64,000 nt of DNA, taken from positions 32,001 through 96,000 of the IMG/VR virus record IMGVR_UViG_3300028048_000038; one strand, written 5' to 3'. Under the pieces are notes generated by a model. The model saw only the letters and a list, made by a program, of their open reading frames with translations. It searched no databases and had not been told where the DNA came from. The translations under genes were made by a program, and so were the position numbers. This document shows, piece by piece, positions 1 through 64,000 of the stretch (positions within the stretch are counted from its first letter, which is position 1; each line of letters begins with the position of its first letter). Source of the stretch: a virus. Lineage: Duplodnaviria > Caudoviricetes.

Positions 1-1118
1 TCTTGAATGTTCTTTGTATTAGCGTTCTCAATGAGGTTCTTAAGGTCTTGTGCGATGTCTTTTCCCTTGACAACTGCGGTAATACCACTTTCAATCAACT
101 TCATACAGAGTCCTACCAATGGTGCAGAAGTTCTACAGAGCACCATATCGTTCTCTCTAAAGAGCGATTTTGATAGTTCCTTGGTATGATATATCTCGCC
201 CTTAATTGCACCCTTATGAGCCTTTATTTGAGGTACGATTTCTTGTGCCATTGCTACCATATTCGTACCACACCTATAATTGACTGACAAAGGCAGTTCA
301 ATTGTATCATCTTGCATTGCTATTTTGTCAAAGGAATTGCAATCAGCACCAGCAAAGCCATTGATTGCTTGGTTTCTGTCACCAACTGCGATAAATCTAC
401 CATTCTTTGCAGCGCACAACATCAACTCTCTCTGTGCCCTATTAAGGTCTTGGCACTCGTCAATAAAGACGTATTTATAAGTTGGTATTGCTTCCTTGTG
501 GAACAATGGTAATACAATCATATCTGTATAATCAATCACCAAATCCCTTGGCATTTTATAGGCATCAGCAAGCAATATATTACATACTTCAACTTCGTCA
601 AATAATGTTATAAGGTTATGTTCATCACAAAGTTCTCTCAACTTGGATAAATCATTTTCACTATGCCGAATGAGATTAACCCTTGCAAGTGAATACAACT
701 TTGCCACATTGCAGCAGAATCCAAACACCTTGGCTGCGTCTGTATCTGGGGTAATGATTGATGATAACGAATATACATTCTGTTTCACATACTTATGATA
801 CTTCCAATCATCTACCTTAACAAACATCTTGTATTGGGGATGATTATAAAACTTCTTAAGAACGTGAAAGCCGAAAGCGTGTAATGTAGATACTTCTGCA
901 TAACCCTTTAATTTGGTCTTTAATTCCTCTACAATAAGTTTATTAAACGCAAGGAATATAACATTACGTTCTTTCTCTTTTAAACGTCTGCAAGCAGAAA
1001 CAATGGTTGTAGTTTTACCACTGCCAGCAACAGCATTAATGGCAATGTTCTCACTACCATTCTCTACTGCATCGAAAATGTCTAACTGATAATCTGAATA
1101 CTCTAATCTCTTTAGCAT
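1..1118 (-). CDS. UvrD/Rep-like superfamily 1 DNA helicase (3' end runs off the window; absent from ORF track)
   Basis: Manual translation from ATG at 1118 (MLKRLEYSDYQ...): Walker A AVAGSGKT, STLHAF, Walker B FIDECQD, VGDRNQAINGFAGA, LSVNYRC; no stop to base 1; promoter directly upstream. Confidence 0.92.
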   Translation of the reverse strand, partial: MLKRLEYSDYQLDIFDAVENGSENIAINAVAGSGKTTTIVSACRRLKEKERNVIFLAFNKLIVEELKTKLKGYAEVSTLHAFGFHVLKKFYNHPQYKMFVKVDDWKYHKYVKQNVYSLSSIITPDTDAAKVFGFCCNVAKLYSLARVNLIRHSENDLSKLRELCDEHNLITLFDEVEVCNILLADAYKMPRDLVIDYTDMIVLPLFHKEAIPTYKYVFIDECQDLNRAQRELMLCAAKNGRFIAVGDRNQAINGFAGADCNSFDKIAMQDDTIELPLSVNYRCGTNMVAMAQEIVPQIKAHKGAIKGEIYHTKELSKSLFRENDMVLCRTSAPLVGLCMKLIESGITAVVKGKDIAQDLKNLIENANTKNIQ

Positions 1119-1196
1119 AACGTTTGCAAAGATACGAAAAAAACATGAAACCACCAAAGATTTCATGTTAATTTTTATTATATTATTGTACTAAGT

Positions 1197-1421
1197 TTAT
1201 TTATTTATTTCGTACAATATCTCGTCTAATTTTGTGGTGATGTTTCTATCAATTTTGCCGAGTTCGCTAACAACACTTGAAATTGAATCAATTATTTCCT
1301 CATTCACCTCTCGGCACTGAGCCTTGCGCATAACAGCCCTCAAACTCTCTTTAATATCAACGATTTCCTCTCTCGTCAGTTCAAGACCTACGATACCAAC
1401 TCTTGTTAATTCTTTTGCCAT
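1197..1421 (-). CDS. hypothetical protein
   Basis: ORF directly downstream of promoter at 1458. Confidence 0.75.
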   Translation of the reverse strand: MAKELTRVGIVGLELTREEIVDIKESLRAVMRKAQCREVNEEIIDSISSVVSELGKIDRNITTKLDEILYEINK

Positions 1422-1526
1422 AATATTTTTATTAATCTATTTAATTGTTATCTGTGGTGCAAAGATACGAAAAAAACGTGAACTAACCAAATAATTCACG
1501 TTAATTTTATTTAATATTATTTGTTA

Positions 1527-1901
1527 TTACCCACCAATTTCTTCAACTAACGTTTTAAGGTCTGATGTGGTCAGATTATCAACCTCGTATGGTTCAGCAT
1601 ACCATTTAATATTAGCCCATACCACACCCTCACTATCATGGAATATACCAATTACATGAGGTTTCTCCGAGTCGCTAAGACCTTGTGATTCGTCCTCACC
1701 AACAATCACATCACACTTAATTGGATTATCTTCTGTTGCATTATTAGCAGAACAGAGACATGAAATCTTTTGTCGTAATTGTTCATGCTGATAATCATCT
1801 TCTGTGAAATCATACTCACATGAAGTACAGTGATACCCATTTTCTGTTTCCACAATGCAGTGTTCATCACCGCAGAATGGACAAGTCATAATTACTTTCA
1901 T
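1527..1901 (-). CDS. hypothetical protein with N-terminal Zn-ribbon (CPFC...CTSC)
   Basis: Two CxxC pairs; own promoter at 1927. Confidence 0.75.
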   Translation of the reverse strand: MKVIMTCPFCGDEHCIVETENGYHCTSCEYDFTEDDYQHEQLRQKISCLCSANNATEDNPIKCDVIVGEDESQGLSDSEKPHVIGIFHDSEGVVWANIKWYAEPYEVDNLTTSDLKTLVEEIGG

Positions 1902-1990
1902 ATCTTATTCTCTTTTTAATTGTTGGTGCAAAGATACGAAATTATTTCCAATCTACAAAACTTATTAAGATTTTTTAAGAAATAAATCAT

Positions 1991-2018
1991 GGGGAAGAAG
2001 CCGAATTGCTTCCTCCCC
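1991..2018 (-). terminator. intrinsic terminator ending the 2.0-2.3 kb non-coding transcript
   Basis: GGGGAGGAAGC/GCTTCTTCCCC stem followed by a U-rich tract on the minus strand. Confidence 0.75.
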
Positions 2019-2064
2019 TTACAACGACAAGAATCAGTAACAATTAAAAAGATTAGATTAATTG

Positions 2065-2177
2065 TTGAAGGAGCTGAATTTGAATCAGCGAAGCTTCCGA
2101 AGAAGCACACTAAGCACGAACTTAGTGCCCATTTGTCCACATCAGTCTTGCGACTGTTCTCCTCTGGTATCCTTCAA
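2065..2177 (-). ncRNA. tRNA-like structured RNA (acceptor-like stem and T-arm, three extra hairpins, no anticodon arm)
   Basis: TTGAAGGA/TCCTTCAA closing stem stacked on GCTGA-TTCAAAT-TCAGC; hairpins CAGTC-GCAA-GACTG, CACTAAG/CTTAGTG, GCTTC-TTCG-GAAGC. Confidence 0.75.
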
Positions 2178-2189
2178 ATATATCTTTGA

Positions 2190-2302
2190 AAAGTAAGGTG
2201 TTCTCCGCTGAGAAACTTTTTTATGGTGTTCTCGTCTTCTTCCTAATGCCCTCACATCTTGAACTATTCAGAGGGATTTGTTCTCCATTTAAACCTTGCT
2301 TT
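2190..2302 (-). ncRNA. structured RNA module with repeated GAGAACA motifs
   Basis: Closing stem AAAGCAAGGT/ACCTTACTTT; internal CCCTC/GAGGG stem; starts just after promoter 2325-2358; no credible ORF. Confidence 0.55.
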
Positions 2303-2384
2303 ATGTCTATCGTCTCATTGACAATGCAAAGATATATCTGATTTTCTTAAATTCCAAATTTTCTCATAACTTTTTAACAGTTTT

Positions 2385-2714
2385 TTACATTTCGATGTTC
2401 TCAATCATATCAAATATGTGTGTGAATACGATTGCTGCAAGTGTTGGAGCATACATCTTTATTGCTTCCCAATCAAAATAGTATTGTTCCTCATTGTTAT
2501 CAATAAACCAAAGTTCAACACCAAATTGGTTGTTAACACGGAGTGATAACAAATCCCCCTTGAACACACACTTTGGAAACTTTATTGTTAAATTCTCGCT
2601 GAATGGTTTCGGCAAATTTGGAAAATATTCAAATTCTTCTCCATTAAACTCACCTTTTGCAATGATGAACATCGCAATCAATTTCTCAATTCCTATTGTA
2701 ATTTCTTTATCCAT
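2385..2714 (-). CDS. hypothetical protein
   Basis: ORF in operon with 2722..2988. Confidence 0.7.
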   Translation of the reverse strand: MDKEITIGIEKLIAMFIIAKGEFNGEEFEYFPNLPKPFSENLTIKFPKCVFKGDLLSLRVNNQFGVELWFIDNNEEQYYFDWEAIKMYAPTLAAIVFTHIFDMIENIEM

Positions 2715-2721
2715 ATTCTTT

Positions 2722-2988
2722 TTAGATTATAGTAATCCCACAATTACCAATAGTGAGATTGATTGCTTTATTATGCTTAAGTGCAACCTTGCTGATGTCA
2801 CGACCCTTAAGGTCAATCTCAAATACAAAACACCCACGAAGCCATTGCAAAGGTGTCTTGCAGTCAATAGACCTCTCAAAATAGTCATAACGAGCAATTT
2901 CCTCGCCATCGTATAGCAACTCTATTCTGTCGCCACGCTTAAGATTCTTGTCAATCTTCTTAACCTCTTGCTCTAATTTTTTCTTCAT
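2722..2988 (-). CDS. hypothetical protein (paralog of 3575..3793)
   Basis: Shared EVKK...I.(L/I)..D/E...YD pattern; promoter at 3012. Confidence 0.7.
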   Translation of the reverse strand: MKKKLEQEVKKIDKNLKRGDRIELLYDGEEIARYDYFERSIDCKTPLQWLRGCFVFEIDLKGRDISKVALKHNKAINLTIGNCGITII

Positions 2989-3056
2989 ATTAACCCTTTT
3001 TGTTTTAACAATGCAAAGATACGAAATATTTTTGAATTAACCAAGAAAAATCTCCA

Positions 3057-3347
3057 TTATTTTACATAGAGATTTTCAAGTTTGCAATTCATAATATCTC
3101 CGTCACGATGATACACACGTTTTAATTCAGACCTTGACGAAACATTATTGAACGTGAAATACACAAGTTTATCAAGCGTATATTGCAATGTCGTGCTGAA
3201 ATAGTCTGTATAAAGCCATACTTGTGGCTTCTTATGTGACTTCGTTGGATTTGTGGCTAATATCTTGCCACTCTTTCTATTGCGTACCCTACCAAGGTTT
3301 GAAACCTCATAACGAGTGTTCCACCATAAAATTTTCCACTCTTCCAT
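3057..3347 (-). CDS. NUMOD4/HNH-type homing-endonuclease-like protein (degenerate HNH)
   Basis: EEWK...YEVSNLGRVRN (NUMOD4) and HRDGDIMNCKLENL (HNH_3-like). Confidence 0.75.
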   Translation of the reverse strand: MEEWKILWWNTRYEVSNLGRVRNRKSGKILATNPTKSHKKPQVWLYTDYFSTTLQYTLDKLVYFTFNNVSSRSELKRVYHRDGDIMNCKLENLYVK

Positions 3348-3348
3348 A

Positions 3349-3573
3349 TTATAATTTATCTTTAAGTTTGATTAAATCTACACCACTAATCTTCTTATAG
3401 GCACGACCATTGCGAGAGATAAAGAGTGGCTTACCGCTATTCTCCTTTAAACTCCACTCATGTACGCATCTTTCCCACGCTGCCATATCACTGATGGTAA
3501 ACCACTTGGTACTTCCATCGAGTATCTTACCGCTTTTACTGCGACCCTCACCGATTCTAACTACTATACTCAT
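3349..3573 (-). CDS. hypothetical protein (start re-assigned to MSIVV)
   Basis: ATG at 3573 abuts the stop of the upstream gene. Confidence 0.65.
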   Translation of the reverse strand: MSIVVRIGEGRSKSGKILDGSTKWFTISDMAAWERCVHEWSLKENSGKPLFISRNGRAYKKISGVDLIKLKDKL

Positions 3574-3574
3574 A

Positions 3575-3793
3575 TTATCCTTTTCTATAAGTGTAATCGT
3601 AAACCTCATTGTTATCGCCATCATAGGCATAAATAGATTCATCTTCAAACATGATGTCAATGTCTGAACGTTCATCAATTGGATTCTTGCGCATCTTCTT
3701 AACCTCTTTATCAAAGGCTTTCTTTGCGCAGTCAAACTTACGATGCTGACTTATGCAATCGCCACCAACATATAAATCTAATAACTTTGCCAT
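3575..3793 (-). CDS. hypothetical protein (start MAKLL)
   Basis: A-rich leader; paralog of 2722..2988. Confidence 0.7.
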   Translation of the reverse strand: MAKLLDLYVGGDCISQHRKFDCAKKAFDKEVKKMRKNPIDERSDIDIMFEDESIYAYDGDNNEVYDYTYRKG

Positions 3794-3797
3794 ATCT

Positions 3798-4037
3798 CTA
3801 ATCTTTTTTAATTTCGTTATAATAAAACTTCTCAATCCTATAATGTTGCTTAATCATTTTACATAGCAACTCACACTGCACAAGAGTTACATCGTAATTG
3901 TCACGAATGTAGTCAGAAAAATACTCATAAGGTGAACTACTATCTCCAATACGACCATTCCATTTCTCACCAAATGTTTTGATAATATCAGCAAATAACT
4001 TGCTTGTATCGTTTGTTTGTTCCTTAACCCATCCCAT
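3798..4037 (-). CDS. hypothetical protein
   Basis: First gene after promoter at 4073. Confidence 0.7.
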   Translation of the reverse strand: MGWVKEQTNDTSKLFADIIKTFGEKWNGRIGDSSSPYEYFSDYIRDNYDVTLVQCELLCKMIKQHYRIEKFYYNEIKKD

Positions 4038-4148
4038 AATCTTTATTTTCTTTTTAATTGTTATTTTATTGATGCAAAGATACGAAAAAAAATTGGATTA
4101 ACCAAACGATTAACCCAATTTCTTCCAGTTATTTACAATGTTTAACAT

Positions 4149-4427
4149 TTACTCCCCTTTTGAGAGGTCATAAGCACGATTGGTTGATTTCAACTCGTGT
4201 TTCAATTCACGCAATCCCTTTTGATAGTCACGTACCTTTGCACGGCCATCAACAAGAGCCTTTGTCAGATTCGTTAAACGTTCTGAACGTTCCTCCTTAT
4301 TGGGTGTCCAAATGGGGGCAATCTCCAAACGAATAGCCTTATTTGCTTCTTCACGATTGCTTAATGAGGTGCGTAACTCAACTTGTGCTATGCGGATTGA
4401 CCGCATCTTTGCTAACTCCTTTGCCAT
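4149..4427 (-). CDS. hypothetical coiled-coil protein
   Basis: ORF with helical, charged composition. Confidence 0.7.
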   Translation of the reverse strand: MAKELAKMRSIRIAQVELRTSLSNREEANKAIRLEIAPIWTPNKEERSERLTNLTKALVDGRAKVRDYQKGLRELKHELKSTNRAYDLSKGE

Positions 4428-4431
4428 AGTT

Positions 4432-4878
4432 TTATTTTAATGCTTTAATTTTATCATAATATAATGTCTTTGCATATTCTGTCAATTCTGATTCTGCCAT
4501 TTTGAGAAATGATTTATAGTCATTTACTTGTGATTCAAGTGGTAAAACCACTTCAAACTTTACTTCAATGGTAGCACTTACAATAGTGTCGTTTTTCCCA
4601 ATCACACCCACTTGCTGCAAGATGTATTCATCAATCTGCTTCTTAAAGCATGGGGAAACGATAGCACTTGCTTCTACATTCTCATATTCATACACATGTG
4701 TATAAGTCACTCGCTTTTCATCTGCATGATACTCAACCTCCAAGTGGAATGTGTCACCATCGGCATCAACCATATCTTGAAAGATAATCACGTAGGTATC
4801 ATCATCAAGCCAATGTTCATCTTGCACCTCATAGAAGATGGTTGGTATTGACTTTGATGTGAAAACTTTTTTTGCCAT
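4432..4878 (-). CDS. hypothetical protein
   Basis: GAGGAG leader; promoter at 4916. Confidence 0.75.
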   Translation of the reverse strand: MAKKVFTSKSIPTIFYEVQDEHWLDDDTYVIIFQDMVDADGDTFHLEVEYHADEKRVTYTHVYEYENVEASAIVSPCFKKQIDEYILQQVGVIGKNDTIVSATIEVKFEVVLPLESQVNDYKSFLKMAESELTEYAKTLYYDKIKALK

Positions 4879-4962
4879 ATCTATTCTCCTCTTTAATTGT
4901 TATTTCTTTTCTTGATGCAAAGATACGAAATTCCCTTGAATTAGCCAAGGGAATTAACAATT

Positions 4963-5223
4963 TTAACACTCAATGAGTGGTATTTCTTCCACACCAAACT
5001 CATAGTCCTTAAAGTTGGCATACCCATGATGGCATACAGCCTTTGAAATCTCATAGGCAAAGCCACTGAACTGAGCGAGTATTCCACTCTCTACGATGGT
5101 AAATCTCACATTTTCAATCACACTTGGGTCACGCATATCCTTATCAGACGGAATAGCGCAAATACACCCCTTTGTATTATCGTCAGTGTCCACATAATAC
5201 ACTACCTTAATATTCTTACTCAT
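4963..5223 (-). CDS. hypothetical protein
   Basis: Overlaps 5220..5408 by 4 bp (translational coupling). Confidence 0.7.
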   Translation of the reverse strand: MSKNIKVVYYVDTDDNTKGCICAIPSDKDMRDPSVIENVRFTIVESGILAQFSGFAYEISKAVCHHGYANFKDYEFGVEEIPLIEC

Positions 5224-5408
5224 ATTTCTTCTTTGACTTCAAGTTTTGTATAACAGAAACTAATACCACCTTTTGCGAATGGCGGTCTTTTCTTGAACTT
5301 CTTCAATGCCTCGTCAGCATTTTCAGCCTCTATTATCTTCCATCCACCTTTTTCACATACTTCTGGTTGAGTGATTTTCACTTCGTATGTGACACGATAT
5401 TTACTCAT
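5220..5408 (-). CDS. hypothetical protein (xEAENADEA small-protein motif)
   Basis: Resembles 18041..18211 (VDAKDEGEALEK). Confidence 0.65.
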   Translation of the reverse strand: MSKYRVTYEVKITQPEVCEKGGWKIIEAENADEALKKFKKRPPFAKGGISFCYTKLEVKEEI

Positions 5409-5796
5409 ACCAATCGTTTGCTACATCATCAGTTTCAAAAATACACTCTGCAATTAACTGATTGCGCTCGGCATCACCAGTTACGCCATCAAGAATACCG
5501 CCATAAGGGGAAAGATACTCGGCAATCTGTTCCGCATCGTAATCGTTCACATCTGTCTCGCTCTGATACCAATCAGCGATTGTGGTGCGGTCATTCAGAA
5601 CTGAAAGCAAATGCTTGTTGCCCAAGTGAAACGTCTTGACAAATGCCTTCAAATCATCATTCTTTAACTGAATGTACTCAAACTCCGTGTCGCTAACCTT
5701 GCGACAGAACTGACATTCATCTGGGTCTGTGCAAATCCACTCTTCCACATCAAAGTGAATCGTGTTGTCCTTGTTGAATTTGTTGTTAAACCACAT
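5401..5796 (-). CDS. hypothetical acidic protein
   Basis: AAAAGGAGATTAGATT leader. Confidence 0.75.
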   Translation of the reverse strand: MWFNNKFNKDNTIHFDVEEWICTDPDECQFCRKVSDTEFEYIQLKNDDLKAFVKTFHLGNKHLLSVLNDRTTIADWYQSETDVNDYDAEQIAEYLSPYGGILDGVTGDAERNQLIAECIFETDDVANDWYE

Positions 5797-6097
5797 AATC
5801 TAATCTCCTTTTATTTAATCATATTAATACTTTAACCACATAATCTAATCTCCTATTCTATTTCAAAATGACAATCTATTTTCCCAAGTGATGAACATAT
5901 ATCACTATCACCACACATAAAATGCAAACTGCATTTGCTACAAGCGTTATACATAATATCATCCTTTACTAATTTATGTCTTACGCCATTGATTTCTACT
6001 ATAATATAGTCCATATCTCCTTTTGTTTTTTATTGTGGTGCAAATATACGAAAAAAATCTGAGATAGCCAAAAAAATCCCAGATTTTTAACTTTTAT

Positions 6098-6328
6098 TTA
6101 TAATAATACTTTGTCGTTTGCTGAATTGGCAATGTCCCAGAGGTTGCCCATTGTGACACACTTCTCTCCAAGGCATCTGTTATTGCTTGACCACTTATAA
6201 ATGTGAACTTTAATAGTCCATTGGTCTAATCCATTCCTAAGAGTGTTTAAGACATCATCCCAAGTTAGTATGTCATTGATATACTTTGGGTCAGCATTGT
6301 TATTATTTATTATCAAACTATAAGTCAT
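6098..6328 (-). CDS. hypothetical protein
   Basis: ORF coupled to 6330..6587. Confidence 0.65.
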   Translation of the reverse strand: MTYSLIINNNNADPKYINDILTWDDVLNTLRNGLDQWTIKVHIYKWSSNNRCLGEKCVTMGNLWDIANSANDKVLL

Positions 6329-6329
6329 A

Positions 6330-6587
6330 TTAGAAGCCTTTTAAGACGTTTGCCACGAACAACATCAATGTATAGGTCTCGCTCCCATCAAGACATTCCA
6401 AGTCCTCTGGGGTCAAACCCTCCATCAGTTGCTTGCAGCCATTTCTGACTGACATTTTACGATTTTTATTCTCTCTATCACGGAGAACACCATCATCATC
6501 AAGATTAAACCAATTATCCATGTGGGATGCTTTGGCTAACTTCTGCAATACAGAAATCTGATAACTTGTTAATTCTAACTTTGCCAT
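6330..6587 (-). CDS. hypothetical protein
   Basis: Promoter at 6611. Confidence 0.7.
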   Translation of the reverse strand: MAKLELTSYQISVLQKLAKASHMDNWFNLDDDGVLRDRENKNRKMSVRNGCKQLMEGLTPEDLECLDGSETYTLMLFVANVLKGF

Positions 6588-6876
6588 ATTACTTATCTTT
6601 TTAATTGTGGTGCAAAGATACGAAAAAAATCTGAATTAACCAAACAATCCAGATTTTTTTAGCATTTTTTATCATTCCACACCACCTATTGCGAGAGCCT
6701 TGAAATGGTGCATTGCTTCATTCAACGTCATTTTGCGAGGTGCAGTGACTTCTTTGTTCCCATCCCTTGTGAAGATGTTGAACTTGGTGAACTTCGCTAC
6801 CCTTGTTACTTCTTCTTTTAACTTTGCCATAATTTAATCTCCTTTTAATTGTTATGGTGTAAATATACGGAAAAAC

Positions 6877-7098
6877 TCAATCTACTTCAAAATTCTTTTT
6901 ATTAAACTCCTTATAGTCAAAGATACAAGCAAACATTTCGCTTGAATTGGCTGTGCAATAGTAGTCCAAGTCTTCAAGGCTCATGTGTTCCATTTCAGCG
7001 ATTTCTTCCAAACGAATATCAATCAACTCTATTTCAGTTGGATTGTATTCATTTTCCAAATCCTTAATGAGATTATTTCTTACTTCTTTAATATCCAT
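6877..7098 (-). CDS. hypothetical acidic protein
   Basis: Promoter at 7122; leader shared with the gene at 6587. Confidence 0.7.
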   Translation of the reverse strand: MDIKEVRNNLIKDLENEYNPTEIELIDIRLEEIAEMEHMSLEDLDYYCTANSSEMFACIFDYKEFNKKNFEVD

Positions 7099-7243
7099 AT
7101 TACTTATCTTTTTAATTGTGATGCAAAGATACGAAATTATTTTGAACTGGCCAAGAAAAAAGTGTTAATAAACTTAAATTGGGTGATATTTCTTTCAATA
7201 CCACCCAATCAAACAAACATTCACATACTTAACTTCGTTATGG

Positions 7244-7921
7244 CTACCATTCTTCACAGAATCTTACCACCACAGATGTATCTTTAATTCCTTGACTTGC
7301 AAGGTAATCATTAATCACCTTATTTAAGCCATCTTCAAGACTCTTTGGGTCTTTGATACGCTTTTTAAGTGTCTTGGTATAAACCTCGAACTTCTCCTTA
7401 AAAGGATTTGTTTTAGTTACATATTCCTCGAACTTGGCATAGTTACAAGTGGAAAGAATATCACCCTCAGTATGGAAATTAGCGTCATGCAATCTTTCTT
7501 CGAGAAACCATTTCATACGCTTATCAGCCTTTTGGTGCTCTCGCATCAACTTCATCAAACTATCGTAGCCATAGGAATAATCACACTTATTATTAGGTGA
7601 TTTAACATACTTCTGAAATTCCGCATGGGTATAGTAGATGTCGCCATTACCCTTGTTATCACCACTAAGGAACTTATCTATTGCCTCTTTGCAATCTGTA
7701 ATAGTTTTTGCATTAACACAATAGTCTTGTGATGGCAATTTCTCGTCACCCTCTTTGCAGAAATCGAAATGCACCTCTTTGCTATCAATCCAATCTTTAT
7801 CGAATCGGTTATTATCCCAAAGGGAACGATGATATTTGATTTTCGTCACCTTGATAACACGATACCCCTTATAAAGTTCCATTGGGGTACGATTTGTTTC
7901 TTTTCCACTCCTTACACTCAT
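7244..7921 (-). CDS. hypothetical protein
   Basis: 225-aa ORF coupled to 7918..8157; followed by a terminator. Confidence 0.8.
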   Translation of the reverse strand: MSVRSGKETNRTPMELYKGYRVIKVTKIKYHRSLWDNNRFDKDWIDSKEVHFDFCKEGDEKLPSQDYCVNAKTITDCKEAIDKFLSGDNKGNGDIYYTHAEFQKYVKSPNNKCDYSYGYDSLMKLMREHQKADKRMKWFLEERLHDANFHTEGDILSTCNYAKFEEYVTKTNPFKEKFEVYTKTLKKRIKDPKSLEDGLNKVINDYLASQGIKDTSVVVRFCEEW

Positions 7922-8157
7922 TTTGCACTCTCCTTTTTAAGTTCTTCTAAATGGTTATTAATATACTCCTTAACGGCATCGAGAGAACGGCAAACACTAT
8001 CCTTAACTTTCATGTTCCGCTTCGTTGCTCCCCTCGGAATGGTAACGTAGAAATCACCATACCAATTATTTCCTATCATGCTACCATACTGCCATACATC
8101 AATACCCTTGTATCTTCCGCAGTAGTGCTTTTTGTCATTGTTGAAAAATATTCCCAT
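7918..8157 (-). CDS. hypothetical protein
   Basis: Promoter at 8183. Confidence 0.7.
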   Translation of the reverse strand: MGIFFNNDKKHYCGRYKGIDVWQYGSMIGNNWYGDFYVTIPRGATKRNMKVKDSVCRSLDAVKEYINNHLEELKKESAK

Positions 8158-8235
8158 AATCTCTAATCTTTTTTATTTCTGATGCAAAGATACGAAAAAA
8201 AATCGAATCTACCAAATTTTTTAAAAAGAAAATAA

Positions 8236-8655
8236 CTCCAGATGTTTCGAATTAACCTTCGTTAACATCTGGAGCCGAAAAGGAGATTTGATTGATGAAA
8301 ATTGAAGGGTGAAACTACTCTAGTTTTACACCATTGTTTGCCTTATCTATCACCTCTGACGAGGGAATCACCCTATAACAAAGCAAGACATGGGAGGTTT
8401 GATTTCTCTTACGAAGGCAATCCTTATTCCCTCTTTGCTATGGATGCCAATCCCCATATTTCAACACATTCTTGCCTTATATCTTAAAATGTGGGAAAGA
8501 TGATGCAATTTGAAAACTATCGTACAGGACGTATTATCGTCAAATTTTCTTTGCTTAGTGCAGCCGCAGGGACTATTAGCCATCTTCTTGTTGCACCACC
8601 ATCACTGACCTGCGCAGTAATATCAGTGACTTTTTGACCCACGTTTATTATTCTC
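8236..8655 (-). ncRNA. ORF-free structured transcript (two modules, anti-leader tail, terminator)
   Basis: Promoter 8664-8697; terminator 8236-8274; stems GTCACTGA/TCAGTGAT, GGTGCA/TGCACT, GAGGGAAT/ATTCCCTC, AGGGTGA/TCACCCT. Confidence 0.65.
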
Positions 8656-8688
8656 TTAAACGATGCAAAGATACGAAATCTTTTTCAT

Positions 8689-8865
8689 TCAACCAAACTT
8701 TTTAACGTTTTTAACACTTGCTTTATTTTCTTCCCTAACCGCTTCTCTCGCCAATGCGGTGAGTTCTTTCATGGCACACTCAATGAACCAATCCATATCG
8801 TCAATAGGCTCATTCTGTGCCCTCTCGATGCGGTATCTTAATTGTTCCTCAAATTTTTCCCACAT
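8689..8865 (-). CDS. hypothetical protein (start MWEKF)
   Basis: Follows 8870..9259; 3' end overlaps the next promoter. Confidence 0.6.
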   Translation of the reverse strand: MWEKFEEQLRYRIERAQNEPIDDMDWFIECAMKELTALAREAVREENKASVKNVKKFG

Positions 8866-8869
8866 AACT

Positions 8870-9259
8870 TTATACTTCAGGGTCGTCTGTTCTTTCAATA
8901 TGCTGATGTAATAGGTTATGCAGTTGGGTGAAATCAATATCTTCAGCACCCCAAATCATTTCATCCTTGATTGCACGAAGCAACTCAATATCAAAGTAGT
9001 CGCTGCCAGGATTGTAATAAATTCTTACTCGACCATGATGGAGCAAGCCAGTTACCTTGAACTGAATACCATAGCAGCCATCTTCTGAAGCGATATACTT
9101 GAAAGCATTTGCACCCCAAGTGAAATATTGCCTACACATTTCGCTCATGGCAAATATATTGCCTCTACCCTTGATGTAAGACATGATTGTCTGATACATT
9201 TCCTTGAGGATTGCGTTGCTCGGATATTTGCTACCGATTTTCTTCATTGTATATTCCAT
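8870..9259 (-). CDS. hypothetical protein
   Basis: Promoter at 9288. Confidence 0.75.
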   Translation of the reverse strand: MEYTMKKIGSKYPSNAILKEMYQTIMSYIKGRGNIFAMSEMCRQYFTWGANAFKYIASEDGCYGIQFKVTGLLHHGRVRIYYNPGSDYFDIELLRAIKDEMIWGAEDIDFTQLHNLLHQHIERTDDPEV

Positions 9260-9467
9260 AACCCTAATCTTTAATTGTTTTCTGTGATGTAAAGATACGA
9301 AATCTTTTTCATTCAGCCAAACTTTTTAACGTTTTTAACAATTCAATCAATGTTATAGTCTACAACACCATTGCGTTTAGCGTATTGCTTTGCACTCTTT
9401 TCTGATGGGAAATAACGCAACTCAACGGTTACATCATCATCCCAATATATATGTAATGTTGCCATAA

Positions 9468-9866
9468 TCAAGAATTTAATAGTCTCTCGATAACGCTCTC
9501 ACAATCTTCAAAGTAGCAATTGTTATTGCTTCCACCAGTCCAATCCTTATCGTGTTTGGCTGTTCTGCAATACATTGGAGTGAGCCAATTGCCATCGTTC
9601 CTCAAGGCAACGTGACTTCTGCCACCTTTGCCACAACCATTGTCATAGTTGAAGAACACATACTTGTCGCCTCTCTTAACGAAGCCAGACATATCATAAT
9701 GACCATAGCAAGGATTAACAACCTCACCACCAAGGGATGCAGCAATCTTTCTCATTGCGTTAAAGAAACTCACTTGAAATGAATGAAATTCCTTTGATAC
9801 ATACGCACCATCGTCCTCTAAGGTACGACCATCCCACTTCTTAATAAAACTCTTTAAATCTGCCAT
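9468..9866 (-). CDS. hypothetical protein
   Basis: 132-aa ORF; RTAKHDKDWTGGSNN segment. Confidence 0.75.
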   Translation of the reverse strand: MADLKSFIKKWDGRTLEDDGAYVSKEFHSFQVSFFNAMRKIAASLGGEVVNPCYGHYDMSGFVKRGDKYVFFNYDNGCGKGGRSHVALRNDGNWLTPMYCRTAKHDKDWTGGSNNNCYFEDCESVIERLLNS

Positions 9867-9877
9867 AATTTCTATTG

Positions 9878-10141
9878 TTATTTTGTTTCGTAAATTAAAT
9901 TATCATTATATTCACCTTTGTATATTGTTGAAGAACTAATAATTCTATTATCGTCAGCCATTTTAAATACTGACACCTTATCTGTGGCAAAACGTCTATT
10001 AATTCTTTCTGCTGCCTTAATAGCGTTCTTCTCATTCTTATAGATTTTCAACCCACTTTCAAAGAACCACGCAAGTTTATTGTTGTTCTGATAGAATGTG
10101 GGATGTTCAGCAAACCAACCTACTATAAAATACTTCTTCAT
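9878..10141 (-). CDS. hypothetical protein
   Basis: Promoter at 10162. Confidence 0.7.
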   Translation of the reverse strand: MKKYFIVGWFAEHPTFYQNNNKLAWFFESGLKIYKNEKNAIKAAERINRRFATDKVSVFKMADDNRIISSSTIYKGEYNDNLIYETK

Positions 10142-10280
10142 AAATCTTTTTGTTTTCTTGATGCAAAGATACGAAATTTATTTGAACTGGCAAAGACATT
10201 TAACACTTTTAACATAAAAAAAGTGGTGGCTAGGCTTTGATTGATTACCTAGTCACCACGTCAAAACAAAAAGATTACGA

Positions 10281-10676
10281 CTATGAATATTTTTCTACCA
10301 AATCGACAAATGCAAGTGGGTACAATCCCCTTGTAGATGTTTCTCGTGCCATCTTGTCCAAGTGCTTCTCTACGAACTCGGAAAGAATGTCATGCACTTT
10401 CTTCTCATACTTAAATTGAGGAATGGAAATGGTTGCGTTTGTCTTGCCCCTTGCTTCATTTAAAGCCCTACGAATGAGTTTCTCTTGCCAAGGTAGGTTA
10501 TACTTCACCTTGAGGATTTTCTCAACGATGGCGAGGATAGAAAGGGCACTATCCTTATAATATGCTTTGCACATCTGATAGTTGAGGATGAGGTCAGCCT
10601 TTTTCTTGTAGGCTTCCAACAATTTCTCATTCTTACTCTGTGCTTCTAACTGCTTTCTTACTTTTGAATTACTCAT
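10281..10676 (-). CDS. hypothetical basic protein
   Basis: ORF followed by anti-leader tail and terminator 10223-10259. Confidence 0.75.
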   Translation of the reverse strand: MSNSKVRKQLEAQSKNEKLLEAYKKKADLILNYQMCKAYYKDSALSILAIVEKILKVKYNLPWQEKLIRRALNEARGKTNATISIPQFKYEKKVHDILSEFVEKHLDKMARETSTRGLYPLAFVDLVEKYS

Positions 10677-10694
10677 AATCGTATCGTATTTTTT

Positions 10695-10964
10695 TTATTT
10701 GTTAATTCTTTCACCCCATTTATCAATCTCATACTCTGTGAAATGAGCCTCTACGAAGTTCTTATAACCTTTCCAAGCATCTTCATTGCTCATCAACAGC
10801 AAGGTATCAACACCCAATGTATCGAGATAGTCATAAGCCATATCCACAAAGTTAAATGACTTGTCGTTTGGTATGTTCAGATGTTCACTACCAATGTGAC
10901 TTGTAATGTAGTTCTCCTTGTCAATATATGACTTGGTGTACTGCTGATTTTTTAACTCATCCAT
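10695..10964 (-). CDS. hypothetical protein (start MDELK)
   Basis: Promoter at 10984 lies inside the longer ORF call, which fixes the start. Confidence 0.7.
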   Translation of the reverse strand: MDELKNQQYTKSYIDKENYITSHIGSEHLNIPNDKSFNFVDMAYDYLDTLGVDTLLLMSNEDAWKGYKNFVEAHFTEYEIDKWGERINK

Positions 10965-11154
10965 ATCTTTTCTGTTTTGATGGTGCAAAGATACGAAATT
11001 ATTTTGAATTGACCAAATATAAAATGTTAAAAAATGAAAATTGGCTTGATTTCCCCTAATCAAGCCAATCAATTTAAAAAGGTTATTTTCCTTAAAAATC
11101 CAAGGGAATCCCTCATAATTCCCTTGGAATATACTATAAATATAATGAATCTAT

Positions 11155-11601
11155 TTATTTTTTCAAGAATTTATTAAATAAATCCACATACTTCTGGCAA
11201 TCTACCATTTCCGCTTCGAGTTTCTTCATTCTCACATCTTTCTCCCACCAAAGGGCGAACTTGATGTCATTGACAATCTTTTCGAGGTCACAAACAAACA
11301 AGTCCTCTAAGGCTATCTTATTGGTGTTCCCTTGTGTTGTGCATACAGAATACTTACGAATCCTTGCGCCATACTCTGTGCCCTCGTCATTGGTAGTATA
11401 GATGGCTCGGCAACCAATATACACATACTTCTTGGTAATCCTACCATATCGGACTTCTTGCTCTCCTATGCGGTTGCACTCATACTTGCACTGCTTCATA
11501 TAGGCTTCGGAGAAATCAAATCCCCTACCTACCAACTTACGCAGTTCAGCAAGTAAATTCTGCTGTTTCTCCTTTAACTCTATGTTTCTATCGAATACCA
11601 T
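11155..11601 (-). CDS. hypothetical protein
   Basis: ORF followed by two hairpin terminators. Confidence 0.75.
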   Translation of the reverse strand: MVFDRNIELKEKQQNLLAELRKLVGRGFDFSEAYMKQCKYECNRIGEQEVRYGRITKKYVYIGCRAIYTTNDEGTEYGARIRKYSVCTTQGNTNKIALEDLFVCDLEKIVNDIKFALWWEKDVRMKKLEAEMVDCQKYVDLFNKFLKK

Positions 11602-11616
11602 AACCCAATCTACTTT

Positions 11617-12195
11617 TTATTTCTTAACAATGTCGTAATATTTAATGATTTTCTTGAAAGTATATTCATCAATGGACACATCGCAAGTTTTCTCGATGTC
11701 AGCAATCATTTCATTAACCCTTGTCTGTTTCAAGGTCTCAACCATTCTGTAATTAACCTTGAAATACAAAAGGTTATCTTTGCAAGTCAAATTTGGAGAG
11801 GTTGGATTGCCCCAATATGCGAAATTACTGACTTCAAGGGTATAACATTCATAATTGGACATATAATACCCCTCACAACTGGGCTTTCCCACATTGCCGA
11901 AGAATTTAAGTTTAACACCCTCAATCGGAATATATACCTTATATGACACCTCGCCATATTCCCTACCCCTAATGGCAAAGATTTCCTTGCGTGTGAAGTT
12001 CTCTTTCTTGCGGAAATTAAACTCGTCAATATCACTCCTAAACCAAAAGTGACACCCATCACTCAAATTCAATGGGGTTATATTACCCTTTTCATCATAG
12101 AAAAGAATATTGGCACCAGTCAGATGTAGGTGACAACCATTCGTAATTAAATAATAACCATATAAAGGCTTCCAAGTTACACATAAATTCATCAT
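11617..12195 (-). CDS. hypothetical protein
   Basis: AGGAGATTAGATT leader; promoter at 12227. Confidence 0.75.
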   Translation of the reverse strand: MMNLCVTWKPLYGYYLITNGCHLHLTGANILFYDEKGNITPLNLSDGCHFWFRSDIDEFNFRKKENFTRKEIFAIRGREYGEVSYKVYIPIEGVKLKFFGNVGKPSCEGYYMSNYECYTLEVSNFAYWGNPTSPNLTCKDNLLYFKVNYRMVETLKQTRVNEMIADIEKTCDVSIDEYTFKKIIKYYDIVKK

Positions 12196-12333
12196 AATCT
12201 AATCTCCTATCCTTTTATTATTTTGATGCAAAGATACGAAAAATAAATGAATCTACCAAAAAAATTAGTGAGAAATGTCTGGATTCTAACAATCTTTAAC
12301 ATTTCCCACCTTAAAAGGAGATTAAAAAGCGTG

Positions 12334-12427
12334 TAGGCGAGGGGGGACTCGAACCCTCCATAGGACTTACTTTTATGCCCATTGGTTTTTAAGACCAACT
12401 TGTCTAACCTAGTTGCAACACTCGCCC
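12334..12427 (-). tRNA. tRNA-Leu(TAA), class II, CCA not encoded
   Basis: GGGCGAG/CTCGCCT acceptor stem, A73, TTGGT-CTTAAAA-ACCAA anticodon arm, long variable arm, GGTTCGAGTCC T-loop. Confidence 0.92.
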
Positions 12428-12511
12428 ATATAAAAAAAAAAATCCCTTCCGAAATCTCACGACTTGAGAAGGGAGGAATATATTATAAATAATAATTAAC
12501 AAAAATCTCTA

Positions 12512-12799
12512 TTATTCGATATTACAGAAAACCATTTCCTTTGAATCCTCAATTGTTGATGGTCTCCATGTGATTACTCCCTCTGTTTTATAATCATCCC
12601 ATGATAATGATAACTTGTCATGCAAATCATCAATAGTGGTTAATTCAACCTTTTCGACCTTTGGGAGTACAACCATGTTATCACTATCCTTAACACCAAC
12701 GTTAAGAGCAGTGATAATACTTTCAGCATTACGATTAATCATGCAATGCTTAAAGTTATTATTGATTGCTTGTTTAAAATTCTGTCCTATTGTACTCAT
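12512..12799 (-). CDS. hypothetical protein
   Basis: ATG immediately at promoter 12802 (near-leaderless, or the true start is internal). Confidence 0.6.
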   Translation of the reverse strand: MSTIGQNFKQAINNNFKHCMINRNAESIITALNVGVKDSDNMVVLPKVEKVELTTIDDLHDKLSLSWDDYKTEGVITWRPSTIEDSKEMVFCNIE

Positions 12800-13079
12800 A
12801 TTGCAAAGATATAAATAAATATCGACAATTCCAAATTATTAATTACTTTTTTTGATACCCTTTGAGTTTTTTTCTCTTTGGGTGATATTCAGCACTTGTA
12901 AGGCATGGGTAATACATATCCTTTGGAATATTAACATCCCAGCCATGCAAAAGATAAACACCATACATAATTAATCCTCCTCCAAATCTTTCATTTTGGT
13001 TGTATAGTGTGGGTCACTTACAATGTCCCACACCATAACAGCCATACAGAAAAGCAGAAATATTCCAAACATAGTGAAT

Positions 13080-13886
13080 TTACTTTTTAATTTCCTCAAA
13101 CGTTCCTCTCTCTGGGTCATACTCATACCCAAGATACTTACAGATGATTGGTCGTACAATAAAGTCAAAGTAAGCAATCCCATCTTCACCCTCACCAATC
13201 GTTTCGTACAACTCACTCCAAACTATGAGGCGAGGGAAAATGTCACCCCAATAGCCGACAATCACGTCCTTAATATCTTCATCGTCATATTTGAGCAGTC
13301 TGCCATCGTTAAGATTGTGCCATGACACATAACGGCACTTAAAGCCAACAACCCTTGCCCATTCTGCTGGTGACATATTCCCACGAAGTATTTTCAAATC
13401 GTCTGCATCATCGAGGTCATAGATATAAGAATCTTCCCCATAAACGGCACTTTCCTCGATAAACTTGTTCCACAACCGAACCAACTGATAAGTATTCAAC
13501 TTGGTGATTGTAGCAATGAGAATGTCTTTCTCCAATGATGGCTTGTAGCCATTAATGCTTTTGCAGCGCAAGAAGCCACGCACATTATAACCTTGCTCTG
13601 TGACGAAATTACGCATTTCTTCATCAGTGGTCTTAATCCAATCGTGCTCCAATACCTCTGCCTTGAAATCATTGAAAGGGTCATGGAAAACACCATCTTT
13701 GGTCTCATAATCACTCATAAAATCGTTGAGGTCAAAGACACAATTGTCACCGCCACAATCAGCGATATATTCAGCAATCTTTGCATCAGAAGGATATTCC
13801 AAGCCCTTTTTGCGACATTCCTCACGAATATATTTGCGGAATGTAAGAACCTTGTTCGCTTTCTCAATAATGTTTAAATCTGCCAT
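13080..13886 (-). CDS. hypothetical protein
   Basis: 268-aa ORF; AAGGAG leader; promoter at 13919. Confidence 0.8.
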   Translation of the reverse strand: MADLNIIEKANKVLTFRKYIREECRKKGLEYPSDAKIAEYIADCGGDNCVFDLNDFMSDYETKDGVFHDPFNDFKAEVLEHDWIKTTDEEMRNFVTEQGYNVRGFLRCKSINGYKPSLEKDILIATITKLNTYQLVRLWNKFIEESAVYGEDSYIYDLDDADDLKILRGNMSPAEWARVVGFKCRYVSWHNLNDGRLLKYDDEDIKDVIVGYWGDIFPRLIVWSELYETIGEGEDGIAYFDFIVRPIICKYLGYEYDPERGTFEEIKK

Positions 13887-13965
13887 AATATAATCTCCTT
13901 ATTTAATTTGTTTGATGGTGCAAAGATACGAAATTATTTTCACACCACCAAACCTTTTAACACTT

Positions 13966-14277
13966 TTAACAATCATAAACTGCAACTTCACCAATAGGCT
14001 GTGAGAAATCCCCTAAATGGTCTGTGAGCGTTAAAATCTCTGCATCTACTGCAAGGGCTTCACGCAAGAACTCTGCATACTCTTCATCACCCTCTGAATG
14101 TGCATCAGCAATCCATACATTAACCATTTCGCTGTCCACATCTTCTAAGGTGTAATTACCAACCTTGCGTTTGTTGTTCCTTACCATATCAACAGCAAGG
14201 TCATGTTGTTCCTCGGACAAATCGAATGTCTCAATTCGATAACTATTGCCCATACTTGAAATTCTTCTCATATTCAT
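13966..14277 (-). CDS. hypothetical acidic protein
   Basis: Promoter at 14299. Confidence 0.7.
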   Translation of the reverse strand: MNMRRISSMGNSYRIETFDLSEEQHDLAVDMVRNNKRKVGNYTLEDVDSEMVNVWIADAHSEGDEEYAEFLREALAVDAEILTLTDHLGDFSQPIGEVAVYDC

Positions 14278-14455
14278 TTATCTTTTTTGTTTTGACAATG
14301 CAAAGATACGAAAAAATAACGAATCTACCAAATTTTTTATGTTAAAAAACACAAATGGGGCAATGTCTCACGACATCACCCCATCAAAACTAAAAACCTA
14401 ACAATTCAAATTATGGAAAACAAAGAGCGTTACCACAACGCAAAACGAGCATAAG

Positions 14456-14542
14456 TGCAACCCAGTAGGACTCGAACCTACGGCATACGAGCACACAAGA
14501 TGTAAACATCGGCACGATTTCTACCAACTGAATTATGGGCGC
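14456..14542 (-). ncRNA. pseudo-tRNA / tRNA mimic with remodelled anticodon region
   Basis: Canonical D-loop AGTTGGTAGA and T-arm GTAGG-TTCGAGT-CCTAC; bulged acceptor GCGCCCA/TGGGTTGC; no 7-nt anticodon loop. Confidence 0.7.
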
Positions 14543-14548
14543 ATTTTG

Positions 14549-14631
14549 TACCCTATACTGAATCGAATCAATCTATCACACAACCATTGAACGTTTTAAT
14601 TATGCAACGTATGTCAGTCTTGATATAGGGC
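14549..14631 (-). ncRNA. tRNA-like RNA (7-bp acceptor and T-like arm)
   Basis: GCCCTAT/ATAGGGT stem, ATTGA-TTCGAT-TCAGT arm, central ACGTT/AACGT hairpin. Confidence 0.5.
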
Positions 14632-14682
14632 ATTACTATAGATTATCCCAATCTTAACCACATCATAGGGCATGTTAAAATT

Positions 14683-14785
14683 GTGAGGTGGAACACGTCC
14701 AAAGTCCCATGATGGCAAAGGCGAGTGCAACTTAATGCAGCGCAGTTCGGCATCCCAAACTTGAGACGTATCGAATCCACCTCAC
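14683..14785 (-). ncRNA. rod-shaped RNA of about 103 nt
   Basis: GTGAGGTGGA/TCCACCTCAC, ACGTC/GACGT and TGCA/TGCA nested stems. Confidence 0.6.
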
Positions 14786-15585
14786 TTGTTTCCCACACCT
14801 TTAGTAGCAAATCCACTCAGCATATAATCTCACTCGGTCGTTGGGTGGTCGCTGTGGGTAGGGTTGATACACAACTTATTTTTTGAGTGTAGGGGAGTTC
14901 TATAGACGAAATCGGCATAACTCCCTCGCTGACACTCGCAGCAGTGTTGAGGGCGGTGGTGGTGCGAACTCTGTTGGTCGCATCCCTAATGCCCCATGAA
15001 AAAGAACGACTTATAACCAAAGAACACAGCATTTGCATACCGCAGTCTTTATACCCCCTCAGAAATGTGCGCACGTTGAGGGGTGCTGGCTGAACTTCCA
15101 TCGTTCTAATATGTTACCCACGCTTCTAACGGACAGCCGTGAACGCAGCCTATTGGCAGTTTGGCAGCGTAAGAATCGAATTTCGGCAGATAACTCGCCC
15201 AAGGAAAATCGACACTCTATTATTGGTGCAGATGTGGGCGAAACATAAGCGTTTAAGGGCTTAAAGTTTTCGTATTTCTATTATTATTTTTAGTCGAATG
15301 ACCTTGCCAAGCCATGCACATTGACATGGGTAGAGGCGGTAATAAATTCTTACTTAGGGTCGGTCTCTAATCATTACTTGTCTCTTTTCTTATATAATAT
15401 ATTCTAATAATCCAGTGCTAAAAATTTAATAAATCCCTTACATGGGCGGAGGTCGTTCCATTATTTCTTTCTTTTTAGGTGAGGGTATCGCAACCCTCGT
15501 TACTAATTCTGATGCAAAGGTACGAAATTTTTTTGAACTGACCAAACTTTTTCGGTGTTTTAACTTCGTTTAACCTTTGAGAAAA

Positions 15586-15782
15586 TTAGGTAGGGTTTCC
15601 CCAATCTTGGTACTGACTTGCCACCATCACAAGTTAAACTGACCAGTCGCTATGGTTTGTTTTATCCCCTACCTAAGAAACGGCATTGGGGTGGTGGAGG
15701 TACGGGCTTCGGAAAAATACCTACTATTACCAGACCTATAACAGCGCAATCGCTTACCACCTTTGCCCCTACGAGGTAGCCG
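15586..15782 (-). ncRNA. two structured RNA modules downstream of a small ORF
   Basis: TTAGGTAGGG/CCCTACCTAA closing stem (15586-15676); CGGC/GCCG and AGGTA/TACCT stems (15681-15782). Confidence 0.5.
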
Positions 15783-15956
15783 TTACTTCAACTTCTTAAT
15801 CTTATAGAGTTGAATAGTCTCTACTTGAGGCTTTCCATCCTTATCAAGAACGTTCTGTCCGTCTCGGTCAAGGATAGGAATCTCTTTCTTCTTCGAGGGC
15901 ATTGCTACCACTCGGTTGTTTCGAATCGCTCGATTGAGTTTCTTCTGTCCACTCAT
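15783..15956 (-). CDS. small basic protein, 57 aa (MSGQKKLNRAIRNN...)
   Basis: Manual translation; promoter at 16003; A-rich leader. Confidence 0.65.
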   Translation of the reverse strand: MSGQKKLNRAIRNNRVVAMPSKKKEIPILDRDGQNVLDKDGKPQVETIQLYKIKKLK

Positions 15957-16070
15957 TTTGCTTTTACCTTTTTATTATTAATACTTTGTTAATGTTTCAC
16001 GATGCAAAGATACGAAAATTTTTTGAAACTACCAAATTTTTTTGTAGAAATTTACAACCATTAACATTCG

Positions 16071-16286
16071 TTAGCAATTACCTTGCTGACTCTCAAGAAA
16101 GTCTTCCACCTCAATGGTTTCTTTGATGTCAGTTTCCAACTTATCATCGTCAATGTCGCCATCATAACGATAATCGTCAAGGCACTTGCCTCTCAATTCA
16201 CATACAAACTCGCCATCATCTGTGACATCAAGTCCATCAATGGTTTCTGTCACAATGTACCCCAATTCTGTTTCGTATGTACCCAT
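16071..16286 (-). CDS. hypothetical highly acidic protein
   Basis: D/E-rich 71-aa ORF. Confidence 0.7.
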   Translation of the reverse strand: MGTYETELGYIVTETIDGLDVTDDGEFVCELRGKCLDDYRYDGDIDDDKLETDIKETIEVEDFLESQQGNC

Positions 16287-16536
16287 AACTACTTCACCTC
16301 TTCTTTCTTCTGCCCAAAGTGAGTGACGATGTGTGGTGTAGCAAAAAGAAGTGCTTCCACAACAATGAGAGATACAATCTGTAATACTGAAATATCCATA
16401 ACTTTTTTTTTACGATGCAAAGATACGAAATTATTTTGGATTGACCAAGAAAAATCTCACTTTTTTTTCAGAAAAGTTGGTGGGGTTGGGATTTACATGC
16501 CATTGCAATACCCTATACGCCCCACCAATGGTTTCC

Positions 16537-17094
16537 TTACTCGGCAGCAGCCATAGCCATTTCCATTTCCTCTGCTGGAGCAGCCTCAACTTTCTTGGCG
16601 ATACCAAGTGTCTCAACAGACATCTTAGCGTTCTTCACGTCAATGTTGGGGTTGGATTCAGATGCAGCGAGTGCAGCCTTGAAATCCTTTGTCTTGGTGC
16701 TATACTTGTCGTAGAAACGACACAGCGCATGAGCGACATTGGGATTCTTGAACAACTTTTCGTTCTTGTGGTGCTTGGCGAACAGCGTAAGCCACTTGAA
16801 GATGGTCTCCGCTTTCTTCTCGTCAATCTTCTCATAACCACCAAGGAATGTGCAAAGGCGGTGTGCGTTCTTACCCACAGCGAAATACACAAGGTATGTG
16901 ATAGGGTACTTGTCATGTGCGTTTGACAACTCTGTGAGTTTCTTGCAGATGTCGATGTGCAGCGCACGTTTCTCCTTATTCTGTGGCAGTGTAAACCAAT
17001 TTGGCATACCTACACCCTTACCGCTACCACTCTCTGCGATTGCACGTACACGTGAGTCGATTGTCACTTTCTTAGCCTCTTTCTCTTTTGCCAT
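16537..17094 (-). CDS. hypothetical Lys/Ala-rich protein, probably highly expressed
   Basis: Strong AAG/GAG/AAC codon bias; AGGAG leader; promoter 17147; hairpin 16477-16528. Confidence 0.8.
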   Translation of the reverse strand: MAKEKEAKKVTIDSRVRAIAESGSGKGVGMPNWFTLPQNKEKRALHIDICKKLTELSNAHDKYPITYLVYFAVGKNAHRLCTFLGGYEKIDEKKAETIFKWLTLFAKHHKNEKLFKNPNVAHALCRFYDKYSTKTKDFKAALAASESNPNIDVKNAKMSVETLGIAKKVEAAPAEEMEMAMAAAE

Positions 17095-17227
17095 AGTTTT
17101 AATCTCCTATTCTTTTAATTAATAATGTTATTTATTTCTTTTGTGATGCAAAGATACGAAATTATTTTGATTCCACCAAATTTTATCTGGCTTTTTAACC
17201 CATTTTAACAATTAATGGTCATATTCC

Positions 17228-17683
17228 CTAACTTTCTACTACATTAATAATAGTGAAATCCTTTGCATTATAGACATTATCTGCATCATCACCATCTTCA
17301 AAGTAGCCACTTTGCAACCACTCTGAAAGTGTAATGTTTGTGATGTGCTTACCCTCGAAATGTACCCAAAGTTCATAGGTCTTTTCCTCAATCTGAAAGA
17401 AAGCGAGATACCCATTATCACCCTCATGGTCTAAATAGTGCCTATCTACCTTAATATCAAGCACCCTCTTTGTCTTTAATGGTACTTCGCCCTCACCAAG
17501 TGTTACTTCACTATCAATGGCGATTGTGGCATATACACCACAAGGGGCAATATCGCTGCGTTTGTCAAAGTCATGGATAAGAATATCCTCAACTACTTTT
17601 TTGACCATTGTAGAGCCGTAGAATGGGTTTTTACTACCCTCTCTATTCTCTATCATTTCAACTCTTAACTTTGCTTCTACCAT
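17228..17683 (-). CDS. hypothetical protein
   Basis: 151-aa ORF. Confidence 0.75.
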   Translation of the reverse strand: MVEAKLRVEMIENREGSKNPFYGSTMVKKVVEDILIHDFDKRSDIAPCGVYATIAIDSEVTLGEGEVPLKTKRVLDIKVDRHYLDHEGDNGYLAFFQIEEKTYELWVHFEGKHITNITLSEWLQSGYFEDGDDADNVYNAKDFTIINVVES

Positions 17684-18040
17684 GTTAGTTTGTTGTTAAT
17701 CTAACTCCAAGAATATTAACCCTATCATCATTAAGAGTAACATCTGCTGTCGCAAAGTAGTCAATCAAATCCGTTGCTTCAACCGCATCAATTTGAGTAT
17801 CATCAAACTCATAGTCGATGTCAATCGTCATTGTGTAAGTTCCTTTTATCATACTTTCAATCTCCTTTTAATTTATTTGTGGTGCAAAGATACGAAAACT
17901 TTTTGAATTGACAAAGGAAAAATGGATTTTTTTTTGTAATTGGCTGGTTTTTTAACCCTTATTAACAAAAAATGGGATTGATGAATACTCATCAACCCCA
18001 CGTAAACATGGAAATCAATACCAACTAAAACATTATGTCC

Positions 18041-18211
18041 TCAATCTCTATTAAGTATCTGTGATTCACGTTCACCACAAATCACAAACTCCTTCAAATC
18101 CGCTTCTTCTGCTCTATTTCGAGCCTTTTCAAGTGCTTCCCCCTCATCCTTTGCATCTACCTCTGTGGTGTATGATGCGTTAAAATTACATTGAATTGTG
18201 TATTTTCCCAT
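18041..18211 (-). CDS. hypothetical protein (start MGKYT)
   Basis: Follows 18216..18557; terminator 17973-18000. Confidence 0.65.
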   Translation of the reverse strand: MGKYTIQCNFNASYTTEVDAKDEGEALEKARNRAEEADLKEFVICGERESQILNRD

Positions 18212-18215
18212 AGTA

Positions 18216-18557
18216 TTATGCTGCTTTCTTTGGTACGATTTCAACACCATCACGATATAAGGTGTTGAACGTGATTAAACAATGAATAACACCAATCTCA
18301 TCAAATGATTCAAGTTTCTTATCACTTATCTTATTGATGTAATCCTTAACAGCCGTAGCCATTTCTTCACTCTCCCTAACCGCTTTGAGAGTGGGATATT
18401 TCATGTCATATCTATGACCCTTATAGTTCTCACAATACGCATAACCATCGTAAATCTCAAATGGTATCTGTGTCTTGAAACCCTCGATGGAAAGTTTCTC
18501 AGTACCCACTTTCTTACCACATAGTTTCTCCCAAACCTTACTCTCGTTATCTACCAT
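18216..18557 (-). CDS. hypothetical protein (start MVDNE)
   Basis: Promoter at 18587 lies within the longer ORF call. Confidence 0.7.
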   Translation of the reverse strand: MVDNESKVWEKLCGKKVGTEKLSIEGFKTQIPFEIYDGYAYCENYKGHRYDMKYPTLKAVRESEEMATAVKDYINKISDKKLESFDEIGVIHCLITFNTLYRDGVEIVPKKAA

Positions 18558-18726
18558 TTCATTATTAATTTGATTAATTACTACTTTGGCAAAGATATAA
18601 AAAAAACGTGAGAATCCCAAGAATTTCACGTTAATTTTTGTTAAGGACAACAATGTATCGCCCATGTGCCACTTATAACCAATAATATGAGTAATATATA
18701 ATATATGGTCTCTATTACCTTATCAC

Positions 18727-18969
18727 TCATAATTTGCTATTAATTAAATTCAACATATCAGCATCAACATTCTTTGAATAAAGAGGAAATCTTTTATTCC
18801 TATAAAGAGCACCATCAATCTTAACTGAAATCATCACTTGGGTATAACCAACCCAACTCAACTTATTGCCGTTTGGCAACTCGATGTCAAGGTTGTGGCA
18901 ACCACCCTTAATAACACCCAACTTCTTTAATTTGGCAATAATCTCATTTACAATACTTTTCTTACTCAT
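18727..18969 (-). CDS. hypothetical protein
   Basis: AAGGAG leader; promoter 18997. Confidence 0.7.
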   Translation of the reverse strand: MSKKSIVNEIIAKLKKLGVIKGGCHNLDIELPNGNKLSWVGYTQVMISVKIDGALYRNKRFPLYSKNVDADMLNLINSKL

Positions 18970-19058
18970 ATCTCAATCTCCTTTATTGTTTCACAATGCA
19001 AATATACGAAATTATTTTGAATCTACCAAATTTTTTATGTTAAAAATGTGGTGGGGAA

Positions 19059-19880
19059 TTAAAATCCCCAATCCACATCACTCTCTTTGTCAAGATTAAT
19101 TACGAATGGTGTCTCTGGTGCTACAAAGTGCCCACTCTTATAATCGTTTGCGGTCTTATGGTAGTGCAATCCCATGATAGAACGCTTGGGGTCAAGATAG
19201 CGCATATCGTATTCATTTGCATCTACTACATCATAACCCCTAAACTTCTTGGGTAAGATACCCTTTTCAGAATAGAACACCACTGCGACCTTACCATCGT
19301 TCTGTAAGAACTTTTCGCACTCGTCCCAGTTATAACCATCATAACTGAATGTAAGGTCGTAATTCTTATAGGTCTCCAATAGTTTTGTCCTATTATAAAC
19401 TTTCGTGTAATCATAGAAAACTACATCATTGAACAACTCTAAGATGTTCTTACCAGTCTTGGGGTCTCTGAAAGCGAGTGGTGAAAGGTCGCTTGTGCCA
19501 TTGAGACGAACACTAAAACCATAACCCATACGCTTTGCCTTTTCACGTTTGCTCTCTATCTCATGAGTGAGCATATCCATGAATAAACCTCTATTCTCAT
19601 AGAACAACTTGGTTTTCTTGATACGTGAACGATTAATCTTAGAACCCTCAACACCACGAGCAAGTTCATCACACTTATTCTGCCCACTACCATTCAAACA
19701 GAACTCATGACAATGCTGCCCCTTTGGGCACACATTGTAGCCACTCATTTTCCAAGGAGCGAGGTACAAACAATATGTCATTGTTCCATGCTCATAAGAG
19801 AGACGCATTTTCATGCTCTGTGCAACACTACCTAAGTAACTAATTCCTAACTCTTTTTTTGCTTTGATGTAACCTAACAT
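19059..19880 (-). CDS. Gp88-like phage protein (Cys-rich, radical-SAM-related)
   Basis: NVCPKGQHCHEFCL, VRLNGTSD, FYDYTK motifs; start MLGYI after AAGGAG leader. Confidence 0.75.
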   Translation of the reverse strand: MLGYIKAKKELGISYLGSVAQSMKMRLSYEHGTMTYCLYLAPWKMSGYNVCPKGQHCHEFCLNGSGQNKCDELARGVEGSKINRSRIKKTKLFYENRGLFMDMLTHEIESKREKAKRMGYGFSVRLNGTSDLSPLAFRDPKTGKNILELFNDVVFYDYTKVYNRTKLLETYKNYDLTFSYDGYNWDECEKFLQNDGKVAVVFYSEKGILPKKFRGYDVVDANEYDMRYLDPKRSIMGLHYHKTANDYKSGHFVAPETPFVINLDKESDVDWGF

Positions 19881-20086
19881 AATCTTTATCTCCTTTTTAA
19901 TTGTTTCGTGATGCAAAGATACGAAAAAAAAATGGATTAACCAAAAGAAAAACCAATTATTTTCAATTTAAAATAAAATTTTTCTCTTTTCTTTATATAT
20001 AACATACTTTGCATATTGGGAGAACCAAATACATTCTCAAAAGTTCTATGAATAAGCCTACTCATTATCTTTCTACAAAAACAATA

Positions 20087-20461
20087 TTAATCTAAAATAA
20101 ATTTCACATCAGCCATTTGTGTGCCACAATCCTCCCTATTGCAAAGGATATTATAACCACTTAACAGATTTTCATCATAGATAGTTAATATCATATCATC
20201 ATCTATCCTCTCCCCACAATTAGGACAAGTGATAATGAAATCCTCATAGTTATTCAATGGGAAATATAATACTCCCATAGAAATGAGTAATTTCAATACC
20301 TTACTATTACACTCCCCATCATAGATAGCAAGCATACCATTCATTCCATCGTAACTATTGAATAACTTAAATGCCTTGCTATCTACCGCATCATTCATAA
20401 GCAATTCAATTTCCTCTGTGGGAATATATACTCTTATCCTATATGTCTTATTCACTACCAT
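20087..20461 (-). CDS. hypothetical protein with C-terminal Zn-ribbon
   Basis: CPNC...CNREDC. Confidence 0.7.
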   Translation of the reverse strand: MVVNKTYRIRVYIPTEEIELLMNDAVDSKAFKLFNSYDGMNGMLAIYDGECNSKVLKLLISMGVLYFPLNNYEDFIITCPNCGERIDDDMILTIYDENLLSGYNILCNREDCGTQMADVKFILD

Positions 20462-20462
20462 A

Positions 20463-20735
20463 TTAATCTATATCAATAGACATTTGCCACAAATAGGTTG
20501 CACCTACCTTATAAGGCTTGCCATTTGAAGACACCTTATTAACAAACTCCTTATCACCATATACATCGTGATAGTAACTATCTTTAGCAAAGGTATAAAT
20601 CACCTCAAAGGTAGAATAGCCAAATTCGTCTTTCTCGCTAATCTCCTTGACTGACTTCACCTTAACCTTAACATATCTGTAAGGCATCATGCAACCATCA
20701 CAAGTATTCAATCTCGGTTTTCTTTTTTTCATCAT
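20463..20735 (-). CDS. hypothetical protein
   Basis: Promoter at 20754. Confidence 0.7.
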   Translation of the reverse strand: MMKKRKPRLNTCDGCMMPYRYVKVKVKSVKEISEKDEFGYSTFEVIYTFAKDSYYHDVYGDKEFVNKVSSNGKPYKVGATYLWQMSIDID

Positions 20736-20825
20736 AATCTAAATCTTTAACAATGCAAAGATACGAAATTATTTTGAAATAACAAAGAAAAATCCCCACT
20801 TTTTTAAGATGGGGATTAATTTTCT

Positions 20826-21923
20826 TTAGGCTGCTGCGAGACAAAGGTCAAATGTTTTCTGCACCTTTTTGTAGATGTTGCCATCTAAGATGCTATCGAA
20901 CTTGATTTCCTCGCTACGTTCTGTGGCTTCATTCTGATAGTAAGAGGTCAAACCATTCATCAGCCATAACGCTGTTCCACGCTCTTGACCCTCTTGACCT
21001 ACACCACTCTCCAAGCACTCCTTAACACCTAAGAAGATGTTACGTCCACGAGTCTTGATTGCATCGCTATAAATGTTGTGATTCTCCAAGAAATCCTTTG
21101 CAGCCTCTGGTGCCAACACAACCTCTGCAATGATGTTATCAAGGTCTCTCTCAGCCAACTTGATGTTGCGTAAGTGTTCAAAACTCTCTTTCAACCCATT
21201 TGCATATACATTGGCTACATTAAGAGCCTTATAAGCAAACTCAGCGTTTTCCTTATTCAAGAGGTCAAGACGTGACATCACCTTTGATGAATGACGGAAA
21301 GCAATACGACCAATGTTGTTCTTCATTGCCCAATTCAGCGTATTGTTACATACCACACGAACTGGTGTAACCATGCAGCGAACTGAACCAGTACCATCAT
21401 GTGAGGTGGTGAACACCACATACATATCTACGAGGTCATCACGCTTTGCATCCAAGACAATGCTCTGTGGGAACTTTGCGGTAACAAACACACGCTCACC
21501 ATTACCAAGCACACCACAAGTCTCAATCACTGGGGTATTGTCTCTATCAGCAAACTTACCGCTACAGAACATATCCACGAACTTGAAAGCGTCCTCGTTC
21601 TGTACGATACCATACTTATCAGATACGATGCCAAGGCTCTTGTTGCTATCGAGACGCATTGTAGCCATAGTGTTGTCCACAAGCAGACTCTTTAACATTG
21701 CAGCGTTGATAAACTCGCCATTGTCCATAGCATTACGTAACTCGTCAGAGAGGGCTATCACTGGCTGCAAACCTACGTTGTAATCAGCGTGACAAAGTTT
21801 CAACGCATCCTTCACGAACATTGGTTCATCTACCACTTGTCCAAGTCCATGCCAAGCACGCTCTCTACGTCCGTTCTCTGCAAAACTTGCACCTCTCTCT
21901 GTAATCTCAATCATTGCGCTCAT
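20826..21923 (-). CDS. DUF932 / TIGR03299-like phage-plasmid protein
   Basis: AWHGLG, YGIVQN..AF, SHDGTGS, TPVRVVCNNTL, GTALWLMNGLT motifs. Confidence 0.85.
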   Translation of the reverse strand: MSAMIEITERGASFAENGRRERAWHGLGQVVDEPMFVKDALKLCHADYNVGLQPVIALSDELRNAMDNGEFINAAMLKSLLVDNTMATMRLDSNKSLGIVSDKYGIVQNEDAFKFVDMFCSGKFADRDNTPVIETCGVLGNGERVFVTAKFPQSIVLDAKRDDLVDMYVVFTTSHDGTGSVRCMVTPVRVVCNNTLNWAMKNNIGRIAFRHSSKVMSRLDLLNKENAEFAYKALNVANVYANGLKESFEHLRNIKLAERDLDNIIAEVVLAPEAAKDFLENHNIYSDAIKTRGRNIFLGVKECLESGVGQEGQERGTALWLMNGLTSYYQNEATERSEEIKFDSILDGNIYKKVQKTFDLCLAAA

Positions 21924-22045
21924 AACTAATCTCCTTTTCTTTTAATTGTTAATAACTGATATATTTTCTATCTCGATGCAAAGATACAAAAACTTTTTGA
22001 ATCTACCAAATTTTTTCTTAAAAATCTTCAATTGATTAATGATTT

Positions 22046-22471
22046 TTAATAAGGATAATCTATTTCCTTAAAATAATCAATAATCTTCTTTGAGGTCTCT
22101 GCTGCATACTTGTTTCTTGGGTCAAAACAACCATTCTCACAATTCTCAGCCAATGACTTGATATATTCCAAACATACCTTGAACATTTCATTCTGCAAAT
22201 ATCTATGCTCACGGCACATTCTCTCTGCTACCTTTTTCTTGCTGCGGCATTTACCATTCACAAAGTTGCCAAAGAAACGTGCAAACACATCATCGTTATC
22301 TTCGCCACATCGAGGGCAAAGGTCATAGGTGAATCTCTCAATTACCTTGTTCTTTAAGAACTCTTTATCCTCTTCTGATGTGCTATCAGAATTGATAAGG
22401 TAAATGAGGTCACTATTACTTAATTCGTAACTCTCATACTCTCTTCCGTTAATTGTGAATTTCTTGCTCAT
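22046..22471 (-). CDS. hypothetical protein (start MSKKF)
   Basis: AAGGAG leader; promoter 22496. Confidence 0.75.
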   Translation of the reverse strand: MSKKFTINGREYESYELSNSDLIYLINSDSTSEEDKEFLKNKVIERFTYDLCPRCGEDNDDVFARFFGNFVNGKCRSKKKVAERMCREHRYLQNEMFKVCLEYIKSLAENCENGCFDPRNKYAAETSKKIIDYFKEIDYPY

Positions 22472-22649
22472 ATCTCCTTGAATTTTAATTTGCGATGCAA
22501 AGATACGAAATTCCCAGCACATGACCAAGAAAAATACCAAAAAAATTACGTTCAATTGAAAATATTTCCACTTTCTTTACAAAAACCATATATACCTTTT
22601 ATAATATATTATATAGGGGAAAATTAAATTTAAAATAAATCCATTATTA

Positions 22650-22683
22650 TTTGGTTATTCCAATTAAATTTCGTATCTTTGCA
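22650..22683 (+). promoter_or_regulatory. rightward Bacteroidota-type promoter (divergence point)
   Basis: TTTGG...TTTCGTATCTTTGCA with 24-nt offset. Confidence 0.85.
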
Positions 22684-22697
22684 AAAAATTTAGAGAC

Positions 22698-22916
22698 ATG
22701 GATAAGAATAGTAATGTAAGAGTAGTGTGTTTACCAATGAGCCAATATGATAAGGAATGGCTTGATACCCTTAAAGATGAAGAACTAAGCGAAACAGCGT
22801 GTGCTGATGGTTTTTCTCTTATTTATGGAGACCTTAAAGAGTTCCAAGAGGCTCTCAATTTGTCTTCTGGAGTTGATATTGTACGTAATTATTGGATTTA
22901 TTTCTTAAATGACTAA
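22698..22916 (+). CDS. hypothetical protein
   Basis: Directly after the plus-strand promoter. Confidence 0.7.
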   Translation: MDKNSNVRVVCLPMSQYDKEWLDTLKDEELSETACADGFSLIYGDLKEFQEALNLSSGVDIVRNYWIYFLND

Positions 22917-22954
22917 GGAATAAACTATATAAGGTTACACCAAATTTTGAATAT

Positions 22955-23287
22955 ATGAATAGAATTGAATTAAAGAAAGCAAGACTACAATTGTATAAAC
23001 CATCACCCACAAAGTTTCAACTTGTGGCTAAATTGGATGACCTTATTACACATTGTCATGGTAATAATATACGAGTTAATGGGCTTAGATTCGATTCAAA
23101 CTCATTCAAAGTCGGAGAACTATACGTGAGGATGATTGAAGTTAAACCAAATGACATCGCCCATGTATTGATACATTGGTATCCAAATTACCAAATATCT
23201 AACCAATCTGACCCATTCTGCTCTGCATACATCATGGAACAATGGGAAATTGAATTAATACTAAATAAATTAAGAAACATTTTGTAA
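22955..23287 (+). CDS. hypothetical protein
   Basis: 110-aa ORF. Confidence 0.7.
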   Translation: MNRIELKKARLQLYKPSPTKFQLVAKLDDLITHCHGNNIRVNGLRFDSNSFKVGELYVRMIEVKPNDIAHVLIHWYPNYQISNQSDPFCSAYIMEQWEIELILNKLRNIL

Positions 23288-23474
23288 CCAAAAATATATA
23301 AAATGGTTGCAAAGTGTTACTGACGCACATACGAAAATTTTTCAAAGTGTAAGGTAAATAATAAAAATACTTTACACAATGTTGCTGTTGTACATCATTT
23401 CACTGATGTTCAATGGTAACAACGTTGCCGTTGTACTTTTTTAAGTCTAATATATCCAAATAATGGTTAATATA

Positions 23475-23508
23475 TTTGGTTATTCCAAATATTTTGTATA
23501 TCTTTGCA
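23475..23508 (+). promoter_or_regulatory. rightward Bacteroidota-type promoter
   Basis: TTTG at 23475, TATCTTTG at 23499. Confidence 0.8.
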
Positions 23509-23548
23509 TTATATAATATATTAACTTAATTAACTTAGAGATAATATT

Positions 23549-23818
23549 ATGGCGTATTTTAAGATTAGTGAACCAAATAAACCCATTAAATGGATTAAGG
23601 AGGTTGATAGTGCAAATGGAACATTGTCGTTCCAAAACTCAAGAGACGGAGCACACTATGAAGATGAAGGTTTCTTCGCTGACTCAGAGTTGGATTATAT
23701 CAAGTTCCATTTTAAGGAGAAGTATCCAGAACTAGAGTATGTAACCATCGATAGCGAATATGATGAGGATTACGATGGCGAAGACAATTGGGATTTGGAA
23801 GCTCCTGTTGTGGGATAG
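23549..23818 (+). CDS. hypothetical acidic protein (paralog of 23864..24082)
   Basis: Aligned pattern K..D..N....F......A..Y...A..E...I/L..H.K....ELE. Confidence 0.75.
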   Translation: MAYFKISEPNKPIKWIKEVDSANGTLSFQNSRDGAHYEDEGFFADSELDYIKFHFKEKYPELEYVTIDSEYDEDYDGEDNWDLEAPVVG

Positions 23819-23863
23819 CTGTACTTTTTTAAGTCTAAATAACTAAATTAATACTATATAACT

Positions 23864-24082
23864 ATGGCAAAAGGTGTAGCAAAAAACGATGATGGCTTAA
23901 TGGTTAAGTCATACGATGTTGATAATAGTGAGGTGGAATTCACCACCAATATTAAAGAGGCATATAACTATGGTGCTCTAGGTGAATGGGACGCAAAGAC
24001 TGAAATAGAATTCCTTGTACATCACCTTAAGAATGAGCATAAAGAACTAGAAACCATGAAATATACTATAGTACCTTGTTAA
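23864..24082 (+). CDS. hypothetical protein (paralog of 23549..23818)
   Basis: Same pattern; TTNIKEA resembles TTNINSA of the next gene. Confidence 0.75.
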   Translation: MAKGVAKNDDGLMVKSYDVDNSEVEFTTNIKEAYNYGALGEWDAKTEIEFLVHHLKNEHKELETMKYTIVPC

Positions 24083-24115
24083 TAACAAATTGGTGTTGTA
24101 CTTTTTTAAGTCTAA

Positions 24116-24328
24116 ATGAATAATAAGGTAAAACTTGAATTCACATTTAAGGGGAGAAAGAATACATACTTTAGAAGAATGGATGCCTTCGGTAAACCCC
24201 TTACAACCACAAATATTAATAGTGCTAAATTGATAAAAGAATCTGAAATACCTTCAATCCTTAAATCAATGATTAAGGAATATGGTAAAGAAAGTATTAC
24301 AGATGTAAAACCAATAAAAGAAGGATGA
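24116..24328 (+). CDS. hypothetical protein
   Basis: Followed by terminator hairpin 24319-24356. Confidence 0.7.
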   Translation: MNNKVKLEFTFKGRKNTYFRRMDAFGKPLTTTNINSAKLIKESEIPSILKSMIKEYGKESITDVKPIKEG

Positions 24329-24390
24329 GTATATTAATCTATACCCATCCTTTTTTATATCAATAACCCTACTTGTACTTTTTTAAGTAC

Positions 24391-24921
24391 TTATCCAAAC
24401 CATCTTCCCTCTGGTTCAAATACCGTTTCCATATGCTTCATATGTGGTGCTCTAGTAATCGCCACATTATACGGCTCTCTATCCTCACTGCCACGATTAA
24501 CTGTAAAAGGGACTGTAGATGCCTTCTTGCTACCCTCCTCAATAGCCTTGGTTAACTCAGTGTAACTGTTCTTGATTATGATATCCCTCTCACCCTTTTT
24601 GCATGCAACATATGGATGCTTCATGTGAGATAGAACCTCACGCTGCCAACTAGCCAAATATATTTGACAATCATTCAAGAACTTCTCAAATGCCTTTAAT
24701 GTGTAATATGTCTTGGGAGTCCTTGTGGTATCTGACCACTCATAGAAATATATACAACCAATATAATAATCATTGCTGTTGAATAAATTGGGCTGAAATG
24801 GTCTATGTGTTACTGGAAGTATCCCTCCACCACAATATCCACTAGGTTTATTCTTTTCCTCTGATACCCTCTTTAAATGGGCATGAAATAAATTCTTTAA
24901 TTCCTTACTTAAATTTGCCAT
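24391..24921 (-). CDS. hypothetical protein (paralog of 24932..25654)
   Basis: Shared LFHxHL N-terminus and I.FY...TL.AF..F...SY..L core. Confidence 0.75.
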   Translation of the reverse strand: MANLSKELKNLFHAHLKRVSEEKNKPSGYCGGGILPVTHRPFQPNLFNSNDYYIGCIYFYEWSDTTRTPKTYYTLKAFEKFLNDCQIYLASWQREVLSHMKHPYVACKKGERDIIIKNSYTELTKAIEEGSKKASTVPFTVNRGSEDREPYNVAITRAPHMKHMETVFEPEGRWFG

Positions 24922-24931
24922 ATCATTTCTA

Positions 24932-25654
24932 TCATTGACTTAATTCCTCAACTGGACATATCTTATATCTCAAATCACCATATGATTCATCTGCCACAAT
25001 CTGCAATATACCATCCTCACGTAACTGAGGGTCTAGACATGTGTGACTTAACCTACGATAAGCAATGTCCATACCTACATCACTCGGAACATCATAACCC
25101 TCATCAGAACAAAACTCACTGAATGCTATCAATGTGTTGAACTCCAATCTATCACTCTTGTTCCTATAGTCTGGATAAAACCATATCACCTTGCCATCAT
25201 CAATACCACTTGTCTCAATGTCATCATAGCCATATTCACTAGGACTCTCCTCATATCCACTATAAGGAGTCGTAATGTCTATCACCCTAGCTTTACTCTT
25301 TCCTCTGCTACCCCTCTTGTGTTTCTTCTTCTCCTTTCTATTCAATTTCTCCAATGTATCCCAATAATCACCATATGGGTCAATACCCCTTGACTTCCGC
25401 ATGGAATGAGAAACAGATGTTGGAGGCCATACAGCATCAAAGTCATCTTCATCATCAGACTCAAGACCAGGGAAGATGATTCCTTGCTGTATCAAATACT
25501 GAACCTCATCATCATCTGCCCAATCATAATTGCTTGCCCTTCTTGTCCTAGGATACATCCTACGATATTCATATACCTCATCAAGATGCTCATGAAATAA
25601 ATCATGAAGAGCATCACGCATATTATCCAATGGTATCTTTATCTTCTTCGACAT
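24932..25654 (-). CDS. hypothetical protein
   Basis: Promoter at 25682; paralog of 24391..24921. Confidence 0.8.
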   Translation of the reverse strand: MSKKIKIPLDNMRDALHDLFHEHLDEVYEYRRMYPRTRRASNYDWADDDEVQYLIQQGIIFPGLESDDEDDFDAVWPPTSVSHSMRKSRGIDPYGDYWDTLEKLNRKEKKKHKRGSRGKSKARVIDITTPYSGYEESPSEYGYDDIETSGIDDGKVIWFYPDYRNKSDRLEFNTLIAFSEFCSDEGYDVPSDVGMDIAYRRLSHTCLDPQLREDGILQIVADESYGDLRYKICPVEELSQ

Positions 25655-25659
25655 TCTAT

Positions 25660-26083
25660 TATCTACATTTTATTATATCATTGCAAATATATGGAAAATA
25701 TATCGATTTTCCAAATATTATTAATACATTTTATATATTGTTAACAACAATAACATAACACTTACCAAATTTTTCTCTGGAATAAAAAGACAACAGTTTA
25801 TTTCCACTATTTTTAATATATATTTCCCTATATTCAATATATTTTTAATGTTTATTTTCAATGTATATTTCCCTTACATTTAATGTATATTCATACAACT
25901 ATTTTCCTTAAGCATGAATACTTTATTTCCTCATGAAAACGTTTATTAGAAGGGCATTACACAAATATATAGAATATACCAAAAAAATTATTTGATGGTA
26001 TAAAATTTACCATATTGGTTATCAACGAGTTACGAGCATTTCACACGAAAAAATTTGGTAGAAGTGAAAATTTACGATACGTT
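25660..26083. other. AT-rich intergenic region at a local GC-skew inversion; candidate replication origin or genome junction
   Basis: TATTT(T)CC repeated at 25799, 25821, 25866, 25900, 25924; plus strand C-rich to the left, G-rich to the right. Confidence 0.4.
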
Positions 26084-26326
26084 TTATGTAGTTATTTCTT
26101 CTTCTATTATTTTATTTATTGCTTTAGTGGTTGAGTTGAGTGTAATTTGTCCATAGTTTTTGAGGTAGTCTTCTGCTTTGAATTTGATATTGCAAGCTTC
26201 GTCTATATTGCATGAATATTTTTTCATGACTTCGTTAATTGGGTCTAGTAGGTCTCCTATTAGAATTGATATATTATTATAGTTTTTGAGTAGGTTATTG
26301 ATTCTATTTTTATTATCTTGTATCAT
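26084..26326 (-). CDS. hypothetical protein
   Basis: N/I/K-rich ORF. Confidence 0.6.
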   Translation of the reverse strand: MIQDNKNRINNLLKNYNNISILIGDLLDPINEVMKKYSCNIDEACNIKFKAEDYLKNYGQITLNSTTKAINKIIEEEITT

Positions 26327-26341
26327 ATTACGTTTATGTAT

Positions 26342-26806
26342 TTACAGTTTTTTGAGTTGTGCTAATAGTATTTTATATTTGAGTGCTTTATATGCTGTTG
26401 TTGGTGTTGTATTATTAAGATAATGGTTAGGGATAAATTTTGGATTGGTACTGATGACCTCTTGTATTGTACTATTTTTGATATAGTGTTTTTTAATGAA
26501 TCTTTCAATATCTTGTTTATTTGTGCTAATGATGTATTGTTTTGTTATTGTTGGTATGATGTATGTATTATTATTGTGTTGTAGTTGTTGTATTGGTATA
26601 ATGAGTTTAAAGTTTACTCCCACGATAATGGCATTCTCATTATTATCATCTATTGTAAACATTCTTACTTTTATTTTTCTAAGTATTGGTTCTGCATAAT
26701 AGATATTTTTGGTTGAGAAGTCGCAGTAATAGAATCTAGAATTTTTGAATTTGGTATGTATATTGATTATATCATTATTATTACCATTAATAATTTTTTT
26801 CTTCAT
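26342..26806 (-). CDS. hypothetical protein
   Basis: N/I/K/T-rich ORF. Confidence 0.65.
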   Translation of the reverse strand: MKKKIINGNNNDIINIHTKFKNSRFYYCDFSTKNIYYAEPILRKIKVRMFTIDDNNENAIIVGVNFKLIIPIQQLQHNNNTYIIPTITKQYIISTNKQDIERFIKKHYIKNSTIQEVISTNPKFIPNHYLNNTTPTTAYKALKYKILLAQLKKL

Positions 26807-26838
26807 GGGTTCTTTTTTTAGTATTACTTAGTTATTAC

Positions 26839-27264
26839 TCATGATATTATGATATCTTTCAACTGTTCTATAGCCTTTCTATAGGCAGTAGAGCACTCCC
26901 ATCCATACACGCCATACATAGGCATATTCTGTTTAAATGGCAGCATTCTATCATTCCTAAAATATTCCCATAGTAATGTTTTCCTACAATATTTGAGTGC
27001 ATTTTCTCTCGAATCGGTCAAAGCCCATCCATGTGCTAGAGTGAGCCAATGTTCGTAATGTGTGCATAGGTTTGTGAACAAACAAGTAGAATGGATTGGG
27101 GTGTCATTGAAACACAGCCCATTTTCTCCAATCACTCTATAGTCCAATAATGTGCTAGGTGAGGAGAAATCTGGTCGGTTTACCACTCTTATTGCGTGTA
27201 TTCCTATATACATTTTTTCAATTCTCACCATCACATATCTTTTACCTTTTTCAATCTTCAGCAT
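26839..27264 (-). CDS. hypothetical protein
   Basis: ORF in a tightly packed operon. Confidence 0.65.
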   Translation of the reverse strand: MLKIEKGKRYVMVRIEKMYIGIHAIRVVNRPDFSSPSTLLDYRVIGENGLCFNDTPIHSTCLFTNLCTHYEHWLTLAHGWALTDSRENALKYCRKTLLWEYFRNDRMLPFKQNMPMYGVYGWECSTAYRKAIEQLKDIIIS

Positions 27265-27276
27265 ATTTGATGATAC

Positions 27277-27771
27277 TCATGACAAGTATGTATAAAAATT
27301 ATCTCTAAACTGTGTTTTTGTCCATTGTCTTATTAATTCTTTCCACATTCTGATTCTCCTTCGTCTTGTTGCCTCATTTCCCTTAACCTTGAATGCCTCG
27401 CTCTTGAGAGCCTTTATTGCTGCCCTTATATCGGTGCAGAGGTACACATATTCATCATACGTATCACTCGATTTAACGATAGAGACGGTGATTATAGGTT
27501 CTTTATTTCCCTCAATGCGAAATGCTTGTATTGCAAGATTACGGTGGGATATTGGATATGGGAATTCAACTGAGATATTCACTTGACGTGGTATTGAATA
27601 TTCCAATAGGTATTGCTTTACACCGAAAACTGATAAGGGTTCATGTTCGGCTACTGCCTTTTGAAACCAGAAGTGCCATGTGCTGTCGTTGCAGAAGTCT
27701 TTTTTATAAGCTGTGAGTCTCACTTGATAGAATACAGTTCCTTTTTTTATAGTTTTTTCGTTTAATACCAT
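27277..27771 (-). CDS. hypothetical protein
   Basis: ORF in a tightly packed operon. Confidence 0.65.
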   Translation of the reverse strand: MVLNEKTIKKGTVFYQVRLTAYKKDFCNDSTWHFWFQKAVAEHEPLSVFGVKQYLLEYSIPRQVNISVEFPYPISHRNLAIQAFRIEGNKEPIITVSIVKSSDTYDEYVYLCTDIRAAIKALKSEAFKVKGNEATRRRRIRMWKELIRQWTKTQFRDNFYTYLS

Positions 27772-27777
27772 TTTATA

Positions 27778-28149
27778 TCATATTAATTTGATTAACTTAA
27801 TGATTTTCTTATTGAAAACAAAATTTCTTTCTCTAAGGAGCAGATTAAGTTGTGTACAGTCTTTTATTGTTAATGGTTTAATGGTATTATAGTTCCCTCT
27901 GTATATTGTAACATTGCATACCCAACCACATTTAACCAATTTACTTTTCTCATGTTTATTATATGAATATGGGTGTAATTTTTTTCGTTTGCCATATCCA
28001 GTAACAATAAAGAGAGAAGGGATATAGTAATAACAATAATCTTCCTTCAATATTACTTTTTTTGAAGGACATATTATTACATATTCTCTATCATTTTTAT
28101 ATTGTTTTAGTTTATAGAATTGTCCCTTATTGAGTGTTATCTTGCTCAT
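27778..28149 (-). CDS. hypothetical protein (C-terminal LL...FNKK motif family)
   Basis: LLRERNFVFNKK resembles 28722..29042 and 42155..42541. Confidence 0.65.
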   Translation of the reverse strand: MSKITLNKGQFYKLKQYKNDREYVIICPSKKVILKEDYCYYYIPSLFIVTGYGKRKKLHPYSYNKHEKSKLVKCGWVCNVTIYRGNYNTIKPLTIKDCTQLNLLLRERNFVFNKKIIKLIKLI

Positions 28150-28155
28150 ACGTTA

Positions 28156-28719
28156 TCATTCTGTTGCTGCTGTTAGAATTTCGAAGTCGGTTAATTTATG
28201 TTCCTTACAGTTTTCGTTTATGAATGTATGGAATTTGGTTGAGCATTGTTCAGTTTCTTTTCTGAATTTGATTGCGTCCTTGCATGCTGTTCTTTTATTT
28301 TGGTAGAGTATTGTTTCCATGTGTGTATTATTGTCTCCTTTTATTTTATATTTGACATCTAGCACATGGAATTCGTTTACTTTATCGAAGTTCTCCATGA
28401 ACTCATTGAGTGTGTTTTGTGTGAGTTTTTCAGAGAGCATTGCGATTGGCATCCATAGGTCGTTATCAGCTTCCATGAAGTAGTATCCATTTTCATTGTT
28501 TGTGGTTGCTGTTGTATTTGTTTTAAGTTGGAGTTTCCTAAGTTCTTTAACGTGTGCTTCGATTGATGTTGCGTAATAGAAGTTACGTTTAAGGCCAGTA
28601 ATATAGAAGTTGCCGTAGAGCCTTATTGGTTCTAGTTCTATTCTATCTACGTAGTCATTTGTAAGGTCTGCCACGTTATTAAAGAACGATAGTATTTGAT
28701 GTGTTATATCTATATTCAT
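28156..28719 (-). CDS. hypothetical protein
   Basis: C-terminus DFEILTA resembles DFELLTA of 30293..30700. Confidence 0.7.
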   Translation of the reverse strand: MNIDITHQILSFFNNVADLTNDYVDRIELEPIRLYGNFYITGLKRNFYYATSIEAHVKELRKLQLKTNTTATTNNENGYYFMEADNDLWMPIAMLSEKLTQNTLNEFMENFDKVNEFHVLDVKYKIKGDNNTHMETILYQNKRTACKDAIKFRKETEQCSTKFHTFINENCKEHKLTDFEILTAATE

Positions 28720-28721
28720 GA

Positions 28722-29042
28722 TTATATTTCTTTTTCAATTAATTTTTGTGTTTTCTTATTGAATTTATAACAATTTTGTCTTAACAATTCTGATGCTGAG
28801 AAGTATGCTTGTATATCTAGTTTTGTCACCACGTCTGTGTCTAGTATTCCAAGGCGTTCATCGTTTCCAATATTAAGGAATAGTGATTTCAGCCCCTTGA
28901 CAGAACAAAGTCCATCGAGTCTTTGGATGTGTTTATAGTGTGGTGGCCTTTTGTCTTTGATGATAGCATTTTTATTGACTAGCCATCTCATATTTTTAAT
29001 ATCACGGTGATAAATCAGTTGTAGGTTACATTTTCCAATCAT
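28722..29042 (-). CDS. hypothetical protein (C-terminal LL...FNKK motif family)
   Basis: LLRQNCYKFNKK. Confidence 0.65.
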   Translation of the reverse strand: MIGKCNLQLIYHRDIKNMRWLVNKNAIIKDKRPPHYKHIQRLDGLCSVKGLKSLFLNIGNDERLGILDTDVVTKLDIQAYFSASELLRQNCYKFNKKTQKLIEKEI

Positions 29043-29257
29043 ATTCTATATCCAATAATTCGATAAGGTGTTTCTTTATTGTATTTTTTCCAATTCCTTG
29101 AATGAAGTTGGATTTAACATATTTTGTCACGAAGAATTTCTCTTGATTGAAATCATAGTATCCTTTGAGCATTGTTTGTTTTTTATGTATCAATCTACAG
29201 AAGATTCTATTGCCGCTTTTATTTGAAGCGAAGGCGATTAGTTTAAAGTCGTTATTA

Positions 29258-29596
29258 TTATCCATTTCTCAAGAAGTCGATTACTTGTTTTTCGTAATAT
29301 GATATCCAAGATACCAGCATTGGTTTTTTATCCTCAAAATTTTCCGTTGTGAGGTTATCTAGTGCTACTCTTGAGAATGCAATGATATTCTTATTGATTC
29401 TTCCCAATAGTTCGTTTATAACGGCATTATTGCTTTTATGTAAAGCCTCTTGTGTTATCACGTTATCATGTAGGTGTGCGATGGCTTTTTTCATGAATGC
29501 GACATGTTCCTTAAGGTTATCTCTTGTCAAGTCATTGATTGAGATAATGCAATTTGCCAATACGTCTTGTGTATCTTCTAAGATTTGTTTACTCAT
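29258..29596 (-). CDS. hypothetical protein (start MSKQI)
   Basis: Promoter at 29619. Confidence 0.7.
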   Translation of the reverse strand: MSKQILEDTQDVLANCIISINDLTRDNLKEHVAFMKKAIAHLHDNVITQEALHKSNNAVINELLGRINKNIIAFSRVALDNLTTENFEDKKPMLVSWISYYEKQVIDFLRNG

Positions 29597-29703
29597 AATA
29601 ATGCAATATATTATATAGAGCAAAGATATGGAAAAAATATTTGGGATGCAAGAATGAAAAGTTAAAAAAACAAAAAAGGATGAACATTGTTTTGTTCACC
29701 CTT

Positions 29704-30054
29704 TTATTCAATGGCTTCCATTGCAGCCTCTAGTTCATCCTCTTCATCCACCTTTATTGTGGTTGCTGTTGGTGTTGTAATGTCCTTTGGTGGTTTTCCC
29801 ACCGTATATGTATCTGGAACATTATCCATTGGTTTAACGTTATTCTGTTTGGACAATTTCTTAATCTCCTTGGCTTCTTCCTCTGAAGCCATCTTGATAT
29901 CATCTTGGCGTACATTGAATCGTTTGCCACTAGATACATCTACAACGCTATGTGAGCCATCACTATAAGTGTGCTCATAGATGCCCAAGAAGGGTGCTCC
30001 ACTCCATTTCTTGCAGCTTACATTATCCCCTTTTGTAAAATTACTATTTGCCAT
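29704..30054 (-). CDS. hypothetical protein, SH3/Tudor-like N-terminus
   Basis: FTKGDNV start, beta-rich N-terminus, acidic tail; terminator 29673-29705. Confidence 0.7.
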   Translation of the reverse strand: MANSNFTKGDNVSCKKWSGAPFLGIYEHTYSDGSHSVVDVSSGKRFNVRQDDIKMASEEEAKEIKKLSKQNNVKPMDNVPDTYTVGKPPKDITTPTATTIKVDEEDELEAAMEAIE

Positions 30055-30292
30055 ATCTTATTTTTTAAAATGTTCTTTAATACCTTCAATCTCCCTTGTT
30101 AGTTTGTTAACTAGGTAACGATGGGTTTTGATACTATGTTCTCTCCCATTATGTTTCTTGATGGTCTTGATTTTCTTCTTATGGAAACGGATGCTCTCAC
30201 GTTTAATCCGAATGAGTTTCCTAACTTCCTCTGGATATTGTCTATCTTCCCACCAATCACGGATAAATTCAAACCATTTCATATATTGTTGA

Positions 30293-30700
30293 TTATATTA
30301 TTTCCACATCTGCCGTAAGTAATTCAAAATCAGAGAACACCTTCTTTGGTTGTGGCGTTTCAGCTTCTGTCACCAAGAATTCTGGTTTCAGTTTCGTTTC
30401 CAATTTTGGTGTTTCTGTTTTTTTATTGTTCTTGAGATTAGCTGGTGTTGGGTGTGTAAACATGTATTCGAAGTCATCTTCGATTTTCTTATAGATGGCT
30501 TCGGTTTCTTCTTGTGTTGCTTCTTCTATTCTATCGCCTCTCCATTCGGCAATGAAGTATTGGTCTTTTCCATCCCAGACCAAATGTCCTCCACTTTCTT
30601 TATTGCCAATCATGCCTTGGTAGAGTGCTATGAATTCTCTACCATCAGCTTTTTTGCATCTAACGGCTTTCCAATGGCTAAATGTTATTTTACTACCCAT
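30293..30700 (-). CDS. hypothetical protein
   Basis: Promoter at 30735. Confidence 0.7.
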   Translation of the reverse strand: MGSKITFSHWKAVRCKKADGREFIALYQGMIGNKESGGHLVWDGKDQYFIAEWRGDRIEEATQEETEAIYKKIEDDFEYMFTHPTPANLKNNKKTETPKLETKLKPEFLVTEAETPQPKKVFSDFELLTADVEII

Positions 30701-30792
30701 TTTAATTCTTAATTAATTTAGCAATTCAATTTGGAGCAAATATATGAAAAAAAGTTGAGATAACAAAATATTGTCTCAACTTTTAACAAATA

Positions 30793-31389
30793 TTAATGCA
30801 CATCAACCAATTTGTTGAGTGCTTTAATATATTTGATATTGTTTTTCTTCATGATGTCCCTAATAATTTTATAATGGCTTGGTGTTGGCTTGTAGAAGTC
30901 ATAACCATATATATTGCCCCAATTTCCACCAATCTTTGAACAATAGCATTCTCTAGTATCCAAGTTATATGAGATATGGCGTACCACACGAAGTTCATCA
31001 AAACTATTTACCTCAACATGGCTTATGAGGACAAGCCAATCTCTTCTATTGGGTACATTTGCCTTGGCGTACACCAAGATGCCTTTTGTCTGCCTATCAA
31101 TTGTGATTGGTTCTAAGTTAACCAACTTTCCAAATTTGCCTTTGGCTTTACTTGGTTTATCGGTTTCTCTCCATAATAGGATGTCATCGAAGTCCACAAC
31201 GTCATCAGAGTCATAGAAGTCATAATATGTATTGACACTGCCATTATAGCCTTCATCGGCATAGGATACGACAATTCTTTCTCTCATATCCTTCATGATG
31301 ACAGCGTAATATGTTGAAGTCCAATCAACGTGTTCGTTGAATAGGTCTTTCTCGCTCTGTTTATTCCAAATTACTTTTTTATCATCCAT
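30793..31389 (-). CDS. hypothetical protein
   Basis: 198-aa ORF. Confidence 0.7.
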   Translation of the reverse strand: MDDKKVIWNKQSEKDLFNEHVDWTSTYYAVIMKDMRERIVVSYADEGYNGSVNTYYDFYDSDDVVDFDDILLWRETDKPSKAKGKFGKLVNLEPITIDRQTKGILVYAKANVPNRRDWLVLISHVEVNSFDELRVVRHISYNLDTRECYCSKIGGNWGNIYGYDFYKPTPSHYKIIRDIMKKNNIKYIKALNKLVDVH

Positions 31390-31391
31390 AA

Positions 31392-31787
31392 TTACAGCAT
31401 CTTTAATTCATGCAACTTCAATACCATTTTATAACAAGCATCAACAAGACACTCACCTTCAGTCAGTAAGTATATTTTACCTTTGGTTTTTACAGCAAAT
31501 TGCCTATAAAAACAATATGATTTATCTGAATCTGGTAAAAGATATAATTCTTTTCTTTTCGGGGTTGAATCAAAAAGTCTTGATGGCAAAACACTAATCA
31601 ATGCTGAAAGACTCCAACAAGGAACGCTTTCATCAGGATTACATACAGGTTTACAGAACATTGGAAAATCACCATAATGTCCATTTGACAATGGACTTGA
31701 ATACCAAGCCCACCACATATCCGCACTTCCAATTGGCAGTATCTCTGCCAACTTCTTTGACTGTTCTAAATCTGTATAATTTTTCAT
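31392..31787 (-). CDS. hypothetical phage protein
   Basis: YTDLEQSKKL...SADM...PCWSLSALI..LP pattern typical of Bacteroidales phage small genes. Confidence 0.7.
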   Translation of the reverse strand: MKNYTDLEQSKKLAEILPIGSADMWWAWYSSPLSNGHYGDFPMFCKPVCNPDESVPCWSLSALISVLPSRLFDSTPKRKELYLLPDSDKSYCFYRQFAVKTKGKIYLLTEGECLVDACYKMVLKLHELKML

Positions 31788-32068
31788 TTTCTTTTATTTT
31801 TGTATATTTTATCTCCAATCTTAAATGACAATTTCATCAAACATATCGTTAATATTGGATATATTACTGCGCTATCTATTGTAATTAAGATTGTCATTAG
31901 CATACCTTTTGTAAGAGTAAAACATAAATAGAATAGCAACACATAGATTATGCTTGATACAATAAAGCCACAAGCGCCAGCTAAACATCCCACCATTTCT
32001 TCGTTATCATGTGGAGTTAAATCTGGAATATCATTTGGTTGATAAGATGCCCAAGGATTGATAAACAT
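31784..32068 (-). CDS. hypothetical membrane protein (2 TM)
   Basis: Two hydrophobic stretches. Confidence 0.65.
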   Translation of the reverse strand: MFINPWASYQPNDIPDLTPHDNEEMVGCLAGACGFIVSSIIYVLLFYLCFTLTKGMLMTILITIDSAVIYPILTICLMKLSFKIGDKIYKNKRK

Positions 32069-32505
32069 AATATATTATTCCTCAATTTTTCTTAAAATAC
32101 GATTGAACTCTTCTTCAGAATATTGAATGCCATCAATGATATGATTAGTACTGTCAATTTGATAACATTGTGTTTTCCCATATTCGTCTCCGCCTATCAA
32201 TATCATAATTATTTAAATAATAAAATCATTAATATTGCGATTAACACTACAATTACTACTCCTAATGGTTTAAATTCTCCCATAATCATTATTCATTTTC
32301 GTTTCTCCATAAAGTATTCTCCATTTTATCTGAGTGAGAAAACTCTATGATTTCACTAATGTTATCACATTTATACATGTTCAAAACGCTTGTGTCTATT
32401 TTACCGTTACTAACATCTTCTACTAAGCCAAGCAAAGTTTTATATGGGGTTAATAGATTTCTAAGATGTGCTCCTAATGTTTCTGTTGCCATAGTTATTT
32501 CTCCT

Positions 32506-32769
32506 TTAATTACCAACTCTTTCAACAGTTATCACTAAGGTATCCCCAATATTAAAATCTGTGGTATCACTATAAGAATAATCATACCAGTCCATACCAC
32601 CTACTTTAATAAGATTATAAGTGAACTCTTTAGGCTTTTTACTTTTTAATGTCACTACATATTTTGTTCCATTAACAATATCCAAACCTTCTAATGCCAT
32701 ATTATTGCCACACCCTACCATCATCAAGGCTGTAAGTGATAATAATATAAGTTTCTTAATTGTTGTCAT
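32506..32769 (-). CDS. putative lipoprotein
   Basis: KK, hydrophobic core, MVG-C lipobox. Confidence 0.65.
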   Translation of the reverse strand: MTTIKKLILLSLTALMMVGCGNNMALEGLDIVNGTKYVVTLKSKKPKEFTYNLIKVGGMDWYDYSYSDTTDFNIGDTLVITVERVGN

Positions 32770-32787
32770 AGTTATTTCTCTTTTTTA

Positions 32788-33135
32788 TTACCAACAAATG
32801 CTTTCTTGATATGGATGTGTAAAGAGTTCATCATCCCAAAACGGATAGTAACCTCCACAAGCATACCTACCATTATTTCCCTCTTTATATTTTATGATAT
32901 AGGTAACCATACCAAAGATAGGTTTATCTTCTTCATCCAAGAATATGCGGATTCTATCCGCTTTCAAAGACTGTCTATCATAAAGTTCATCAAAGGAATC
33001 TTTATGCGAAGTTTCTGCTTCTTGAATAATGAGCTTAATATCACGCTTTATTGCATAACTACAATCATACGTTTTGCCATCATATTCAAAGTAATTTCCA
33101 TTAATGGGATATTCTTCTTTCTTAATTGTTGCCAT
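32788..33135 (-). CDS. hypothetical protein
   Basis: ORF in operon. Confidence 0.65.
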   Translation of the reverse strand: MATIKKEEYPINGNYFEYDGKTYDCSYAIKRDIKLIIQEAETSHKDSFDELYDRQSLKADRIRIFLDEEDKPIFGMVTYIIKYKEGNNGRYACGGYYPFWDDELFTHPYQESICW

Positions 33136-33422
33136 AATTGATTATTTTTTAAAATGTCTTTTATTAAACTCAGATGCTATAAGTTGGTATAGTTGATGTT
33201 TTGAACAGTCTGGCTCAGATGTTTTATATTCTTCAATTAAGTATTCTAACTCCTCTATATCATTTGAATTTAATTTAGCATCATCAGTTTTTACATATTC
33301 AATGCATTTTACTTTATCTGGAACATATTTAGATTCATCAATTGGCTTATCACTAAATCTTTGCCACACCCCAAAGATTCCCATTTTAGTGATTATTCTA
33401 TATATTTTATCCATAGTTATTT

Positions 33423-33770
33423 CTATTTTATATTATACATATCTTTTGGTGCTTCAATCGCAAGACCTTTAGAAATCAATCCACGATAGTCAAAGTGATG
33501 TTTATTAAGCCAATCAATATATTCTTCTGGATATTCAACACCATCATAGTTAAAGAATGCTTGATATTCTTCCTTCTCTTCCTCTGTCATTGAAGACAAA
33601 GGACGGAGATAGGGTATATCATCCCAGTCATCGTCGAACATTGCATCATTTAAATCCTCACAAGTTAGTGGATAAAATGTTTTACGTAACTTCTTATTAG
33701 TCATAAAAACCCCATACGGCAATCTTGCTGAAAGGTCTTTCAGCAATAATTCTTTATTTTCTTGCGCCAT
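33423..33770 (-). CDS. hypothetical phage protein
   Basis: LLLKDLSARLPYGV...PYLRPLSSMTEEE...HFDYRGLI pattern; start MAQEN. Confidence 0.7.
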   Translation of the reverse strand: MAQENKELLLKDLSARLPYGVFMTNKKLRKTFYPLTCEDLNDAMFDDDWDDIPYLRPLSSMTEEEKEEYQAFFNYDGVEYPEEYIDWLNKHHFDYRGLISKGLAIEAPKDMYNIK

Positions 33771-34078
33771 AGTTATTTCTTTTTTAATTCTCACTCTCTG
33801 ATACTTTCAATCATTGTTATTCTCCTTTCTGTGTTTTTAATTGCTTAATCCTAATGTCTTGGAATTGATACAACTGCTCATAGATTCGTTCATTACGATT
33901 CATACAAGTATCAAGTTTCTCTCGCCATAGTTTTGAAAGCTCAACCCATTTTTTTTCACTCTGTTTATAGTTTCTTATCTGATAATTCTGAATACCTATT
34001 ATGGCAATCAGAAAAAGAAACAGTAACCACTTTCCAGTGGCTACAAAAGGCTTGACAAAATCTTTTCCAATGTCCATA

Positions 34079-34408
34079 TTAAAATTCTCCTTTCTGTGCT
34101 ACTTTAAGACCAAGTTCAAAAAAATGTTTAGCAGTTTTTTCCACAATTTCCATTGCTTTTGGTAATGGTGTTATTCCAACTCCTTCTGGAAATGCTTCAC
34201 ATCCTTGCCAGTAGTTAATTTCTTTCTCCAAGTCCACCTCTTTCGCAACAAGGGTTTCGATGATACCAAGAGTCTTTTCTATTGCCAAATCAAAACCATA
34301 GATTCCTCCCTGAATATACTCACTTATGGATTTGCTATTTGGCTTGTTTTCTTCTTTTAGTTTCTTAATCTCCGCTACTAAAGCGGATTTTGATATGTAC
34401 TGTTCCAT
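34079..34408 (-). CDS. hypothetical phage protein
   Basis: YISKSALVAEI...KEVDLEKE...AKHFFELG pattern. Confidence 0.7.
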   Translation of the reverse strand: MEQYISKSALVAEIKKLKEENKPNSKSISEYIQGGIYGFDLAIEKTLGIIETLVAKEVDLEKEINYWQGCEAFPEGVGITPLPKAMEIVEKTAKHFFELGLKVAQKGEF

Positions 34409-34410
34409 AA

Positions 34411-34701
34411 TTACTCTTCTTTCATATAGTTTTTAAATTCAATAATCATCAGAGGAGTCATTCCTCTAAACCCATGAACCTTTATATTTTCATTCCATTT
34501 TTTGATGTTTTCTTCAATCCACCTACTTGCTTTTTCAATAAAGGCATCAGTGCGGACATATTCAATATTTTCTTGTCCAGACTCAGGCTCTTCTGTCCAG
34601 ACATCATCGAAAAACATCTTGCTTTTGTCAAATTTTGCCTCTTCTTTACTAAGGTTAAAAGATTGAATATAAATCTTCTCTGGTGCTTCGTTTGCTTTCA
34701 T
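34411..34701 (-). CDS. hypothetical phage protein
   Basis: MKANEAPEKIY...IEYVRTDAFIEKA pattern. Confidence 0.7.
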   Translation of the reverse strand: MKANEAPEKIYIQSFNLSKEEAKFDKSKMFFDDVWTEEPESGQENIEYVRTDAFIEKASRWIEENIKKWNENIKVHGFRGMTPLMIIEFKNYMKEE

Positions 34702-34704
34702 ACC

Positions 34705-35946
34705 TTACTCCTCCCTTAGTTTCTTTAATTGTTCTAACAACTCTCTTAGACAATCTTGGTACTCGCTATAAGCACAATTTTCTGTTGCTGACTCAAGTGC
34801 TTCTATCTGCTCATTACTCGGCTTCCACTGTGCCTGAGGTCTGAGGGATTTAAGTTTATTGTACAACCAATTTCTTGCTTTATCTAAGTTTTCTTGTCCG
34901 TTAGTATTGCTTTTATCTTCACGAAGCCTATAATAGCAATCAAGAGCTACACAAATATATGAAGCATTTCTTTCATCCTCTTTACTCCACTTTTGCTGTG
35001 GCAGTACTCTGTCTTTGAGTGATTTAAACCAATTATAAATTTCAAATTCACCACTATCCTTACCACCATTACTGACAGAGTTCTCGATGTGCCATAGTGC
35101 GGAAATAAACAATCTTTCATCTTCCTCAGACCACTCTTGCTTTTGTTCAATCTTCTTCAATTCTTTCTTCTCAAAGTCGAAAGTATATCCAGCATCAGAC
35201 ATTGCTTTCATCAGAGCATCACGCTGTTCTTTGGTGGCTGGCTGAAAAGCCTCCTTATTTTGTAAGGTATCTACATAAAAAATTGGATTAAACCCCAAAT
35301 AATGATATGTCAAATAACATTTAATATTCAATCCATCAATTTCTTTGAATATAACATAGCATTCGTGAGCTGCAAGCACATCACCATCCTTTGCATCTTG
35401 GATGGTCCAAAGATGACCTTTATTATCAACATCTATAATGTTATAAAGACCACCATCAGTAAAATGATAATTTCCAAAAGAAACAGTTTTTATATGTTTT
35501 ACTTGATTATCAGGGGTAATAATCCAATCACCTACCTTAAACTTTGAAAAAGACTTCTGCTCACCTTGCTTTTTAGGTTCAGCGTATTTATCGAGAATTT
35601 CTTGCTTGCCCTCACGATAGCCTCTCCAGTACTCTTTATTGGAACTATTTATTTGCTCTCCTTGCTTTTCAAGCCAAGCAATATATCTATCACATTGTTC
35701 CACGTTTCTTGTAAGTGTGGGGAAATCATGTGGGCGACCAATATTGTTAGTGTCCTTCCAATTTTTAATAAACTGTATAAGTTCTTTCCTTATCTTTTCA
35801 TCCTCTGGTTCTGCAAGTTCTGAAAAGAATTTCTCTAAATCATTTTTGTCATACATAATAACTTGAAAAGTTTTAAATTTAGATTTTATTTCCTCAAGAA
35901 ACTTATCATAAGCTTTTGCTTTTTCTTCTATACTAAGTTCTTTCAT
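34705..35946 (-). CDS. mosaic repeat-rich hypothetical phage protein
   Basis: Internal repeats KQGEQ, WSEEDER/WSKEDER, LKSL/FKSL; start MKELS. Confidence 0.75.
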   Translation of the reverse strand: MKELSIEEKAKAYDKFLEEIKSKFKTFQVIMYDKNDLEKFFSELAEPEDEKIRKELIQFIKNWKDTNNIGRPHDFPTLTRNVEQCDRYIAWLEKQGEQINSSNKEYWRGYREGKQEILDKYAEPKKQGEQKSFSKFKVGDWIITPDNQVKHIKTVSFGNYHFTDGGLYNIIDVDNKGHLWTIQDAKDGDVLAAHECYVIFKEIDGLNIKCYLTYHYLGFNPIFYVDTLQNKEAFQPATKEQRDALMKAMSDAGYTFDFEKKELKKIEQKQEWSEEDERLFISALWHIENSVSNGGKDSGEFEIYNWFKSLKDRVLPQQKWSKEDERNASYICVALDCYYRLREDKSNTNGQENLDKARNWLYNKLKSLRPQAQWKPSNEQIEALESATENCAYSEYQDCLRELLEQLKKLREE

Positions 35947-36210
35947 GTTGTATTTTCTTCTATAATTTGTTTTGATACCTTCCCTTAAGGAGTGAAATAT
36001 CATTATTTATTGTTCTTACATTTTGCTCTAACATAATCTGTTTGTCAAGCAATCTACCTCCCAATATTCCATGCTCTGCAAGATGGTTAATCTTGTTAAG
36101 TTCTGCTTGCAATTCTTTTAAGTGTTCTTGCTTATTCTTTATTTTCACGACTAATTCATCATGTTTCTTTTGGAAAAATACATTACGAATGCGATATAAA
36201 ATACCTTTAC

Positions 36211-36576
36211 TCATAGCTCATCTTTCTTAATAACTAACAATTTATCACTCTCTTTACAACCTTTAATCCAAAGTTTGTCATATAAACTCGAAGGCAATGA
36301 AACATTGAAAGTTGTTTCGATAGCCTTTGCTATCATCTGTTCTTTCTGCCACTTAGAACCCTCACGAAAGCCGTGTTCAAATGTAAGCAAAGATGTGTTA
36401 CTTGTTAATAGTTTAATATTTTTAATGGTTTCTTCTAAATTATCGCCTACAAGCTCATTTGGAAGTGAGTCCATGAAAGCAAACAAGTCGTTTGCCATTT
36501 CTCTATCATAGCCTCTAACATCTACAAGCCTATGTATTTCTGCTCTTATGGCATCTAATTTCTCTTTGTCTGTCAT
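36211..36576 (-). CDS. hypothetical protein
   Basis: AAGGAG leader; promoter 36608. Confidence 0.7.
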   Translation of the reverse strand: MTDKEKLDAIRAEIHRLVDVRGYDREMANDLFAFMDSLPNELVGDNLEETIKNIKLLTSNTSLLTFEHGFREGSKWQKEQMIAKAIETTFNVSLPSSLYDKLWIKGCKESDKLLVIKKDEL

Positions 36577-37544
36577 ATTTTCAATCTCCTTTCTATTTAT
36601 TTTTGGTGCAAATATACGAAAAAAACTTGAGATAACAAAATATTACCTCAAGTTTTAACATTAATTATAAGTGATTAGCCACCTTGAATATACATTAACC
36701 CTTCTCTGTTGAACATATCGACTGCATTGTTGGCATAGTTATTTAAATTTTGAATTCAATCCTTTTTCATAGAAATACTTATATGCACATTTGTCTGGTA
36801 AATACATACCATCACTAGATATAAATTCATTGAATAGTTTGTTAAATTCAATCTCTTGTTCTTTTGTCATAGTCACTGTTTTTTAATTCTGTTGGTATGA
36901 ATGGTTTTCCTTCTTCTCTACGTAAAGTGATTCCTAAAATATCATAGTCATCTACTAAGTTAAGTGGGTCAAACCTTTTATGAAATTTATATTTAAAATT
37001 ATCTGCCAACTTAATATATTCCAACCAATTTTCTTTAGTTGAATTATTGAAATAATTTAAATATGCTTCATATACTTTAGCACGTTCTTGTAAACAATAT
37101 TTTGTCATATTTTTTGTAATCCATATCTTAATTGCCTTTATATGGTTTGAAATATTCTCTAGCATCATGGAAGAATGTCATTTCATTTCCATTGTCGTTT
37201 CTGAGATATCCGTCTTTATGACAGTAGTATTTCTTGCCAACGGTAAACTGAACGATGTGCATAACATTGTCCATGCCATCAACTTTAAAGATGGTGTTAT
37301 AACAAACGTAGTGTTTGCCCTTTTTAAGATTAAGTTTCTTATCCATAGTATTTTATTGGTCTTTCATTTCCTCATATGTTTCCTCATCATAGCCAAAGAA
37401 TCCAAGTGGGTCTTCCATTGGCTTTCCAGCTATATGTTCATAAGCTTCTTTAGCTGCGTTTATGCAATCTTCTATTGTTGCTCCCATATCGAAGAACTTA
37501 TGATATTCATAGTCTGCTGCTTTTTCTGCTGCAATTAAAGTTGA

Positions 37545-37620
37545 TTTATCCATATTATCTATTTTTGCTGTAAATATACGAAAAAAAATTGAGTTGACCA
37601 AATATCAACACAACTTTTAA
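37545..37620 (-). repeat. promoter/terminator/leader cassette, near-identical copy at 39400-39476
   Basis: About 75-bp repeat with about 4 substitutions; includes the ATG GAT AAA start of two otherwise unrelated genes. Confidence 0.85.
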
Positions 37621-37831
37621 CATTATTTAGTTCATGTTAACTAGTTTTTTTAATTTTTTCTCTGCTTCTTTCTTGTTATCATAACTGTGTATGGTTTTCC
37701 ATTTGTTCCACCAATGTTTTTTGGCTTCTATCACCCAATGGTCACATCCACCCATATTCAAAAATGAAAACGGAGTGAAAAATAGCAAAGATGAATCTAT
37801 ATACCTTATTCTATATTTCATATCTTTATTA

Positions 37832-38284
37832 TTAGCAAAAATTACAGTCATCTTCTACATATGTTTCTTCTTCAAGAATCAGTTTCTCACTCACAATCTC
37901 ACCAACTTGGTTTTCCCAATATGCAGTGCCCTTGGGTATTGTGCATTCCATTACTGCTATCTTATGGTTTCCACCATACCTGCCATTATTTTGATATACG
38001 GTCTGACCACCTAGATGTCTAAGGCTTCTAACCTTTATATCTCCACCGCATAGCTGTTTCATTTCAATGTCCCAAGCATAGGAATGGAAACCAGCCTCAA
38101 TAACAATCCCATATTTGCTTCCGTCTCTTGGGGTTACTTTGGTGCTGTATTCCTTATCTAGTTCATATTCGAACCATTCTTGGTAATATCCATAATAGCT
38201 TCCATTGAACTTATCGACAATCTTTCTTGTCTTGATGTCCTCAGTTGCTATCTTCTTATCATCTACTTTACCTACCCAACACAT
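37832..38284 (-). CDS. hypothetical phage protein
   Basis: MCW...IATEDI...GFHSY...CTIPKGT.Y...GEIVS pattern. Confidence 0.75.
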   Translation of the reverse strand: MCWVGKVDDKKIATEDIKTRKIVDKFNGSYYGYYQEWFEYELDKEYSTKVTPRDGSKYGIVIEAGFHSYAWDIEMKQLCGGDIKVRSLRHLGGQTVYQNNGRYGGNHKIAVMECTIPKGTAYWENQVGEIVSEKLILEEETYVEDDCNFC

Positions 38285-38288
38285 ATGA

Positions 38289-38900
38289 TTACAACTTTTT
38301 ATTTTCCTTTACAATTATCAACTTAAGCTTATCCCCATCCTTATAGTTCTTTTCCAAGTCTTCATCTGTAGAGATTTCAAGATGGGTGTGAGCATTCATT
38401 GAATAACTAACATCTTCAACCTCAACGATTTCAGCATTAATGGCATTCTTCATAATCTGCTGCTTCTGCCAGTTTGCAAAGTGAACAGCAATATTCTTAA
38501 AATCACTATATGGGCATTTTGACCATTTTGTGTGTGGGTCATCTTCCCACCTATCATGAATCTCGTCTACCAATGCCTCGTCCATAGGGGTTTCCACAAG
38601 TTTGAAATAATCTTGCTGTGAAATTGGAATAAACCTTCCATTTGCTAGTTCATAATGGGTAGTATCAATATTTATAATTTCCCCACCTACAATGCCAAAC
38701 TCATTGTCTTCAATGATTTTATCACCTACACTAAACTTAGGCTCTTTGAATAGCTTCTCATACTCAAGAGCATCCTTGCACTTCACACGGATATTATTGA
38801 GAAAGTCATTTGCACGTTCATCTTTGAATGCAGCATATTTCTCACACATTTCCATGATGGATTCAACGGTAGCCTTAAATGGGTTATAATTCTTTTCCAT
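38289..38900 (-). CDS. hypothetical protein
   Basis: 203-aa ORF. Confidence 0.7.
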   Translation of the reverse strand: MEKNYNPFKATVESIMEMCEKYAAFKDERANDFLNNIRVKCKDALEYEKLFKEPKFSVGDKIIEDNEFGIVGGEIINIDTTHYELANGRFIPISQQDYFKLVETPMDEALVDEIHDRWEDDPHTKWSKCPYSDFKNIAVHFANWQKQQIMKNAINAEIVEVEDVSYSMNAHTHLEISTDEDLEKNYKDGDKLKLIIVKENKKL

Positions 38901-38932
38901 GTTTTATTATTTTTGGTAATCTTTTTTCATGT

Positions 38933-39241
38933 TTACCAACTAATTGTTAATGTTGTATCTGGTGAACAGCTACAGCGTGTATAACAAACGTTAAATCCCG
39001 TTTTAGATAGTCGTTCTTTAATTACTCCTTTCAATGTATTACACATGTCATATGATTTAATGTTTTTGAAAAACTTATCAACTATTAAATCGAATGGCAA
39101 GTTCAGTTCAAGTTTTCCTTCTTTTGCTTTTTTTTCGATGGCATTTAATACTTCATTCATAAAGTTAGCAAGGCATTCCTCATAGGTTGTATTAACCTTA
39201 TTGAAAGCCATTTTTCTTGCCATATTTGCTGTAATAATCAT
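38933..39241 (-). CDS. hypothetical protein
   Basis: 102-aa ORF. Confidence 0.65.
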   Translation of the reverse strand: MIITANMARKMAFNKVNTTYEECLANFMNEVLNAIEKKAKEGKLELNLPFDLIVDKFFKNIKSYDMCNTLKGVIKERLSKTGFNVCYTRCSCSPDTTLTISW

Positions 39242-39770
39242 AATTTTTATTTTTTAGTGATAGTCATTACAAGTTTATCTCCTATTTCTAGCTCATTGGT
39301 GAGTGTTTGCCCAAATTTATTTAAATCAGAATCGCAGATGGCAATTGTTCTGGCTCCCATTTTGCTAACCACTTCTGCATCAAATGTGTAAACTTTATTT
39401 TTATCCATATTATCTATTTTTGCTGCAAAGATACGAAAAAAAATTGAGTTGACCAAATGTCAACCCAACTTTTTAACAGAGTTTAACCTAAACAATTTAA
39501 GTTCTTCAAGCCATCTAGCCAATTGAAGATGGTCTTCAGCGCATCCTTTAATTGAACAAGTAATAGCTTTTTCCTTGCAATGAGCTATTGCTTCATCCAA
39601 TGTCATTTTCATCAATATTTTGATTGGTCTGTCAACGCTCCACGTTTACATCTTCTTTCAGGTGTTAAATGTGAATAACCAAAATAATGACGATACCACT
39701 CTTCATGCCTTCTAATTTCTTCTTTTGTCATGATAGTTAAAAATTTTAAAATTAAACAATAAAAAAAAAT

Positions 39771-39862
39771 AGGCACACCCCTCACATTTTCATGTGAAGA
39801 GTATGCCTTACTGTTACAGTGACCTTAAATATTAATATATAGGTATGTTGGCTTTCAATAAA
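39771..39862 (-). ncRNA. stand-alone small RNA (anti-start-codon seed and terminator)
   Basis: Own promoter 39868-39901; no ORF; hairpin 39771-39808 plus U-tract. Confidence 0.6.
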
Positions 39863-39924
39863 TTCAATGCAAAGATATGGAAAATAATTGATATAACCAA
39901 ATATTTATAGTTAAAAAATGTTAA

Positions 39925-41082
39925 ATGAAGAAAATACATATAAGGGAAAGTAAGCTAAACGAGATATACAGCGAGAAAGAATTCTGTGCTGGAACTGACC
40001 ATCCATACTATGAGAATGAGGAAACTGGAGAAGTATATTCTGCTGATTGGAATAGTGACTATGGTTTTCCCTTTGGTTTTTGGCCAATAGATTACAATCG
40101 CAATGAGAAATTTGTTCTTGGAGAGGCTTATACAACTCATGGTGATGCTTGTGGACAATGTGCTCAAGAATATGTGACAGACATACTCAGTGAGAGATTG
40201 GGTGAACAAGCACAAGAGATTGAGACTGCTTTCGAGGACTTTGTTGACGAGTTCAAGGAATATGGCTATAAGTTGAATGATGAGGATGGAAACTATTATT
40301 CCTCTGATGGTAGCGAGGTTAAGGATGAATGGGATTTCATAAATCAAGTTAATGATTATATTTCCGATTATGCTGTTGATTCCACAGAATATGTTGGCGA
40401 GCTTGTAAGGTCATTCCTTGAAGATGGTGTTGTGCCTTATGCTAGTGACATTGAAAAGCAATTATATGAGTTGGTGAGTGATAACTTCGATTTCACAACA
40501 CAGCAAGGTGTTACTAATGCATTGAGAGGAATTGACATGGATTTCTATGAATACTTCGAAATGGGAAATGGAGAAGGTAGAGTATGGCCATATAAAGAAA
40601 TGATTGGATTCTACGAGAGTGAACAACCAAGTCCAGATAGACTTGAAGAAATTCTATATAATATACAAAACAACGGAGGACCAAGTGTGCAAGACATGTT
40701 GCAGTACCACATGGTGTTCGAGGATTGGAGAAATGATGGAACTATAACAGCTTGTACGGTGCAAGATTACATTGATGGTAACTACGGACCAGAATCATAT
40801 GAGGATTTGGACGATGAGGATGATACACCAATCCAATATAACAATGGTCAAAAGACTATCTTTGTCCCTCACTTGGCAAATCAGCAAGACAAGTTCAATT
40901 ATTATAAAGACTTTAGAAACACAAGGGATAGGGCTGTGTATGCTCCACAAGAACGTGCAGCTGGTAACTTAGCAGCTTATCATGCAATGCGATATCCATA
41001 TGGTGAATCAAAGGATAGAATTGGAAAGATAATAAGAGAGGTTATTGAGGATACAATAAAAATGGGACTATATACTTGTTGA
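39925..41082 (+). CDS. acidic protein, possibly virion-internal
   Basis: 385 aa, very D/E-rich; I.ES.L and IIREVI segments at the termini; TATTTATA upstream. Confidence 0.75.
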   Translation: MKKIHIRESKLNEIYSEKEFCAGTDHPYYENEETGEVYSADWNSDYGFPFGFWPIDYNRNEKFVLGEAYTTHGDACGQCAQEYVTDILSERLGEQAQEIETAFEDFVDEFKEYGYKLNDEDGNYYSSDGSEVKDEWDFINQVNDYISDYAVDSTEYVGELVRSFLEDGVVPYASDIEKQLYELVSDNFDFTTQQGVTNALRGIDMDFYEYFEMGNGEGRVWPYKEMIGFYESEQPSPDRLEEILYNIQNNGGPSVQDMLQYHMVFEDWRNDGTITACTVQDYIDGNYGPESYEDLDDEDDTPIQYNNGQKTIFVPHLANQQDKFNYYKDFRNTRDRAVYAPQERAAGNLAAYHAMRYPYGESKDRIGKIIREVIEDTIKMGLYTC

Positions 41083-41119
41083 CTCTAAATAGTATTTTTG
41101 TATATCAATGCATATTTAT

Positions 41120-41197
41120 TAATATCGAATTTCTTTAGATATTTTGTAATCATTCTATAAATGAGCAATCACTCAACTGTGGTTGCTCATTTTTTAT
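41120..41197 (+). ncRNA. putative antisense RNA / leader complementary to the start of the DGR target gene
   Basis: 41125-41153 pairs with 41269-41291; hairpin 41159-41192 plus U-tract. Confidence 0.55.
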
Positions 41198-41268
41198 CTA
41201 TTACCTTGTATTTTTGTAATTGAGTTAATAATTATTATTAACTAATTAATATAAACAATATATAAACT

Positions 41269-41976
41269 ATGATTTACTTAAAGAAATTTGAAACAACAAG
41301 TCAGTATAATGCTTACACAGCAGATACTGCAAACTTCATTAAACCTAATGTATCTCTCATCACTGAGACAAATACAGTGGAGTATAACCCATTGGTAATA
41401 CCGCCAACACCACCAACGCCTTCACACGATTATGTTGAAATTGGTGGAATTAAATGGGCAACAATGAACATTGGTGCAGAGAGTGTAACTGATGGAGGAT
41501 TATACTTCTCATGGGGCAATGTTGAAGGTCATGCAAAGGACAGTGGATATGACTTCAGTCAAGCCACTTATGATGGTACAAGCGGTGCAACATTGAGTGG
41601 TGATATAACTGCTGATAGTGGTTATGATATGGCAAGAGAGAATTGGGGTGGTGATTGGAGACTTCCAACAATGGCAGAGACAACAGCCCTTGTAAATGCC
41701 ACAACGAGTGCATGGACAACAGATTATCAAGGAACTGGTGTTAGTGGACTTGTGTTGACTGATAAGACAGATAGTTCAAAGGTACTGTTCTTTCCAGCCG
41801 TTGGTAACTACTATGGCGCTGCGCTCTACAATGAGGGCAGCGGTGGCTGCTATTGGTCAAGCAGCTTCGGCAGTGCTACCAATGCCTACCGCTTGAACTT
41901 CAATAGTTCGGGTGTCAACCCCCAGTACGGCAGCGGCTACCGTTGCTACGGGTTCTCAGTGCGTGCTGTTCAGTAA
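41269..41976 (+). CDS. C-type-lectin-fold (DUF1566/Fib_succ_major-like) protein with DGR-like variable region
   Basis: WATMNIGA, YFSWG, WRLPT, FFPAVG, YWSSS, GFSVRAV motifs; NNC/NNT-rich C-terminal segment. Confidence 0.85.
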   Translation: MIYLKKFETTSQYNAYTADTANFIKPNVSLITETNTVEYNPLVIPPTPPTPSHDYVEIGGIKWATMNIGAESVTDGGLYFSWGNVEGHAKDSGYDFSQATYDGTSGATLSGDITADSGYDMARENWGGDWRLPTMAETTALVNATTSAWTTDYQGTGVSGLVLTDKTDSSKVLFFPAVGNYYGAALYNEGSGGCYWSSSFGSATNAYRLNFNSSGVNPQYGSGYRCYGFSVRAVQ

Positions 41977-42006
41977 CTCATTGTTTCATAAACTGTACAG
42001 AAACAA
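41803..42006 (+). other. putative DGR variable region with downstream hairpin
   Basis: GC-rich codon run (tac ggc agc ggc tac cgt tgc tac); TTGTTTC/GAAACAA inverted repeat 41981-42006. Confidence 0.7.
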
Positions 42007-42009
42007 CTC

Positions 42010-42052
42010 AAAAAAGTTCGCCCAAAGCGCAAGCTACAAGCGAACTTTTTTT
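42010..42052. terminator. bidirectional intrinsic terminator
   Basis: AAAAAAGTTCGC/GCGAACTTTTTT between convergent genes. Confidence 0.8.
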
Positions 42053-42154
42053 CATGTATGTATAATTACACAATGACAGCACATCATTATAGTCAAAGTG
42101 CTTGCATGCCTTCTCTTCCTTGAGTATATCGTTCCCTATAATAAAAATGGGAGA

Positions 42155-42541
42155 CTAATCGACAAATCTCCCATTTTTTGTTAATATACCTTTCTTTCTA
42201 TTGTAGAGATATCCGTTTTTCTTCAACAAATTTATAAATCTAGTATATTCCCTAACTGTGGGCAATTCAAAGACATCTTCTTGGTTTCTATGAATAGGGT
42301 CATGACCATTTCCTCTCAGCATCAAGTCACTATCTATATACTCACCATTTCTACGACTTCGGCTAGGTCCTAGATTGGTGACATAGAGTTTGCAACCAAG
42401 AAAATATGAATGATTTTCAATGGAAAGTGGTTGTAGCCTATCCATTATAATGAATATGGATTCATCTTCATATTTTGGTGTTCTCACCATCCTTATCTTA
42501 TAACCTTCATTCATGATTTTCCTTTCCATGTTTATTCTCAT
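42155..42541 (-). CDS. hypothetical protein (C-terminal LL...YN.KK family)
   Basis: LLKKNGYLYNRKK. Confidence 0.7.
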   Translation of the reverse strand: MRINMERKIMNEGYKIRMVRTPKYEDESIFIIMDRLQPLSIENHSYFLGCKLYVTNLGPSRSRRNGEYIDSDLMLRGNGHDPIHRNQEDVFELPTVREYTRFINLLKKNGYLYNRKKGILTKNGRFVD

Positions 42542-42637
42542 ACCACTTGAATGTCCTCATCATCAATTCAAATGTGGCAATGGCAGTTCCAACAACTGCA
42601 ATAATGGTATTGAATCGTTTAAACGGTCTCATAAACA

Positions 42638-42934
42638 TCAAACTTTTTTGAATGTTTTAACAAATTCCCTCTTATGTAACGAATGAATATCGCCTTTAAA
42701 GGCATTTTTAAGCTCTCTGAGGTCATTAATCACTTGCCCATTGATAGTTATCCTACCGACCATTGTTTTGCAGCCAAACGCCTCAGGATTGACTCTAATC
42801 ACCTCTACGACAATCATCACGCAGAAGTATGTTATGCTTCTGAATGTATATGTCAGTTTATGGTTTCCTCTTTTCACTGTGAAGCCATAGAACCCTTTTT
42901 GGTTGAGTATATTGCTGATATCCTTGAAATTCAT
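42638..42934 (-). CDS. hypothetical protein
   Basis: Promoter at 42936. Confidence 0.6.
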   Translation of the reverse strand: MNFKDISNILNQKGFYGFTVKRGNHKLTYTFRSITYFCVMIVVEVIRVNPEAFGCKTMVGRITINGQVINDLRELKNAFKGDIHSLHKREFVKTFKKV

Positions 42935-42977
42935 GGTGCAAAGATACGAAAAATATTTGGAATAACCAAATTTCTTT

Positions 42978-43286
42978 TTAAGTTTCTTCTTTGTCCTCTT
43001 GAATCATCAATGTCAGTTTAAGCTCCTTGTTTACCTCTGGATGGTGTATGCCTCCACTAGTATAGGCAGATTCATAGTACGTCTTTAAGACTTCATCTAC
43101 TATATTCTTTATTTTACTCGCCCTTCCCTTTATAACCATCTTGCAAAGGACATCGCCTTCATCCTTCTTAAGTTCTTTTTCTGACATGTTTGTTAACACG
43201 TTTTTGGTTAATCTCTGAATTGTTTCAGTGCTAACAGAGGAAGAAGAAGCATCTACATACTTTCCATTTTCAGTCATTAATGCCAT
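42978..43286 (-). CDS. hypothetical protein
   Basis: Follows the YqeY-like gene. Confidence 0.7.
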   Translation of the reverse strand: MALMTENGKYVDASSSSVSTETIQRLTKNVLTNMSEKELKKDEGDVLCKMVIKGRASKIKNIVDEVLKTYYESAYTSGGIHHPEVNKELKLTLMIQEDKEET

Positions 43287-43289
43287 ATA

Positions 43290-43805
43290 TTACATCCTAC
43301 TTGTTAAGATATCCTTGATGATGCCACCACTTACAGTGGGATAGATTGCATTGACCAAAGATTTTATTTTGCCCATATCTCTCATTGAGAGCTTATAGCC
43401 TTCATTTTGTTCTGAAAGGTATGTGTCAATCATGTTATTGATGATTTCCTCCAATTCCTTTCCTTCTGGAACCTTTGGCAAGAATTCCTTAATGATTGCC
43501 AATTCCTTTGCATCAGCCTCTGCTAACTCAAGTCTGCCATTGGCTGTGTAGTCCTTAACGTTCTGCTTTCTCTTTTCAGCCATGTTGTTCAATAAGGCGA
43601 TTTCATCATTAACTGAAAGATGATATTCCTTGTTGTTCTTATTCTCTCTGATAAGTTCAGACTTGATTAGGACAAGGCTGTTAATTGTTGCGTTCAATTC
43701 GCTAGTTTCCTTTTTTTCAGCAAGAAGCCTAATCTTTTCCTCTTTTGCTTTTGTTATTCTCTCCTCAATTTCATAGAGAATTGTCTCTAGTGTTACATTT
43801 TCCAT
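43290..43805 (-). CDS. GatB/YqeY domain protein
   Basis: KRKQNVKDY...GRLELAE...ELAIIKEFLPK...RDMGKI pattern. Confidence 0.8.
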   Translation of the reverse strand: MENVTLETILYEIEERITKAKEEKIRLLAEKKETSELNATINSLVLIKSELIRENKNNKEYHLSVNDEIALLNNMAEKRKQNVKDYTANGRLELAEADAKELAIIKEFLPKVPEGKELEEIINNMIDTYLSEQNEGYKLSMRDMGKIKSLVNAIYPTVSGGIIKDILTSRM

Positions 43806-43822
43806 ATTATTAATAATCTTGT

Positions 43823-44497
43823 TTAATTTAATGTATTATTATATGACCATATAAAGCCCTTATGGTGTTTATATTTTCCGCTACAGCACAGTGATACGCA
43901 AGCTGCTGAGAACCCTTCTTTTTCAGTGGTTTTTATACCCTCCCATTCCTTAATGAAGTTTCCTTCTAGGTCAAATTGATAGACAATCTTTTTCTTTCTT
44001 CCATTCTTTGTTCTAGGATAGAGTTTTTGGCTTCTCTTGAACTTCTCGATTGTCTCTTGTTTATTCAAGTTATCCTTATGTGTCGTTAGATACAAGTTAT
44101 CCAATGAGTTATTCTCAGTGTTGCCATCCCTATGGCACACTATAAATCCGTTTGGTATTTCGCCATTGAATGCTGTCCATACCAATTGATGAACGTAGAA
44201 GTGTTTTGCCTTTACGTTTTCATTGGAAAGAGAAACATGCGGATATTTGGTTGAAGGTGTCTTGCTTGGTTTGAGTTCCTTTCCGAATTTGTTAAGGACT
44301 ATTCCCTTGTTATTCACCTTATAGTTCTCGAAATTAGGAATAGGCTTCCACTCTTCATCATTCAGAAGGGCAGAAGCTTCTTCCATTCTTTTAGCTGTAA
44401 CTCTTTCTTGGTATCTTTTCCTTGCTGTCTCTCTAATTTTCTCCTTATGGGTTTGATACCAACTAGAGTTATTTGTATTTTGTTCCCTTTTCATCAA
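43823..44497 (-). CDS. NUMOD4-HNH-NUMOD1 homing endonuclease
   Basis: EEWKPIPNFENYKVNNKG, VHQLVW.AF, VCHRDGNTENNSLDNL, VYQFDLEGNFIKEW...GFIW. Confidence 0.88.
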   Translation of the reverse strand: MMKREQNTNNSSWYQTHKEKIRETARKRYQERVTAKRMEEASALLNDEEWKPIPNFENYKVNNKGIVLNKFGKELKPSKTPSTKYPHVSLSNENVKAKHFYVHQLVWTAFNGEIPNGFIVCHRDGNTENNSLDNLYLTTHKDNLNKQETIEKFKRSQKLYPRTKNGRKKKIVYQFDLEGNFIKEWEGIKTTEKEGFSAACVSLCCSGKYKHHKGFIWSYNNTLN

Positions 44498-45569
44498 TTA
44501 TCTCTTCATCAAGTCTCACAAGCGTTGCAACTGTCATGATGACCAATGATTCAAGGTCTCTAAGGTCACATACTTCAACTTGTGTGTGCATGTTTCTATT
44601 CGGTATAGAAAGTAATGCGGTTGTTGTGTCCAACGATGACTTCTTGATATGAACGGTATTTGTGCCACCACTTCTTACGCTAAACTCTTGATGCGGTATA
44701 TTCTCCTTCTCACAAGTTTCCCTAATGAAATTGGAGAGTTTTGGATTGCAATCTGGACCAAATGCGATTCCACCGCCCTTGCCTAACTTGATATCACCCC
44801 ATTCATTTGGGTTGACATATTCGTCATCTGTTGCGAATGTTACATCATAGTCAATCGAGAAGTTTGGATTTATCAGTTTTGCAGCAGATACAGCGCCACT
44901 ACCAGATACTTCTTCTTGTGTACAAGCAACACCGAACACCTTCAAGTGTTTGAAGTGTATGTCGTTTTCTCTAAGTGTTCTAATGACCTCTGCGGTAACG
45001 AACACTCCGACCTTATCATCGAGTCCACGTCCAACGATGCGGTTCTTTCCAAGCATAAGGGGTATATCGTCAATTGTGATTGGGTCTCCAATCCTCACGC
45101 CCATTTCAAATACCTCTTCCTTGTTTTCAGCACCGACATCAATCTTCATGTCTGTAATTTTTGTTGCCTTATCCTTGTTCTCACCATTCCATTCAATATG
45201 GATTGGCTGTTTTCCGATGACACCTTTTAATTCCCCATTCTTGGTGAGAATGGTTACAGTAGAACCCAAGAGCACCTTGGCATCAATACCGCCATCCTTA
45301 ATGAAGTGGATAAAGCCCTTATCATCGATGTTCTGAACTTGGAGACCAATTTCATCAACATGTCCAGAAAGCATTACCTCAATTGAGTCCTTTGCGTCAG
45401 AACCATATGAGAATGCAACATTTCCAATTGAATCCTTGAATTCATATTGGGCATATTTCATAAGGTATCCCCAAAACACATCTGTGGCATTCTTCTCATA
45501 TCCACTTGGACTCTTTGCCTCAAGCAACGCCTTTAAAAAATCTTGATTAAGTGTATATTTAAAATTCAT
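44469..45569 (-). CDS. M42-family (M20 clan) metallo-aminopeptidase
   Basis: SPSGYE, GHVDEIG, GGID, GLDDKVG, QEEV, DVT, NMHT metal-ligand motifs. Confidence 0.9.
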   Translation of the reverse strand: MNFKYTLNQDFLKALLEAKSPSGYEKNATDVFWGYLMKYAQYEFKDSIGNVAFSYGSDAKDSIEVMLSGHVDEIGLQVQNIDDKGFIHFIKDGGIDAKVLLGSTVTILTKNGELKGVIGKQPIHIEWNGENKDKATKITDMKIDVGAENKEEVFEMGVRIGDPITIDDIPLMLGKNRIVGRGLDDKVGVFVTAEVIRTLRENDIHFKHLKVFGVACTQEEVSGSGAVSAAKLINPNFSIDYDVTFATDDEYVNPNEWGDIKLGKGGGIAFGPDCNPKLSNFIRETCEKENIPHQEFSVRSGGTNTVHIKKSSLDTTTALLSIPNRNMHTQVEVCDLRDLESLVIMTVATLVRLDEEIIDEKGTKYK

Positions 45570-45948
45570 TTCTAAGATTATATTTTTTAAACAATTTCTT
45601 TAGTCTTTCATCACCTTTATCTCCATTTATAAGAATGTTATCTATTAGACTTCTTCTCACTTTGTCTTTTATGTCATCACTATAAAGTTTTAAGTTGTCA
45701 TATACAAAAAATCGCCATAATTGAGAAAGAATTAGTTCTTCCTTACTCAAACATGTGGTGAAATGCCTACCGCAAAACAAGTATAAATCTCCAATCACAC
45801 CCAATTTTGAGGTGAGTTTAAAAAATGTTTCGGCATTCTCATATAGTATATCCATCTTAATGCCATTCATTTTCGCAAACTGCGTGAATAGCATTACTGT
45901 GACTTTATCGTCTTTAGATAAAGGTCTACGAGGAATGGTAAACTTCAT
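45559..45948 (-). CDS. hypothetical protein
   Basis: ORF overlapping both neighbours. Confidence 0.65.
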   Translation of the reverse strand: MKFTIPRRPLSKDDKVTVMLFTQFAKMNGIKMDILYENAETFFKLTSKLGVIGDLYLFCGRHFTTCLSKEELILSQLWRFFVYDNLKLYSDDIKDKVRRSLIDNILINGDKGDERLKKLFKKYNLRNEF

Positions 45949-46796
45949 CCCAATACATCTTTAAATGGTTGGAAGTTCCCCTCTGGGTTATGGCTACCAT
46001 TTGTTGATTCGACATTGATGATTGCAAAATGTATCACCTTGAATGCACCCTTATAGTTCTTGCTTTCAATGACTTCCTTGAACAATCTTGCCATTTCAGT
46101 AGGTGGTGTCTTGTATGCGCCACAACCGAATGCACTGAGCACAAGCGAATCATGTCCATTCTCAAGGGCAATGTCAAAAATCTGTCTAATCTTTGACTTA
46201 GTAGTATCAATTACCCAAGGCTCTAATTTTCCGTTTTTAAGCGTTGGATTCTTCACCGCTGACACTGACACCACAGCAATCTCAAACGGCTCTTCTAGAG
46301 GCGTATAACGCATATCTGAGCCACTTTTGAATACAATAACATGAGGTGTATATATTCCACCGAAGTTATAGTCAAGTGGATAACGTTCTTCCTTCTGCTC
46401 AATTCCATAGTTCTCACCAATTGAGTGGAACTGATAGAGTGATTGGAAGATATTTGTGCGTCTGAAGATATTTTCCTCTTGTGCTGATGAACCTTTAATG
46501 ACCCCACCTCCTGGAGTTGAGAATGATGCCATGTTCAACACACATGGGTTAAAGCCCTTATCGATAAGGTCTTTTGCAGCATAGATACAATCTTGGTTAA
46601 TGACCTTAACCTCAGTATCATATCTTGGGATGGAATCATAGTCATTGACAACTTTCTTGCCATAAAACTTAGTGCCATCAATCATTGCCTTTGGATTTGG
46701 AAATTGAATCACCTTATCATTTGGTGATATATACCCTCCCTTTTTAACAACAGCCATAGTGTTGTTATATACCGCTATGTTTTCCTCTCTAGTCAT
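45945..46796 (-). CDS. TIGR02452 family / bacterial-type PARG-like macrodomain ADP-ribose hydrolase
   Basis: LNMAS..PGGG...G..AQEE, LSAFGCGAY motifs; start MTREE. Confidence 0.88.
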   Translation of the reverse strand: MTREENIAVYNNTMAVVKKGGYISPNDKVIQFPNPKAMIDGTKFYGKKVVNDYDSIPRYDTEVKVINQDCIYAAKDLIDKGFNPCVLNMASFSTPGGGVIKGSSAQEENIFRRTNIFQSLYQFHSIGENYGIEQKEERYPLDYNFGGIYTPHVIVFKSGSDMRYTPLEEPFEIAVVSVSAVKNPTLKNGKLEPWVIDTTKSKIRQIFDIALENGHDSLVLSAFGCGAYKTPPTEMARLFKEVIESKNYKGAFKVIHFAIINVESTNGSHNPEGNFQPFKDVLG

Positions 46797-46797
46797 A

Positions 46798-47031
46798 CTA
46801 ATATGATTTCTCAATTATTTCTTTAATCTCTTGTTTTCTCCTTTCTGCACAGAACTTACAGTTACCCTTGTGAGCCAAACCATGGCCCCAAGCGATATAT
46901 TCGCATGAATCAATGACGGTAGTATGTGGGTTATCAACACCTGCATCTAACTTGATAGACCCATCTGGATTCTTCTCTGCGCATGCAGCCAACATTGCGC
47001 AAAACAGTAAGAGTGATAAAAGCTTTTTCAT
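46798..47031 (-). CDS. putative lipoprotein
   Basis: MKK, hydrophobic core, LAA-C; IDSCEY...HKGNCKFC. Confidence 0.75.
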   Translation of the reverse strand: MKKLLSLLLFCAMLAACAEKNPDGSIKLDAGVDNPHTTVIDSCEYIAWGHGLAHKGNCKFCAERRKQEIKEIIEKSY

Positions 47032-47046
47032 AATAATAATTGTTTG

Positions 47047-47430
47047 TTATAAACTATAATGGCAGAGAACATCAGTTCCACTGAAGTAAACTGGTTCACC
47101 ATTTTCCTTTGTATAATCAATAAGTCTAGTCAATGCATCAGCAAAGCTTTTTGCCCAACCTATTGAAAAAGAACTTTGCAAACCGTACCACGAACCATCT
47201 TCGTTTTCTCCCATTGACCAATTGCCATCATCTTCTTGAAGGAAATATAAGATAGAGCCAATGCAGACAATAGCACCACAAGACCATAGTGAGATTGCCG
47301 TATGGTCATCATATTTGATTACCTCTGGTTTTGAGCCAACAAAGATATTATACTTTGGTGAATCTTGATTATAATTCTCATTTAACCAAGAAACAATTCC
47401 ACTTAATATTGTCTTAGTATCCATATTCAT
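47047..47430 (-). CDS. hypothetical protein
   Basis: ORF in operon. Confidence 0.7.
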   Translation of the reverse strand: MNMDTKTILSGIVSWLNENYNQDSPKYNIFVGSKPEVIKYDDHTAISLWSCGAIVCIGSILYFLQEDDGNWSMGENEDGSWYGLQSSFSIGWAKSFADALTRLIDYTKENGEPVYFSGTDVLCHYSL

Positions 47431-47834
47431 TTCTTATGATTTACATATCTAACGATTTCAATTGGAGCACTTGTCTCAATGACATCACCCCAATCGTGCT
47501 TATGTATCTCGTTACTACCCTTGCTTGACCTCATATAGATTGGTCTGTTATGGGTAATGGTATACTCCTTCACATTGTTTTCAGAGTAATACACACGGTA
47601 TGTCATTTCATACTCACCATAGGGATAGTCTTTCTCGTCTTTGTATTGGACGAGTTTTACCATTCCAACCACGATTAGGACAGCTACCAAGAGTACAGTG
47701 ATAATAGCACCCCAATCAGAATTAAACCACCACTTGATTGGTCGTATTGTATAGTTCCACACTATTTTACCCAAGCTTTTTGATTTATCATTCTTCATGA
47801 TATTCTCAATATTATTACATGTTGTTTCTTCCAT
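47427..47834 (-). CDS. hypothetical single-pass membrane protein
   Basis: AIITVLLVAVLIVVGMV TM segment. Confidence 0.7.
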   Translation of the reverse strand: MEETTCNNIENIMKNDKSKSLGKIVWNYTIRPIKWWFNSDWGAIITVLLVAVLIVVGMVKLVQYKDEKDYPYGEYEMTYRVYYSENNVKEYTITHNRPIYMRSSKGSNEIHKHDWGDVIETSAPIEIVRYVNHKK

Positions 47835-48080
47835 GTTTATCCTAAGTTATATTTAATTCTATATTCGTAATCAAGTATCATGCTATCATTCTGAGCAAGT
47901 TGCTTATCAATCTCAGCCACTTCCTTATTACTTGAGCAGTTGGTTCTTTTCACCTTGAGCACACCGCTATTATACTTCAGTTTAGCGATGGCTTCTCTTA
48001 ATACACTTTCTTTCGCCATAATGCAAATATATGAAAAAAACTCGTAAATACCAAATTTTTTCTTGATAAATCACGAGTTT

Positions 48081-48440
48081 TTATAATTTATTAATGTTTT
48101 CAGTTAACAAATAGAACTTATTATTGACCTCGGATATACCTCTTTCAACATTTGGTATTCGAGCATCAATAACCTCTTTAAGTTTCATATTGAGGTCTTG
48201 AAGCTGCTTATTCTCATTGAATAGCTGAGTATTGTCCTCTAGCAGTTTCTTAACGTCAATGTCTCCATATCCACGATTCTTATTGCCCTTGAATTGTCTA
48301 TTCCAAGCTTCAACTGATTCTAGTTCTTGCTTAAGGATATAGCCAACTTCTAGGATAAGACGTTTGGTATTGGAATCAGCACCAGCGTTAAGTTCCGCTA
48401 GAATGTCAATACATCTTCTTAAATCTTTTTCACTAATCAT
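48081..48440 (-). CDS. hypothetical coiled-coil protein
   Basis: Heptad L/E/N run. Confidence 0.7.
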   Translation of the reverse strand: MISEKDLRRCIDILAELNAGADSNTKRLILEVGYILKQELESVEAWNRQFKGNKNRGYGDIDVKKLLEDNTQLFNENKQLQDLNMKLKEVIDARIPNVERGISEVNNKFYLLTENINKL

Positions 48441-48616
48441 TGTTATTCTCTATATATTCCCATGAGGGTTAAACGTTCTCTTTCAACTCTATAATAAGCC
48501 AACTGTTCCTCAGTGACACCTTTAAGCCACTCTTCACAGTATCTCCCATATTTGTTTCTGACATATGGGTCGCTCATAAAACGCCATCTAAGGTATTTCT
48601 CCATAGGTTATTCTTA

Positions 48617-49138
48617 TTAATCACCATAATTATCCCAATCCTCTCTATAGTTTGGATTGTACACTGGTTTATTCTTCTTCACGCAAACTTGTTTCAATAG
48701 ATTTTTGAAAGACTCTGTGATTGGTTTAATCACTTGGCCATAGTATTTGTTATCTGGCGTGATGATTCTCTTGACGATTTCTCCAGTGGTGGTATCAATC
48801 ATTGCGAGATTTTCCTCATCCCACACATAACTATACTCTTTAAGAATCTTGATTGCTTCTGCTTTTTCAGATGGTGAACACAATTTAATCCAATAATCTT
48901 CTTTCTCAGTATCAATGGTTTCACCACATCGTCTATCCTTTGTAGCCACATCGAGATATGGAACATGGTCATATCCAATTGAGGTCTGCATATATTTCTC
49001 TGGGTCATATGCACACACCAATGACAGTTTCTTAACGCACGTATCTGATATATTGTTGCCCTCATATATCATAAATGTGCCTTTCCTATTATCTCTCTTG
49101 ATAAAGTCACCCTTATTAAAAGTTTTCTTTTCTTCCAT
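48617..49138 (-). CDS. hypothetical protein
   Basis: Coupled to the nadD-like gene. Confidence 0.7.
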   Translation of the reverse strand: MEEKKTFNKGDFIKRDNRKGTFMIYEGNNISDTCVKKLSLVCAYDPEKYMQTSIGYDHVPYLDVATKDRRCGETIDTEKEDYWIKLCSPSEKAEAIKILKEYSYVWDEENLAMIDTTTGEIVKRIITPDNKYYGQVIKPITESFKNLLKQVCVKKNKPVYNPNYREDWDNYGD

Positions 49139-49139
49139 T

Positions 49140-49751
49140 TTATATATACAAATTATTGTCTGAGATTATTTTACTAACCCCTTCAGTTACATAGGGGTAT
49201 GGATTCATGCCCTTTGACAGTATGTTTCTAACCATAGTTGATGAAACGTCCATCTTCTGTATCTCTAGTGTCGTTACTTGCATGGCAGTACAAACAGCCA
49301 CACAGCCTACCTTGCATGGTATTGGCTCGTTAGCTATCGTGCTATCAAACCCTCTTAAAACCTCGATATAGGTAATCTTGTCCTTGATATGGGTTTCAAA
49401 GTTCTTCCAATGAGGAATACGGTCAATGGTGTCAGTACCAGCAATGAGGATTATCTCGTCATTTGGATATGCTTCAATAGCCTCAGTTATAGGAATATAT
49501 GAATAAACTGGAGCTTCATGCTTCTCTTCAAACCTACACACCTCACAAGTTCCCCCTAATGGTCTGATGGCTTCCTCAATCATCTGACATCTTAACTCGA
49601 ATGGAGCTGGAGCCTCTTTCTTCCAAGGGTTGTGTTTTGCCACCACAAATAGAACCTTATCACAAAGACCACTTGCTATTACGTTTGATGCCATTGCGAC
49701 ATGAGCGATTGTAATGGGGTTAAAAGAGCCAAGTAATAATCCTATTTTCAT
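49140..49751 (-). CDS. nadD: nicotinate/nicotinamide-nucleotide adenylyltransferase
   Basis: KIGLLLGSFNPITIAH, NPWK, R..M, IAGTD, W, VSSTMVR motifs. Confidence 0.85.
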   Translation of the reverse strand: MKIGLLLGSFNPITIAHVAMASNVIASGLCDKVLFVVAKHNPWKKEAPAPFELRCQMIEEAIRPLGGTCEVCRFEEKHEAPVYSYIPITEAIEAYPNDEIILIAGTDTIDRIPHWKNFETHIKDKITYIEVLRGFDSTIANEPIPCKVGCVAVCTAMQVTTLEIQKMDVSSTMVRNILSKGMNPYPYVTEGVSKIISDNNLYI

Positions 49752-49823
49752 TGTTAATATCTCTATTTATTCTTTTGCAAAGATATGAAAAAAAATTGGT
49801 TCAACCAAAAAAATTATTCATTT

Positions 49824-50060
49824 TTAACATTTTTCCATGAACGAGTACCACCTATCATCTATTTTAGCCCAAAATTTAGTCCCTTCAAGTGTATTCGTCC
49901 ATAGGAATCCCAGTCCAGGACAAGGAAACCTTTTTAGGATATCTAACAATGGCATGTCCTTACATTCAGGATGGTGTTTCTTTACATTACCCACGAATTG
50001 CTGTAGGCATAGATTCTTCTTCAAGAACTTGTAGAAATACTTGTGTGTATTATCTGCCAT
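49824..50060 (-). CDS. KFL...F.W..T..G..FW paralog family member
   Basis: FYKFLKK...FLWTNTLEGTKFW. Confidence 0.7.
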   Translation of the reverse strand: MADNTHKYFYKFLKKNLCLQQFVGNVKKHHPECKDMPLLDILKRFPCPGLGFLWTNTLEGTKFWAKIDDRWYSFMEKC

Positions 50061-50316
50061 ATTTATGCTGTTCTAAATATTTGCGCCATTTAAATTGCAA
50101 GTGATTCCAAAATTCTGGTCCTTCCTCAGTCCTTGACCAACTAAAAGCATATGTAATACTATCGTGGTACTCCAATAATTCCAAGAATTCTTTTATCCTT
50201 TCTTTCGTCACATCAACTTGTCTATATTTGCAGACGTTGACCATGAAATTCTGAAAGACTCCTTGTTCCTTCAAGAACTTATATAATAATACTCCCCTAT
50301 GTCGGTTTATTATCAT
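50050..50316 (-). CDS. KFL...F.W..T..G..FW paralog family member
   Basis: LYKFLKEQG...AFSWSRTEEGPEFW. Confidence 0.75.
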   Translation of the reverse strand: MIINRHRGVLLYKFLKEQGVFQNFMVNVCKYRQVDVTKERIKEFLELLEYHDSITYAFSWSRTEEGPEFWNHLQFKWRKYLEQHKYGR

Positions 50317-50365
50317 AGCTCATAAACGATTATGGGCTAGCACATTAGCTAGCCCAATATCTCAA

Positions 50366-50734
50366 TTAATCCTCATCACAAATCTTAGCGAGTTTATCAT
50401 CAAACTCTTTCAAGATAAGTGGGTAATAGCTATCATAGTAATATTGGATATCATCCAAGTCATAGTCCTTAGACATCTGGCGATAGATGGACTTAGCCTC
50501 TATAATCATTATCTTCTGAACATGAACCTCTGGAACCTTTCCATCACACCAATCCTCTGCTTTCTTGTTGAATTGGCTGACATATCCAAGATACTCGGCA
50601 AAGATGATAAACAAAGGCGTAGGAATATCACTTATAATATGTTCCATCTTATCGCCATACTTCTCCATTTCTTTGATGTTACCCTCCCACTTCTCTTCTG
50701 TAGGAGTTTCAACTTTTGTCTCTTTAGTATTCAT
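50366..50734 (-). CDS. hypothetical protein (start MNTKE)
   Basis: Followed by hairpin 50332-50355. Confidence 0.65.
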   Translation of the reverse strand: MNTKETKVETPTEEKWEGNIKEMEKYGDKMEHIISDIPTPLFIIFAEYLGYVSQFNKKAEDWCDGKVPEVHVQKIMIIEAKSIYRQMSKDYDLDDIQYYYDSYYPLILKEFDDKLAKICDED

Positions 50735-50821
50735 TATTTTAGATAATTTAATGTTCAACCGTAATACACCTCTGGACACACAGTCTCTTTCACCTCTGCT
50801 ATAGGTTGTTCTTCTCTTGCA

Positions 50822-51295
50822 TCACTTGAAAAAACTGTTGATGCCGTGATAAACTCGTTCTCTTTTTGGTTCATCTTCTAATTTCTTTTCTTCTATAGTT
50901 ATTTTAAAATTTCTTTTGCACTTCTTTACCATTCCCTTATACTGAGGGTTATCTCTTTTTCTCTGTGGGTAAAACCCACCTCTATTATATCCACCATATA
51001 CATTGGTGTCAGCATTATCTTCCCAAGATATCACATTATTTTTGGTAGTGCCATGATATGTGTCATTATAATCATAGTTTCCATAATAATCTGGAAAGAA
51101 TGCATTAAATTCATCAGGGTTTATACCCTTCCTCTTAAGGTATTCTCTGTCATTCTCATCGAAGAACTTGAATGCTCCCCAAATAAGGATGCCTATAGGA
51201 AGAATGATGTATGCCCAATGCTCATTCGCTATCATGTCAATCATGGCAAAGAAAGCAAGGGACATCATACAAACTACAAAGTTATTATATAGCAT
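50822..51295 (-). CDS. hypothetical membrane protein
   Basis: Two N-terminal hydrophobic segments; promoter 51310. Confidence 0.7.
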   Translation of the reverse strand: MLYNNFVVCMMSLAFFAMIDMIANEHWAYIILPIGILIWGAFKFFDENDREYLKRKGINPDEFNAFFPDYYGNYDYNDTYHGTTKNNVISWEDNADTNVYGGYNRGGFYPQRKRDNPQYKGMVKKCKRNFKITIEEKKLEDEPKRERVYHGINSFFK

Positions 51296-51362
51296 GTTTT
51301 CTTTTTTTGTGCAAATATATCAATTTTTTTTGAGAAAACTAAATTTTGCACCTTAAAAAAAG

Positions 51363-51626
51363 TTAAAACTTTCTTTTGTTCACAATAAACCTAGAGAGAA
51401 TGCATGTTTTATGCATCTTCTTCTCGGCTGTATCGGTACTACTGTCAACCCTCTTGAAACGAATGTAATCACCTTCCATACCAAGAATCATGATATCCAT
51501 TCTATCCAAGGTAATCACTGGAGGAATATGATAAACATTATTCACCTTAAGATTGGATGGGTGAATATGTGCCTTTATCTTCTTAAGTTCCTCTTTACAA
51601 TTCTCTATTGTACGTTTTTCTGCCAT
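51363..51626 (-). CDS. hypothetical protein
   Basis: VYHIPP segment resembles VYVIPK in the upstream gene. Confidence 0.65.
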   Translation of the reverse strand: MAEKRTIENCKEELKKIKAHIHPSNLKVNNVYHIPPVITLDRMDIMILGMEGDYIRFKRVDSSTDTAEKKMHKTCILSRFIVNKRKF

Positions 51627-51631
51627 ATTAT

Positions 51632-52408
51632 TTAAAATTCTCTAAGTTCTGTGATAAATACCGCATCAAGGTCTGATGGATATATGTTGCAATTATAGGT
51701 ATACTCATTTCCAGTTGTCTCGCTAATCTCATGACACACGCAAACGGCACTTGTCTTATTATATACCTTTACAATCTTTCTTGATTGAGACATTATCTTT
51801 GGAATGACATATACTTTACCCTCTTCTATATCATCCCATTTAAGATGCTTTGGAAGTTCTTTCATCAATGTTCTCTTTTCGCTGTACGTAAGAGACTCAA
51901 TTGGTTTCTTCCTCAAATCTTCCAATATCTCTTTCTCTGAAACAATTGGCTTTGGTGGAAGTGAGGGGAGCGATGGAGTCTTCTTTGGTGTCAAACTTTT
52001 TATTTCCCTCTCATTATCTAGGTTGATTTCTCCAACAACATATTTTGGTTCTTCTTTCTTTTTTAATGGACACCAAGTTGGTCTAACAATGTCTTGCGTC
52101 TCAGAAAGATTATAATCAATCCTCCTAGGTCGTGAACAGTTCCACGTCTCATATGTACATGCACGACAAGCTGCATCAAAACGACCCTCTTCACGGTGTT
52201 CAAATGACTTCTCTAAGTTGGCACAGAGATTACATAAATTACTACTCATTACACTTTCTCTTTTATTTGGTTGTTTCTTATCCAAGAACAAATCCTCATC
52301 GAATATACAAGTCTCACAATCCTTGCAATCCTTTCCTCGACATGGATGTCCCTCTTGTCCAAATTCAGTCATAATATATACTTGTTTAAAATTCTCAACT
52401 AATCCCAC
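51632..52408 (-). CDS. Cys-rich hypothetical protein (start uncertain)
   Basis: CRGKDCKDCETC, CNLC, PTWCPL. Confidence 0.7.
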   Translation of the reverse strand: MGLVENFKQVYIMTEFGQEGHPCRGKDCKDCETCIFDEDLFLDKKQPNKRESVMSSNLCNLCANLEKSFEHREEGRFDAACRACTYETWNCSRPRRIDYNLSETQDIVRPTWCPLKKKEEPKYVVGEINLDNEREIKSLTPKKTPSLPSLPPKPIVSEKEILEDLRKKPIESLTYSEKRTLMKELPKHLKWDDIEEGKVYVIPKIMSQSRKIVKVYNKTSAVCVCHEISETTGNEYTYNCNIYPSDLDAVFITELREF

Positions 52409-53121
52409 AAATTCTCAAAGTCATCGTCATCCTCATAGAACATTTGAGGCGTAATTGGTGGGTTATATTCCATACCATGCTCTGGTATTTCTTCCCAATC
52501 TCTTTTCTGACTCATGCATTCATGAAGCCACATTTGGAATGCCTCTTCCTCTTCCTTGGTTGGCATTCTATAATCGCCTCTGCGTCTTCTTTCAAACATG
52601 CCTGAAGGTGGCATCAATCTGCCAAACTTCTCCATCATTTCCAATTGCTTTGGATTCACGCCCTCTTTTGTCTTATCCTCAAACTTATCACCGAATAAGT
52701 TTCTACAAATTTCATTAAATGTAGCCTCTCCAATTTTCTCAAGGATGCTGAAGTCATTCATGATTGAGTATTCAATGCAAGAGTGAATCAACCCATTAAC
52801 CATGTTCATCAATGACATTTGGCAATTGCCGTCATTCTTTATGCTTAACTTGCCACCATTCATTTTGCGCATGATAGTAAGAATATCATCCAATGAATTG
52901 GCATTCATGTAATGTGAACCCATTTCACCAAGTTTACATATAGCATTATAGTTTGTCAATGCCCTTGAAGCTATTACGTGGAACAAGTCTTTTCGCCTAT
53001 TTCTTAATCCAACACTACATCTAAATCTATGATATAGATGATGCTCCTTAACATGCTTCAAGAATGTTCTGAGTATCATTAACTCTAACTCATAATCCTT
53101 ATTAAATTTCCTCATCTGCAA
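52399..53121 (-). CDS. hypothetical protein, N-terminus like the KFL family
   Basis: ILRTFLKHVKE. Confidence 0.7.
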   Translation of the reverse strand: MQMRKFNKDYELELMILRTFLKHVKEHHLYHRFRCSVGLRNRRKDLFHVIASRALTNYNAICKLGEMGSHYMNANSLDDILTIMRKMNGGKLSIKNDGNCQMSLMNMVNGLIHSCIEYSIMNDFSILEKIGEATFNEICRNLFGDKFEDKTKEGVNPKQLEMMEKFGRLMPPSGMFERRRRGDYRMPTKEEEEAFQMWLHECMSQKRDWEEIPEHGMEYNPPITPQMFYEDDDDFENLWD

Positions 53122-53432
53122 ATATATAGCGTTTTTAGTTTAGAAACAAATTTCTAGGGTTAATTAAAGTTAACCAATCCTAAAATTGTCTTTATCATCA
53201 AATTTGTGACAGTTTGGACAGAATAAAAACGGTTTCCAATTGGTTCTGTCTGAAGTCACAGAAAGAGCCTTCCAAGGGTAGAACTCATGCCCACAATCCT
53301 TACACCTTAACAGAAATTTCTTATCAAAACTATTCATACTTTGTCTAATTAACAAACAATGGTATACTAATCATCAATAGGAATGCTACTAGAATCCACA
53401 CTAAGATAAACAGTATTTTACTAGTTGAAAAA

Positions 53433-54137
53433 TCATTCTCCATCTTCTATTTCAATATATAACGGTTTATAAACCATTTCATAATTCTCATTCAACAAAG
53501 ACACACAATAAACAGCAGTATCATTATGCATTGTCTTTTCATGGTTGCAAGAATGTAAATGCCCGAATAGGTGGAGAGTTGGATTGGCTGCATCCAATAG
53601 TTTTCTCAATGATTCATTCCCTATATGACTACCATCAGCCCACCAACAGTCCTTTTGCAATAATACGTCACTCACACCGTATGGTGCATCATGAGACATC
53701 AATATATCAACATTACCTATTATATCAAGGTATCTTGCATATCTTTTGTCTTGTTCTTCGTATGACTCCATGAATGCCCATCTTCCGAATGGTTTGCACC
53801 AAGGAGTGCCGAATATGGTTTTACCCTTATATTCAAAAGTTTCACAGTCTAAGTAAGTAATTTTGTCTTGACCTTTCAACATTAAGCGTATTCTGTCTGG
53901 GTGACGCATCATTAGCCAGTCATGATTTCCTGCAATAAATAATACCTTTTCACAAGGTAGATTAGTACACCAAGGTATGAACACGTCTTTCAACCAATCC
54001 TCACTTGGGTCTGTGAAGTTCTGTATCTTAAGTGGTAGTATGTCACCACATATTAACACAATGTCGCATGGCTCAACCTTGAAATCTAGTTGCCCATGCA
54101 TATCTGAAAATGCGCATATTCTCATTTCAATCTCCAA
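53433..54137 (-). CDS. calcineurin-like metallophosphoesterase
   Basis: SDMHG, CGD, GNHD, SHDAP, FGHLH motifs. Confidence 0.9.
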   Translation of the reverse strand: MEIEMRICAFSDMHGQLDFKVEPCDIVLICGDILPLKIQNFTDPSEDWLKDVFIPWCTNLPCEKVLFIAGNHDWLMMRHPDRIRLMLKGQDKITYLDCETFEYKGKTIFGTPWCKPFGRWAFMESYEEQDKRYARYLDIIGNVDILMSHDAPYGVSDVLLQKDCWWADGSHIGNESLRKLLDAANPTLHLFGHLHSCNHEKTMHNDTAVYCVSLLNENYEMVYKPLYIEIEDGE

Positions 54138-54183
54138 TTATTTCATCTTCAAGAACTTATATAATAATCTATATGCCTCTTTT

Positions 54184-54540
54184 TTACTTATCATTCTTCA
54201 AAAAAGTTCGTATATATGGATAACCTATCGCCTTCCACCACCCATCTCTAAGCTTGCCCCAATATCCATCTCTATTGGCTACATGATATATCCTAGCATT
54301 TTCCCAACTAAATATTCTATCAGCATAGAACAGACAATCATCTAGGTAGCAAGTATCCACCATATTATTTAAAACTTCCTCTACAGTATTAAAATGATGG
54401 GATAACATGCATTCACTCACCATTTCCTTGAAACAACCTTCTCGTTTCAAGAACTTAACAATAAATGCTTTTGCCTCTTTCCTTGTTATCGTCCCATTAT
54501 CCTTTAATCTTTCAAACGGATACCTTATATTTTTATTCAT
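54184..54540 (-). CDS. KFL...F.W paralog family member
   Basis: VKFLKREG...IFSWENA...GYWGKL..GW. Confidence 0.75.
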   Translation of the reverse strand: MNKNIRYPFERLKDNGTITRKEAKAFIVKFLKREGCFKEMVSECMLSHHFNTVEEVLNNMVDTCYLDDCLFYADRIFSWENARIYHVANRDGYWGKLRDGWWKAIGYPYIRTFLKNDK

Positions 54541-54932
54541 AGTTTAAAACCTTTGTTGGTATTAATAATGCGATACCAAATTATATCTATGTCTGTCCAT
54601 AATCTAGTATTCTTTGTAACATATAAGTAAAAAGAAATACGGATATCATAGAAGAAATCCCTAAATAGCATTTTTTCACTTTCGTCTAATATATCATCAA
54701 CCCTTTCGTCTAATATACCATCAACCCTATACTCGATGCATTTCTTAACTGACATCCTATCTCTTTTAATTATAACATGTGGATGTATTTTCATAAATGT
54801 TTCCATATATTCACTAAGTATATTATTCTTTTTCAGAAAATCATATACTATGGAAATCATTATCTTTTTCTTCTTCGGCTTTCTCATGCCCTTCAAACAA
54901 GGGTATGAATAGTTTTCAAAATCAGCTAGCAT
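54537..54932 (-). CDS. KFL paralog family member
   Basis: VYDFLKKNN...T.NTRLW.DI..IW. Confidence 0.7.
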   Translation of the reverse strand: MLADFENYSYPCLKGMRKPKKKKIMISIVYDFLKKNNILSEYMETFMKIHPHVIIKRDRMSVKKCIEYRVDGILDERVDDILDESEKMLFRDFFYDIRISFYLYVTKNTRLWTDIDIIWYRIINTNKGFKL

Positions 54933-54981
54933 ACATATGCAAATATATTAAAAATAATTTTAAAAAACAAATTTTTCCAAA

Positions 54982-55356
54982 CTAAATCCTATTGTGGATG
55001 ACTTTAGTGCGTGCTAACTGTAAGCTAGTAAAGTCACACCATTTTTTAAATATGCCATGCCAAAAAGTGATTTTTCTTTCCCTATCTCCGCTTGGATATG
55101 ATGCACTAGTCCAATCAAACGTGCAATCAACTCTCAATAGAACATCCATGCATGTTTGAGCATTTGAACCCATGCGAGTTAGTATCTCTTTAGGCATATC
55201 TATATCCGTAGTGCGTTTGACCTCATCAACAACTGTAGTCCAAAGACCAATCTCGCATAGAAACTTATAGACAAGTTTTTCTACAGCCTCTTGAGGTATC
55301 GCTATATCTCTTGCATATCTCTTTAGCAATAAATCTCTGTAATCTTTTGCTTTCAT
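54982..55356 (-). CDS. KFL...F.W paralog family member
   Basis: VYKFLCEIG...TFDWTSA...FWHGIFKKW. Confidence 0.75.
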   Translation of the reverse strand: MKAKDYRDLLLKRYARDIAIPQEAVEKLVYKFLCEIGLWTTVVDEVKRTTDIDMPKEILTRMGSNAQTCMDVLLRVDCTFDWTSASYPSGDRERKITFWHGIFKKWCDFTSLQLARTKVIHNRI

Positions 55357-55727
55357 GGCGTTTTTCTCACATATATATCATGGTCTATTATTATATTCCA
55401 TTCCAAATGGATTAGATACCAATTAATGTTGGATTTTGGAATCCACCAGTTTATAGACACATAATCATAGTTGAAAAAATGATGTAGTGGTAACTTGTTA
55501 TTTATCAAATTTATTAGACATTTGTATAATATCTCATTGGTACTCAACTTATCTACCACTGTGTGGTCAAATCCATTGCATTGTGTATAATACTTGTAGC
55601 ACCGTATAAACTCATTTAAAGCTTTTTTTTCCAACAAAAACCTACCTAGCAAGTATTTTGCCTTTTTAATGGATATTATATTAGGCTCATTCCATGTTGT
55701 ATCAATATAACGCTCTATTCGTATCAT
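55353..55727 (-). CDS. KFL paralog family member
   Basis: LGRFLLEKKA...INW...NW.LI..EW. Confidence 0.7.
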   Translation of the reverse strand: MIRIERYIDTTWNEPNIISIKKAKYLLGRFLLEKKALNEFIRCYKYYTQCNGFDHTVVDKLSTNEILYKCLINLINNKLPLHHFFNYDYVSINWWIPKSNINWYLIHLEWNIIIDHDIYVRKTP

Positions 55728-56013
55728 AATGCAAAGATATATAAAAAAAATGGAATTAACAACTATGCCAATTCCATTCTAACATTTTTTAACTCAAAAA
55801 TCCAAGTCAACATCAATCGTCTCATTCTCCAACCTTGTATCTTCCATTAGCTGATTATACAGCAACATGAGGTTTTCTTCAAGATGTTCATCATCTGATA
55901 CCGAAAGTGTCATTGAAAGTTCTTTCAAAACATCTTTTGCACCTTGAATATAAGCATTGCGTTTAATGTAATTGCTGCCAACTAGTGTAGATTTGCAGTA
56001 GTCTTCAGCTCTC

Positions 56014-56370
56014 TCAGTTATATTTTTCATTTAAACGAACTCTTCTATATTTTACTAATTTATCACGCCATTTCATACATAACTCCCTCCAAAACTGTTC
56101 TCCTCTCTCTGTATAACGCCAGTCGAATGCAGAATGATATGCTATTATAATATCATAAATTGGTAAATGATATTCCTTTAAATTCATAATTGAGGAAGTG
56201 AATATGCGCCTAGTATCCAAGAAAGGTGTCTTGTGATACTTTTTAAACTCATCAACAAAGTCCTTGTATGCCCCATTCTCTAGAAGGAATTTCCTAAAGA
56301 TGTATTCAAACTTGGGAATGGTTAAGTAACCATCCACTTCTTTTGATAATATATCTTCAATGTTAATCAT
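56014..56370 (-). CDS. KFL...F.W..T..G..FW paralog family member
   Basis: FRKFLLENGA...SAFDWRYTERGEQFW; close to 56738..57109. Confidence 0.8.
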   Translation of the reverse strand: MINIEDILSKEVDGYLTIPKFEYIFRKFLLENGAYKDFVDEFKKYHKTPFLDTRRIFTSSIMNLKEYHLPIYDIIIAYHSAFDWRYTERGEQFWRELCMKWRDKLVKYRRVRLNEKYN

Positions 56371-56378
56371 GCTTCAAA

Positions 56379-56741
56379 CTATATGTAAAATGTTTCATAA
56401 TACTTGCTCTCCCATTTATCGGATATAATCCCCCATTTGGTTATATTACCTAAATAATCACGATAATTATATGGGAAAGAAGATGGAATCCACCTGAAAA
56501 ACCCACGAATGGTATATCCATACATACCACTAGAATCGTAAGCATCGATGCTCTTCATCAAATGAGTTTTGAAGTCATCGTATTCGTCAAAGTTGATATA
56601 CCTAGTATCGTGGTCATCTTTCTTAAACTTCTTAAACTTCTTAGATGCTTCAAACCAATCCTTTTGTATTCTATTCTCAAGCATGAATTGATACAGCAAG
56701 AAAAAGAACTGTTTCTTATTAACTACTCTCGGTGCTTTCAT
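56379..56741 (-). CDS. KFL paralog family member
   Basis: LYQFMLEN...SSF...KW..IS.KW. Confidence 0.7.
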   Translation of the reverse strand: MKAPRVVNKKQFFFLLYQFMLENRIQKDWFEASKKFKKFKKDDHDTRYINFDEYDDFKTHLMKSIDAYDSSGMYGYTIRGFFRWIPSSFPYNYRDYLGNITKWGIISDKWESKYYETFYI

Positions 56742-57109
56742 TTTAGATAAAAATCCCCTAAAAAACGACTTTTAGTTACATCATACCACTTATCACTCAG
56801 CCTTGCCCAATACCCACGTCCTCTTCTAGTTCTCGACCAGTTGAATGCAGAACAATATGCTGTAATCATTTCATCAATGCTTCTTCCGCTTGATTTCAGA
56901 TTATCTATTGAAGAAAAGATAATATCCTTTGGATTTTCATTAACTAGGTTTTCTGAGCATATTACTTTGTGATAGCTAATAAATTCTTCAACAAACTCCA
57001 TATAAGCTCTATTTGCCAAAAGGAATTTGGTGAAAAGATATGCTAACTCTTCTTTAGAAATCATATAGTTATCAACCTCATGAGATAATATTCCTTCAAT
57101 GTCAATCAT
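56738..57109 (-). CDS. KFL...F.W..T..G..W paralog family member
   Basis: FTKFLLANRA...SAFNWSRTRRGRGYW. Confidence 0.8.
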   Translation of the reverse strand: MIDIEGILSHEVDNYMISKEELAYLFTKFLLANRAYMEFVEEFISYHKVICSENLVNENPKDIIFSSIDNLKSSGRSIDEMITAYCSAFNWSRTRRGRGYWARLSDKWYDVTKSRFLGDFYLK

Positions 57110-57420
57110 AAACCAACTTTAAAACGTATACCCTTTGTATACTCTTTCCATTCATTTGATAATTTATACCAAAAGCAATAACCTCTTCTTGTCTCTCTCC
57201 AAGTAAAGGAAGAATCAATACTCTCAAAGAAATCGCCTATTGACCAACAATCTCTAACAGCTTTTCTGATAGTAGATTTTAAATCACGCTTATAACGTTT
57301 ATGGTAGTCGCTATATTCTTCGCAAAATTCCTCAAGTAAGCATTTCTTCCTCAAGAACTTTATAACAAGATATACAACCTCTTTTCTTGTCAATTCGTTT
57401 TTGTCTAATATATCAAACAT
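57106..57420 (-). CDS. KFL...F.W..T..G..FW paralog family member (start MFDIL)
   Basis: IKFLRKK...SSFTWRETRRGYCFW; the longer ORF call runs into the tRNA. Confidence 0.75.
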   Translation of the reverse strand: MFDILDKNELTRKEVVYLVIKFLRKKCLLEEFCEEYSDYHKRYKRDLKSTIRKAVRDCWSIGDFFESIDSSFTWRETRRGYCFWYKLSNEWKEYTKGIRFKVGL

Positions 57421-57444
57421 TTTGCCTACATTAAAAAACCATAG

Positions 57445-57528
57445 AGACTGGGGTGGGATTCGAACCCACGTACCTTTACGGCCAAAGCTTTTGCAGAGCC
57501 AGGCGTTTGACCACTCCGCCACCCAGTC
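57445..57528 (-). tRNA. tRNA-Cys(GCA) with atypical long variable arm
   Basis: GACTGGG/CCCAGTC acceptor, U73, loop CTGCAAA, 15-nt variable region, GTGGG-TTCGAAT-CCCAC. Confidence 0.85.
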
Positions 57529-57618
57529 ATATATAAAATAAGCCCACCACTATTTTCACAAACGGCAGTAGGCAATGTTTACCAATCAATATGAACAAAA
57601 ATCATTAACAACGATTTC

Positions 57619-58275
57619 TTACTCACTTGGAGTCCTCTTCACGAAACGACCATTAGGGGCACGATTCAATGTTACTTTGCTAGCATTCTCACGAAACTTG
57701 CGTAGCAACTTGCTTGCTGCCTCTTGTGCATGGCTAGTTTCCTCTTCCTTCACACTCTTCTTAGGAGTTGCTGCGTGAGAAACCTTGTAACGAGTACTCT
57801 TTTTCTTCTCAGTCTTTGCCTCTTCCTTTGGTTCGCTAATAACCTTTGGAATTGTAACAGTCATAGTCTTGGCAAGAGAGTTATACTTCTCGCTCTTCTT
57901 CTCGATGTCACAGTTCTGAGGGATTGTAACACACGTCTTGTTGGAACGCTCAGTATGCTCATCCTTGAATGTAACCTCAACAATAAGCTTACCATCCTCA
58001 ATCTTTGACTCGAACTTCTCACCAATAGACTCATCAAAAGGAACACTTACCTCAAAGTCAGAGATATTGTCCTTAACTTGCTTTACTAACTCATTGAAGT
58101 CAGAAAGTAACGAATTACCCTTCTCAATGAGAGAATTCTTCACGCTATTAAGGGACTCAAATTGCTCATCCCAATCGATGCTGTCGATGGTCTCATTAAT
58201 TGAATCAACAAGCTTCATTGCTTGTGACACACCACCATCCATAAGTCCCAACAGTTTTTCCTTTAAATTTGCCAT
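57619..58275 (-). CDS. Hsp20/alpha-crystallin-like protein with basic tail
   Basis: KIEDGKLIVEV...VTIPQNCD....Y....MTVTIPK resembles the alpha-crystallin domain C-terminus. Confidence 0.55.
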   Translation of the reverse strand: MANLKEKLLGLMDGGVSQAMKLVDSINETIDSIDWDEQFESLNSVKNSLIEKGNSLLSDFNELVKQVKDNISDFEVSVPFDESIGEKFESKIEDGKLIVEVTFKDEHTERSNKTCVTIPQNCDIEKKSEKYNSLAKTMTVTIPKVISEPKEEAKTEKKKSTRYKVSHAATPKKSVKEEETSHAQEAASKLLRKFRENASKVTLNRAPNGRFVKRTPSE

Positions 58276-58359
58276 GTCTTTATAAATATTTAAGTTAAAT
58301 TGTTTCTAACAATGCAAAGATATATATAAAAAACGAGAAAAACAAGTTTTTAACAGAAA

Positions 58360-58743
58360 TTAACTTTTAAACATACTCATTTCTGGAAATGCTTCATTTT
58401 TCCAAGGGTTAATTCTCTTAAAACCATATCCTTCATAGAATTTCTCTAATTTGTCTTGTGGGATGAATTTAGATTTATCCCAACCAGCAAGGGAATTAAC
58501 ATCATAATTTGCAGCAGCATATAGCCTAATCTCTCCAATATATTCAGAAATTTTCTCGAAAAATCCATCTACTAGAATTTTCCCATATCCATTTCTACGA
58601 TAATTTGGATTAACACGAAGATAAAGAATCTCTACATATAATGGTTGTTTCTTAGAGTAAACTAAAAAACCAAGTTCCATCTTACCTTCCATTAAAGCAA
58701 GTTTAGTGGCTTTAAAACCAGCATTTTTTTCTATTATTTCCAT
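58360..58743 (-). CDS. GNAT-family acetyltransferase
   Basis: LRVNPNYRRNGYGK (motif A), KFYEGYGFK (motif B). Confidence 0.85.
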   Translation of the reverse strand: MEIIEKNAGFKATKLALMEGKMELGFLVYSKKQPLYVEILYLRVNPNYRRNGYGKILVDGFFEKISEYIGEIRLYAAANYDVNSLAGWDKSKFIPQDKLEKFYEGYGFKRINPWKNEAFPEMSMFKS

Positions 58744-58744
58744 A

Positions 58745-59431
58745 TTATTCAAGTTTATCCCACATTTCCTTTGGGAATCTACTATGAAGCTGTTCTAACC
58801 ACCAAATTGTCTTCACCTTACACATTGGTAGCCTCTGTCCTTTCATGAGCGTAGAACGCTTAATAACCACTCCTTCTTTGATGTTTGGATACTGACACCC
58901 TTCCTTAGTCCAATCGTTCTTCACGATAGAGTTAACAAAATCCATATCGAGTTTGCCGATATATATCACCTCTGGAGTTAATACCCTATCATCCTTACAG
59001 AAAATGTCAACAAACGTATTTGGCTCAATATATCCCTTCTTCTTGAGAAACACATCAATCAATGCGAGACGAAGAGTATCTCCCTCTTGATGGAATCCAG
59101 CAAAGGAATTATCTCCGTACCATTCAAAGAACAATGTAATTTCCTCAACACCATTGAAAATACCTTTCTTACCGCTATTGTTCACAATTATCTCCCTCAA
59201 TACATCTTCATAATGTTCTTTGAAGTATCTAACTGCGTCACCAAAGCCCTCAGTATTCTCATCCACATATTGATGACGTGAACCAAACATGGTGAATTGC
59301 TTTTTTGTTGCTCCCTTTGGAGTATATTTAACTCTAAAGTTCTGCCCATCTAGCTTATTGAAAGCAACGACTTGCTCACCACGAAGTGTACCATCATCGA
59401 AAAACCTAGGTATGCTTCCGTATTCTTTCAT
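58745..59431 (-). CDS. ATP-dependent RNA ligase (Rnl2-like adenylation domain)
   Basis: KLDGQNFR (motif I), GSR, FFEWYG, EGVVIK, KVKT. Confidence 0.8.
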   Translation of the reverse strand: MKEYGSIPRFFDDGTLRGEQVVAFNKLDGQNFRVKYTPKGATKKQFTMFGSRHQYVDENTEGFGDAVRYFKEHYEDVLREIIVNNSGKKGIFNGVEEITLFFEWYGDNSFAGFHQEGDTLRLALIDVFLKKKGYIEPNTFVDIFCKDDRVLTPEVIYIGKLDMDFVNSIVKNDWTKEGCQYPNIKEGVVIKRSTLMKGQRLPMCKVKTIWWLEQLHSRFPKEMWDKLE

Positions 59432-59990
59432 GCTTCTGTCTATCTAAAACCTCTTTTATTTTTTGGTAATAACCACTAAGAGTGCCAGTTCGGAATCGTT
59501 TAAAACACTGAATGATTGCTTCGTATGCATCAACACCTTCCTCATGAGTGGTTGAGAAAAAGTTTCCAATATTAATGTAGCATTCCACGTGATAGAATGT
59601 GATGCCTTTTGATAATACCGCAATTGGTGTTACCGTAATCCTAGCACCTTCCTTCTCCTTCCTTTCGATTAACCTCTTAACATCATCACTGAGTTCAAAA
59701 TTAAACTCTAAGAAACAGTCACCTATGGTTTTTAGGCTATGCACGACATTAAAATCATCCTCAATGGATACGCCATCATTATAGGACTTGTAAATCCAGT
59801 TTTCATGGAAGTTATACCTTTTAGCTTCATTGCCATATGAGTCATAATAATCATTATAGTTATAGGCATTGGGAGTAGTGTAATACCTACTTTTCCATCG
59901 TCTATTATCAAATGTATATTTTATGAACATATTCAAATCGCACTCTTCTTCCTTGACCTCTGGTTCCTTAATGCAAAGATAATATTTCAT
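59406..59990 (-). CDS. hypothetical protein
   Basis: ORF overlapping neighbours; start MKYYL. Confidence 0.65.
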   Translation of the reverse strand: MKYYLCIKEPEVKEEECDLNMFIKYTFDNRRWKSRYYTTPNAYNYNDYYDSYGNEAKRYNFHENWIYKSYNDGVSIEDDFNVVHSLKTIGDCFLEFNFELSDDVKRLIERKEKEGARITVTPIAVLSKGITFYHVECYINIGNFFSTTHEEGVDAYEAIIQCFKRFRTGTLSGYYQKIKEVLDRQKHERIRKHT

Positions 59991-61312
59991 TTCAGCATGC
60001 AAATGTTTTTATAGTGTTCTTCTAATTCCGTTAAACTAGGTGTTAATCGATATTTCCACCAAACAGTTACGCTATCACATATCAACTCCCATAACTCACT
60101 AAAGAATGAGTATGTGTTATTTACTACCTTGAATTGATAATGTTTGAAGTCATATATGAACGAGTTGTCATATACACCTTCATTTGTCACCTCGTTACCA
60201 ATAAGGAATATAGATACGAAAATATCAAGTATGAGTATGATAATTAAGAGTGCAATGCTCTGCCCCTTTGTCATTTCATTCTTGATGTAGTCGAAATCGC
60301 TAAACTGCTTGCGATGCCAGAGATTAATGTGTTTCTCCAACCACACTGGATATTTACTCAAATCCATTCTTGGATGCTCTCTGAAATACCTCTTGGTAGC
60401 AACCTCTAACTCAGGTTTATCACACCATGAGAATGGATTACACCAATCTATAGTGCCTTTCTTGGTATTGTAGCCAAGACAAAGAACGAATTCATTCTTA
60501 TTACCTCCTTGCCAATAAGATTTCTGTTTTTCAGATATCTCTATTGGTTTATTTCTGAATACAAGCACATATATTCTGAACTGCTTATTAGCACCATATA
60601 TGGAATTGATATACTTAAACTGCTTATGTACCTCTTTTCCAGCTCTGAACCCAAGTATTACGGCTTGGTCATGGTCTTCAACGTTTGGATATCTGTATAG
60701 TCCCAAAGAATCTGCTTCCTCGTCATCTATATCTTCGAACTTAAATATAGAGTGAGATGCAAGAATCTTATTCTGATAGGTATTCTTCCATACCAACGCC
60801 CTTACATGCTGTGGTGTACCATCATAATAGTAATCTTGAGCATCGCCATCAATTTTATAATAGTCTCGGTGCATATCTCTGAATACCATCTTTGGATAGC
60901 CTAACTCTCTCATTGCAGCATCAAAATATGACTTACCATAGAAATATTCTTCCCTACCAAGATTGTCAGTATATGTCCAATACTCTGGATGGTATTCCCT
61001 ATAACTACAGTCGTATTTCTCCTCATGGGTTATCTCTCTTCCATCCTTATCATAGCCATCATGTACAGTCTTAGTACAAGTGCGCTCAATCCATTCATCC
61101 CATTCATCATAATGGGTAATCTTTGTCATATATCCACCAAGATACTCGGTATCATACTCAAGTGAAGCAATGAATGCTGACTTAAGCAAGAATGTAAATA
61201 GGATTGATATACCTACCAAACAAATATATTCCCACCATACAATATACTTCTTAAAGAAAATAAGAAGAAATACTGATATGATAAACGGTAATGAATAAAT
61301 AACTATCTCCAT
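59987..61312 (-). CDS. multi-pass membrane protein with large soluble domain (TPM-like C-terminal part)
   Basis: Two N-terminal TMs, YWQGGNKNEFVLC...FSW, C-terminal TM. Confidence 0.75.
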   Translation of the reverse strand: MEIVIYSLPFIISVFLLIFFKKYIVWWEYICLVGISILFTFLLKSAFIASLEYDTEYLGGYMTKITHYDEWDEWIERTCTKTVHDGYDKDGREITHEEKYDCSYREYHPEYWTYTDNLGREEYFYGKSYFDAAMRELGYPKMVFRDMHRDYYKIDGDAQDYYYDGTPQHVRALVWKNTYQNKILASHSIFKFEDIDDEEADSLGLYRYPNVEDHDQAVILGFRAGKEVHKQFKYINSIYGANKQFRIYVLVFRNKPIEISEKQKSYWQGGNKNEFVLCLGYNTKKGTIDWCNPFSWCDKPELEVATKRYFREHPRMDLSKYPVWLEKHINLWHRKQFSDFDYIKNEMTKGQSIALLIIILILDIFVSIFLIGNEVTNEGVYDNSFIYDFKHYQFKVVNNTYSFFSELWELICDSVTVWWKYRLTPSLTELEEHYKNICMLK

Positions 61313-61662
61313 GTGTTAATGGTCATTTTAAAATCAGTCAATGTAATCTTTTTCCTTTCGTTATCAATTTTCACTATAGCACAACTTCTGTTAGGGTCTC
61401 TCAATGCTGCAAGATAGAATTGCAAAAGCTCATACATGAGATACCCATGAGTTTCAAACGTTGGCTTATGGTCATTAACATAATCAGTAAATGTTGTACA
61501 ACCTAGAATGTCTGAATCGAAAAAAATACTATCTGGTTTATCCATCCAACTTTTGCTAGTCTTGGGGTTGTACAAATACTTAAGCCAAACATCGTATAAT
61601 CCTAGTTCCTTCAAGAAACGTGCTGTTAAACGTAGAGCTTCCCTTTTCTTTTCACTTACCAT
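61303..61662 (-). CDS. RFLKE.G paralog family member
   Basis: TARFLKELGLYDVW...ILGCTTFT; close to 61656..62027. Confidence 0.75.
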   Translation of the reverse strand: MVSEKKREALRLTARFLKELGLYDVWLKYLYNPKTSKSWMDKPDSIFFDSDILGCTTFTDYVNDHKPTFETHGYLMYELLQFYLAALRDPNRSCAIVKIDNERKKITLTDFKMTINTWR

Positions 61663-62027
61663 GAATCTTTCAAATCATTCCAAGTTATTTTCTTCCCTTC
61701 CACGTCTACATTTAACATGTTATTGGAGTATTCATCGACCTCTTTAATATATTTGGATTTTGTTTTCCTTAAATATTCCCCAAAAATCTCATATATGGCA
61801 TATCCTTTGAGACGTAGATGAGTATGCCTTATAACAAAGTTAGTAAAACTAGTATTGCCTAGGATGTCTTGTATGCAAAGGTCCTCTCGCAAATTTTCTA
61901 TCCAACAATCGTCAAGCATTTTGTGGGTATTGCAATATTTAACCCACAAATCGTATAACCCCACTTCTTTGAGGAAACGTGTGGTTATACGAAGATATTC
62001 TTTCTTTTTGTCAGAATAGTTTAACAT
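61656..62027 (-). CDS. RFLKE.G paralog family member
   Basis: TTRFLKEVGLYDLW...ILGNTSFT. Confidence 0.75.
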   Translation of the reverse strand: MLNYSDKKKEYLRITTRFLKEVGLYDLWVKYCNTHKMLDDCWIENLREDLCIQDILGNTSFTNFVIRHTHLRLKGYAIYEIFGEYLRKTKSKYIKEVDEYSNNMLNVDVEGKKITWNDLKDSW

Positions 62028-62556
62028 TATCATCCACCCCACTTTCCATTACTTCCTTGCTCTGACTAGATGACACGACAGTATATTCAATCTCGGAAGT
62101 ATCCTTGATGAACCAACAACCTGGGTATGTCTTACACAATGTGCTATGCTGCCTCTTGATGTCAATCATCCTTTCTTGCGCTTTCATAAACTGAGTGCGC
62201 TGTATCTCGATGGCATCCATCACATCTTTGTAGAGACTTGTATCAAAGTTTGGGTTGGCTTCCTTAATCCACTTCATCAAAGTACCATCACCTTGAGAGT
62301 AACGACCACTGATAATGTGTGTATAGATGGAATCAAATCCAGCACGATACTCTTGAGATACTTGTGCTTTCTGAGAGATAATCTTCCACATTGCATCATG
62401 TACACCCTCAACCTTGCCACGCTGTGCCTCTGCTTGCTCACGAAGAGCTATCTCTTGGTTGTTATAATTGAAATAACTACCCACTGTGGTGATTACCGTT
62501 AATGCTGCAATGATAATCAAACCAACTACTACAATTGTCTTAATTCCACTGTTCAT
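62011..62556 (-). CDS. LemA-like membrane-anchored protein
   Basis: N-terminal TM, then YN...helical bundle with NPN....Y..V...IE..R...YPG pattern. Confidence 0.6.
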   Translation of the reverse strand: MNSGIKTIVVVGLIIIAALTVITTVGSYFNYNNQEIALREQAEAQRGKVEGVHDAMWKIISQKAQVSQEYRAGFDSIYTHIISGRYSQGDGTLMKWIKEANPNFDTSLYKDVMDAIEIQRTQFMKAQERMIDIKRQHSTLCKTYPGCWFIKDTSEIEYTVVSSSQSKEVMESGVDDNVKLF

Positions 62557-62558
62557 TT

Positions 62559-62927
62559 TTATCTTCCTTTTTTAATCAATATTTCTTTAAAATTCTTTCT
62601 TTTTTTATATTTTCTCATGGCTTCAACTAAAACTAGAGTTGTAGTGTCATATGTCTCTACGTTAGAATAGACATATAGGAAGGCTCTAAACCATGAACTA
62701 ATATTTTCCCCAAATTTAAAATGAATACCATAATTTATCGATAGATAGTAAGTGAAATCACACTTTCCGAATACACGGTCTATATGCGAATATAATTTTG
62801 GGTCATTAATATTTGGTCTATTCCTTTCTTGTGACTTCAGATATTCTTTCCATTCTTCGAGAATACCAAGTTCTTTTAGGAAATAATATATATATTTGTA
62901 TTCGTGCTTGAAACGTCTAGCATCCAT
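62559..62927 (-). CDS. FLKE.G paralog family member
   Basis: YYFLKELGILEEW...VFGKCDFT. Confidence 0.7.
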   Translation of the reverse strand: MDARRFKHEYKYIYYFLKELGILEEWKEYLKSQERNRPNINDPKLYSHIDRVFGKCDFTYYLSINYGIHFKFGENISSWFRAFLYVYSNVETYDTTTLVLVEAMRKYKKRKNFKEILIKKGR

Positions 62928-63354
62928 ATGCCCTTACCTTTCTCCATGTATATCTGCCAAAAGAATCCTCTAGGAACAACTCTGGAAAGATATAATCTCT
63001 CAACGTGAATGAGAATACCGTTCTACCATCGTTTCTAGCAAATTTAATCGTATTGCCGTAATAGGTATAAGTCCATGTCTCAGTGTACCAATCGGTGTTT
63101 CTCACTTGAGCCATTGTAATGTCACAATTCAGCCCATCTAGGAACTTAATTTGCTTCAGTTCAATAGTACCAACGATACACCCATAATCCATCTGCCATG
63201 TTCCCAACAGTTTCTCAGCAGAGAAATAATCATTCTTATAGGTCAACTTCCCTGATGAGGTTTCACTATATCCATAATCATCCCAACTAGCGTATGGGCA
63301 CTCACACGATGCAAAGCTAATTACAGCAAGCAACAAAACAATAATCTTTTTCAT
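62917..63354 (-). CDS. putative lipoprotein, lipocalin-like
   Basis: MKK, hydrophobic core, FAS-C; LLGTWQ motif. Confidence 0.7.
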   Translation of the reverse strand: MKKIIVLLLAVISFASCECPYASWDDYGYSETSSGKLTYKNDYFSAEKLLGTWQMDYGCIVGTIELKQIKFLDGLNCDITMAQVRNTDWYTETWTYTYYGNTIKFARNDGRTVFSFTLRDYIFPELFLEDSFGRYTWRKVRAYGC

Positions 63355-63392
63355 CCCATTCAATATTTTAAAGGGTTATAAACTACTATATT

Positions 63393-63857
63393 CTAATCCT
63401 CGTACCAAACGTTAATTATCTCCTTATCTTTCTTCTCCTTTAATTTGGCTTCTTTCTTATCCTCTTCCTCTTTACACTTCTTATTCTCATGCTCCATAAT
63501 TTTCATCTTTAAATTTGCAAGGTTCTCATCACATAACGAAAAAGTCGCTCTATCAAGTCCATCAATACCAACATAAGAATTACTATCAACGAACAACCCC
63601 TTGCCATTCTCAAGAACTTGCGTTGCGTAGTATATCTTATGCCCCATATGTTTAATTGGGGAAATCTTGATGTTCTTTAACGCTTCCATAGCTTCGTTAA
63701 GAGAATTATACACTATTAGACTCTTCCTTTCATATTTGCAAGTGTCATCTGTATAAAAACGATAGAAAGATTCTATCTTATGATTTCTCCAAAATAATCC
63801 CAATAACTTGTGTTGGATGATGTATCCTTCACCAGTTTGAATGATACGATATTTCAT
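63393..63857 (-). CDS. hypothetical protein
   Basis: MKYRII...YIIQ.K...FW start resembles the MKYRIR gene at 37627..37821. Confidence 0.7.
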   Translation of the reverse strand: MKYRIIQTGEGYIIQHKLLGLFWRNHKIESFYRFYTDDTCKYERKSLIVYNSLNEAMEALKNIKISPIKHMGHKIYYATQVLENGKGLFVDSNSYVGIDGLDRATFSLCDENLANLKMKIMEHENKKCKEEEDKKEAKLKEKKDKEIINVWYED

Positions 63858-63858
63858 A

Positions 63859-64000
63859 TTACCAAGTTGATTTCATCTTTGAGAGCTTATCAAGCTCCTT
63901 AACCATCTTAACCTTATAGTCTTGAATGATGTTTCTCACCTTGGAGATTGGCTTCATTAGGTCAATCTCACGCTCCTCATATGCCTTGGCCTCCATATCC
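63859..64000 (-). CDS. 3' end of a gene entering from beyond the window
   Basis: Open frame ...DMEAKAYEEREIDLMKP...KMKSTW*. Confidence 0.6.
   Translation of the reverse strand, partial: DMEAKAYEEREIDLMKPISKVRNIIQDYKVKMVKELDKLSKMKSTW

Follow-up and report, generated by a model that had tools for sequence, protein, structure and literature searches.

Why does a jumbo phage of the cattle rumen carry a battery of about 10 short U-rich segments that are antisense to translation starts and lie immediately 5' of terminators? The phage genome (G000) is linear, 409.5 kb long, with inverted ends of 127 bp. It carries Bacteroidota-type promoters, and the window, i.e. the whole stretch of 64,000 nucleotides analysed here, is its promoter-dense part. 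We presume that the window is the early region of the phage, and both the label "early" and the host are used in this presumptive sense. Promoter-leader cassettes are repeated and abundant in this region, and capable of recombining. The segments, hereafter seeds, are neighboured by small genes without recognised function. They had been preselected by a sequence-only reading that proposed about 11 loci; scoring and gene calls were done with our own scripts, accessibility terms being left out. The quoted segments were all found in place, each abutting on its 3' side a hairpin and U-tract of the minus strand, and the features located below lie on the minus strand except where indicated. Most of the loci are conserved. 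Two of them fell away: the AT-rich 3' UTR at 12475-12510 (proposed as 12477-12510) and the AT-rich spacer at 41125-41162 (plus strand, before hairpin 41163-41188; proposed as 41125-41153) are not conserved in sequence, have no target above null and are unsupported as seeds in this genome.

The layout is enriched in the early region. Seven of its 10 terminators are preceded by a U-rich 35-nt segment, vs. 5 out of 46 elsewhere (Fisher p=3e-4). This enrichment was found again in the relative G003 (6/11 early vs. 1/27 elsewhere, p=0.001), and the relatives G001 and G002 show the same direction (p=0.08 and 0.11). Moreover, two tags of early leaders occur 12 and 12 times in sense in the early region and only 1 and 2 times in antisense, and all three antisense copies adjoin a terminator (~7e-5 under random placement). 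The seeds lie outside called genes, apart from overlaps with stop codons. They are kept far beyond synonymous sites and their flanking stems covary, while the plus-strand ORFs differ in frame and length (12 to 60+ aa in differing frames for S14385), have no promoter and are not kept. As in trans-acting small RNAs generally, a conserved single-stranded seed is joined to an intrinsic terminator, and neither strand keeps a coding frame over the seed. The view that these behave as conserved small RNA seeds and not as micro-genes was supported, and the battery was found again, with changed seeds, in relatives at ~50% protein identity. Shedding from mRNA 3' ends would apply to some loci; several others follow a tRNA or a tRNA mimic in units that start from a promoter and contain no gene. 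Three seeds (S2040, S12311 and S14385) trail a tRNA or a tRNA mimic, which is likely their release signal.

The two tags distinguish early leaders from other translation starts. AGGAG is present in 12/55 early leaders, 12/474 other phage leaders and 4/317 host-family leaders, and AACAATTAAA in 9/55, 2/474 and 1/317, respectively. The leader of gene 6672-6830 (6831-6850), an example of a predicted target, carries both tags. Shine-Dalgarno (SD) sequences are not read by Bacteroidetes ribosomes; some Bacteroidia ribosomal genes do carry SDs, and an anti-SD pocket exists on the ribosome (PMC7797042). Because these ribosomes ignore SD sequences, AGGAG in early leaders needs another reason.

Four seeds, which we call class A (S2040, S8280, S10260 and S12311), may provide it. 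Their predicted pairing favours early leaders in every close genome tested and is better with phage early leaders than with host leaders (p 1e-5 to 2e-10). Seeds that match the tag only form modest predicted duplexes (-17 to -20 kcal/mol). The proposed silencing of a shared early leader is accordingly predicted for these four, with a pairing preference in up to four related genomes, but not for most other seeds, which have no early preference (7210, 11130, 18001, 39823, 57575, 41125). Several seeds are anti-AUG as described, whereas those at 2038, 8278 and 12311 have no anti-AUG and mirror the leader tag only.

S2040 (2038-2059) is antisense to the AACAATTAAA tag and the next bases. It ends a gene-free unit (~2320 to 1985, kept in G001-G003) with a Bacteroidota-type -7 promoter box at 2327-2334 and a terminator at 1991-2018 in which stem changes keep pairing. 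Its 22 nt are invariant in G000-G002 and also found in L250, with an early-leader preference of p 6e-7 to 1.5e-9; its 14-nt match with the genes starting at 6587 and 7098 is correct, and it shares 15 nt with 4037. Directly 5' of it folds a tRNA-like module (2062-2180) that is likely a processing signal, with paralogs at G000:141366-141605, homologs in G001-G005 and no match in Rfam. S8280 (8276-8300), antisense to the AGGAG tag, also ends a gene-free unit (~8660 to 8225, parts kept in G001-G003), with a promoter box at 8666-8673 and a terminator fold at 8236-8274. Its layout is related to that of S12311, the other window seeds being non-paralogous. S12311 (12311-12326; terminator fold 12267-12310) is the 3' trailer of a tRNA-Leu(TAA) gene (12333-12427) and is likewise antisense to AGGAG; its core was found in 5 sequences, with the tRNA present or absent, its early-leader preference is p 1e-4 to 4e-9, and its 16/16 match with the leader of gene 6672-6830 was confirmed. 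S10260 (10260-10289) overlaps the stop of gene 10281-10676 and precedes a terminator (10223-10259). It is antisense to promoter-proximal early leaders (preference p 1e-8), and the 14/14 match already seen with the leader of 10141 is correct. Its best partner is the leader and start of gene 7918-8157 (8152-8185), the same orthologue being ranked 1 in G000, G001 and G003.

Among the other seeds, S57575 (57574-57600) lies in the 3' UTR of gene 57619-58275, followed by a terminator (57542-57573) and then a tRNA-Cys (57444-57528). Its 16-nt core is invariant in 6 genomes. Its best phage target, rank 1 in G000-G002, is the start of a sigma-70 gene identified by Pfam (G000:260674-261399, outside the window), and complementarity suggests that it most likely holds this factor back. 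S14385 (14390-14426), both anti-leader and anti-AUG, is set between a 5' hairpin (14427-14441) and a terminator (14357-14382) at the end of a long gene-poor unit (~15510 to 14350; promoter box 15515-15522). It is identical in 9 out of 10 aligned sequences, the remaining one having two changes, and G000 and G003, which agree at fourfold-degenerate sites with an identity of 0.45, have the same S14385 sequence. RNAalifold gave 11 stem pairs with double changes in its terminator, in an alignment partly out of register. Upstream is a degenerate tRNA (14456-14542; Rfam tRNA 21.6 bits, below threshold), and most relatives have a tRNA or tRNA-like fold there. Its candidate target is G000:234209-234982. 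S7210 (7208-7232; terminator 7181-7206) lies in the 3' UTR of gene 7244-7921; of the longer segment first proposed (7208-7245), this part is conserved and the ATG is not. S11130 (11129-11155), an anti-AUG seed conserved in G001-G002, has no phage target above null. A second tandem seed, S11070 (11068-11083), lies between terminators 11100-11127 and 11043-11066; absent from the earlier list of loci, it is conserved in G001-G003 and has no target above null. S18001 (18001-18040; terminator 17974-17999) keeps its U-rich anti-AUG character at the same position in 5 relatives, the sequence itself being replaced. Finally, S39823 is a stand-alone promoter-to-terminator unit (39765-39865; promoter box 39870-39877, terminator 39772-39807), a putative small RNA or attenuator found at 97% in G002 and 80% in the distant G702 and not found in G001. 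For six of the seeds, no phage target rose above the null. Under a strict null, in which real leaders serve as pseudo-seeds, the single best targets were borderline (p=0.04 for S57575, 0.09 for S14385, 0.14 for S10260 and 0.32 for S12311).

Seeds and tags appear to change together between clades. In the distant relative G701, only 2/23 promoter-led early leaders contain AGGAG, vs. 8-10 of 23-29 in the close clade; its early region has no antisense AGGAG copy, and its RNA homologous to that of S8280 lacks the 24-nt seed. The positional orthologue of S14385 in G701 has a predicted 33-nt pairing with G701 early leaders, their own tag variant included, and scores z 2.4 on these leaders vs. 0.8 on those of G000. 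Furthermore, 6 close sigma homologs retain the sigma-start complement of S57575 (-23 to -27 kcal/mol), 5 distant homologs lack it (-9 to -15 kcal/mol), and the seed itself is absent from G701 and G702. This clade-level co-change represents one or two events, not many, and self-vs-cross pairing among G000-G002 gave no clean compensatory pattern.

In large phages, the switch from early to late genes is attributed to proteins (sigma factors, RegB, RegA). We consider it probable, judging from the sequence, that in this phage a battery of trans-acting antisense small RNAs times translation, and that a set of RNAs, rather than a protein, switches early genes off. Each RNA would consist of an unstructured U-rich seed of 15-40 nt whose 3' end is protected by the terminator hairpin. 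Transcribed from strong host-type promoters of the early region, the RNAs would arise in one of three ways: from a promoter of their own (39823), through cleavage by the tRNA-processing nucleases of the host downstream of a tRNA or its mimic (2040, 12311, 14385), or out of the 3' end of an mRNA (7210, 10260, 11130, 18001, 57575). As discrete, stable RNAs accumulate, their seeds would pair in the cell with the regions where translation starts and keep ribosomes from loading. Class A would read the two address tags and damp early translation as a group, a negative feedback acting as a timer. Class B, to which S57575 belongs, would read start-codon contexts, possibly including those of host mRNAs. 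Neither an RRM chaperone nor RNase III was detected in the phage; host factors would therefore be needed, and we know of no Hfq-type chaperone in Bacteroidota.

Silencing of host mRNAs is compatible with this timer and likely for some class B seeds. That it is the main job, in the manner of the Bacteroides small RNA FopS, with seeds complementing generic Bacteroidota starts or SD-bearing ribosomal-protein mRNAs and phage-leader matches as a by-product, seems rather unlikely to us. Conservation is higher in S14385 than in its candidate phage target, and of the 29 host matches inspected for it, about two thirds span start codons. From clade to clade, seeds in fixed positions are replaced, as a host arms race would lead one to expect; the seeds of two relatives have 11 nt, at a 3' position, in common with the R1 start of FopS/GibS; and the SDs of some Bacteroidia ribosomal genes (PMC7797042) would offer targets. 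However, class A fits phage early leaders better than those of the host, and the suggestion that host mRNAs are silenced too brought up no convergent orthologous target for 14385, 57575, 39823 or 7210 in 301-401 sampled genomes, a weak test since the host is presumptive and BLAST ignores G-U pairs.

It is improbable that the battery serves immunity or superinfection exclusion, blocking early translation of incoming related phages as P1 c4 and P4 CI do. The early tag is common to the clade, the G701 seed at the S14385 position also fits G002 leaders well (z 2.1), the tRNA-like carriers resemble the tRNA-like processing of c4 and CI, and the linear genome with its inverted ends would agree with such a role. 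But the RNAs and their targets use the same promoter type, which fits feedback, and the target indicated for S57575 is a sigma factor rather than an early gene. Still less credible are protein-binding sites or decoys, whether the seeds are U-rich ligands of host RRM proteins or bS1 or whether S8280 and S12311 mimic the 16S anti-SD tail, fill the ribosomal pocket and free SD-led early initiation. Single-stranded, U-rich, conserved seeds would suit such roles, as would the binding of FopS/GibS by RbpB, the existence of the pocket (PMC7797042) and the lack of a phage-own copy of bS21; complementarity spanning tag and AUG and the joint gain or loss of seeds and tags would be left unexplained, and the seeds differ from one another in sequence. 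A cis fold-back like hok fbi, the 3' end pairing with the leader of its own transcript to limit translation or control termination, is very doubtful: of 529 leaders, those of the same unit take ranks 6 and 9 for 10260, 5 for 11130 and 16 for 18001 and 2040, but 253-394 for 7210, 371 for 57575 and 116-312 for 8280, four seeds lie in gene-free units, and tRNA processing would sever 12311 from any mRNA. The absence of any RNA function (inverted leftovers of recombining promoter-leader cassettes, captured intergenic DNA or plus-strand micro-gene starts) fits sites 12477 and 41125 and is otherwise hardly tenable, being contradicted for the conserved seeds by their conservation, covarying stems, fixed place before terminators, layout retained in distant relatives and lack of a plus-strand promoter or conserved ORF.

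If the timer is real, it would add an RNA layer to the phage programme in a phylum without Hfq and ordinary SD reading. It would also explain why a phage of Bacteroidota has SD-like tags, and some phage tRNAs and tRNA mimics would gain a function in carrying RNAs. The seed-terminator design, being compact, might become a silencing tool for Bacteroidota. More tentatively, developmental timing in this rumen jumbo phage clade could possibly be run largely by RNA: tags ignored by the host ribosome, carriers releasing exchangeable seeds, one set closing the early programme, another delaying the sigma factor, and fast-changing seeds in fixed slots silencing host mRNAs.

Among known systems, E. coli 3'ETS-leuZ is a functional small RNA released behind tRNA-Leu; it sponges small RNAs, whereas the tRNA trailers of the window are antisense to mRNA leaders. 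T4 RegB reads GGAG in leaders and shuts off early phage mRNAs as a class (PMC1702504, PMC3014915). RegB is itself a protein, a nuclease whose host uses SD sequences, while the reader proposed here is RNA, and the RegB profile PF10715 had no match in the phage or in any control genome. PreS (lambda) and VpdS (VP882) are phage trans-acting small RNAs that act post-transcriptionally in lytic growth (PMC12197685), but they are single Hfq-dependent RNAs addressing mainly host functions, with no battery or early-gene class control described. The C4 antisense RNA of phages P1/P7 (immI; Citron and Schuster 1990, as cited in PMC8198154) and P4 CI likewise represent a phage small RNA pairing in trans with its own leader to repress, and pairing with the phage's own mRNA leaders is predicted here too. 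Theirs is a single RNA family of temperate enterobacterial phages that lies inside the cloverleaf and acts on one operon, whereas about 10 unrelated seeds here would address a gene class by common tags and trail tRNAs; the Rfam C4 model had no match in the window (E<=1) or in focused scans (E<=10). Lastly, FopS/GibS of Bacteroides thetaiotaomicron block initiation through U-rich anti-AUG seeds, in agreement with the premise that Bacteroides small RNAs pair with A-rich initiation regions; one member is derived from a 3' UTR and one copy is reported in a phage (PMC11697453). The short U-rich seed against an A-rich start, the terminator hairpin, the sigma-ABfr promoters and the many targets are alike. 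FopS comprises 14 paralogs that share a single seed, at the 5' end, against SusC genes of the host (PMC11697453), whereas the seeds of the window match phage leaders, adjoin the terminator on its 5' side and, except for 8280/12311, are not paralogs; none contains the R1 seed in a by-eye comparison with R1 oligos. The battery would thus work like P1 c4 and Bacteroides FopS/GibS while belonging to neither.

The phage record (G000, a rumen jumbo phage) has 409,537 bp, 127-bp inverted ends and 46 tRNA calls; the window corresponds to its positions 32001-96000. The phage seems to use code 11, over which the alternative genetic codes tried gave no clear advantage; a CTA-anticodon tRNA was called at G000:136577-136653 and is also listed for two distant relatives, G701 (401 kb) and G702 (317 kb), about 50% identical to G000 on the sigma gene. 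A tmRNA is present in both of these relatives and none was called in G000. Among the closer relatives, G001 and G002 are complete, with a median of 81% and 76% identity at the protein level, and G003, G004 and G005 are partial (58%, 52% and 49%). A search of the annotated phage collection gave no DNA match, and the sequencing runs containing this region come mainly from ruminant gut (bovine, sheep and goat). The stretch at 1-23 kb of the window is densely set with Bacteroidota-type promoters, upstream of many small minus-strand genes, and from promoter type and density we infer that this is the early region. Its biggest gene encodes a DUF932 protein (20826-21923, minus strand), a marker for locating relatives. 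The promoters are similar to those of Prevotellaceae genomes. When 301 Prevotellaceae-genus genomes were searched at the DNA level for a host (two candidates scored per genome), promoter look-alikes came up and no spacer. Early promoters often lie inside terminator-like hairpins, with the -33 box in the loop and the U-tract entering the -7 box (1144-1167, 1477-1500, 4083-4128, 6621-6662, 36626-36652 and 39446-39466, minus strand), so that a single element may close one unit and open the next.

The sequence-only reading had described U-rich segments (seeds), antisense to translation-start regions, just 5' of intrinsic terminators. All quoted segments are present, each immediately upstream of a hairpin and U-tract, and the quoted leader matches are exact. 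At most sites, however, the longest perfect complement is no better than that of shuffled AT-rich seeds, and only the class as a whole is non-random. As matches of 14-16 nt are weak when taken singly, the argument rests on class-level tests. In G000, a U-rich segment precedes 7 out of 10 early terminators vs. 5 out of 46 others (p=3e-4); this enrichment is also found in G003 (p=0.001) and is not significant in G001 and G002. Antisense copies of two early tags occur three times in the early region, each time adjoining a terminator. Rfam scans of the window (E<=1) and of two sub-regions (E<=10) returned tRNAs only.

We then considered conservation. The seed at 14390-14426 is identical in 9 of the 10 aligned sequences, and identity at fourfold-degenerate sites is 0.45 for the pair G000 and G003; at this locus the upstream tRNA is swapped among relatives and the terminator stem varies with its pairing retained. 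The 57575 core shows no change across six genomes. Conservation extends to G003 for seeds 12311, 8280, 11070 and 7210 and to G002 for seeds 2040, 10260 and 11130. G003 probably has counterparts of 2040 and 10260 as well, and seed 39823 was found in G002 and in the distant G702. Two further proposed sites, 12477-12510 and 41125-41153, showed no conservation. In G701 and G702, six or seven U-rich segments precede early terminators, often anti-AUG and several of them behind tRNAs. Behind tRNA-Leu(TAA), the trailer is antisense to AGGAG in G000-G002 and to AUG in G701/G702: the slot is kept and the seed replaced. Outside the window, other U-rich segments precede terminators at G000:27969-28008 (plus strand; seeds differ among G000-G002), 124474-124495 (minus strand) and 242162-242187 (minus strand; including an R1-like core). 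The conserved seeds are very probably real RNA elements under selection.

Four seeds (2040, 8280, 10260 and 12311) mirror tags of early leaders. AGGAG occurs in 12 out of 55 early leaders, vs. 12 of 474 for other phage genes and 4 of 317 in a host-family sample; the corresponding counts for AACAATTAAA are 9, 2 and 1. The former is mirrored by seeds 8280 and 12311 and the latter by seed 2040, while seed 10260 mirrors the promoter-proximal leader plus AUG. For each of these four seeds, early starts outscore the other starts in all close genomes that were tested (p 9e-4 to 2e-9), and early phage starts outscore host starts. Seed 10260 has one and the same orthologue as best partner in all three of G000, G001 and G003, despite changes of seed and leader in G003. 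In G701, AGGAG is rare (2 of 23 promoter-led early leaders), no antisense copy of it was found, and the 8280 homologue is devoid of the 24-nt seed. The positional orthologue of 14385 in G701 has the same order as in G000 (long micro-ORF-led RNA, tRNA-like element, seed, terminator), with a predicted 33-nt pairing with its own early leaders (-28 to -31 kcal/mol). Since ribosomes of Bacteroidetes dispense with SD pairing (PMC7797042), AGGAG may be an address tag, comparable to GGAG for T4 RegB (PMC1702504).

The remaining seeds would be directed at start-codon contexts. For 57575, the top rank among about 530 starts in G000, G001 and G002 goes to that of a sigma-70 gene (G000:260674-261399; Pfam r2 and r4). 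Six close sigma homologs have the seed's complement at this start and five distant ones do not, and the seed was not found in G701 and G702. The 28-nt core scores 44-45 on the phage site, vs. 43 on the top-scoring host site retrieved from 301 genomes. Viral contigs outside the clade also match this core, with no terminator behind the match; these appear to be normal gene starts or coincidences. The clade has three sigma-70-like genes (paralogs in G001-G003), one of them adjoining the early region. The predicted partner of seed 14385, over 30 nt and mostly with G-U changes, is the start region of a conserved gene for a 257-aa protein without Pfam or Atlas match; in G003 the predicted partner is a different gene, and in G701/G702 a search for a terminator-linked segment complementary to the start of their own 257-aa gene gave nothing. 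With real leaders as the null, the best targets of 57575 (p=0.04) and 14385 (p=0.09) are borderline, and base-level compensation between seed and target among G000-G002 is not clean. For seeds 7210, 11130, 11070 and 18001, no phage target exceeded the null, and 39823 has one phage match, not retained in G002. Pairing with translation starts is the probable mode of action of the conserved seeds. A search of 185,579 genomes with the 14385 pattern gave a sole match, 34 nt and exact (window 14392-14425 vs. G006:C1:18055-18088; L039 ~2056-2089), in frame within an ORF of 2310 aa with leucine-rich repeats in a Prevotellaceae MAG. Its chance expectation is 1e-6 or less; the match may be captured phage DNA, a seed donor, an internal target or an assembly artefact.

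The DNA shows three ways in which an RNA could be set free. Seed 39823 would be released as a stand-alone unit (promoter, about 60 nt, terminator). Seed 12311 lies behind tRNA-Leu, 14385 behind a degenerate tRNA and 2040 behind a tRNA-like module. tRNA maturation proceeds by processing nucleases, which would release these trailers. Seeds 7210, 10260, 11130/11070, 18001 and 57575 begin at or near a stop codon, as 3' UTRs, and 8280 ends a gene-free unit. Two tandem paralogs of the tRNA-like module (2062-2180) lie within the tRNA cluster (G000:141366-141605), homologs occur in G001-G005, and a second such element is inserted ahead of seed 2040 in G001 and G002. The gene-free unit (8660-8225) has conserved blocks at 8365-8490 and 8598-8658 (minus strand), with 61 nt identical in G002, and carries in G001-G003 a third anti-AGGAG segment lost in G000. 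The 39823 element (39765-39865, minus strand) lies between a promoter and the downstream operon, with a similar context in G702, and could therefore be an attenuator or riboswitch instead of an sRNA. At the head of a long gene-poor RNA, micro-ORFs MERPPPM (15438-15461) and MIRDRP (15354-15374, both minus strand) are candidate ribosome-stalling peptides; MERPPP is retained with synonymous changes in G001-G004 and the distant G701. Contigs from four bovine or other metatranscriptome runs (three studies) span parts of the early region, gene-free units included (X3: 8287-8705; X2: from 14379; X21: 14794-15238 and 8469-8636). These contigs do not reveal strand, transcript ends or expression level and may derive from DNA, and were not counted as support for discrete RNAs. 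Searches of the phage for bS21, an RRM protein and RNase III found none of them.

As for the main role, we lean towards a timing of the phage's own genes. Immunity to superinfection would involve the same pairing, and sequence alone does not separate it from a timer. Host mRNAs are possible targets; searches with 14385, 57575, 39823 and 7210 gave scattered genes and no convergent one in the genomes sampled, which may not include the true host and make this a weak test. A fold-back in cis onto the leader of the same transcript fits 10260 and 11130 at most. Decoy models leave the joint gain and loss of seeds and tags unexplained. Plus-strand micro-genes are excluded, since the ORFs from mirrored ATGs keep neither frame nor length and no promoter was found within 250 nt.

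Finally, we compared these putative RNAs with known systems. In a literature search of incomplete coverage, neither a battery of phage sRNAs nor a shut-off of early genes by sRNAs was found described. The window RNAs would work like c4 of P1/P7, a phage RNA directed at the phage's own leader (PMC8198154), and like FopS/GibS of Bacteroides, which share the U-rich anti-start seed (PMC11697453); RegB is a protein doing what the window RNAs are proposed to do. They belong to neither of these RNA families, and a search for RegB gave no match in the phage, nor in any control genome. What sets this phage apart is the number of seeds without relation to one another, the tRNAs as putative carriers, the replacement of seeds slot by slot and a candidate target in a sigma factor.

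Follow-up and report, generated by a model that had tools for sequence, protein, structure and literature searches.

The RNA gene at positions 2065 to 2176 on the minus strand of the window (by which we mean the whole 64,000-nt stretch of phage DNA that was analyzed) is a complete class-II cloverleaf that derives from tRNA-Tyr(GUA), carries an extra arm, and has no usable anticodon. The explanation toward which we lean, with less than even confidence, is that this mimic is a selected, non-decoding look-alike of the host tRNA-Tyr and serves as a dosage decoy for, or competitive inhibitor of, a defense nuclease directed at tRNA-Tyr. The source record is a complete phage genome of 409.5 kb with 35% GC, and promoters of the Bacteroidetes type are present across the whole record. 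Most of the sequencing runs that contain the phage come from bovine gut, and we infer that its host is a rumen member of the Bacteroidales. The genome has 46 tRNA calls (ARAGORN) and one tmRNA; its gene annotation covered mainly the part up to 186 kb, apart from the window's own genes. A tRNA with a CUA anticodon was noticed as well (L002:578-654, minus strand); coding density shows no TAG recoding, and stop-codon recoding was dropped for lack of support from this measure.

A tRNA-Tyr body with an extra arm in the D-loop

The RNA extends from U1 (2176) to A73 (2065); the next nucleotides are C-A-A, and CCA is not encoded. In the first-pass annotation, the stretch 2177 to 2065 had been described as a tRNA mimic consisting of an acceptor stem and a T-arm, with three tetraloop-type hairpins instead of D- and anticodon arms. 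The parts listed there are all present, namely, a closing stem of 7 bp (2176-2170 paired with 2072-2066), to which a U-1:A73 pair could add an eighth before 5' processing, U8-A9, hairpins with GCAA and cUUCGg loops, and a T-arm of 5 bp and 7 nt (2073-2089, with the loop UUCAAAU at 2084-2078). The term tRNA mimic is also supported, as the structure is conserved, no Rfam family matches, and the anticodon is unusable. The acceptor-plus-T anatomy, however, has to be replaced by a complete tRNA-Tyr body to which an arm has been added. A covarying 3-bp D-stem exists (CCA/UGG, 2167-2165 paired with 2131-2129), and the unpaired GG segment is G18G19 of the D-loop (2138-2137). The GCAA hairpin is part of a D-loop insert (2140-2161), which places 22 nt between G15 and U16 in the order GAGAA, C-G-closed GCAA-loop hairpin, and AUG. 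The middle hairpin corresponds to the anticodon arm (2108-2127), with 5+2 bp and a 6-nt UUCGUG loop (2120-2115) from which a canonical anticodon is absent, and the cUUCGg hairpin is a class-II variable arm of 5 bp (2093-2106), followed by UU-C48, a spacer of the tRNA-Tyr type. The folding energy of the mimic, -41.4 kcal/mol (z = -3.7), was equalled by none of 200 shuffled sequences.

When scored with the family model, the three copies in the genome reach 124 to 128 bits, and the next match is the phage's own tRNA-Tyr(GUA) at 58 bits, above every other tRNA; the best match in Bacteroides is tRNA-Tyr as well (57 bits). The Bacteroides tRNA-Tyr and the mimic share U8-A9, the CCA/UGG D-stem, the GAG-U-GG-NCAAA loop, and the UU-C48 spacer, and the D-arm, variable-arm spacer, and discriminator of the mimic follow the Bacteroides tRNA-Tyr almost letter for letter. 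In the family, the insert lies between G15 and U16 and consists of GAGAA(A), then a hairpin closed by C-G, then (A/G)UG, with near-constant flanks around 72 distinct hairpins of 12 to 25 nt in the parsed set. One locus (L069) contains an insert-bearing copy and then two insert-less ones, all with an identical odd anticodon loop, and another (L154) contains short-insert forms; the insertion point is therefore fixed, and intermediates are visible. The same point is supported by the alignment of host and phage tRNA-Tyr, and removal of the 22 nt gives back a normal Tyr-type D-loop. Other identities for the insert were considered: an SD-AUG micro-ORF was dropped, as AGG and ACG variants occur, and several candidates judged by eye (an RNase P or T-box double T-loop, a hairpin-ribozyme loop, a K-turn, and a tetraloop receptor) were abandoned after the tRNA-Tyr D-loop alignment.

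In 85 of the 128 members, including all three genome copies, the anticodon stem is 2 bp longer and carries a UUCGUG loop, with GUG and not GUA. GUA occupies positions 34 to 36 of a 7-nt loop in 29/128 members, 23 of which have G33, and a canonical YU-GUA-R loop was found in two mimics, both CU-GUA-AA; U33 is present in 43 of the 46 ordinary tRNA calls of the phage genome. Judged by these loops, most mimic copies cannot be ordinary decoding tRNAs. One could still suppose an unusual working decoder that has been reshaped against nucleases, given the 29 loops with GUA in place, the two CU-GUA-AA loops, and the fact that G33 would abolish the YGU motif required by colicin E5 (PMC1635277). However, the prevalence of the UUCGUG loop, a bulged base in the T-stem of 39 members, and the coexistence of canonical tRNA-Tyr genes with the mimics make such a decoder highly improbable. 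At the site of the T-stem bulge, one further member (L064:4806-4956, minus strand) has an insertion of about 35 nt with two hairpins. We also noticed that a canonical tRNA-His(GUG) is absent from the genome-wide ARAGORN list, while GUG is present in the loop of most mimics; this is probably a coincidence, because C73, a His identity element, is absent from the mimics.

Even when the insert is deleted in silico, the RNA has no valid anticodon, and this weighs against the idea of a pre-tRNA whose D-loop intron is spliced out to give a working tRNA. The normal Tyr-type D-loop that results from the 22-nt deletion, the conserved flanks, the presence of RtcB and a second RNA ligase in the phage, and the existence of tRNA introns in Lak phages (PMC6784885) would agree with splicing. 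On the other hand, G33 in 23 of the 29 seven-nucleotide GUA loops adds to the lack of a valid anticodon in the spliced form, EndA was not found in six genomes, no bulge-helix-bulge was seen, and the Lak Tyr intron has 93 nt and lies in the anticodon loop. Unspliced relatives of the mimic with 88 to 95% likeness are present in contigs from two rumen RNA studies; these contigs, which show no ends, strand, or level, retain the insert and have no visible skipping joint, a weak argument in the same direction. Overall, an intron seems very improbable to us.

The window copy is one of three mimic genes in the 409-kb phage, the other two being tandem paralogues in the tRNA cluster (141366-141603) that start directly after tRNA-Met. 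Around these paralogues, the phage tmRNA was observed about 700 nt upstream (L002:6323-6781, minus strand; Rfam, 53 bits) and a long, GC-elevated non-coding stretch immediately 3' (L002:4700-5360, minus strand), the start of which is kept in L005, L006, L022, and L195. When viral, metagenome, and genome collections were scanned with a pattern, 157 copies were parsed, of which 131 are distinct, at 88 loci; many of these loci come from repeated assembly of similar samples, and the number of independent phages is therefore smaller than that of loci. Each of four complete genomes (G000 to G003) has 3 copies, and tandem arrays of up to 5 copies occur in some loci.

The structure is conserved in related phages, and all stems covary. 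Across 63 aligned, diverse members, pairing in the cloverleaf reaches 99.2%, compared with 34 to 45% in slid controls, and 21 of the 25 pairs change on both sides, with 396 two-sided changes in the mimic alignment. The parser imposed a near-complete acceptor stem, U8, A14, G15, G19, C48, and the T-loop tail, which are not independent findings, and the search pattern set G19 and C56, so that the 19-56 pair is not independent evidence; no constraint was placed on A73, the 1:72 pair, the bases combined at 18/55, or the anticodon loop. Among the free positions, A73 was found in 131/131 mimics, U1:A72 in 127/131, and G-U in the anticodon loop in 127/128, and the elbow pair is G18.U55 in 31 and A18.G55 in 100 of the 131 distinct members, with mixed combinations in none. 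The coupled switching of the 18/55 pair, which amounts to about 15 changes when placed on a rough tree, indicates that selection acts on the L-shaped elbow. Decayed or selfishly amplified pseudogenes might be suggested by the tandem arrays and the many near-identical cores; we give this idea next to no credence, as it is already contradicted by covariation, both in the stems and at the elbow.

When Rfam 15 was searched, a check put forward in the first-pass annotation, no family matched at the gathering score, and nothing credible covered the element at E values of up to 10 either. The mimic was undetected by ARAGORN with default settings, and BLAST against 50,697 GenBank phages, including Lak and crAss, gave no homologue. 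A family-model search of 121 Bacteroidales genomes found none among the 30 candidates scored per genome, which is a weak negative, and a looser pattern revealed no distant clade. Matches in three bacterial MAGs, on contigs rich in Bacteroidetes-type promoters, are taken as mis-binned phage DNA. No paper on the family was found in the literature searched, which covered few subscription papers, and we rate the mimics as an undescribed family with respect to this literature and Rfam.

Transcription unit and antisense trailer

A promoter of the Bacteroidetes sigmaA type (2327-2358, minus strand; TTTG-N20-TATCTTTG) has TTTG at -33, a 20-nt spacer, and TATCTTTG at -7 and is kept in relatives; the call relies on the Bacteroidetes sigmaA consensus. 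It is without the TTCG found before the -7 box of early-gene promoters, and its -7/start region is common to two tRNA-cluster promoters. At the opposite end, a terminator-like hairpin of 11 bp (1991-2018, minus strand) varies in stem sequence but keeps its pairing in relatives. The unit had been credited with its own promoter and terminator, and both signals are present; the promoter, however, lies about 150 nt upstream of the mimic, and a separate conserved element is located between them. This 5' non-coding element (2190-2302, minus strand) is closed by a terminal stem and contains GAGAAC at 2285, 2233, and 2205, the hexamer that also opens the D-loop insert. It is 80 to 95% identical in about 17 related loci, with its interior replaced in G001 and G003, and its fold alone is not significant (z = -0.25). 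Short contigs of its relatives are present at high depth in two RNA runs, which cannot rank expression. In an RNA run with a near-identical phage, there was zero coverage over positions 1957 to 2130. Contig ends at 2114 were considered as cleavage sites and rejected, since graph branching among paralogues explains them. Directly 5' of many mimic copies, a small hairpin with the loop GGACAA...AAAA, which repeats GUGGACAA of the D-loop, was noticed, in L195, L198, and L199 and in 32 of 135 upstream contexts.

Recurrence of these motifs bears on the possibility that the mimic is a stable tRNA scaffold which shows a protein-binding motif (GGAGAAC ... RUG) and acts as a sponge or a Y-RNA-like tether. 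This would account for near-invariant insert flanks around a hairpin that is free to vary, for the three GAGAAC copies in the upstream element, and for the hairpin with GUGGACAA before 32/135 copies, and the genome encodes RtcB and, beside TyrRS, a DUF2828/DUF7788 protein, for which no PDB or TROVE match was found by sequence. A resemblance to a RegB site was also considered and was rejected, as no RegB homologue was found in support, the control of this search being silent. Also against a scaffold are the loss of the upstream GAGAAC repeats in G003, the persistence of insert-less and short-insert siblings in L069 and L154, and the lack of a YrlA match and of a terminal Ro-binding helix. The retained Tyr identity would moreover be left unexplained. 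We regard a scaffold as decidedly unlikely.

The 3' trailer (2033-2060, minus strand) is antisense to the consensus 5' leader of early genes and is a candidate small antisense RNA; the anti-leader RNA previously proposed just downstream of the mimic is thus confirmed as an antisense match at 2060 to 2038. A duplex of -14 kcal/mol or lower is predicted with 16 of 62 early start regions versus 4 of 499 others, and trailer shuffles (n = 300) gave a mean of 0.43 and a maximum of 5. The trailer core is kept before the terminator in 33 related loci. The target leader is common to at least 16 early genes, and early promoters are located at about 26 to 56 kb of the genome. From this predicted pairing, the trailer may be a single shut-off RNA for the early genes, and it is credible that it is an antisense RNA in its own right, separable from the mimic. 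Covariation between trailer and leader is not visible: one clade lost the 5' half of the trailer, and no corresponding change is seen in the leaders.

It had further been suggested that the mimic is a processing signal which releases this anti-leader RNA. In its strong form, the mimic would be mainly a processing cassette, with tRNA maturation freeing a 3' RNA that silences early genes. Such a cassette would fit the specificity of the trailer for early leaders and its retention before the terminator, and the window trailer is predicted to fold back on the 3' end of the mimic until processing. However, the trailer lies directly 3' of the mimic in 16 of 133 distinct downstream contexts, both paralogues of the phage genome are without it, and another tRNA-like gene stands between mimic and trailer in several orthologous loci, and a processing role is therefore at most secondary. 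Since any tRNA would do for this purpose, the insert and the Tyr features would have no explanation, and we consider the cassette improbable. A second degenerate tRNA-like gene with a variable anticodon arm is present in the mimic-trailer gap of L197 (about 510-590, plus strand), L198, and L199; none is present in the window.

Tyrosine-related genes and the decoy reading

Among the phage proteins is a full-length TyrRS with intact HLGH and KFGKS motifs, to which PDB entry 6n0w is the nearest by sequence; genes for a CCA-adding enzyme, for RtcB, and for a second RNA ligase are present as well. TyrRS was found in each of the four complete genomes and also in two that are partial. It is the sole synthetase found among the families searched; four other families were not found in six genomes, and the Phe, Ala, Arg, and Cys synthetases were outside the search. 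The phage decoding tRNA-Tyr genes have U1:A72 or C1:G72, as opposed to the bacterial G1:C72. The decoding tRNA-Tyr of G002 and G003, the only one found there, combines a remodelled D-arm with C1:G72, and the mimics retain the host-type core. An exception is G004, a record that is 64% complete and yielded no TyrRS; here, the tRNA-Tyr and the mimic share G1:C72. Phage TyrRS genes and tRNA-Tyr genes bearing C1:G72 or U1:A72 were also noticed in L174 (9042-10334, minus strand), L173 (15552-15728, minus strand), L190, and L191, and from its sequence such a TyrRS with its tRNA-Tyr is a candidate natural orthogonal pair. Separately, NAD and RNA-repair genes are clustered in L171, L172, and L174 (NAPRTase, NAD synthase, NADAR, NUDIX, RNA ligase, RtcB, CCA enzyme, DUF2828, TelA, IF3, and sigma70-like), and a weak Rpp14/Pop5 match (E = 3e-5) was seen among their ORFs.

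A tyrosine-specific alternative is that the mimic is dedicated to the phage TyrRS, as its substrate or its partner, either tyrosylated as an off-ribosome aminoacyl donor or adaptor or serving to titrate the enzyme. Staphylococci have a non-proteinogenic tRNA-Gly, a parallel for off-ribosome use. The intact TyrRS motifs and the near-universal A73 and loop G-U, neither of which was imposed by the search, are consistent with such a role, as is the way in which the 1:72 pair of the mimic tracks the tRNA-Tyr of its genome, being G:C in G004 (64% complete, TyrRS not found) and U:A where the enzyme was found. TyrRS determinants include A73 and the loop G-U; Tyr identity is specified by A73, U35, and the long arm, with G1-C72 in bacteria (PMC9976931). 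On the other hand, L/F-transferase, CDPS, and FemAB were not found in six genomes, the longer stem and GUG for GUA in 85/128 members are at odds with a TyrRS substrate, and the presence of TyrRS is already accounted for by the C1:G72 or U1:A72 of the phage decoding tRNAs. We hold this role to be unlikely; together with the scaffold, it is nonetheless one of the two main rivals, which are compatible with a decoy and not exclusive of it.

A decoy for tRNA-binding or tRNA-cleaving defense proteins had been suggested in the first-pass annotation; the version that we favor is narrowed to tRNA-Tyr and is conceivable as follows. Normal tRNA maturation enzymes would excise the mimic from its precursors, and CCA would be added, while the extra arm and altered loop would keep it off the ribosome. 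It would then occupy, or be consumed by, a host nuclease that recognizes the tRNA-Tyr body, the candidates being the PtuAB of Septu or retrons, cutting at the variable arm, or an anticodon nuclease. The phage's working tRNA-Tyr, altered at 1:72 and served by the phage TyrRS, would thereby be spared. A decoy fits because the mimic is host-shaped, non-decoding, and multi-copy and because tRNA-Tyr is a target of defense nucleases. In addition, the mimics co-occur with the phage TyrRS, CCA enzyme, and RtcB, and PtuA-PtuB pairs were found in Bacteroidales at 3/3 loci checked. In Septu and retron-Eco7, PtuAB cleaves tRNA-Tyr within its variable arm, and amplification of tRNA-Tyr lets T6 escape, an effect for which the authors allow "decoy or supplement" (PMC13096335). 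Against a decoy, an anticodon change in the SP15 tRNA-Tyr abolished rescue from retron-Eco7, and thus a non-decoding copy gave no protection in that system (PMC11555353); furthermore, not every PtuAB cuts tRNA, with Eco4 cleaving ssDNA (PMC12640716). The near-invariant GAGAA/RUG insert flanks are not predicted by a decoy model, and U1:A72 of the mimic follows the phage and not the host tRNA-Tyr, which points to TyrRS recognition.

It is possible, although doubtful, that these components form a tyrosine counter-defense module, in which a private TyrRS and a tRNA-Tyr reshaped at 1:72 are combined with several anticodon-less mimics that the D-loop arm turns into dedicated RNA inhibitors of a tRNA-cutting immune nuclease, one copy being co-transcribed with an antisense RNA for the simultaneous shut-off of many early genes. 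If so, this would be an RNA anti-defense factor acting by tRNA mimicry alone. It is known that phage tRNAs can rescue infection by taking the place of host tRNAs that have been cut, and in the literature searched we found no account of a nuclease decoy that is a natural, non-decoding tRNA mimic. The family is large, its ancestry is traceable via insert-less intermediates, its parent isotype is a known target of Septu and retron-Eco7, and TyrRS is encoded alongside; hence, the decoy question and the role of T4-type RNAs can be tested with short synthetic RNAs. The mimics also represent a class of genes missed by tRNA scanners and Rfam, and they show the D-loop to be a natural site that tolerates an extra arm.

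Comparison with known RNAs

The closest known relative is the Bacteroidales class-II tRNA-Tyr(GUA) (RF00005), with which the mimic shares a 7/5 acceptor-T branch, a 3-bp D-stem, an unpaired 13.22, the GG-NCAAA D-loop, a long variable arm followed by UU-C48, and A73. It differs from this tRNA in its D-loop arm of at least 22 nt, 5-bp variable stem, U1:A72, and mostly A18.G55, as well as in the nearly constant loss of U33 and the UUCGUG loop in two-thirds of members; with its 22-nt insert, the window mimic is also outside the D-loop length of 8 to 12 nt of decoding tRNAs. In contrast to tmRNA, the mimic is without the G3.U70 alanine identity, as 3:70 is G:C, A:U, or U:A in 129/131 mimics, and a separate phage tmRNA exists. 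Allo-tRNA and selC* (PMC7609411) are likewise non-canonical long-arm tRNAs missed by standard scans; they have an 8/4, 9/3, or 8-bp acceptor branch, whereas the mimic has a 7/5 branch, A73, and a D-loop arm. The intron-containing tRNA-Tyr of Lak megaphages (PMC6784885) is another oversized tRNA-Tyr-like gene of a Bacteroidales megaphage, but its insert follows position 36 in a different body, and the mimic has no sequence match to Lak genomes.

Y RNA (YrlA, RF02553) is similarly a tRNA-shaped non-coding RNA with an added module, and RtcB and a DUF2828 protein are present in the phage genome; unlike Y RNA, the mimic is not circularly permuted, has an open acceptor end, and gives no RF02553 match. 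The species 1 and 2 RNAs of phage T4 (rnaC and rnaD, 120 to 140 nt) resemble the mimics as non-decoding RNAs that end like tRNAs and lie within a phage tRNA cluster. However, they are single copies without a Tyr scaffold and show no homology to the mimics, scoring 13.6 bits (T-arm part only) and about 2 bits, respectively, compared with 100 to 130 bits for mimics. Finally, the tRNA-Tyr genes by which T5, SP15, and T6 counter Septu or retron-Eco7 (PMC11555353, PMC13096335) share with the mimics a tRNA-Tyr body, a strong promoter-type signal, and raised gene dosage; these tRNAs are canonical decoders that need their anticodon, whereas the mimic is non-decoding in most copies.

Follow-up and report, generated by a model that had tools for sequence, protein, structure and literature searches.

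A modular, non-protein-coding transcription unit of a rumen jumbo phage, candidate member of a new family of composite RNAs

Which kind of product is made from phage DNA that is framed by a promoter and a terminator and encloses no protein gene? The question is raised by a 1.2-kb minus-strand stretch in the virus record of a 409.5-kb rumen jumbo phage, analysed here within a window of 64,000 nt (the whole stretch of DNA under study; all features below lie on its minus strand), and the evidence identifies this stretch as a non-protein-coding transcription unit. It is preceded by a promoter module of Bacteroidota type (15513..15545), with the sequence TTCGTAcCTTTGCA at 15526-15513, TAccTTTG at 15522-15515 and TTTG about 20 nt upstream, which would place the transcript start near 15508. 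This module of 35-45 nt flanks every unit of the kind described below and recurs in 8-12 copies per 12-kb related locus, i.e. about once per kb; the phage uses host-type Bacteroidota promoters. The unit ends in an intrinsic terminator (14344..14385) consisting of a 14-pair stem (14385-14354) followed by a T run, and the sequence of this stem changes between clades with its self-complementarity maintained. The GC content of the stretch is 0.47-0.49, as compared to approximately 0.35 in its surroundings, with a GC skew near zero, and the minimum free energy of a 586-nt core (-186 kcal/mol) is lower than that of shuffled sequences (-169 +/- 5.8; z -2.9).

The initial annotation had proposed that there is no protein gene between this promoter and this terminator, and the coordinates and the claim both stood: all ORFs of the six frames measure 99 aa or less, also when TAA, TAG or TGA is reassigned, and alternative genetic codes were discarded as an explanation because no long ORF emerges under any stop reassignment. 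A 94-aa ORF (14817..15101) was considered as a gene and rejected, as it is not conserved and fails a coding test; with respect to the closest relative its substitutions are spread 9/8/6 over the three codon positions, it is interrupted by frame-breaking indels of 1, 2, 14, 5, 1, 1 and 1 nt, and tblastn matches land in differing frames. The protein-coding signal in this ORF that the annotation had named as counter-evidence did not show in this test. Searches of the stretch against Pfam, PHROGs and PADLOC gave no matches, and neither could the neighbouring proteins be assigned to any family of these three collections. Many short ORFs in the stretch arise by chance.

The stretch is not wholly non-coding, since two micro-ORFs near its 5' end are under peptide-level selection (15461-15438 and 15374-15354), and the earlier statement that nothing here is coding has to be narrowed to the lack of a protein gene. 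Micro-ORF 1 (15438..15461) reads MERPPPM*, is preceded by an A-rich leader and is single-copy in the genome. All eight substitution types found across relatives, at positions 6, 7, 9, 12, 15 and 18, are synonymous, for which P is about 2e-5 given that only 14 of the 54 possible changes are synonymous. Its stop codon lies 0-1 codon past PPP in nearly all relatives, yielding the consensus MERPPP(x)*, and its Arg codon varies among CGA, AGA, CGC and CGT. In a distant member (L139), which no longer has the ATG, the frame is opened three codons farther upstream by a new in-frame ATG (MNSNERPPP*); the same member has MIRDRPN* as its second peptide. Micro-ORF 2 (15354..15374), MIRDRP* in the window, is present in 45 of 53 full-length units with the consensus M(x)xRDRP(x)*, its in-frame ATG being always 1-2 codons ahead of RDRP, its indels of 3 nt keeping the frame and its stop following Pro after 0-1 codon, rarely after 3. 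Both micro-ORFs are conserved at the peptide level and, on this pattern, probably translated. A literature search retrieved nothing relevant on the peptide string MERPPP. Upstream of both ORFs the transcript would carry a 5' terminal hairpin, GAGGGU-loop-ACCCUC (15481..15498), the pairing of which is kept, because relatives have UUGGGG..CCCAA at the same site with both strands changed together.

These comparisons rest on 81 related units in rumen viral and metagenome contigs, 53 of them full-length. The collection combined 10 syntenic viral units, located via a neighbouring protein, with 73 metagenome loci, and comprised 53 distinct full units of 465-1255 nt. Twenty module architectures occur among these 53, with modules gained and lost independently, and several of their helices covary, in favour of folded RNA. 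The beads-on-a-string layout of discrete, separately folding modules that had been proposed for the locus is thus well supported. Units can dispense with any one of the interior modules, since even the core is absent from a fifth to a quarter of them. Searches by blastn and megablast of the region and the surrounding 16 kb against 50,697 phage records gave no match, and an IMG/VR pattern scan for the core (AAGUU..palindrome..GUUwwrrG) retrieved only this phage group and two further contigs. Three matches to the pattern of the upstream ORFs (L023, L026 and L029) were discarded as chance matches in unrelated GC-rich contigs. A match to one known RNA family, which would have spoken against the RNA set first proposed, did not appear when the window and 13 related loci were compared with Rfam by cmscan: there was no GOLLD or ROOL match at gathering score in the 64 kb, none over 14000-16100 at E values up to 10 and none in the 13 related loci, the only Rfam result on the unit being a sub-threshold tRNA. 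Literature on structured RNAs of huge phages likewise provided nothing specific that matches the unit. With plain MAFFT alignments (whole unit, core domain or tail) RNAalifold returned empty or trivial structures because the helices are out of register between clades, and anchored analyses were used instead.

The core domain (15003..15107) is built from the closing helix Pa (AGAACGA/UCGUUCU), the junction AAGUU, hairpin Pc and the junction GGUUAUAAG. Helix Pa exists in at least seven mutually complementary versions, whose cognate strands form 5.9 bp on average vs 3.4 for non-cognate ones, and 28 sequences show little or no variation at the junction motifs AAGUU and GUU(U)A(U/G)AG. Hairpin Pc (15055..15083), the most widespread core module (38/53 units), presents a 15-nt loop, A(C/U)GUGCGCACAwwUC, which includes the 8-nt palindrome GUGCGCAC at 15074-15067. 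Fifteen distinct stems close one and the same loop; the four inner pairs are 100% paired, three of them with 2-3 pair types, and the covariation score of 0.66 (0.25 +/- 0.06 in shuffles) is reached by none of 500 shuffles. The palindrome itself shows no covariation and shrinks from 8 to 6 nt in two members. The prerequisite for a homo-oligomer held by symmetric kissing loops is at hand, namely an invariant palindrome of 6-8 nt in a 15-nt loop on a covarying closing stem, and by its sequence and by analogy with ROOL and GOLLD the Pc palindrome is a candidate symmetric kissing loop.

The remaining modules support the same picture to a different extent. M6 (14791..14874) combines helices P1 (CyCACA/UGUGrG) and P2 (rGC/GCy) with a variable hairpin that is swapped wholesale in relatives, its conserved parts being the 5' tail UUGUGnAUCAACCCUA and the bulge ACUAAAGG; among 18 distinct sequences all 144 of 144 cells are paired, three pairs have changed on both strands, and the covariation of 0.20 (0.10 +/- 0.016 in shuffles) was not attained in any of 500 shuffles. 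M5 (14881..14942) is a hairpin, GAGUGU..GGGAGUU/AACUCCC..ACACUC, with a consensus fold of four relatives in which one pair has changed on both strands. M4 (14945..14998), a hairpin of the form GGGGC../..GCCC(U), carries in relatives a whole extra hairpin at its tip, an indel that preserves the structure. M1, M2 and the rod are confined to close relatives and for this reason show weak covariation or none. M1 (15297..15365; 14/53 units) is composed of a hairpin, CCCAUG..CAUGG, and a stem in which codons 2-3 of micro-ORF 2 pair with CCUCUA, and its sequence is nearly invariant among these close relatives. M2 (15116..15255; 8/53 units) is a multi-stem domain closed by ACGCUU/AAGCGU with a consensus fold of 28 pairs in 7 relatives, where changes are one-sided and of the G-U type only. 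The rod (14677..14786; 17/53 units), a long irregular hairpin closed by GUGAGGUGG/CCACCUCAC, agrees with the rod of the initial annotation and folds into 36 pairs in the consensus of five relatives (-37.7 kcal/mol); in more distant units rods are closed by other complementary pairs (GUGCGAGGGG/CCCCUUGCAC, GCAAGCGAGA/UCUCGCUUGC). The self-closing pairs that had been read from the window as DNA, ACGCTT/AAGCGT, TCGCCCA/TGGGCGA, AGAACGA/TCGTTCT, CCCCTCA/TGAGGGG, GAGTGT/ACACTC and GGGAGTT/AACTCCC, were all recovered in consensus folds with relatives. The two modules suspected at 15586..15782 are real and conserved and are located within the 3' part of the unit of a preceding 57-aa gene. The long-range helix of U1 (~15687-15769) covaries (GGUGG/CCACC, GAGGG/CCCUC, GGGGG/CCCCC, GGGAG/CUCCC), and U2 (~15586-15686) is closed by GGUAGG/CCUACC. 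All modules are single-copy in the phage genome except U2, a second copy of which lies at genome positions 27831-27941; in one relative (L011) U2 is inside the unit, and in three (L011, L012 and L014) U2 is followed by micro-ORF 1 without an intervening promoter.

Downstream of the modules, the two tRNA-like units announced by the earlier reading could be located. Unit 1 (14546..14633) has an acceptor-like stem and a T-arm with the loop UUCGAUU, lacks a D arm and an anticodon arm, is conserved in 12 of the 53 units and is called as a tRNA by neither ARAGORN nor Rfam. Unit 2 (14456..14542) displays canonical D and T loops on an imperfect acceptor stem, with its anticodon region replaced by 25 nt containing a mini-hairpin; the Rfam tRNA model RF00005 gives 21.6 bits at 14461-14539, below the threshold of 29, and ARAGORN calls nothing. 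The mini-hairpin is kept in the homologues of two relatives (L062 and L063) by a two-sided change, CGAGG/CCUCU vs CGAUG/CAUCU, and the L063 homologue scores 32 bits with the Rfam tRNA model. Across relatives this slot is occupied by tRNAs for Gln, Lys, Val, Tyr, His, Phe or Ile or by a UUA suppressor; it has an abnormal loop (CCAA) in ten units, is unrecognisable as tRNA in 28 of the 53 and encodes no CCA.

Directly 3' of the tRNA slot follows a trailer hairpin, GCGUU-loop-AACGC (14427..14441), with an invariant stem and a varying loop, and then a tail block of 38 nt (14390..14427) whose sequence includes a stretch complementary to a start-codon region (..UUUUCCAUAAUUU..). The "anti-start seed" of the initial annotation corresponds to this 38-nt block (14427-14390). 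This block is identical in 9 of the 10 units found through the neighbouring protein, with flanks only 65-80% identical; altered versions have two changes (L008) or a 3-nt deletion (L139). The tail shares the layout of trans-acting tRNA-trailer sRNAs, with a tRNA-like 3' end, a conserved unpaired stretch and an intrinsic terminator. Its best target in the phage is the initiation region of a 257-aa gene (dG -31.4 vs -24.3 +/- 2.2 in shuffles), only about 3 sd better than the shuffles. One relative has retained the target leader, in another an indel has shifted it, and two related genomes have the tail but lack the gene. A host target was sought with a 20-mer scan of 185,579 prokaryote genomes and rejected, none of the 31 matches extending past the 20-mer; they include starts of unrelated MENK.. 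genes, e.g. that of a fabZ-like gene in a rumen Bacteroidales MAG (L115), and they represent no evidence because their number is roughly that expected by chance.

The unit is expressed. In rumen metatranscriptomes, available as assembled contigs without strand from two samples of two studies, RNA contigs cover 14.7-15.3 kb at depths of 116, 93, 89 and 47 (X2, X3, X4 and X7, respectively), whereas flanking genes in the same runs have depths of 3-21. The core is therefore abundant in both samples, and a silent locus, which would have contradicted the first reading, is not what these data reveal. One high-depth contig (X2) ends at 14379, but no processing site can be read from such ends because they disagree between runs. 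Early expression of the unit is probable, as suggested by its host-type promoter.

Taken together, we consider it reasonably probable that the unit represents a hitherto undescribed family of phage RNAs that are composite and processed. The tRNA-like elements could act as cutting signals for RNase P and RNase Z, whose action would release the structured core and a tail sRNA. A symmetric kissing contact through the palindromic loop might then allow the core RNA to form dimers or multimers, as ROOL and GOLLD do, a prediction drawn from the palindrome. Ribosomes translating the micro-ORFs, which end on Pro ahead of the stop, may pause at the 5' end and thereby protect or stabilise the RNA, or set its folding, the stabilising role being suggested by analogy with Firmicutes. 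Finally, the conserved tail would pair with a start-codon region.

An alternative is that the micro-ORFs sense the supply of proline, arginine or EF-P, in the manner of mgtM and mgtP of the Salmonella mgtCBR leader, and that the long leader is an attenuator whose alternative folds control the extension of transcription into the tRNA(-like) gene and the tail sRNA, in which case the structured region would be cis-regulatory and itself no product. A long structured leader does carry at its 5' end two tandem short ORFs, one of them with three consecutive Pro codons; there is precedent for a PPP ORF in tandem attenuators (PMC3641672, PMC5299641), micro-ORF 2 overlaps the M1 stem, and a duplicated GCCCUAU ahead of tRNA-like unit 1 could pair alternatively. 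What makes us regard this explanation as unlikely is that, in the window, the interval from 15438 to the tRNA slot is free of hairpins that resemble a terminator and carry a U run, other candidates being found only at the tail; that 300-900 nt of interchangeable interior modules go far beyond the need of an attenuator and covary as stable folds; that the highest abundance in the RNA contigs is that of the core itself; and that the regulated "cargo" is usually a tRNA look-alike unable to decode.

We assign a similarly low probability to the function that the initial annotation had favoured, RNA decoys or antitoxin mimics against host defences. Modules and tRNA look-alikes would in this case act as decoys and occupy proteins of host defence or RNA handling (e.g. 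anticodon nucleases, CRISPR effectors or toxins), their rapid exchange reflecting an arms race. The unit resembles no known decoy, contains no CRISPR-repeat-like or ToxI-like (type III antitoxin) tandem units, with no tandem repeat present in 14200-16100, and has no defence-related neighbour protein by PADLOC or Pfam, and the decoy function would leave unexplained both the peptide-level conservation of the micro-ORFs and the conserved tail. On the other hand, modules and tRNA slot, abnormal anticodon loops included, turn over fast between otherwise syntenic phages, the RNA is abundant and by its host-type promoter probably early, and the elbow formed by the D and T loops is kept with the anticodon lost, all of which a decoy could account for.

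It is very doubtful that the micro-ORFs operate as toxic minigenes, with Arg- (AGA/CGA) and Pro-rich ORFs of 6-8 codons causing peptidyl-tRNA drop-off and draining the host tRNA-Arg and tRNA-Pro pools, the phage supplying its own tRNAs and the remaining RNA serving for stability. The ORFs have this length, within the 2-8 codons of lambda bar-type minigenes, contain AGA/CGA and CCN codons and have Pro or Pro-X as their last residues; AGA minigenes of 3-8 codons are known to sequester tRNA (PMC2490762); the phage genome encodes 46 tRNAs, including tRNA-Arg(UCU, ACG, CCU) and two tRNA-Pro(UGG); and the transcript is highly abundant. However, conservation concerns the amino-acid sequence beyond codon usage alone, which argues for a role of the peptide, the interchange of CGA, AGA, CGC and CGT argues against targeting of a single isoacceptor, and the conserved RNA modules would be left without explanation. 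Least credible is a functionless remnant of a decaying tRNA island or small-protein gene set, to which the degenerate tRNA-like units and the many chance short ORFs could point, an idea already largely refuted by the covarying helices, the near-identity of the tail, the selection on the micro-ORF peptides, the abundance of the RNA and the frame-breaking indels and missing codon-position bias of the longer ORFs.

Returning to the composite processed RNA, it is tempting to join its parts into a single ribosome-engaging, self-assembling RNA device, a combination that we hold to be improbable as a whole. Ribosomes parked on the two Pro-stop micro-ORFs would license the accumulation and folding of the core RNA, the core would multimerise via its palindromic loop like the ROOL and GOLLD cages, and the tRNA-like element and the interchangeable modules would be cargo or adaptors, swapped between phages like cassettes that sit between fixed ends, the promoter with the MERPPP ORF on one side and the conserved tail on the other. 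If true, RNA genes would here make up a cassette system, and translation-coupled biogenesis would be seen for the first time in a large ornate RNA.

Few products of phage genomes are as poorly understood as large structured RNAs of the GOLLD and ROOL type, and the present family offers handles that those two lack: peptide-conserved micro-ORFs linking the RNA to the ribosome, a natural mix-and-match module series of about 50 sequenced variants that shows the separable parts directly, and a tail with hardly any variation, from which a conserved partner should be traceable. For structure work, the series provides suitable minimal versions of about 350 nt. The RNA is abundant in rumen metatranscriptomes and is therefore probably important in jumbo phage infection of rumen Bacteroidota, and the turnover of tRNA look-alikes, including those with abnormal anticodon loops, bears on the question of why phages carry non-decoding tRNA-like genes.

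The known systems closest to the unit include ROOL and GOLLD, phage RNAs encoded near tRNA islands. Symmetric kissing loops with palindromic sequences are among the contacts through which they multimerise, and in pull-downs GOLLD was found to bind ribosomes (PMC12286853). The unit shares with them that it is a large structured phage or prophage RNA adjoining tRNA genes, which in GOLLD are sometimes inside the RNA as the tRNA slot is here, and it has the rumen habitat in common with ROOL. Unlike them, it matches neither covariance model, even at an E value of 10, its interior is a variable chain of modules instead of one conserved fold, and it adds 5' micro-ORFs and a conserved 3' tail, its oligomerisation being only predicted. 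The RNAs C and D of phage T4 (species 1 and 2) are small stable RNAs co-transcribed with tRNAs and released by tRNA-processing enzymes. These are single units of 80-140 nt inside a cluster of working tRNAs, whereas here about 900 nt of modules, with ORFs in the leader, precede one slot that is usually non-decoding.

The leader of the Salmonella mgtCBR operon carries mgtM and mgtP, and translation of its PPP ORF depends on EF-P and Pro-tRNA (PMC3641672, PMC5299641). Both leaders are long and structured and contain two short ORFs, one with three consecutive Pro codons, which in our unit is the presumably translated MERPPP; in mgtCBR, however, the ORFs control protein-coding genes through defined terminator/antiterminator pairs, and neither such a pair nor a downstream protein gene was found in the unit.

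As for the peptides, a C-terminal Pro-Pro or Asp-Pro ahead of the stop slows termination. A ribosome stalled near the 5' end protects downstream RNA in leaders of the ermC type (PMC3997798). Such 5' stabilisers are known for mRNAs of Firmicutes and E. coli, whereas the putative one described here would operate in Bacteroidota and on a non-coding RNA. An sRNA cut from a tRNA 3' trailer, in turn, is known from the E. coli glyW-cysT-leuZ operon (3'ETS). Like that trailer sRNA, the tail starts at a tRNA(-like) 3' end and continues through a conserved unpaired stretch to an intrinsic terminator, but its conserved stretch extends over 38 nt, much longer than the usual seed.

The unit bounded on the minus strand by a promoter at 15545-15513 and by a terminator at 14385-14344 (a 14-pair stem followed by a T run) contains no open frame longer than 99 codons, even when one stop codon is reassigned. 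Its GC content is 0.47-0.49 against about 0.35 in the surroundings, the strand skew characteristic of the flanking genes vanishes within it, and of 100 shuffled sequences 99 fold less well than its 586-nt core (z -2.9); the sole Rfam match is a sub-threshold tRNA at 14461-14539. The 94-aa ORF at 14817-15101, for which the initial annotation had named a conserved coding signal as a refuting result, fails as a gene: in the closest relative (83% identity) substitutions are distributed 9/8/6 over the three codon positions, the frame is broken by indels of 1, 2, 14, 5, 1, 1 and 1 nt, tblastn matches are weak and lie in differing frames, and neither Pfam nor PADLOC returned a family for it.

Ten syntenic units were reached in IMG/VR contigs via the neighbouring 185-aa protein and 73 rumen metagenome loci with a 24-mer from the tail, the two sets combining to 81 distinct units, of which 53 are complete and 465-1255 nt long; within reach of these scans, the distribution is limited to one group of rumen phages. 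BLAST and nhmmer revealed that only the two ends are common to all units, namely promoter, leader and micro-ORF 1 at the 5' side and tail and terminator at the 3' side. The interior of the complete units is a mosaic of 20 module combinations, to which the folded modules M1 (14/53), M2 and M3 (8/53 each), M4 (7/53), M5 (6/53), M6 and the rod (17/53 each), tRNA-like unit 1 (12/53) and the palindrome hairpin Pc (38/53) contribute to different extent. One short unit passes from micro-ORF 1 directly to M6, a rod and a T-arm remnant, and another from the two micro-ORFs to M1 and then a tRNA. The 'beads on a string' layout put forward in the initial annotation is therefore borne out by natural exchange of modules, and the stem pairs quoted there are all present in the sequence and recur in consensus folds with relatives.

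The earlier view that the unit lacks a protein gene holds for longer ORFs but overlooked two conserved micro-ORFs with peptide-level coding signatures. Micro-ORF 1 (MERPPPM*, 15461-15438, minus strand) lies behind an A-rich unstructured leader, the usual initiation context in Bacteroidota, largely without Shine-Dalgarno pairing. Across all units, variation in its 18 core nucleotides is confined to positions 6, 7, 9, 12, 15 and 18, with codon variants GAA/GAG, CGA/AGA/CGC/CGT, CCT/CCA/CCG, CCG/CCC and CCC/CCT; all eight substitution types are synonymous, a class that takes in just 14 of 54 conceivable single changes, which gives a probability of about 2e-5. The position after PPP is unconstrained, and the stop comes immediately or one codon on. 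L139, the most remote member identified, has lost the ATG; a replacement start in the same frame, three codons upstream, yields MNSNERPPP* there. Micro-ORF 2 (MIRDRP*, 15374-15354, minus strand) occurs in 45 of the 53 units, always with an ATG in frame either one or two codons ahead of RDRP, the difference being a 3-nt indel, and with a stop 0-1, rarely 3, codons past the proline. Each micro-ORF is single-copy in the genome. By their sequence, both carry coding signatures and are probably translated. Both peptides have Pro or Pro-X as their C-terminus, and one contains three prolines; such ends slow elongation and termination.

Covariation is seen in the core domain (15003-15107). Hairpin Pc (15083-15055, minus strand) presents a single loop, A(C/U)GUGCGCACAwwUC, on 15 different closing stems; in a 12-sequence gap-free alignment its four inner pairs are paired in every sequence, three of them with two or three pair types, and covariation reaches 0.66 against 0.25 +/- 0.06, with none of 500 shuffles and no slid register coming near. 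Helix Pa (15107-15101 with 15009-15003, minus strand), which closes the domain, occurs in seven or more versions whose two strands are mutually complementary, own strands pairing on average over 5.9 bp versus 3.4 bp with strands of other-version units. At the junctions between the core helices, AAGUU and GUU(U)A(U/G)AG show little or no variation. Pairing in M6 is complete (100%) across 18 sequences, with both-sided changes in three pairs and wholesale replacement of its inner hairpin in relatives. M2, M4, M5 and the rod have consistent folds carried by close relatives only, and their support therefore consists of conservation that includes G-U changes, a single pair altered on both sides and a hairpin inserted at a loop tip.

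The initial annotation had missed a palindrome, GUGCGCAC (15074-15067, minus strand), which cannot pair inside its own 15-nt Pc loop and is retained in nearly all of the 38 units with this hairpin, at least UGCGCA being kept in 38/38. Conserved palindromic loops of ROOL and GOLLD, phage RNAs near tRNA islands, and of OLE make symmetric kissing contacts between chains (PMC12286853); by analogy with these RNAs, we infer that the core RNA could self-associate. The rod carries at 14740-14760 a conserved CUGCGCUG with 5-nt complementarity to GCGCA of the Pc loop (15067-15074), making an intramolecular loop-helix contact a possible alternative to the kissing dimer.

Towards the 3' side, relatives have a fixed slot occupied by tRNA-Gln, Lys, Val, Tyr, His, Phe, Ile or a UUA suppressor, nothing recognisable as a tRNA being found there in 28 of the 53 units. 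Ten units (L010:4162-4236, L012:7704-7777, L014:3758-3831, L015:7955-8029 and six loci from metagenomes) have an element there whose anticodon loop is abnormal, read as 'CCAA' by ARAGORN and drawable with 8 or 6 nt; the element scores 40-43 bits in Rfam, and may be either a natural quadruplet/frameshift-type tRNA or a non-decoding look-alike. CCA is not encoded. The window itself has two look-alikes: unit 2, with textbook D and T loops and a 25-nt region in place of the normal anticodon arm, whose mini-hairpin is kept by both-sided change in L062 and L063, and unit 1, reduced to an acceptor-like stem and T-arm. What the slot preserves is the shape recognised by RNase P, RNase Z and the CCA enzyme, not decoding, and hence it may serve as punctuation or as a decoy. 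In and near 14600-14660, GCCCUAU occurs twice (~14655, ~14630) upstream of a single AUAGGGU (~14555), an arrangement kept in L057, L042, L086 and L035; two mutually exclusive closing stems, a potential switch, are thus possible for unit 1.

Directly 3' of the slot stands a hairpin with an invariant stem, followed by a 38-nt block (14427-14390, minus strand) part of which is complementary to a start-codon region. This block is identical in 9 of the 10 units found via the neighbouring protein, with flanks only 65-80% identical; L008 departs by two changes and the distant L139 lacks three middle nucleotides. Its best partner within the phage is the initiation region of a 257-aa gene (minus strand, G000:C1:234209-234982 in whole-record coordinates, equal to L104:310-1083), at -31.4 kcal/mol versus -24.3 +/- 2.2 for shuffled seeds, about 26 nt of the gene's leader and first five codons (MENKE) being complementary to the conserved tail. 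Two related phages of 412 kb conserve the encoded protein, which is of unknown family. One related genome has the leader unchanged, in another an indel shifts leader and seed alike, and two genomes that retain the tail lack the gene. A 20-mer scan of prokaryote genomes for a tail target retrieved chance-like matches only.

The stretch is present with identical sequence in four metatranscriptome runs (two samples, two studies), as assembled contigs that carry no strand or end information and whose ends vary between runs. Depth over the core is 116, 93, 89 and 47 against 3-21 on flanking genes of the same runs; DNA contamination would give even depth, so the contrast points to an abundant RNA. 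The terminator stem contains the end, at 14379, of one high-depth contig; another contig spans 14829 to 16051, taking in the upstream modules U1 and U2 and a 57-aa gene, as would be expected if these modules are co-expressed. U1 exists in helix versions GGUGG/CCACC, GAGGG/CCCUC, GGGGG/CCCCC and GGGAG/CUCCC. U2, closed by GGUAGG/CCUACC and with conserved AUAAAACAAACCAUAGCGAAUGG and CCAAGAUUGGGGAAACC, has two genome copies on opposite strands (window 15586-15686 and G000:C1:27831-27941) and lies also within the L011 unit, so it appears to be another mobile RNA module; L011, L012 and L014 have no promoter between U2 and micro-ORF 1. Directly upstream of U1 and U2, a very basic 57-aa ORF (MSGQKKLNRAIRNNRV.., 15783-15956, minus strand), is conserved in relatives, fits no family of Pfam, PHROGs or PADLOC, and makes a candidate RNA-binding partner. 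DNA and RNA runs containing the stretch come from bovine, goat and sheep gut. The 409,537-bp virus record, of which the window covers bases 32001-96000, has inverted terminal repeats and encodes 46 tRNAs; nearly all window genes lie on the minus strand, with one promoter module per small gene (TAccTTTG with TTTG about 20 nt upstream, the Bacteroidota housekeeping promoter consensus) and 8-12 modules per 12 kb in every related locus. ARAGORN also located, outside the window, an amber suppressor tRNA with anticodon CUA, labelled 'Pyl' (G000:C1:136577-136653), several tRNAs whose anticodon loops have 6 nt and, at 124-165 kb, a main tRNA island; this hints that part of the genome recodes stop codons.

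On balance, we lean towards a composite, processed RNA. Its core would self-associate through the palindromic loop, ribosomes pausing on the 5' micro-ORFs would aid its accumulation or folding, by analogy with stalled-ribosome stabilisers, for which there is precedent (PMC3997798), the tRNA-like element would be the source of cutting sites, and the tail would act by base pairing or protein binding. That the unit is instead an mgtP-like attenuator (PMC3641672) seems to us unlikely, and we are just as doubtful of a set of defence decoys; a toxic-minigene device (PMC2490762) is highly improbable, and decay remnants are scarcely credible. No GOLLD or ROOL covariance-model match from Rfam falls at the locus. 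In its way of working it is nearest to ROOL and GOLLD, yet it belongs to neither, being set apart from both by its own micro-ORFs, its mosaic interior and its conserved tail.

Follow-up and report, generated by a model that had tools for sequence, protein, structure and literature searches.

An anti-'YLKKF' piece in a very large rumen phage is probably an inverted relic within the edge module of a mobile binding-protein cassette

Upstream of a lectin-like gene (gene B) of a 409.5-kb rumen phage, a short intergenic piece reads as the reverse complement of a 'YLKKF' gene start. The comparison with related phages suggests that this antisense piece is probably an unselected, inverted relic within an edge module of a mobile cassette with a binding-protein gene. 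In this view, recombination would have left a scar in a 1.07-kb cassette: the first ~13 codons of a 'YLKKF' cassette gene, together with a few bases upstream of them, would sit in inverted and decayed form in the 5' edge module, with the conserved end motif on one side and the stem-loop on the other. It may have arisen during frequent shuffling of such cassettes, by recombination at their common N-terminal and edge modules, and it would since have been carried along in the 3' UTR of the preceding gene (gene A) without a selected role. The complementarity to gene B and to a paralogue of gene B would then be a by-product of the common descent of the gene starts. This reading is the most likely one because sister phages with the same gene lack the antisense piece.

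The window, i.e. the whole stretch of 64,000 nucleotides that was analysed, corresponds to bases 32001-96000 of a complete virus record of 409,537 bp, and several studies of the bovine and goat gut include runs in which the stretch is present. All positions given below refer to the window unless stated otherwise, and the features are collected in Table 1.

Table 1. Features around the end of gene A, in the 1.07-kb insert and at the paralogue of gene B
Feature	Position	Strand	Remarks
Gene A	39925..41082	+	385 aa, no family match
Left 16-nt direct repeat TACAATAAAAATGGGA	41052..41067		rebuilt empty site matches relatives
Left inverted end GGGA-CTATATACTTGTTGAC	41064..41083	+	degenerate copy of conserved GGGAACGATATACTTGTTGAC
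5' edge module, continued	41084..41111	+	homologous to 'acaaaataacgttcttacataaatataca' of canonical copies
First copy of GTATTTTTGTA	41092-41102	+	contains TATTTTTG (41093-41100), fitting the Bacteroidota -7 box TAnnTTTG
Antisense-bearing surplus, ~47 nt	41112..41158	+	in no other cassette module; core is the anti-'YLKKF' piece 41125-41153
22-codon ORF MITKYLKKFDINKYALIYKNTI, then stop	41153..41085	-	ATG-started; stop 3 nt from left inverted end
Intrinsic-terminator hairpin and T-run	41159..41192	+	14 pairs, 5 of them G-C; strong
Second copy of GTATTTTTGTA	41208..41218	+	probable -7 box of gene B promoter; conserved in sister alleles
Imperfect inverted repeat, core TTGAGTTAATAATTATTATTAACTAA	41211..41255		conserved upstream of paralogue, compensated T>C / A>G
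Gene B	41269..41976	+	235 aa; ~40-aa N-terminal module 'M..YLKKFET..Y....PNVSL....V.YNP' and lectin-like C-terminal domain
Two-way terminator	42010..42052		A6, stem GTTCGC...GCGAAC, T7; sequence read directly
Conserved 48-nt segment	42067..42114		81-90% in 3' flank of cassettes, three other phage contigs
Right inverted end TAGGGAACGATATACTCAAG	42119..42138	-	motif copy
Right 16-nt direct repeat TATAATAAAAATGGGA	42137..42152		runs into ancestral gene A end ..IKMGD (stop)
Ancestral terminator GGGAGA..TCTCCC	42149-42172		at ancestral gene A end
Paralogue of gene B	403516..402002 (genome)	-	504 aa, start MKYLKKFETTAQYEAY, BspA-type LRR

Gene B lies inside an insert of 1.07 kb (41068-42136), and the comparison with relatives demonstrates at the level of sequence that this cassette has been inserted at the end of gene A, into the A-run that precedes the terminator there. 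In two related phages of 412 kb the gene A homologue directly adjoins the convergent downstream gene, with no gene B in between, and the same empty site occurs in four further contigs, so that a total of six related contigs are without gene B. If 41068-42152 is excised in silico, the sequence of the relatives is obtained, including the ..IKMGD end of gene A and its two-way terminator. Moreover, positions 41067 and 42137 are precisely where DNA contigs from an independent run break off. The insertion has rewritten the end of gene A, which now reads ..IKMG-LYTC before the stop, while the relatives end in ..IKMGD or IKMED. The 16-nt direct repeat at the two junctions looks like a target-site duplication, its extent being ambiguous (12-16 nt) as both target and element read GGGA.

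The inverted ends of this insert belong to a motif that recurs in related phages. Three copies are present in the genome, namely the two inverted insert ends and one in the 3' flank of the paralogue (TAGGGAACGATATACTTGTTGAC). The conserved 21-mer GGGAACGATATACTTGTTGAC was found in seven related viral contigs with one to five copies each, mostly as inward-pointing inverted pairs 0.9-2.4 kb apart, and a reversed control pattern of the motif gave no match. The motif is followed by approximately 30 conserved bases and then by a hairpin with a T-run (10 copies at 8 loci). Four of the motif pairs are flanked on the outside by short direct repeats rich in A/T, which are often the T-run of a terminator nearby. 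Each motif pair examined encloses one gene, whose product starts with M(A/K/S)(I/V/L)YLK(K/Q/E)F. The cassette products share an N-terminal module of about 40 residues that ends in ..PNVS.....V.YNP, and downstream of it they carry differing ligand-binding domains (lectin-like, BspA-type LRR or Big_2). In one relative (L051), the site at the end of gene A is occupied by another cassette, which has a canonical 5' module and a gene product starting MAIYLKKFETQ...; the gene A-end site is an insertion hotspot.

The end motif might be a promoter of the sigma-70 type, as its canonical copies conserve both hexamers and the spacer length of TTGACA-N17-ATAAAT. The second hexamer, ATAAAT, fits a sigma-70 -10 element poorly, however, and the motif copy in the window is degenerate. 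The motif also does not fit the Bacteroidota -33/-7 type, and host-type promoters are here of the TTTG/TAnnTTTG kind; more than 30 copies of another motif fit this Bacteroidota promoter type (transcribed-strand form TTTGG..N..TTTCGTATCTTTGCA).

The antisense piece itself has the plus-strand letters TCGAATTTCTTTAGATATTTTGTAATCAT at 41125-41153, with the reverse complement ATGATTACAAAATATCTAAAGAAATTCGA. Gene B, whose product starts MIYLKKFE, begins 115 nt downstream. The first-pass annotation had proposed an antisense RNA against this gene start, and the structural observations behind the proposal could be confirmed: the piece and the start of gene B can form 14 contiguous pairs including 2 G-U, a TATTTAT motif is located ahead of the piece (41113-41119), and the terminator follows after a short gap (41159-41192). 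This hairpin is the stem-loop of the cassette 5' module, and it now terminates the gene A transcript. On the minus strand, the order of elements is hairpin, TTATAGA, ATG, KYLKKF..., stop and end motif. By this order, the layout is that of a miniature cassette whose body would have been deleted, and we read the 22-codon minus-strand frame as the relic of a cassette-gene start. The segment 41112-41158 is thus most likely an inverted, decayed copy of the 5' end of a cassette gene.

This origin is supported by direct matches to cassette genes. An exact 18-mer (AAAATATCTAAAGAAATT) is shared between the antisense piece, where it is inverted, and the start of the gene B allele of the sister phages L052 and L053 (ATGGGAAAATATCTAAAGAAATTTGAG). 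Furthermore, a cassette gene of G001 has a start to which 38 nt of the piece can be aligned with 76% identity. On these matches, the similarity of the antisense piece to cassette-gene starts is homology and not chance. In G001, a cassette gene is preceded by a stub of 32 aa (MKYLRLFNNHEEYLEY..) that has the direct orientation, and therefore stubs of the shared gene start appear to be a recurrent by-product of cassette shuffling. Exact-word scans found no exact copy of the antisense piece in the viral or metagenome collections, protein look-ups of gene A and gene B relatives did not lead to a copy either, and blastn in distant mode against the phage collection gave no match to 40800-41500. Beyond KYLKKF, the 22-codon frame has no extended similarity to the N-terminal module. 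We also considered that the left part might be a full inverted second cassette and rejected this, since nothing more than the first ~13 codons and the end motif could be recognised.

The distribution of the piece among alleles of the cassette carries most weight. Measured from the start of the end motif, the hairpin begins after 54 nt in three canonical 5' modules and after 68 nt in L051 (L045 has no hairpin). In the window it begins only after 98 nt, and the surplus of ~47 nt corresponds to the antisense piece and a few flanking bases. The earlier suggestion to look for such an RNA ahead of every YLKKF gene gave a negative answer throughout: none is present in the paralogue, in five cassettes or in four sister contigs. 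The paralogue has upstream the same promoter box (there reading TATTTTTT) and the same palindrome as gene B, without an antisense piece. Five other cassettes with the same 5' module are likewise devoid of the piece, and the longest helix that they can form with their own start has 8-9 pairs, which is the genome background.

The four sister contigs (L043, L044, L052 and L053) have the same gene at the same site, without the left end motif, the piece or the cassette hairpin. In L043 and L044, gene B is 85% identical, with the same synteny and the same right junction as in the window. In L043, L052 and L053 the ancestral end of gene A and its terminator are kept, and the homology to the window resumes at ..ACCTTGTATTTTTGTAATTGAGTTAATAAT. 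Since the piece is absent from these sister contigs, it is dispensable for keeping gene B and presumably also for expressing it. The arrangement in the window is not a one-off assembly quirk, since one contig from an independent study (X4) spans 40592-41331 with approximately 90% identity and no large gap. An unconserved relic of an inverted gene fragment, which the first-pass annotation had itself named as the counter-reading, is therefore what the comparisons indicate.

Several aspects speak against a relic. First, the piece is placed where an RNA would be made, between the stop of gene A and a strong terminator, and just downstream of GTATTTTTGTA, an 11-mer with only 4 copies in the whole genome. 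Second, the translation starts of the two YLKKF genes in the genome can both pair with it, and the helix is kept in the folds of a read-through RNA. A relic can also be co-opted, and the absence from sister phages is no proof that a function is absent here. The piece might thus act as an antisense RNA, made either as part of the gene A 3' UTR or from a promoter of its own (TATTTTTG, 41093-41100) and ending at 41159-41192. Translation of gene B and of the LRR paralogue would be lowered as the single-stranded 5' part of this RNA pairs with their AUG-proximal codons, and on a rare read-through RNA the piece would lock the start of gene B in cis. We regard this as an improbable reading, although it is the one that fares best among the alternatives.

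Because the only terminator after gene A lies behind the piece, the piece would be transcribed whenever gene A is, at least as its 3' UTR. The promoter-like 11-mer upstream of the piece is duplicated, which is in favor of an antisense RNA, but neither of the two TATTTTTG boxes has a -33 element at the right spacing, and a sigma-70 promoter scan revealed nothing at the TAnnTTTG box 41093-41100. An Rfam search of the window returned a tRNA only. Contigs from two RNA libraries of one sample (X2 and X13), in which DNA is possibly present, cover 39944-41100, 41256-42004 and 41306-42200 with 100% identity; none of them extends over 41101-41255, although gaps between contigs prove nothing.

The 14 contiguous pairs are formed between 41125-41138 and 41278-41291 (codons 4-8 of gene B) and are the longest helix found. 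In a hypothetical read-through RNA (41105-41330), the 14-bp helix is contained in both the MFE and the centroid fold, and the seed of the antisense piece remains mostly unpaired when 41105-41200 is folded. The predicted duplex of the 29-nt core with the start of gene B has an energy of -16.3 kcal/mol (rank 5 among 492 gene starts, i.e. the starts of long ORFs across the genome). As had been anticipated, a paralogue with the same N-terminus exists, and with 15 contiguous pairs and -17.7 kcal/mol (rank 4 of 492) it pairs with the piece slightly better than gene B does. The mean over the 492 gene starts is -9.1 kcal/mol with a standard deviation of 2.5.

However, three unrelated genes are predicted to pair with the core better than either YLKKF gene, and the helix is rich in A-U and G-U pairs. 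A-U-rich helices are common in this genome because its G+C content is only 35%. When each gene start was compared with its own 220 nt upstream, a helix of at least 14 pairs was found for 8 of the 492 genes, and the duplex energy of gene B ranked 141st. Overall, the pairing of the antisense piece is modestly above average and neither unique nor exceptional.

For the antisense RNA, there remain in favor the length and rank of the helices, the accessible seed, the strong terminator directly after the piece, the duplicated 11-mer and the ~90% identical variant that spans the region in another study. Against it stand the absence of the piece from the four sister contigs and from every other cassette examined, the paralogue without a counterpart, the better-pairing unrelated genes and the lack of an exact copy in the viral and metagenome collections. 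Of the antisense regulator as originally proposed, complementarity and terminator hold, but conservation fails and the pairing strength is unexceptional. On the evidence so far, the piece does not stand as an antisense RNA, and it is not to be counted as a new phage regulator.

There are precedents for such an RNA in other phages. The sar RNA of P22 is a phage antisense RNA that masks a translation start. Similarly, the C4 RNA of P1/P7 blocks the expression of icd/ant, which lie downstream of it within one operon (PMC8198154). The likeness consists in a short, upstream RNA from the same strand that is complementary to the region around the translation start of a downstream gene. In contrast to C4 and sar, which are conserved and experimentally shown regulators of immunity genes, the piece described here is unconserved, its RNA is putative and its target is a binding protein of the structural type. 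If the antisense reading were true, one RNA would, by damping translation, set the dose of interchangeable binding proteins of the lectin and LRR type that share the 'YLKKF' module, and the piece would clearly exemplify how a recombination scar or gene-start stub can give rise to a regulator.

A second alternative, to which we give very little credit, is an invertible switch like the fimS-type promoters or those of Bacteroides. Its arms would be the imperfect inverted repeat 41125-41141 / 41278-41295, and a flip of the enclosed segment of ~115 nt, which carries the terminator, the gene B promoter and the palindrome, would turn gene B off. The geometry fits insofar as inverted repeats bracket a segment that bears a promoter, invertible promoters are known in the host group and one tyrosine recombinase is encoded in the genome. 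However, the arms match at only 14 of 17 nt and are interrupted by a 6-nt indel, whereas the sites of known invertases are near-perfect. The only tyrosine recombinase gene is located ~335 kb away at the end of the genome, and the genome has no serine recombinase. Furthermore, the sister alleles are without the left arm, and none of the contigs compared has an opposite-strand joint at 41140/41280, although contigs drop rare forms.

That the minus strand at 41153..41085 encodes a micro-protein of 22 residues is less likely still: an ATG-started open frame of 22 codons exists, but hairpin and ATG are only 7 nt apart and neither a promoter nor a ribosome-binding context is present, the stop of the frame falls directly at the end motif of the cassette, the frame has no clear match to the N-terminal module beyond KYLKKF, and no copy was found elsewhere in the viral and metagenome collections. 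What then remains of the probability falls to readings other than the relic, the antisense RNA, the switch and the micro-protein.

Gene B had also been labelled as the target of a diversity-generating retroelement (DGR), and this label has to be withdrawn. There is some likeness to DGR target proteins, which have a C-type-lectin fold: the C-terminal part of gene B matches Lcl_C weakly (28 bits, below the Pfam cut-off of 34.9 bits), and relatives of gene B carry the source label TIGR02145. In contrast to DGR systems, the complete genome contains neither a reverse transcriptase nor a template repeat. A search with RVT_1 gave no match in the complete 409,537-bp genome while control genomes were positive, and blastn of the insert against the genome revealed no second copy of 41800-41976. 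Because both components are missing, gene B is not a working DGR target in this genome.

In our opinion, the cassette family is a more interesting and useful outcome than an antisense RNA would have been. In very large rumen phages, cassettes with inverted repeats carry interchangeable ligand-binding proteins (lectin-like, BspA-type LRR or Ig-like). They insert at A-runs beside terminators, and among close relatives one and the same site can be empty, filled or filled differently. This gives a concrete and testable picture of how phages swap candidate host-binding parts, and the shuffling of cassettes explains why gene-start stubs lie in intergenic DNA.

The motif-plus-hairpin modules are reminiscent of the promoter-early stem-loop motifs (PeSLs) of T4-type phages (Arbiol et al. 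2010, PMC2839356; Comeau et al. 2014, PMC4122927). These are small conserved composite stem-loop motifs that flank variable genes of large phages and delimit the insertions, deletions and swaps by which close relatives differ; homologous exchange has been described to occur at them. The modules described here sit at exactly such borders, and indels between close relatives are bounded by the motif, as seen from the empty sites, from L051 and from the breaks at 41067 and 42137. However, the motifs here are inverted and face each other, with A-rich direct repeats outside, which is more like an insertion of the transposon type. Further differences to PeSLs are that the promoter within the motif is only putative, that the host group is another one and that binding proteins of one family, with a common N-terminal module, form the cargo.

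There is also a resemblance to MITE-like elements with cargo, with which the cassettes share terminal inverted repeats of ~21-25 nt, direct repeats at the junctions, several copies per genome, the absence of a transposase inside and empty sites in relatives. They differ by the long direct repeat (12-16 nt) and by the lack of a matching transposase among the genes searched for, namely resolvases, tyrosine recombinases and TnpB-like genes. The genome encodes two TnpB-like genes and, at 408.9 kb, the single tyrosine recombinase mentioned above, and no serine recombinase or resolvase was detected in it. The cassettes may be mobile either by transposition or by recombination. As a separate observation on the ends of the insert, one X3 DNA contig joins 41104 to 42103 on the opposite strand, a joint that a simple inversion between the end motifs would not produce.

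The N-terminus common to gene B (lectin-like) and its paralogue of the BspA-type LRR class belongs to a module of about 40 residues, M..YLKKFET..Y......PNVSL....V.YNP, which occurs in at least 11 genes in five phage contigs. The C-terminal domains behind it vary and are lectin-like, BspA LRR or Big_2. The module is probably a docking part common to these proteins. At L031, a locus of a related phage, two tandem cassette genes are separated by a 32-codon stub (MKYLRLFNNHEEYLEYIASEEFVVPSVQVFPL*) in direct orientation. The stub precedes the gene at G001:141.3k and is either a further relic or a small protein, in both cases consisting solely of the N-terminal module.

The similarity of the two loci extends upstream of the genes. 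A palindrome, TTGAGTTAATAATTATTATTAACTAA, is located 24-49 nt upstream of gene B. The upstream region of the paralogue has it as TTGAGTCAATAATAATTATTGACTAA, with a T>C change in one arm and the matching A>G change in the other. The palindrome might act as a 5'-UTR hairpin or as an operator. Furthermore, the ENA contig L047, from a different phage, encodes a lectin-like protein of the gene B type (83% identical) downstream of a paralogue-type upstream region (cf. genome 402002-403600). Therefore, the gene B locus and the paralogue locus exchange C-terminal domains.

In related rumen phages, such genes reside in cassettes of 0.9-2.4 kb, each with one binding-protein gene, that are bounded by inverted copies of GGGAACGATATACTTGTTGAC(ACAA) with a hairpin after each copy. 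The junction repeats are A/T-rich and the insertion sites adjoin terminators. Sequencing run X3 contains one DNA contig with an opposite-strand joint from window 41104 to 42103; a simple inversion of the segment bounded by the end motifs would not give this joint.

Feature positions in the window, the phage genome and related loci
Feature	Location	Strand	Remark
Cassettes	window 41064-42152; L034 4302-6770; L042 4060-5806; L037; L051 1196-
N-terminal module	window 41269-41400; genome 403516-403380; L029-L034, L042, L051
Palindrome upstream of cassette genes	window 41220-41245; genome ~403538-403563; L047
Promoter-like motif (examples)	window 39410-39456, 42923-42969	-
HNH homing-endonuclease gene	window 43823-44497	-	NUMOD4 + HNH_3 + NUMOD1
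Terminal inverted repeats	genome 1-100, 409438-409537		exact
Tyrosine recombinase	genome 408900-409352		421 aa
TnpB-like genes	genome 138051-138254, 296756-296956
tRNA-Leu(taa)	window 12333-12427		95 nt, long; ARAGORN
tRNA-Cys(gca)	window 57444-57528	-	85 nt, long; ARAGORN and Rfam

The genome ends are exact inverted repeats over the terminal 100 bases, no longer so at 200, with a tyrosine recombinase encoded beside the right end; two TnpB-like genes lie elsewhere in the genome. A free-standing HNH homing-endonuclease gene, flanked by a YqeY-like gene and an M42 aminopeptidase gene, is also carried by the sister contigs (close relatives with gene B).

A strongly conserved promoter-like motif occurs at about 30 minus-strand sites in the window, reading TGCAAAGATACGAAA..N..CCAA on the plus strand as printed and TTTGG..TTTCGTATCTTTGCA on the transcribed strand. 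This form agrees with the -33 TTTG / -7 TAnnTTTG promoter type of Bacteroidota, which points to this host group. ARAGORN found two tRNA genes in the window, and Rfam one, tRNA-Leu(taa) being absent from its result.
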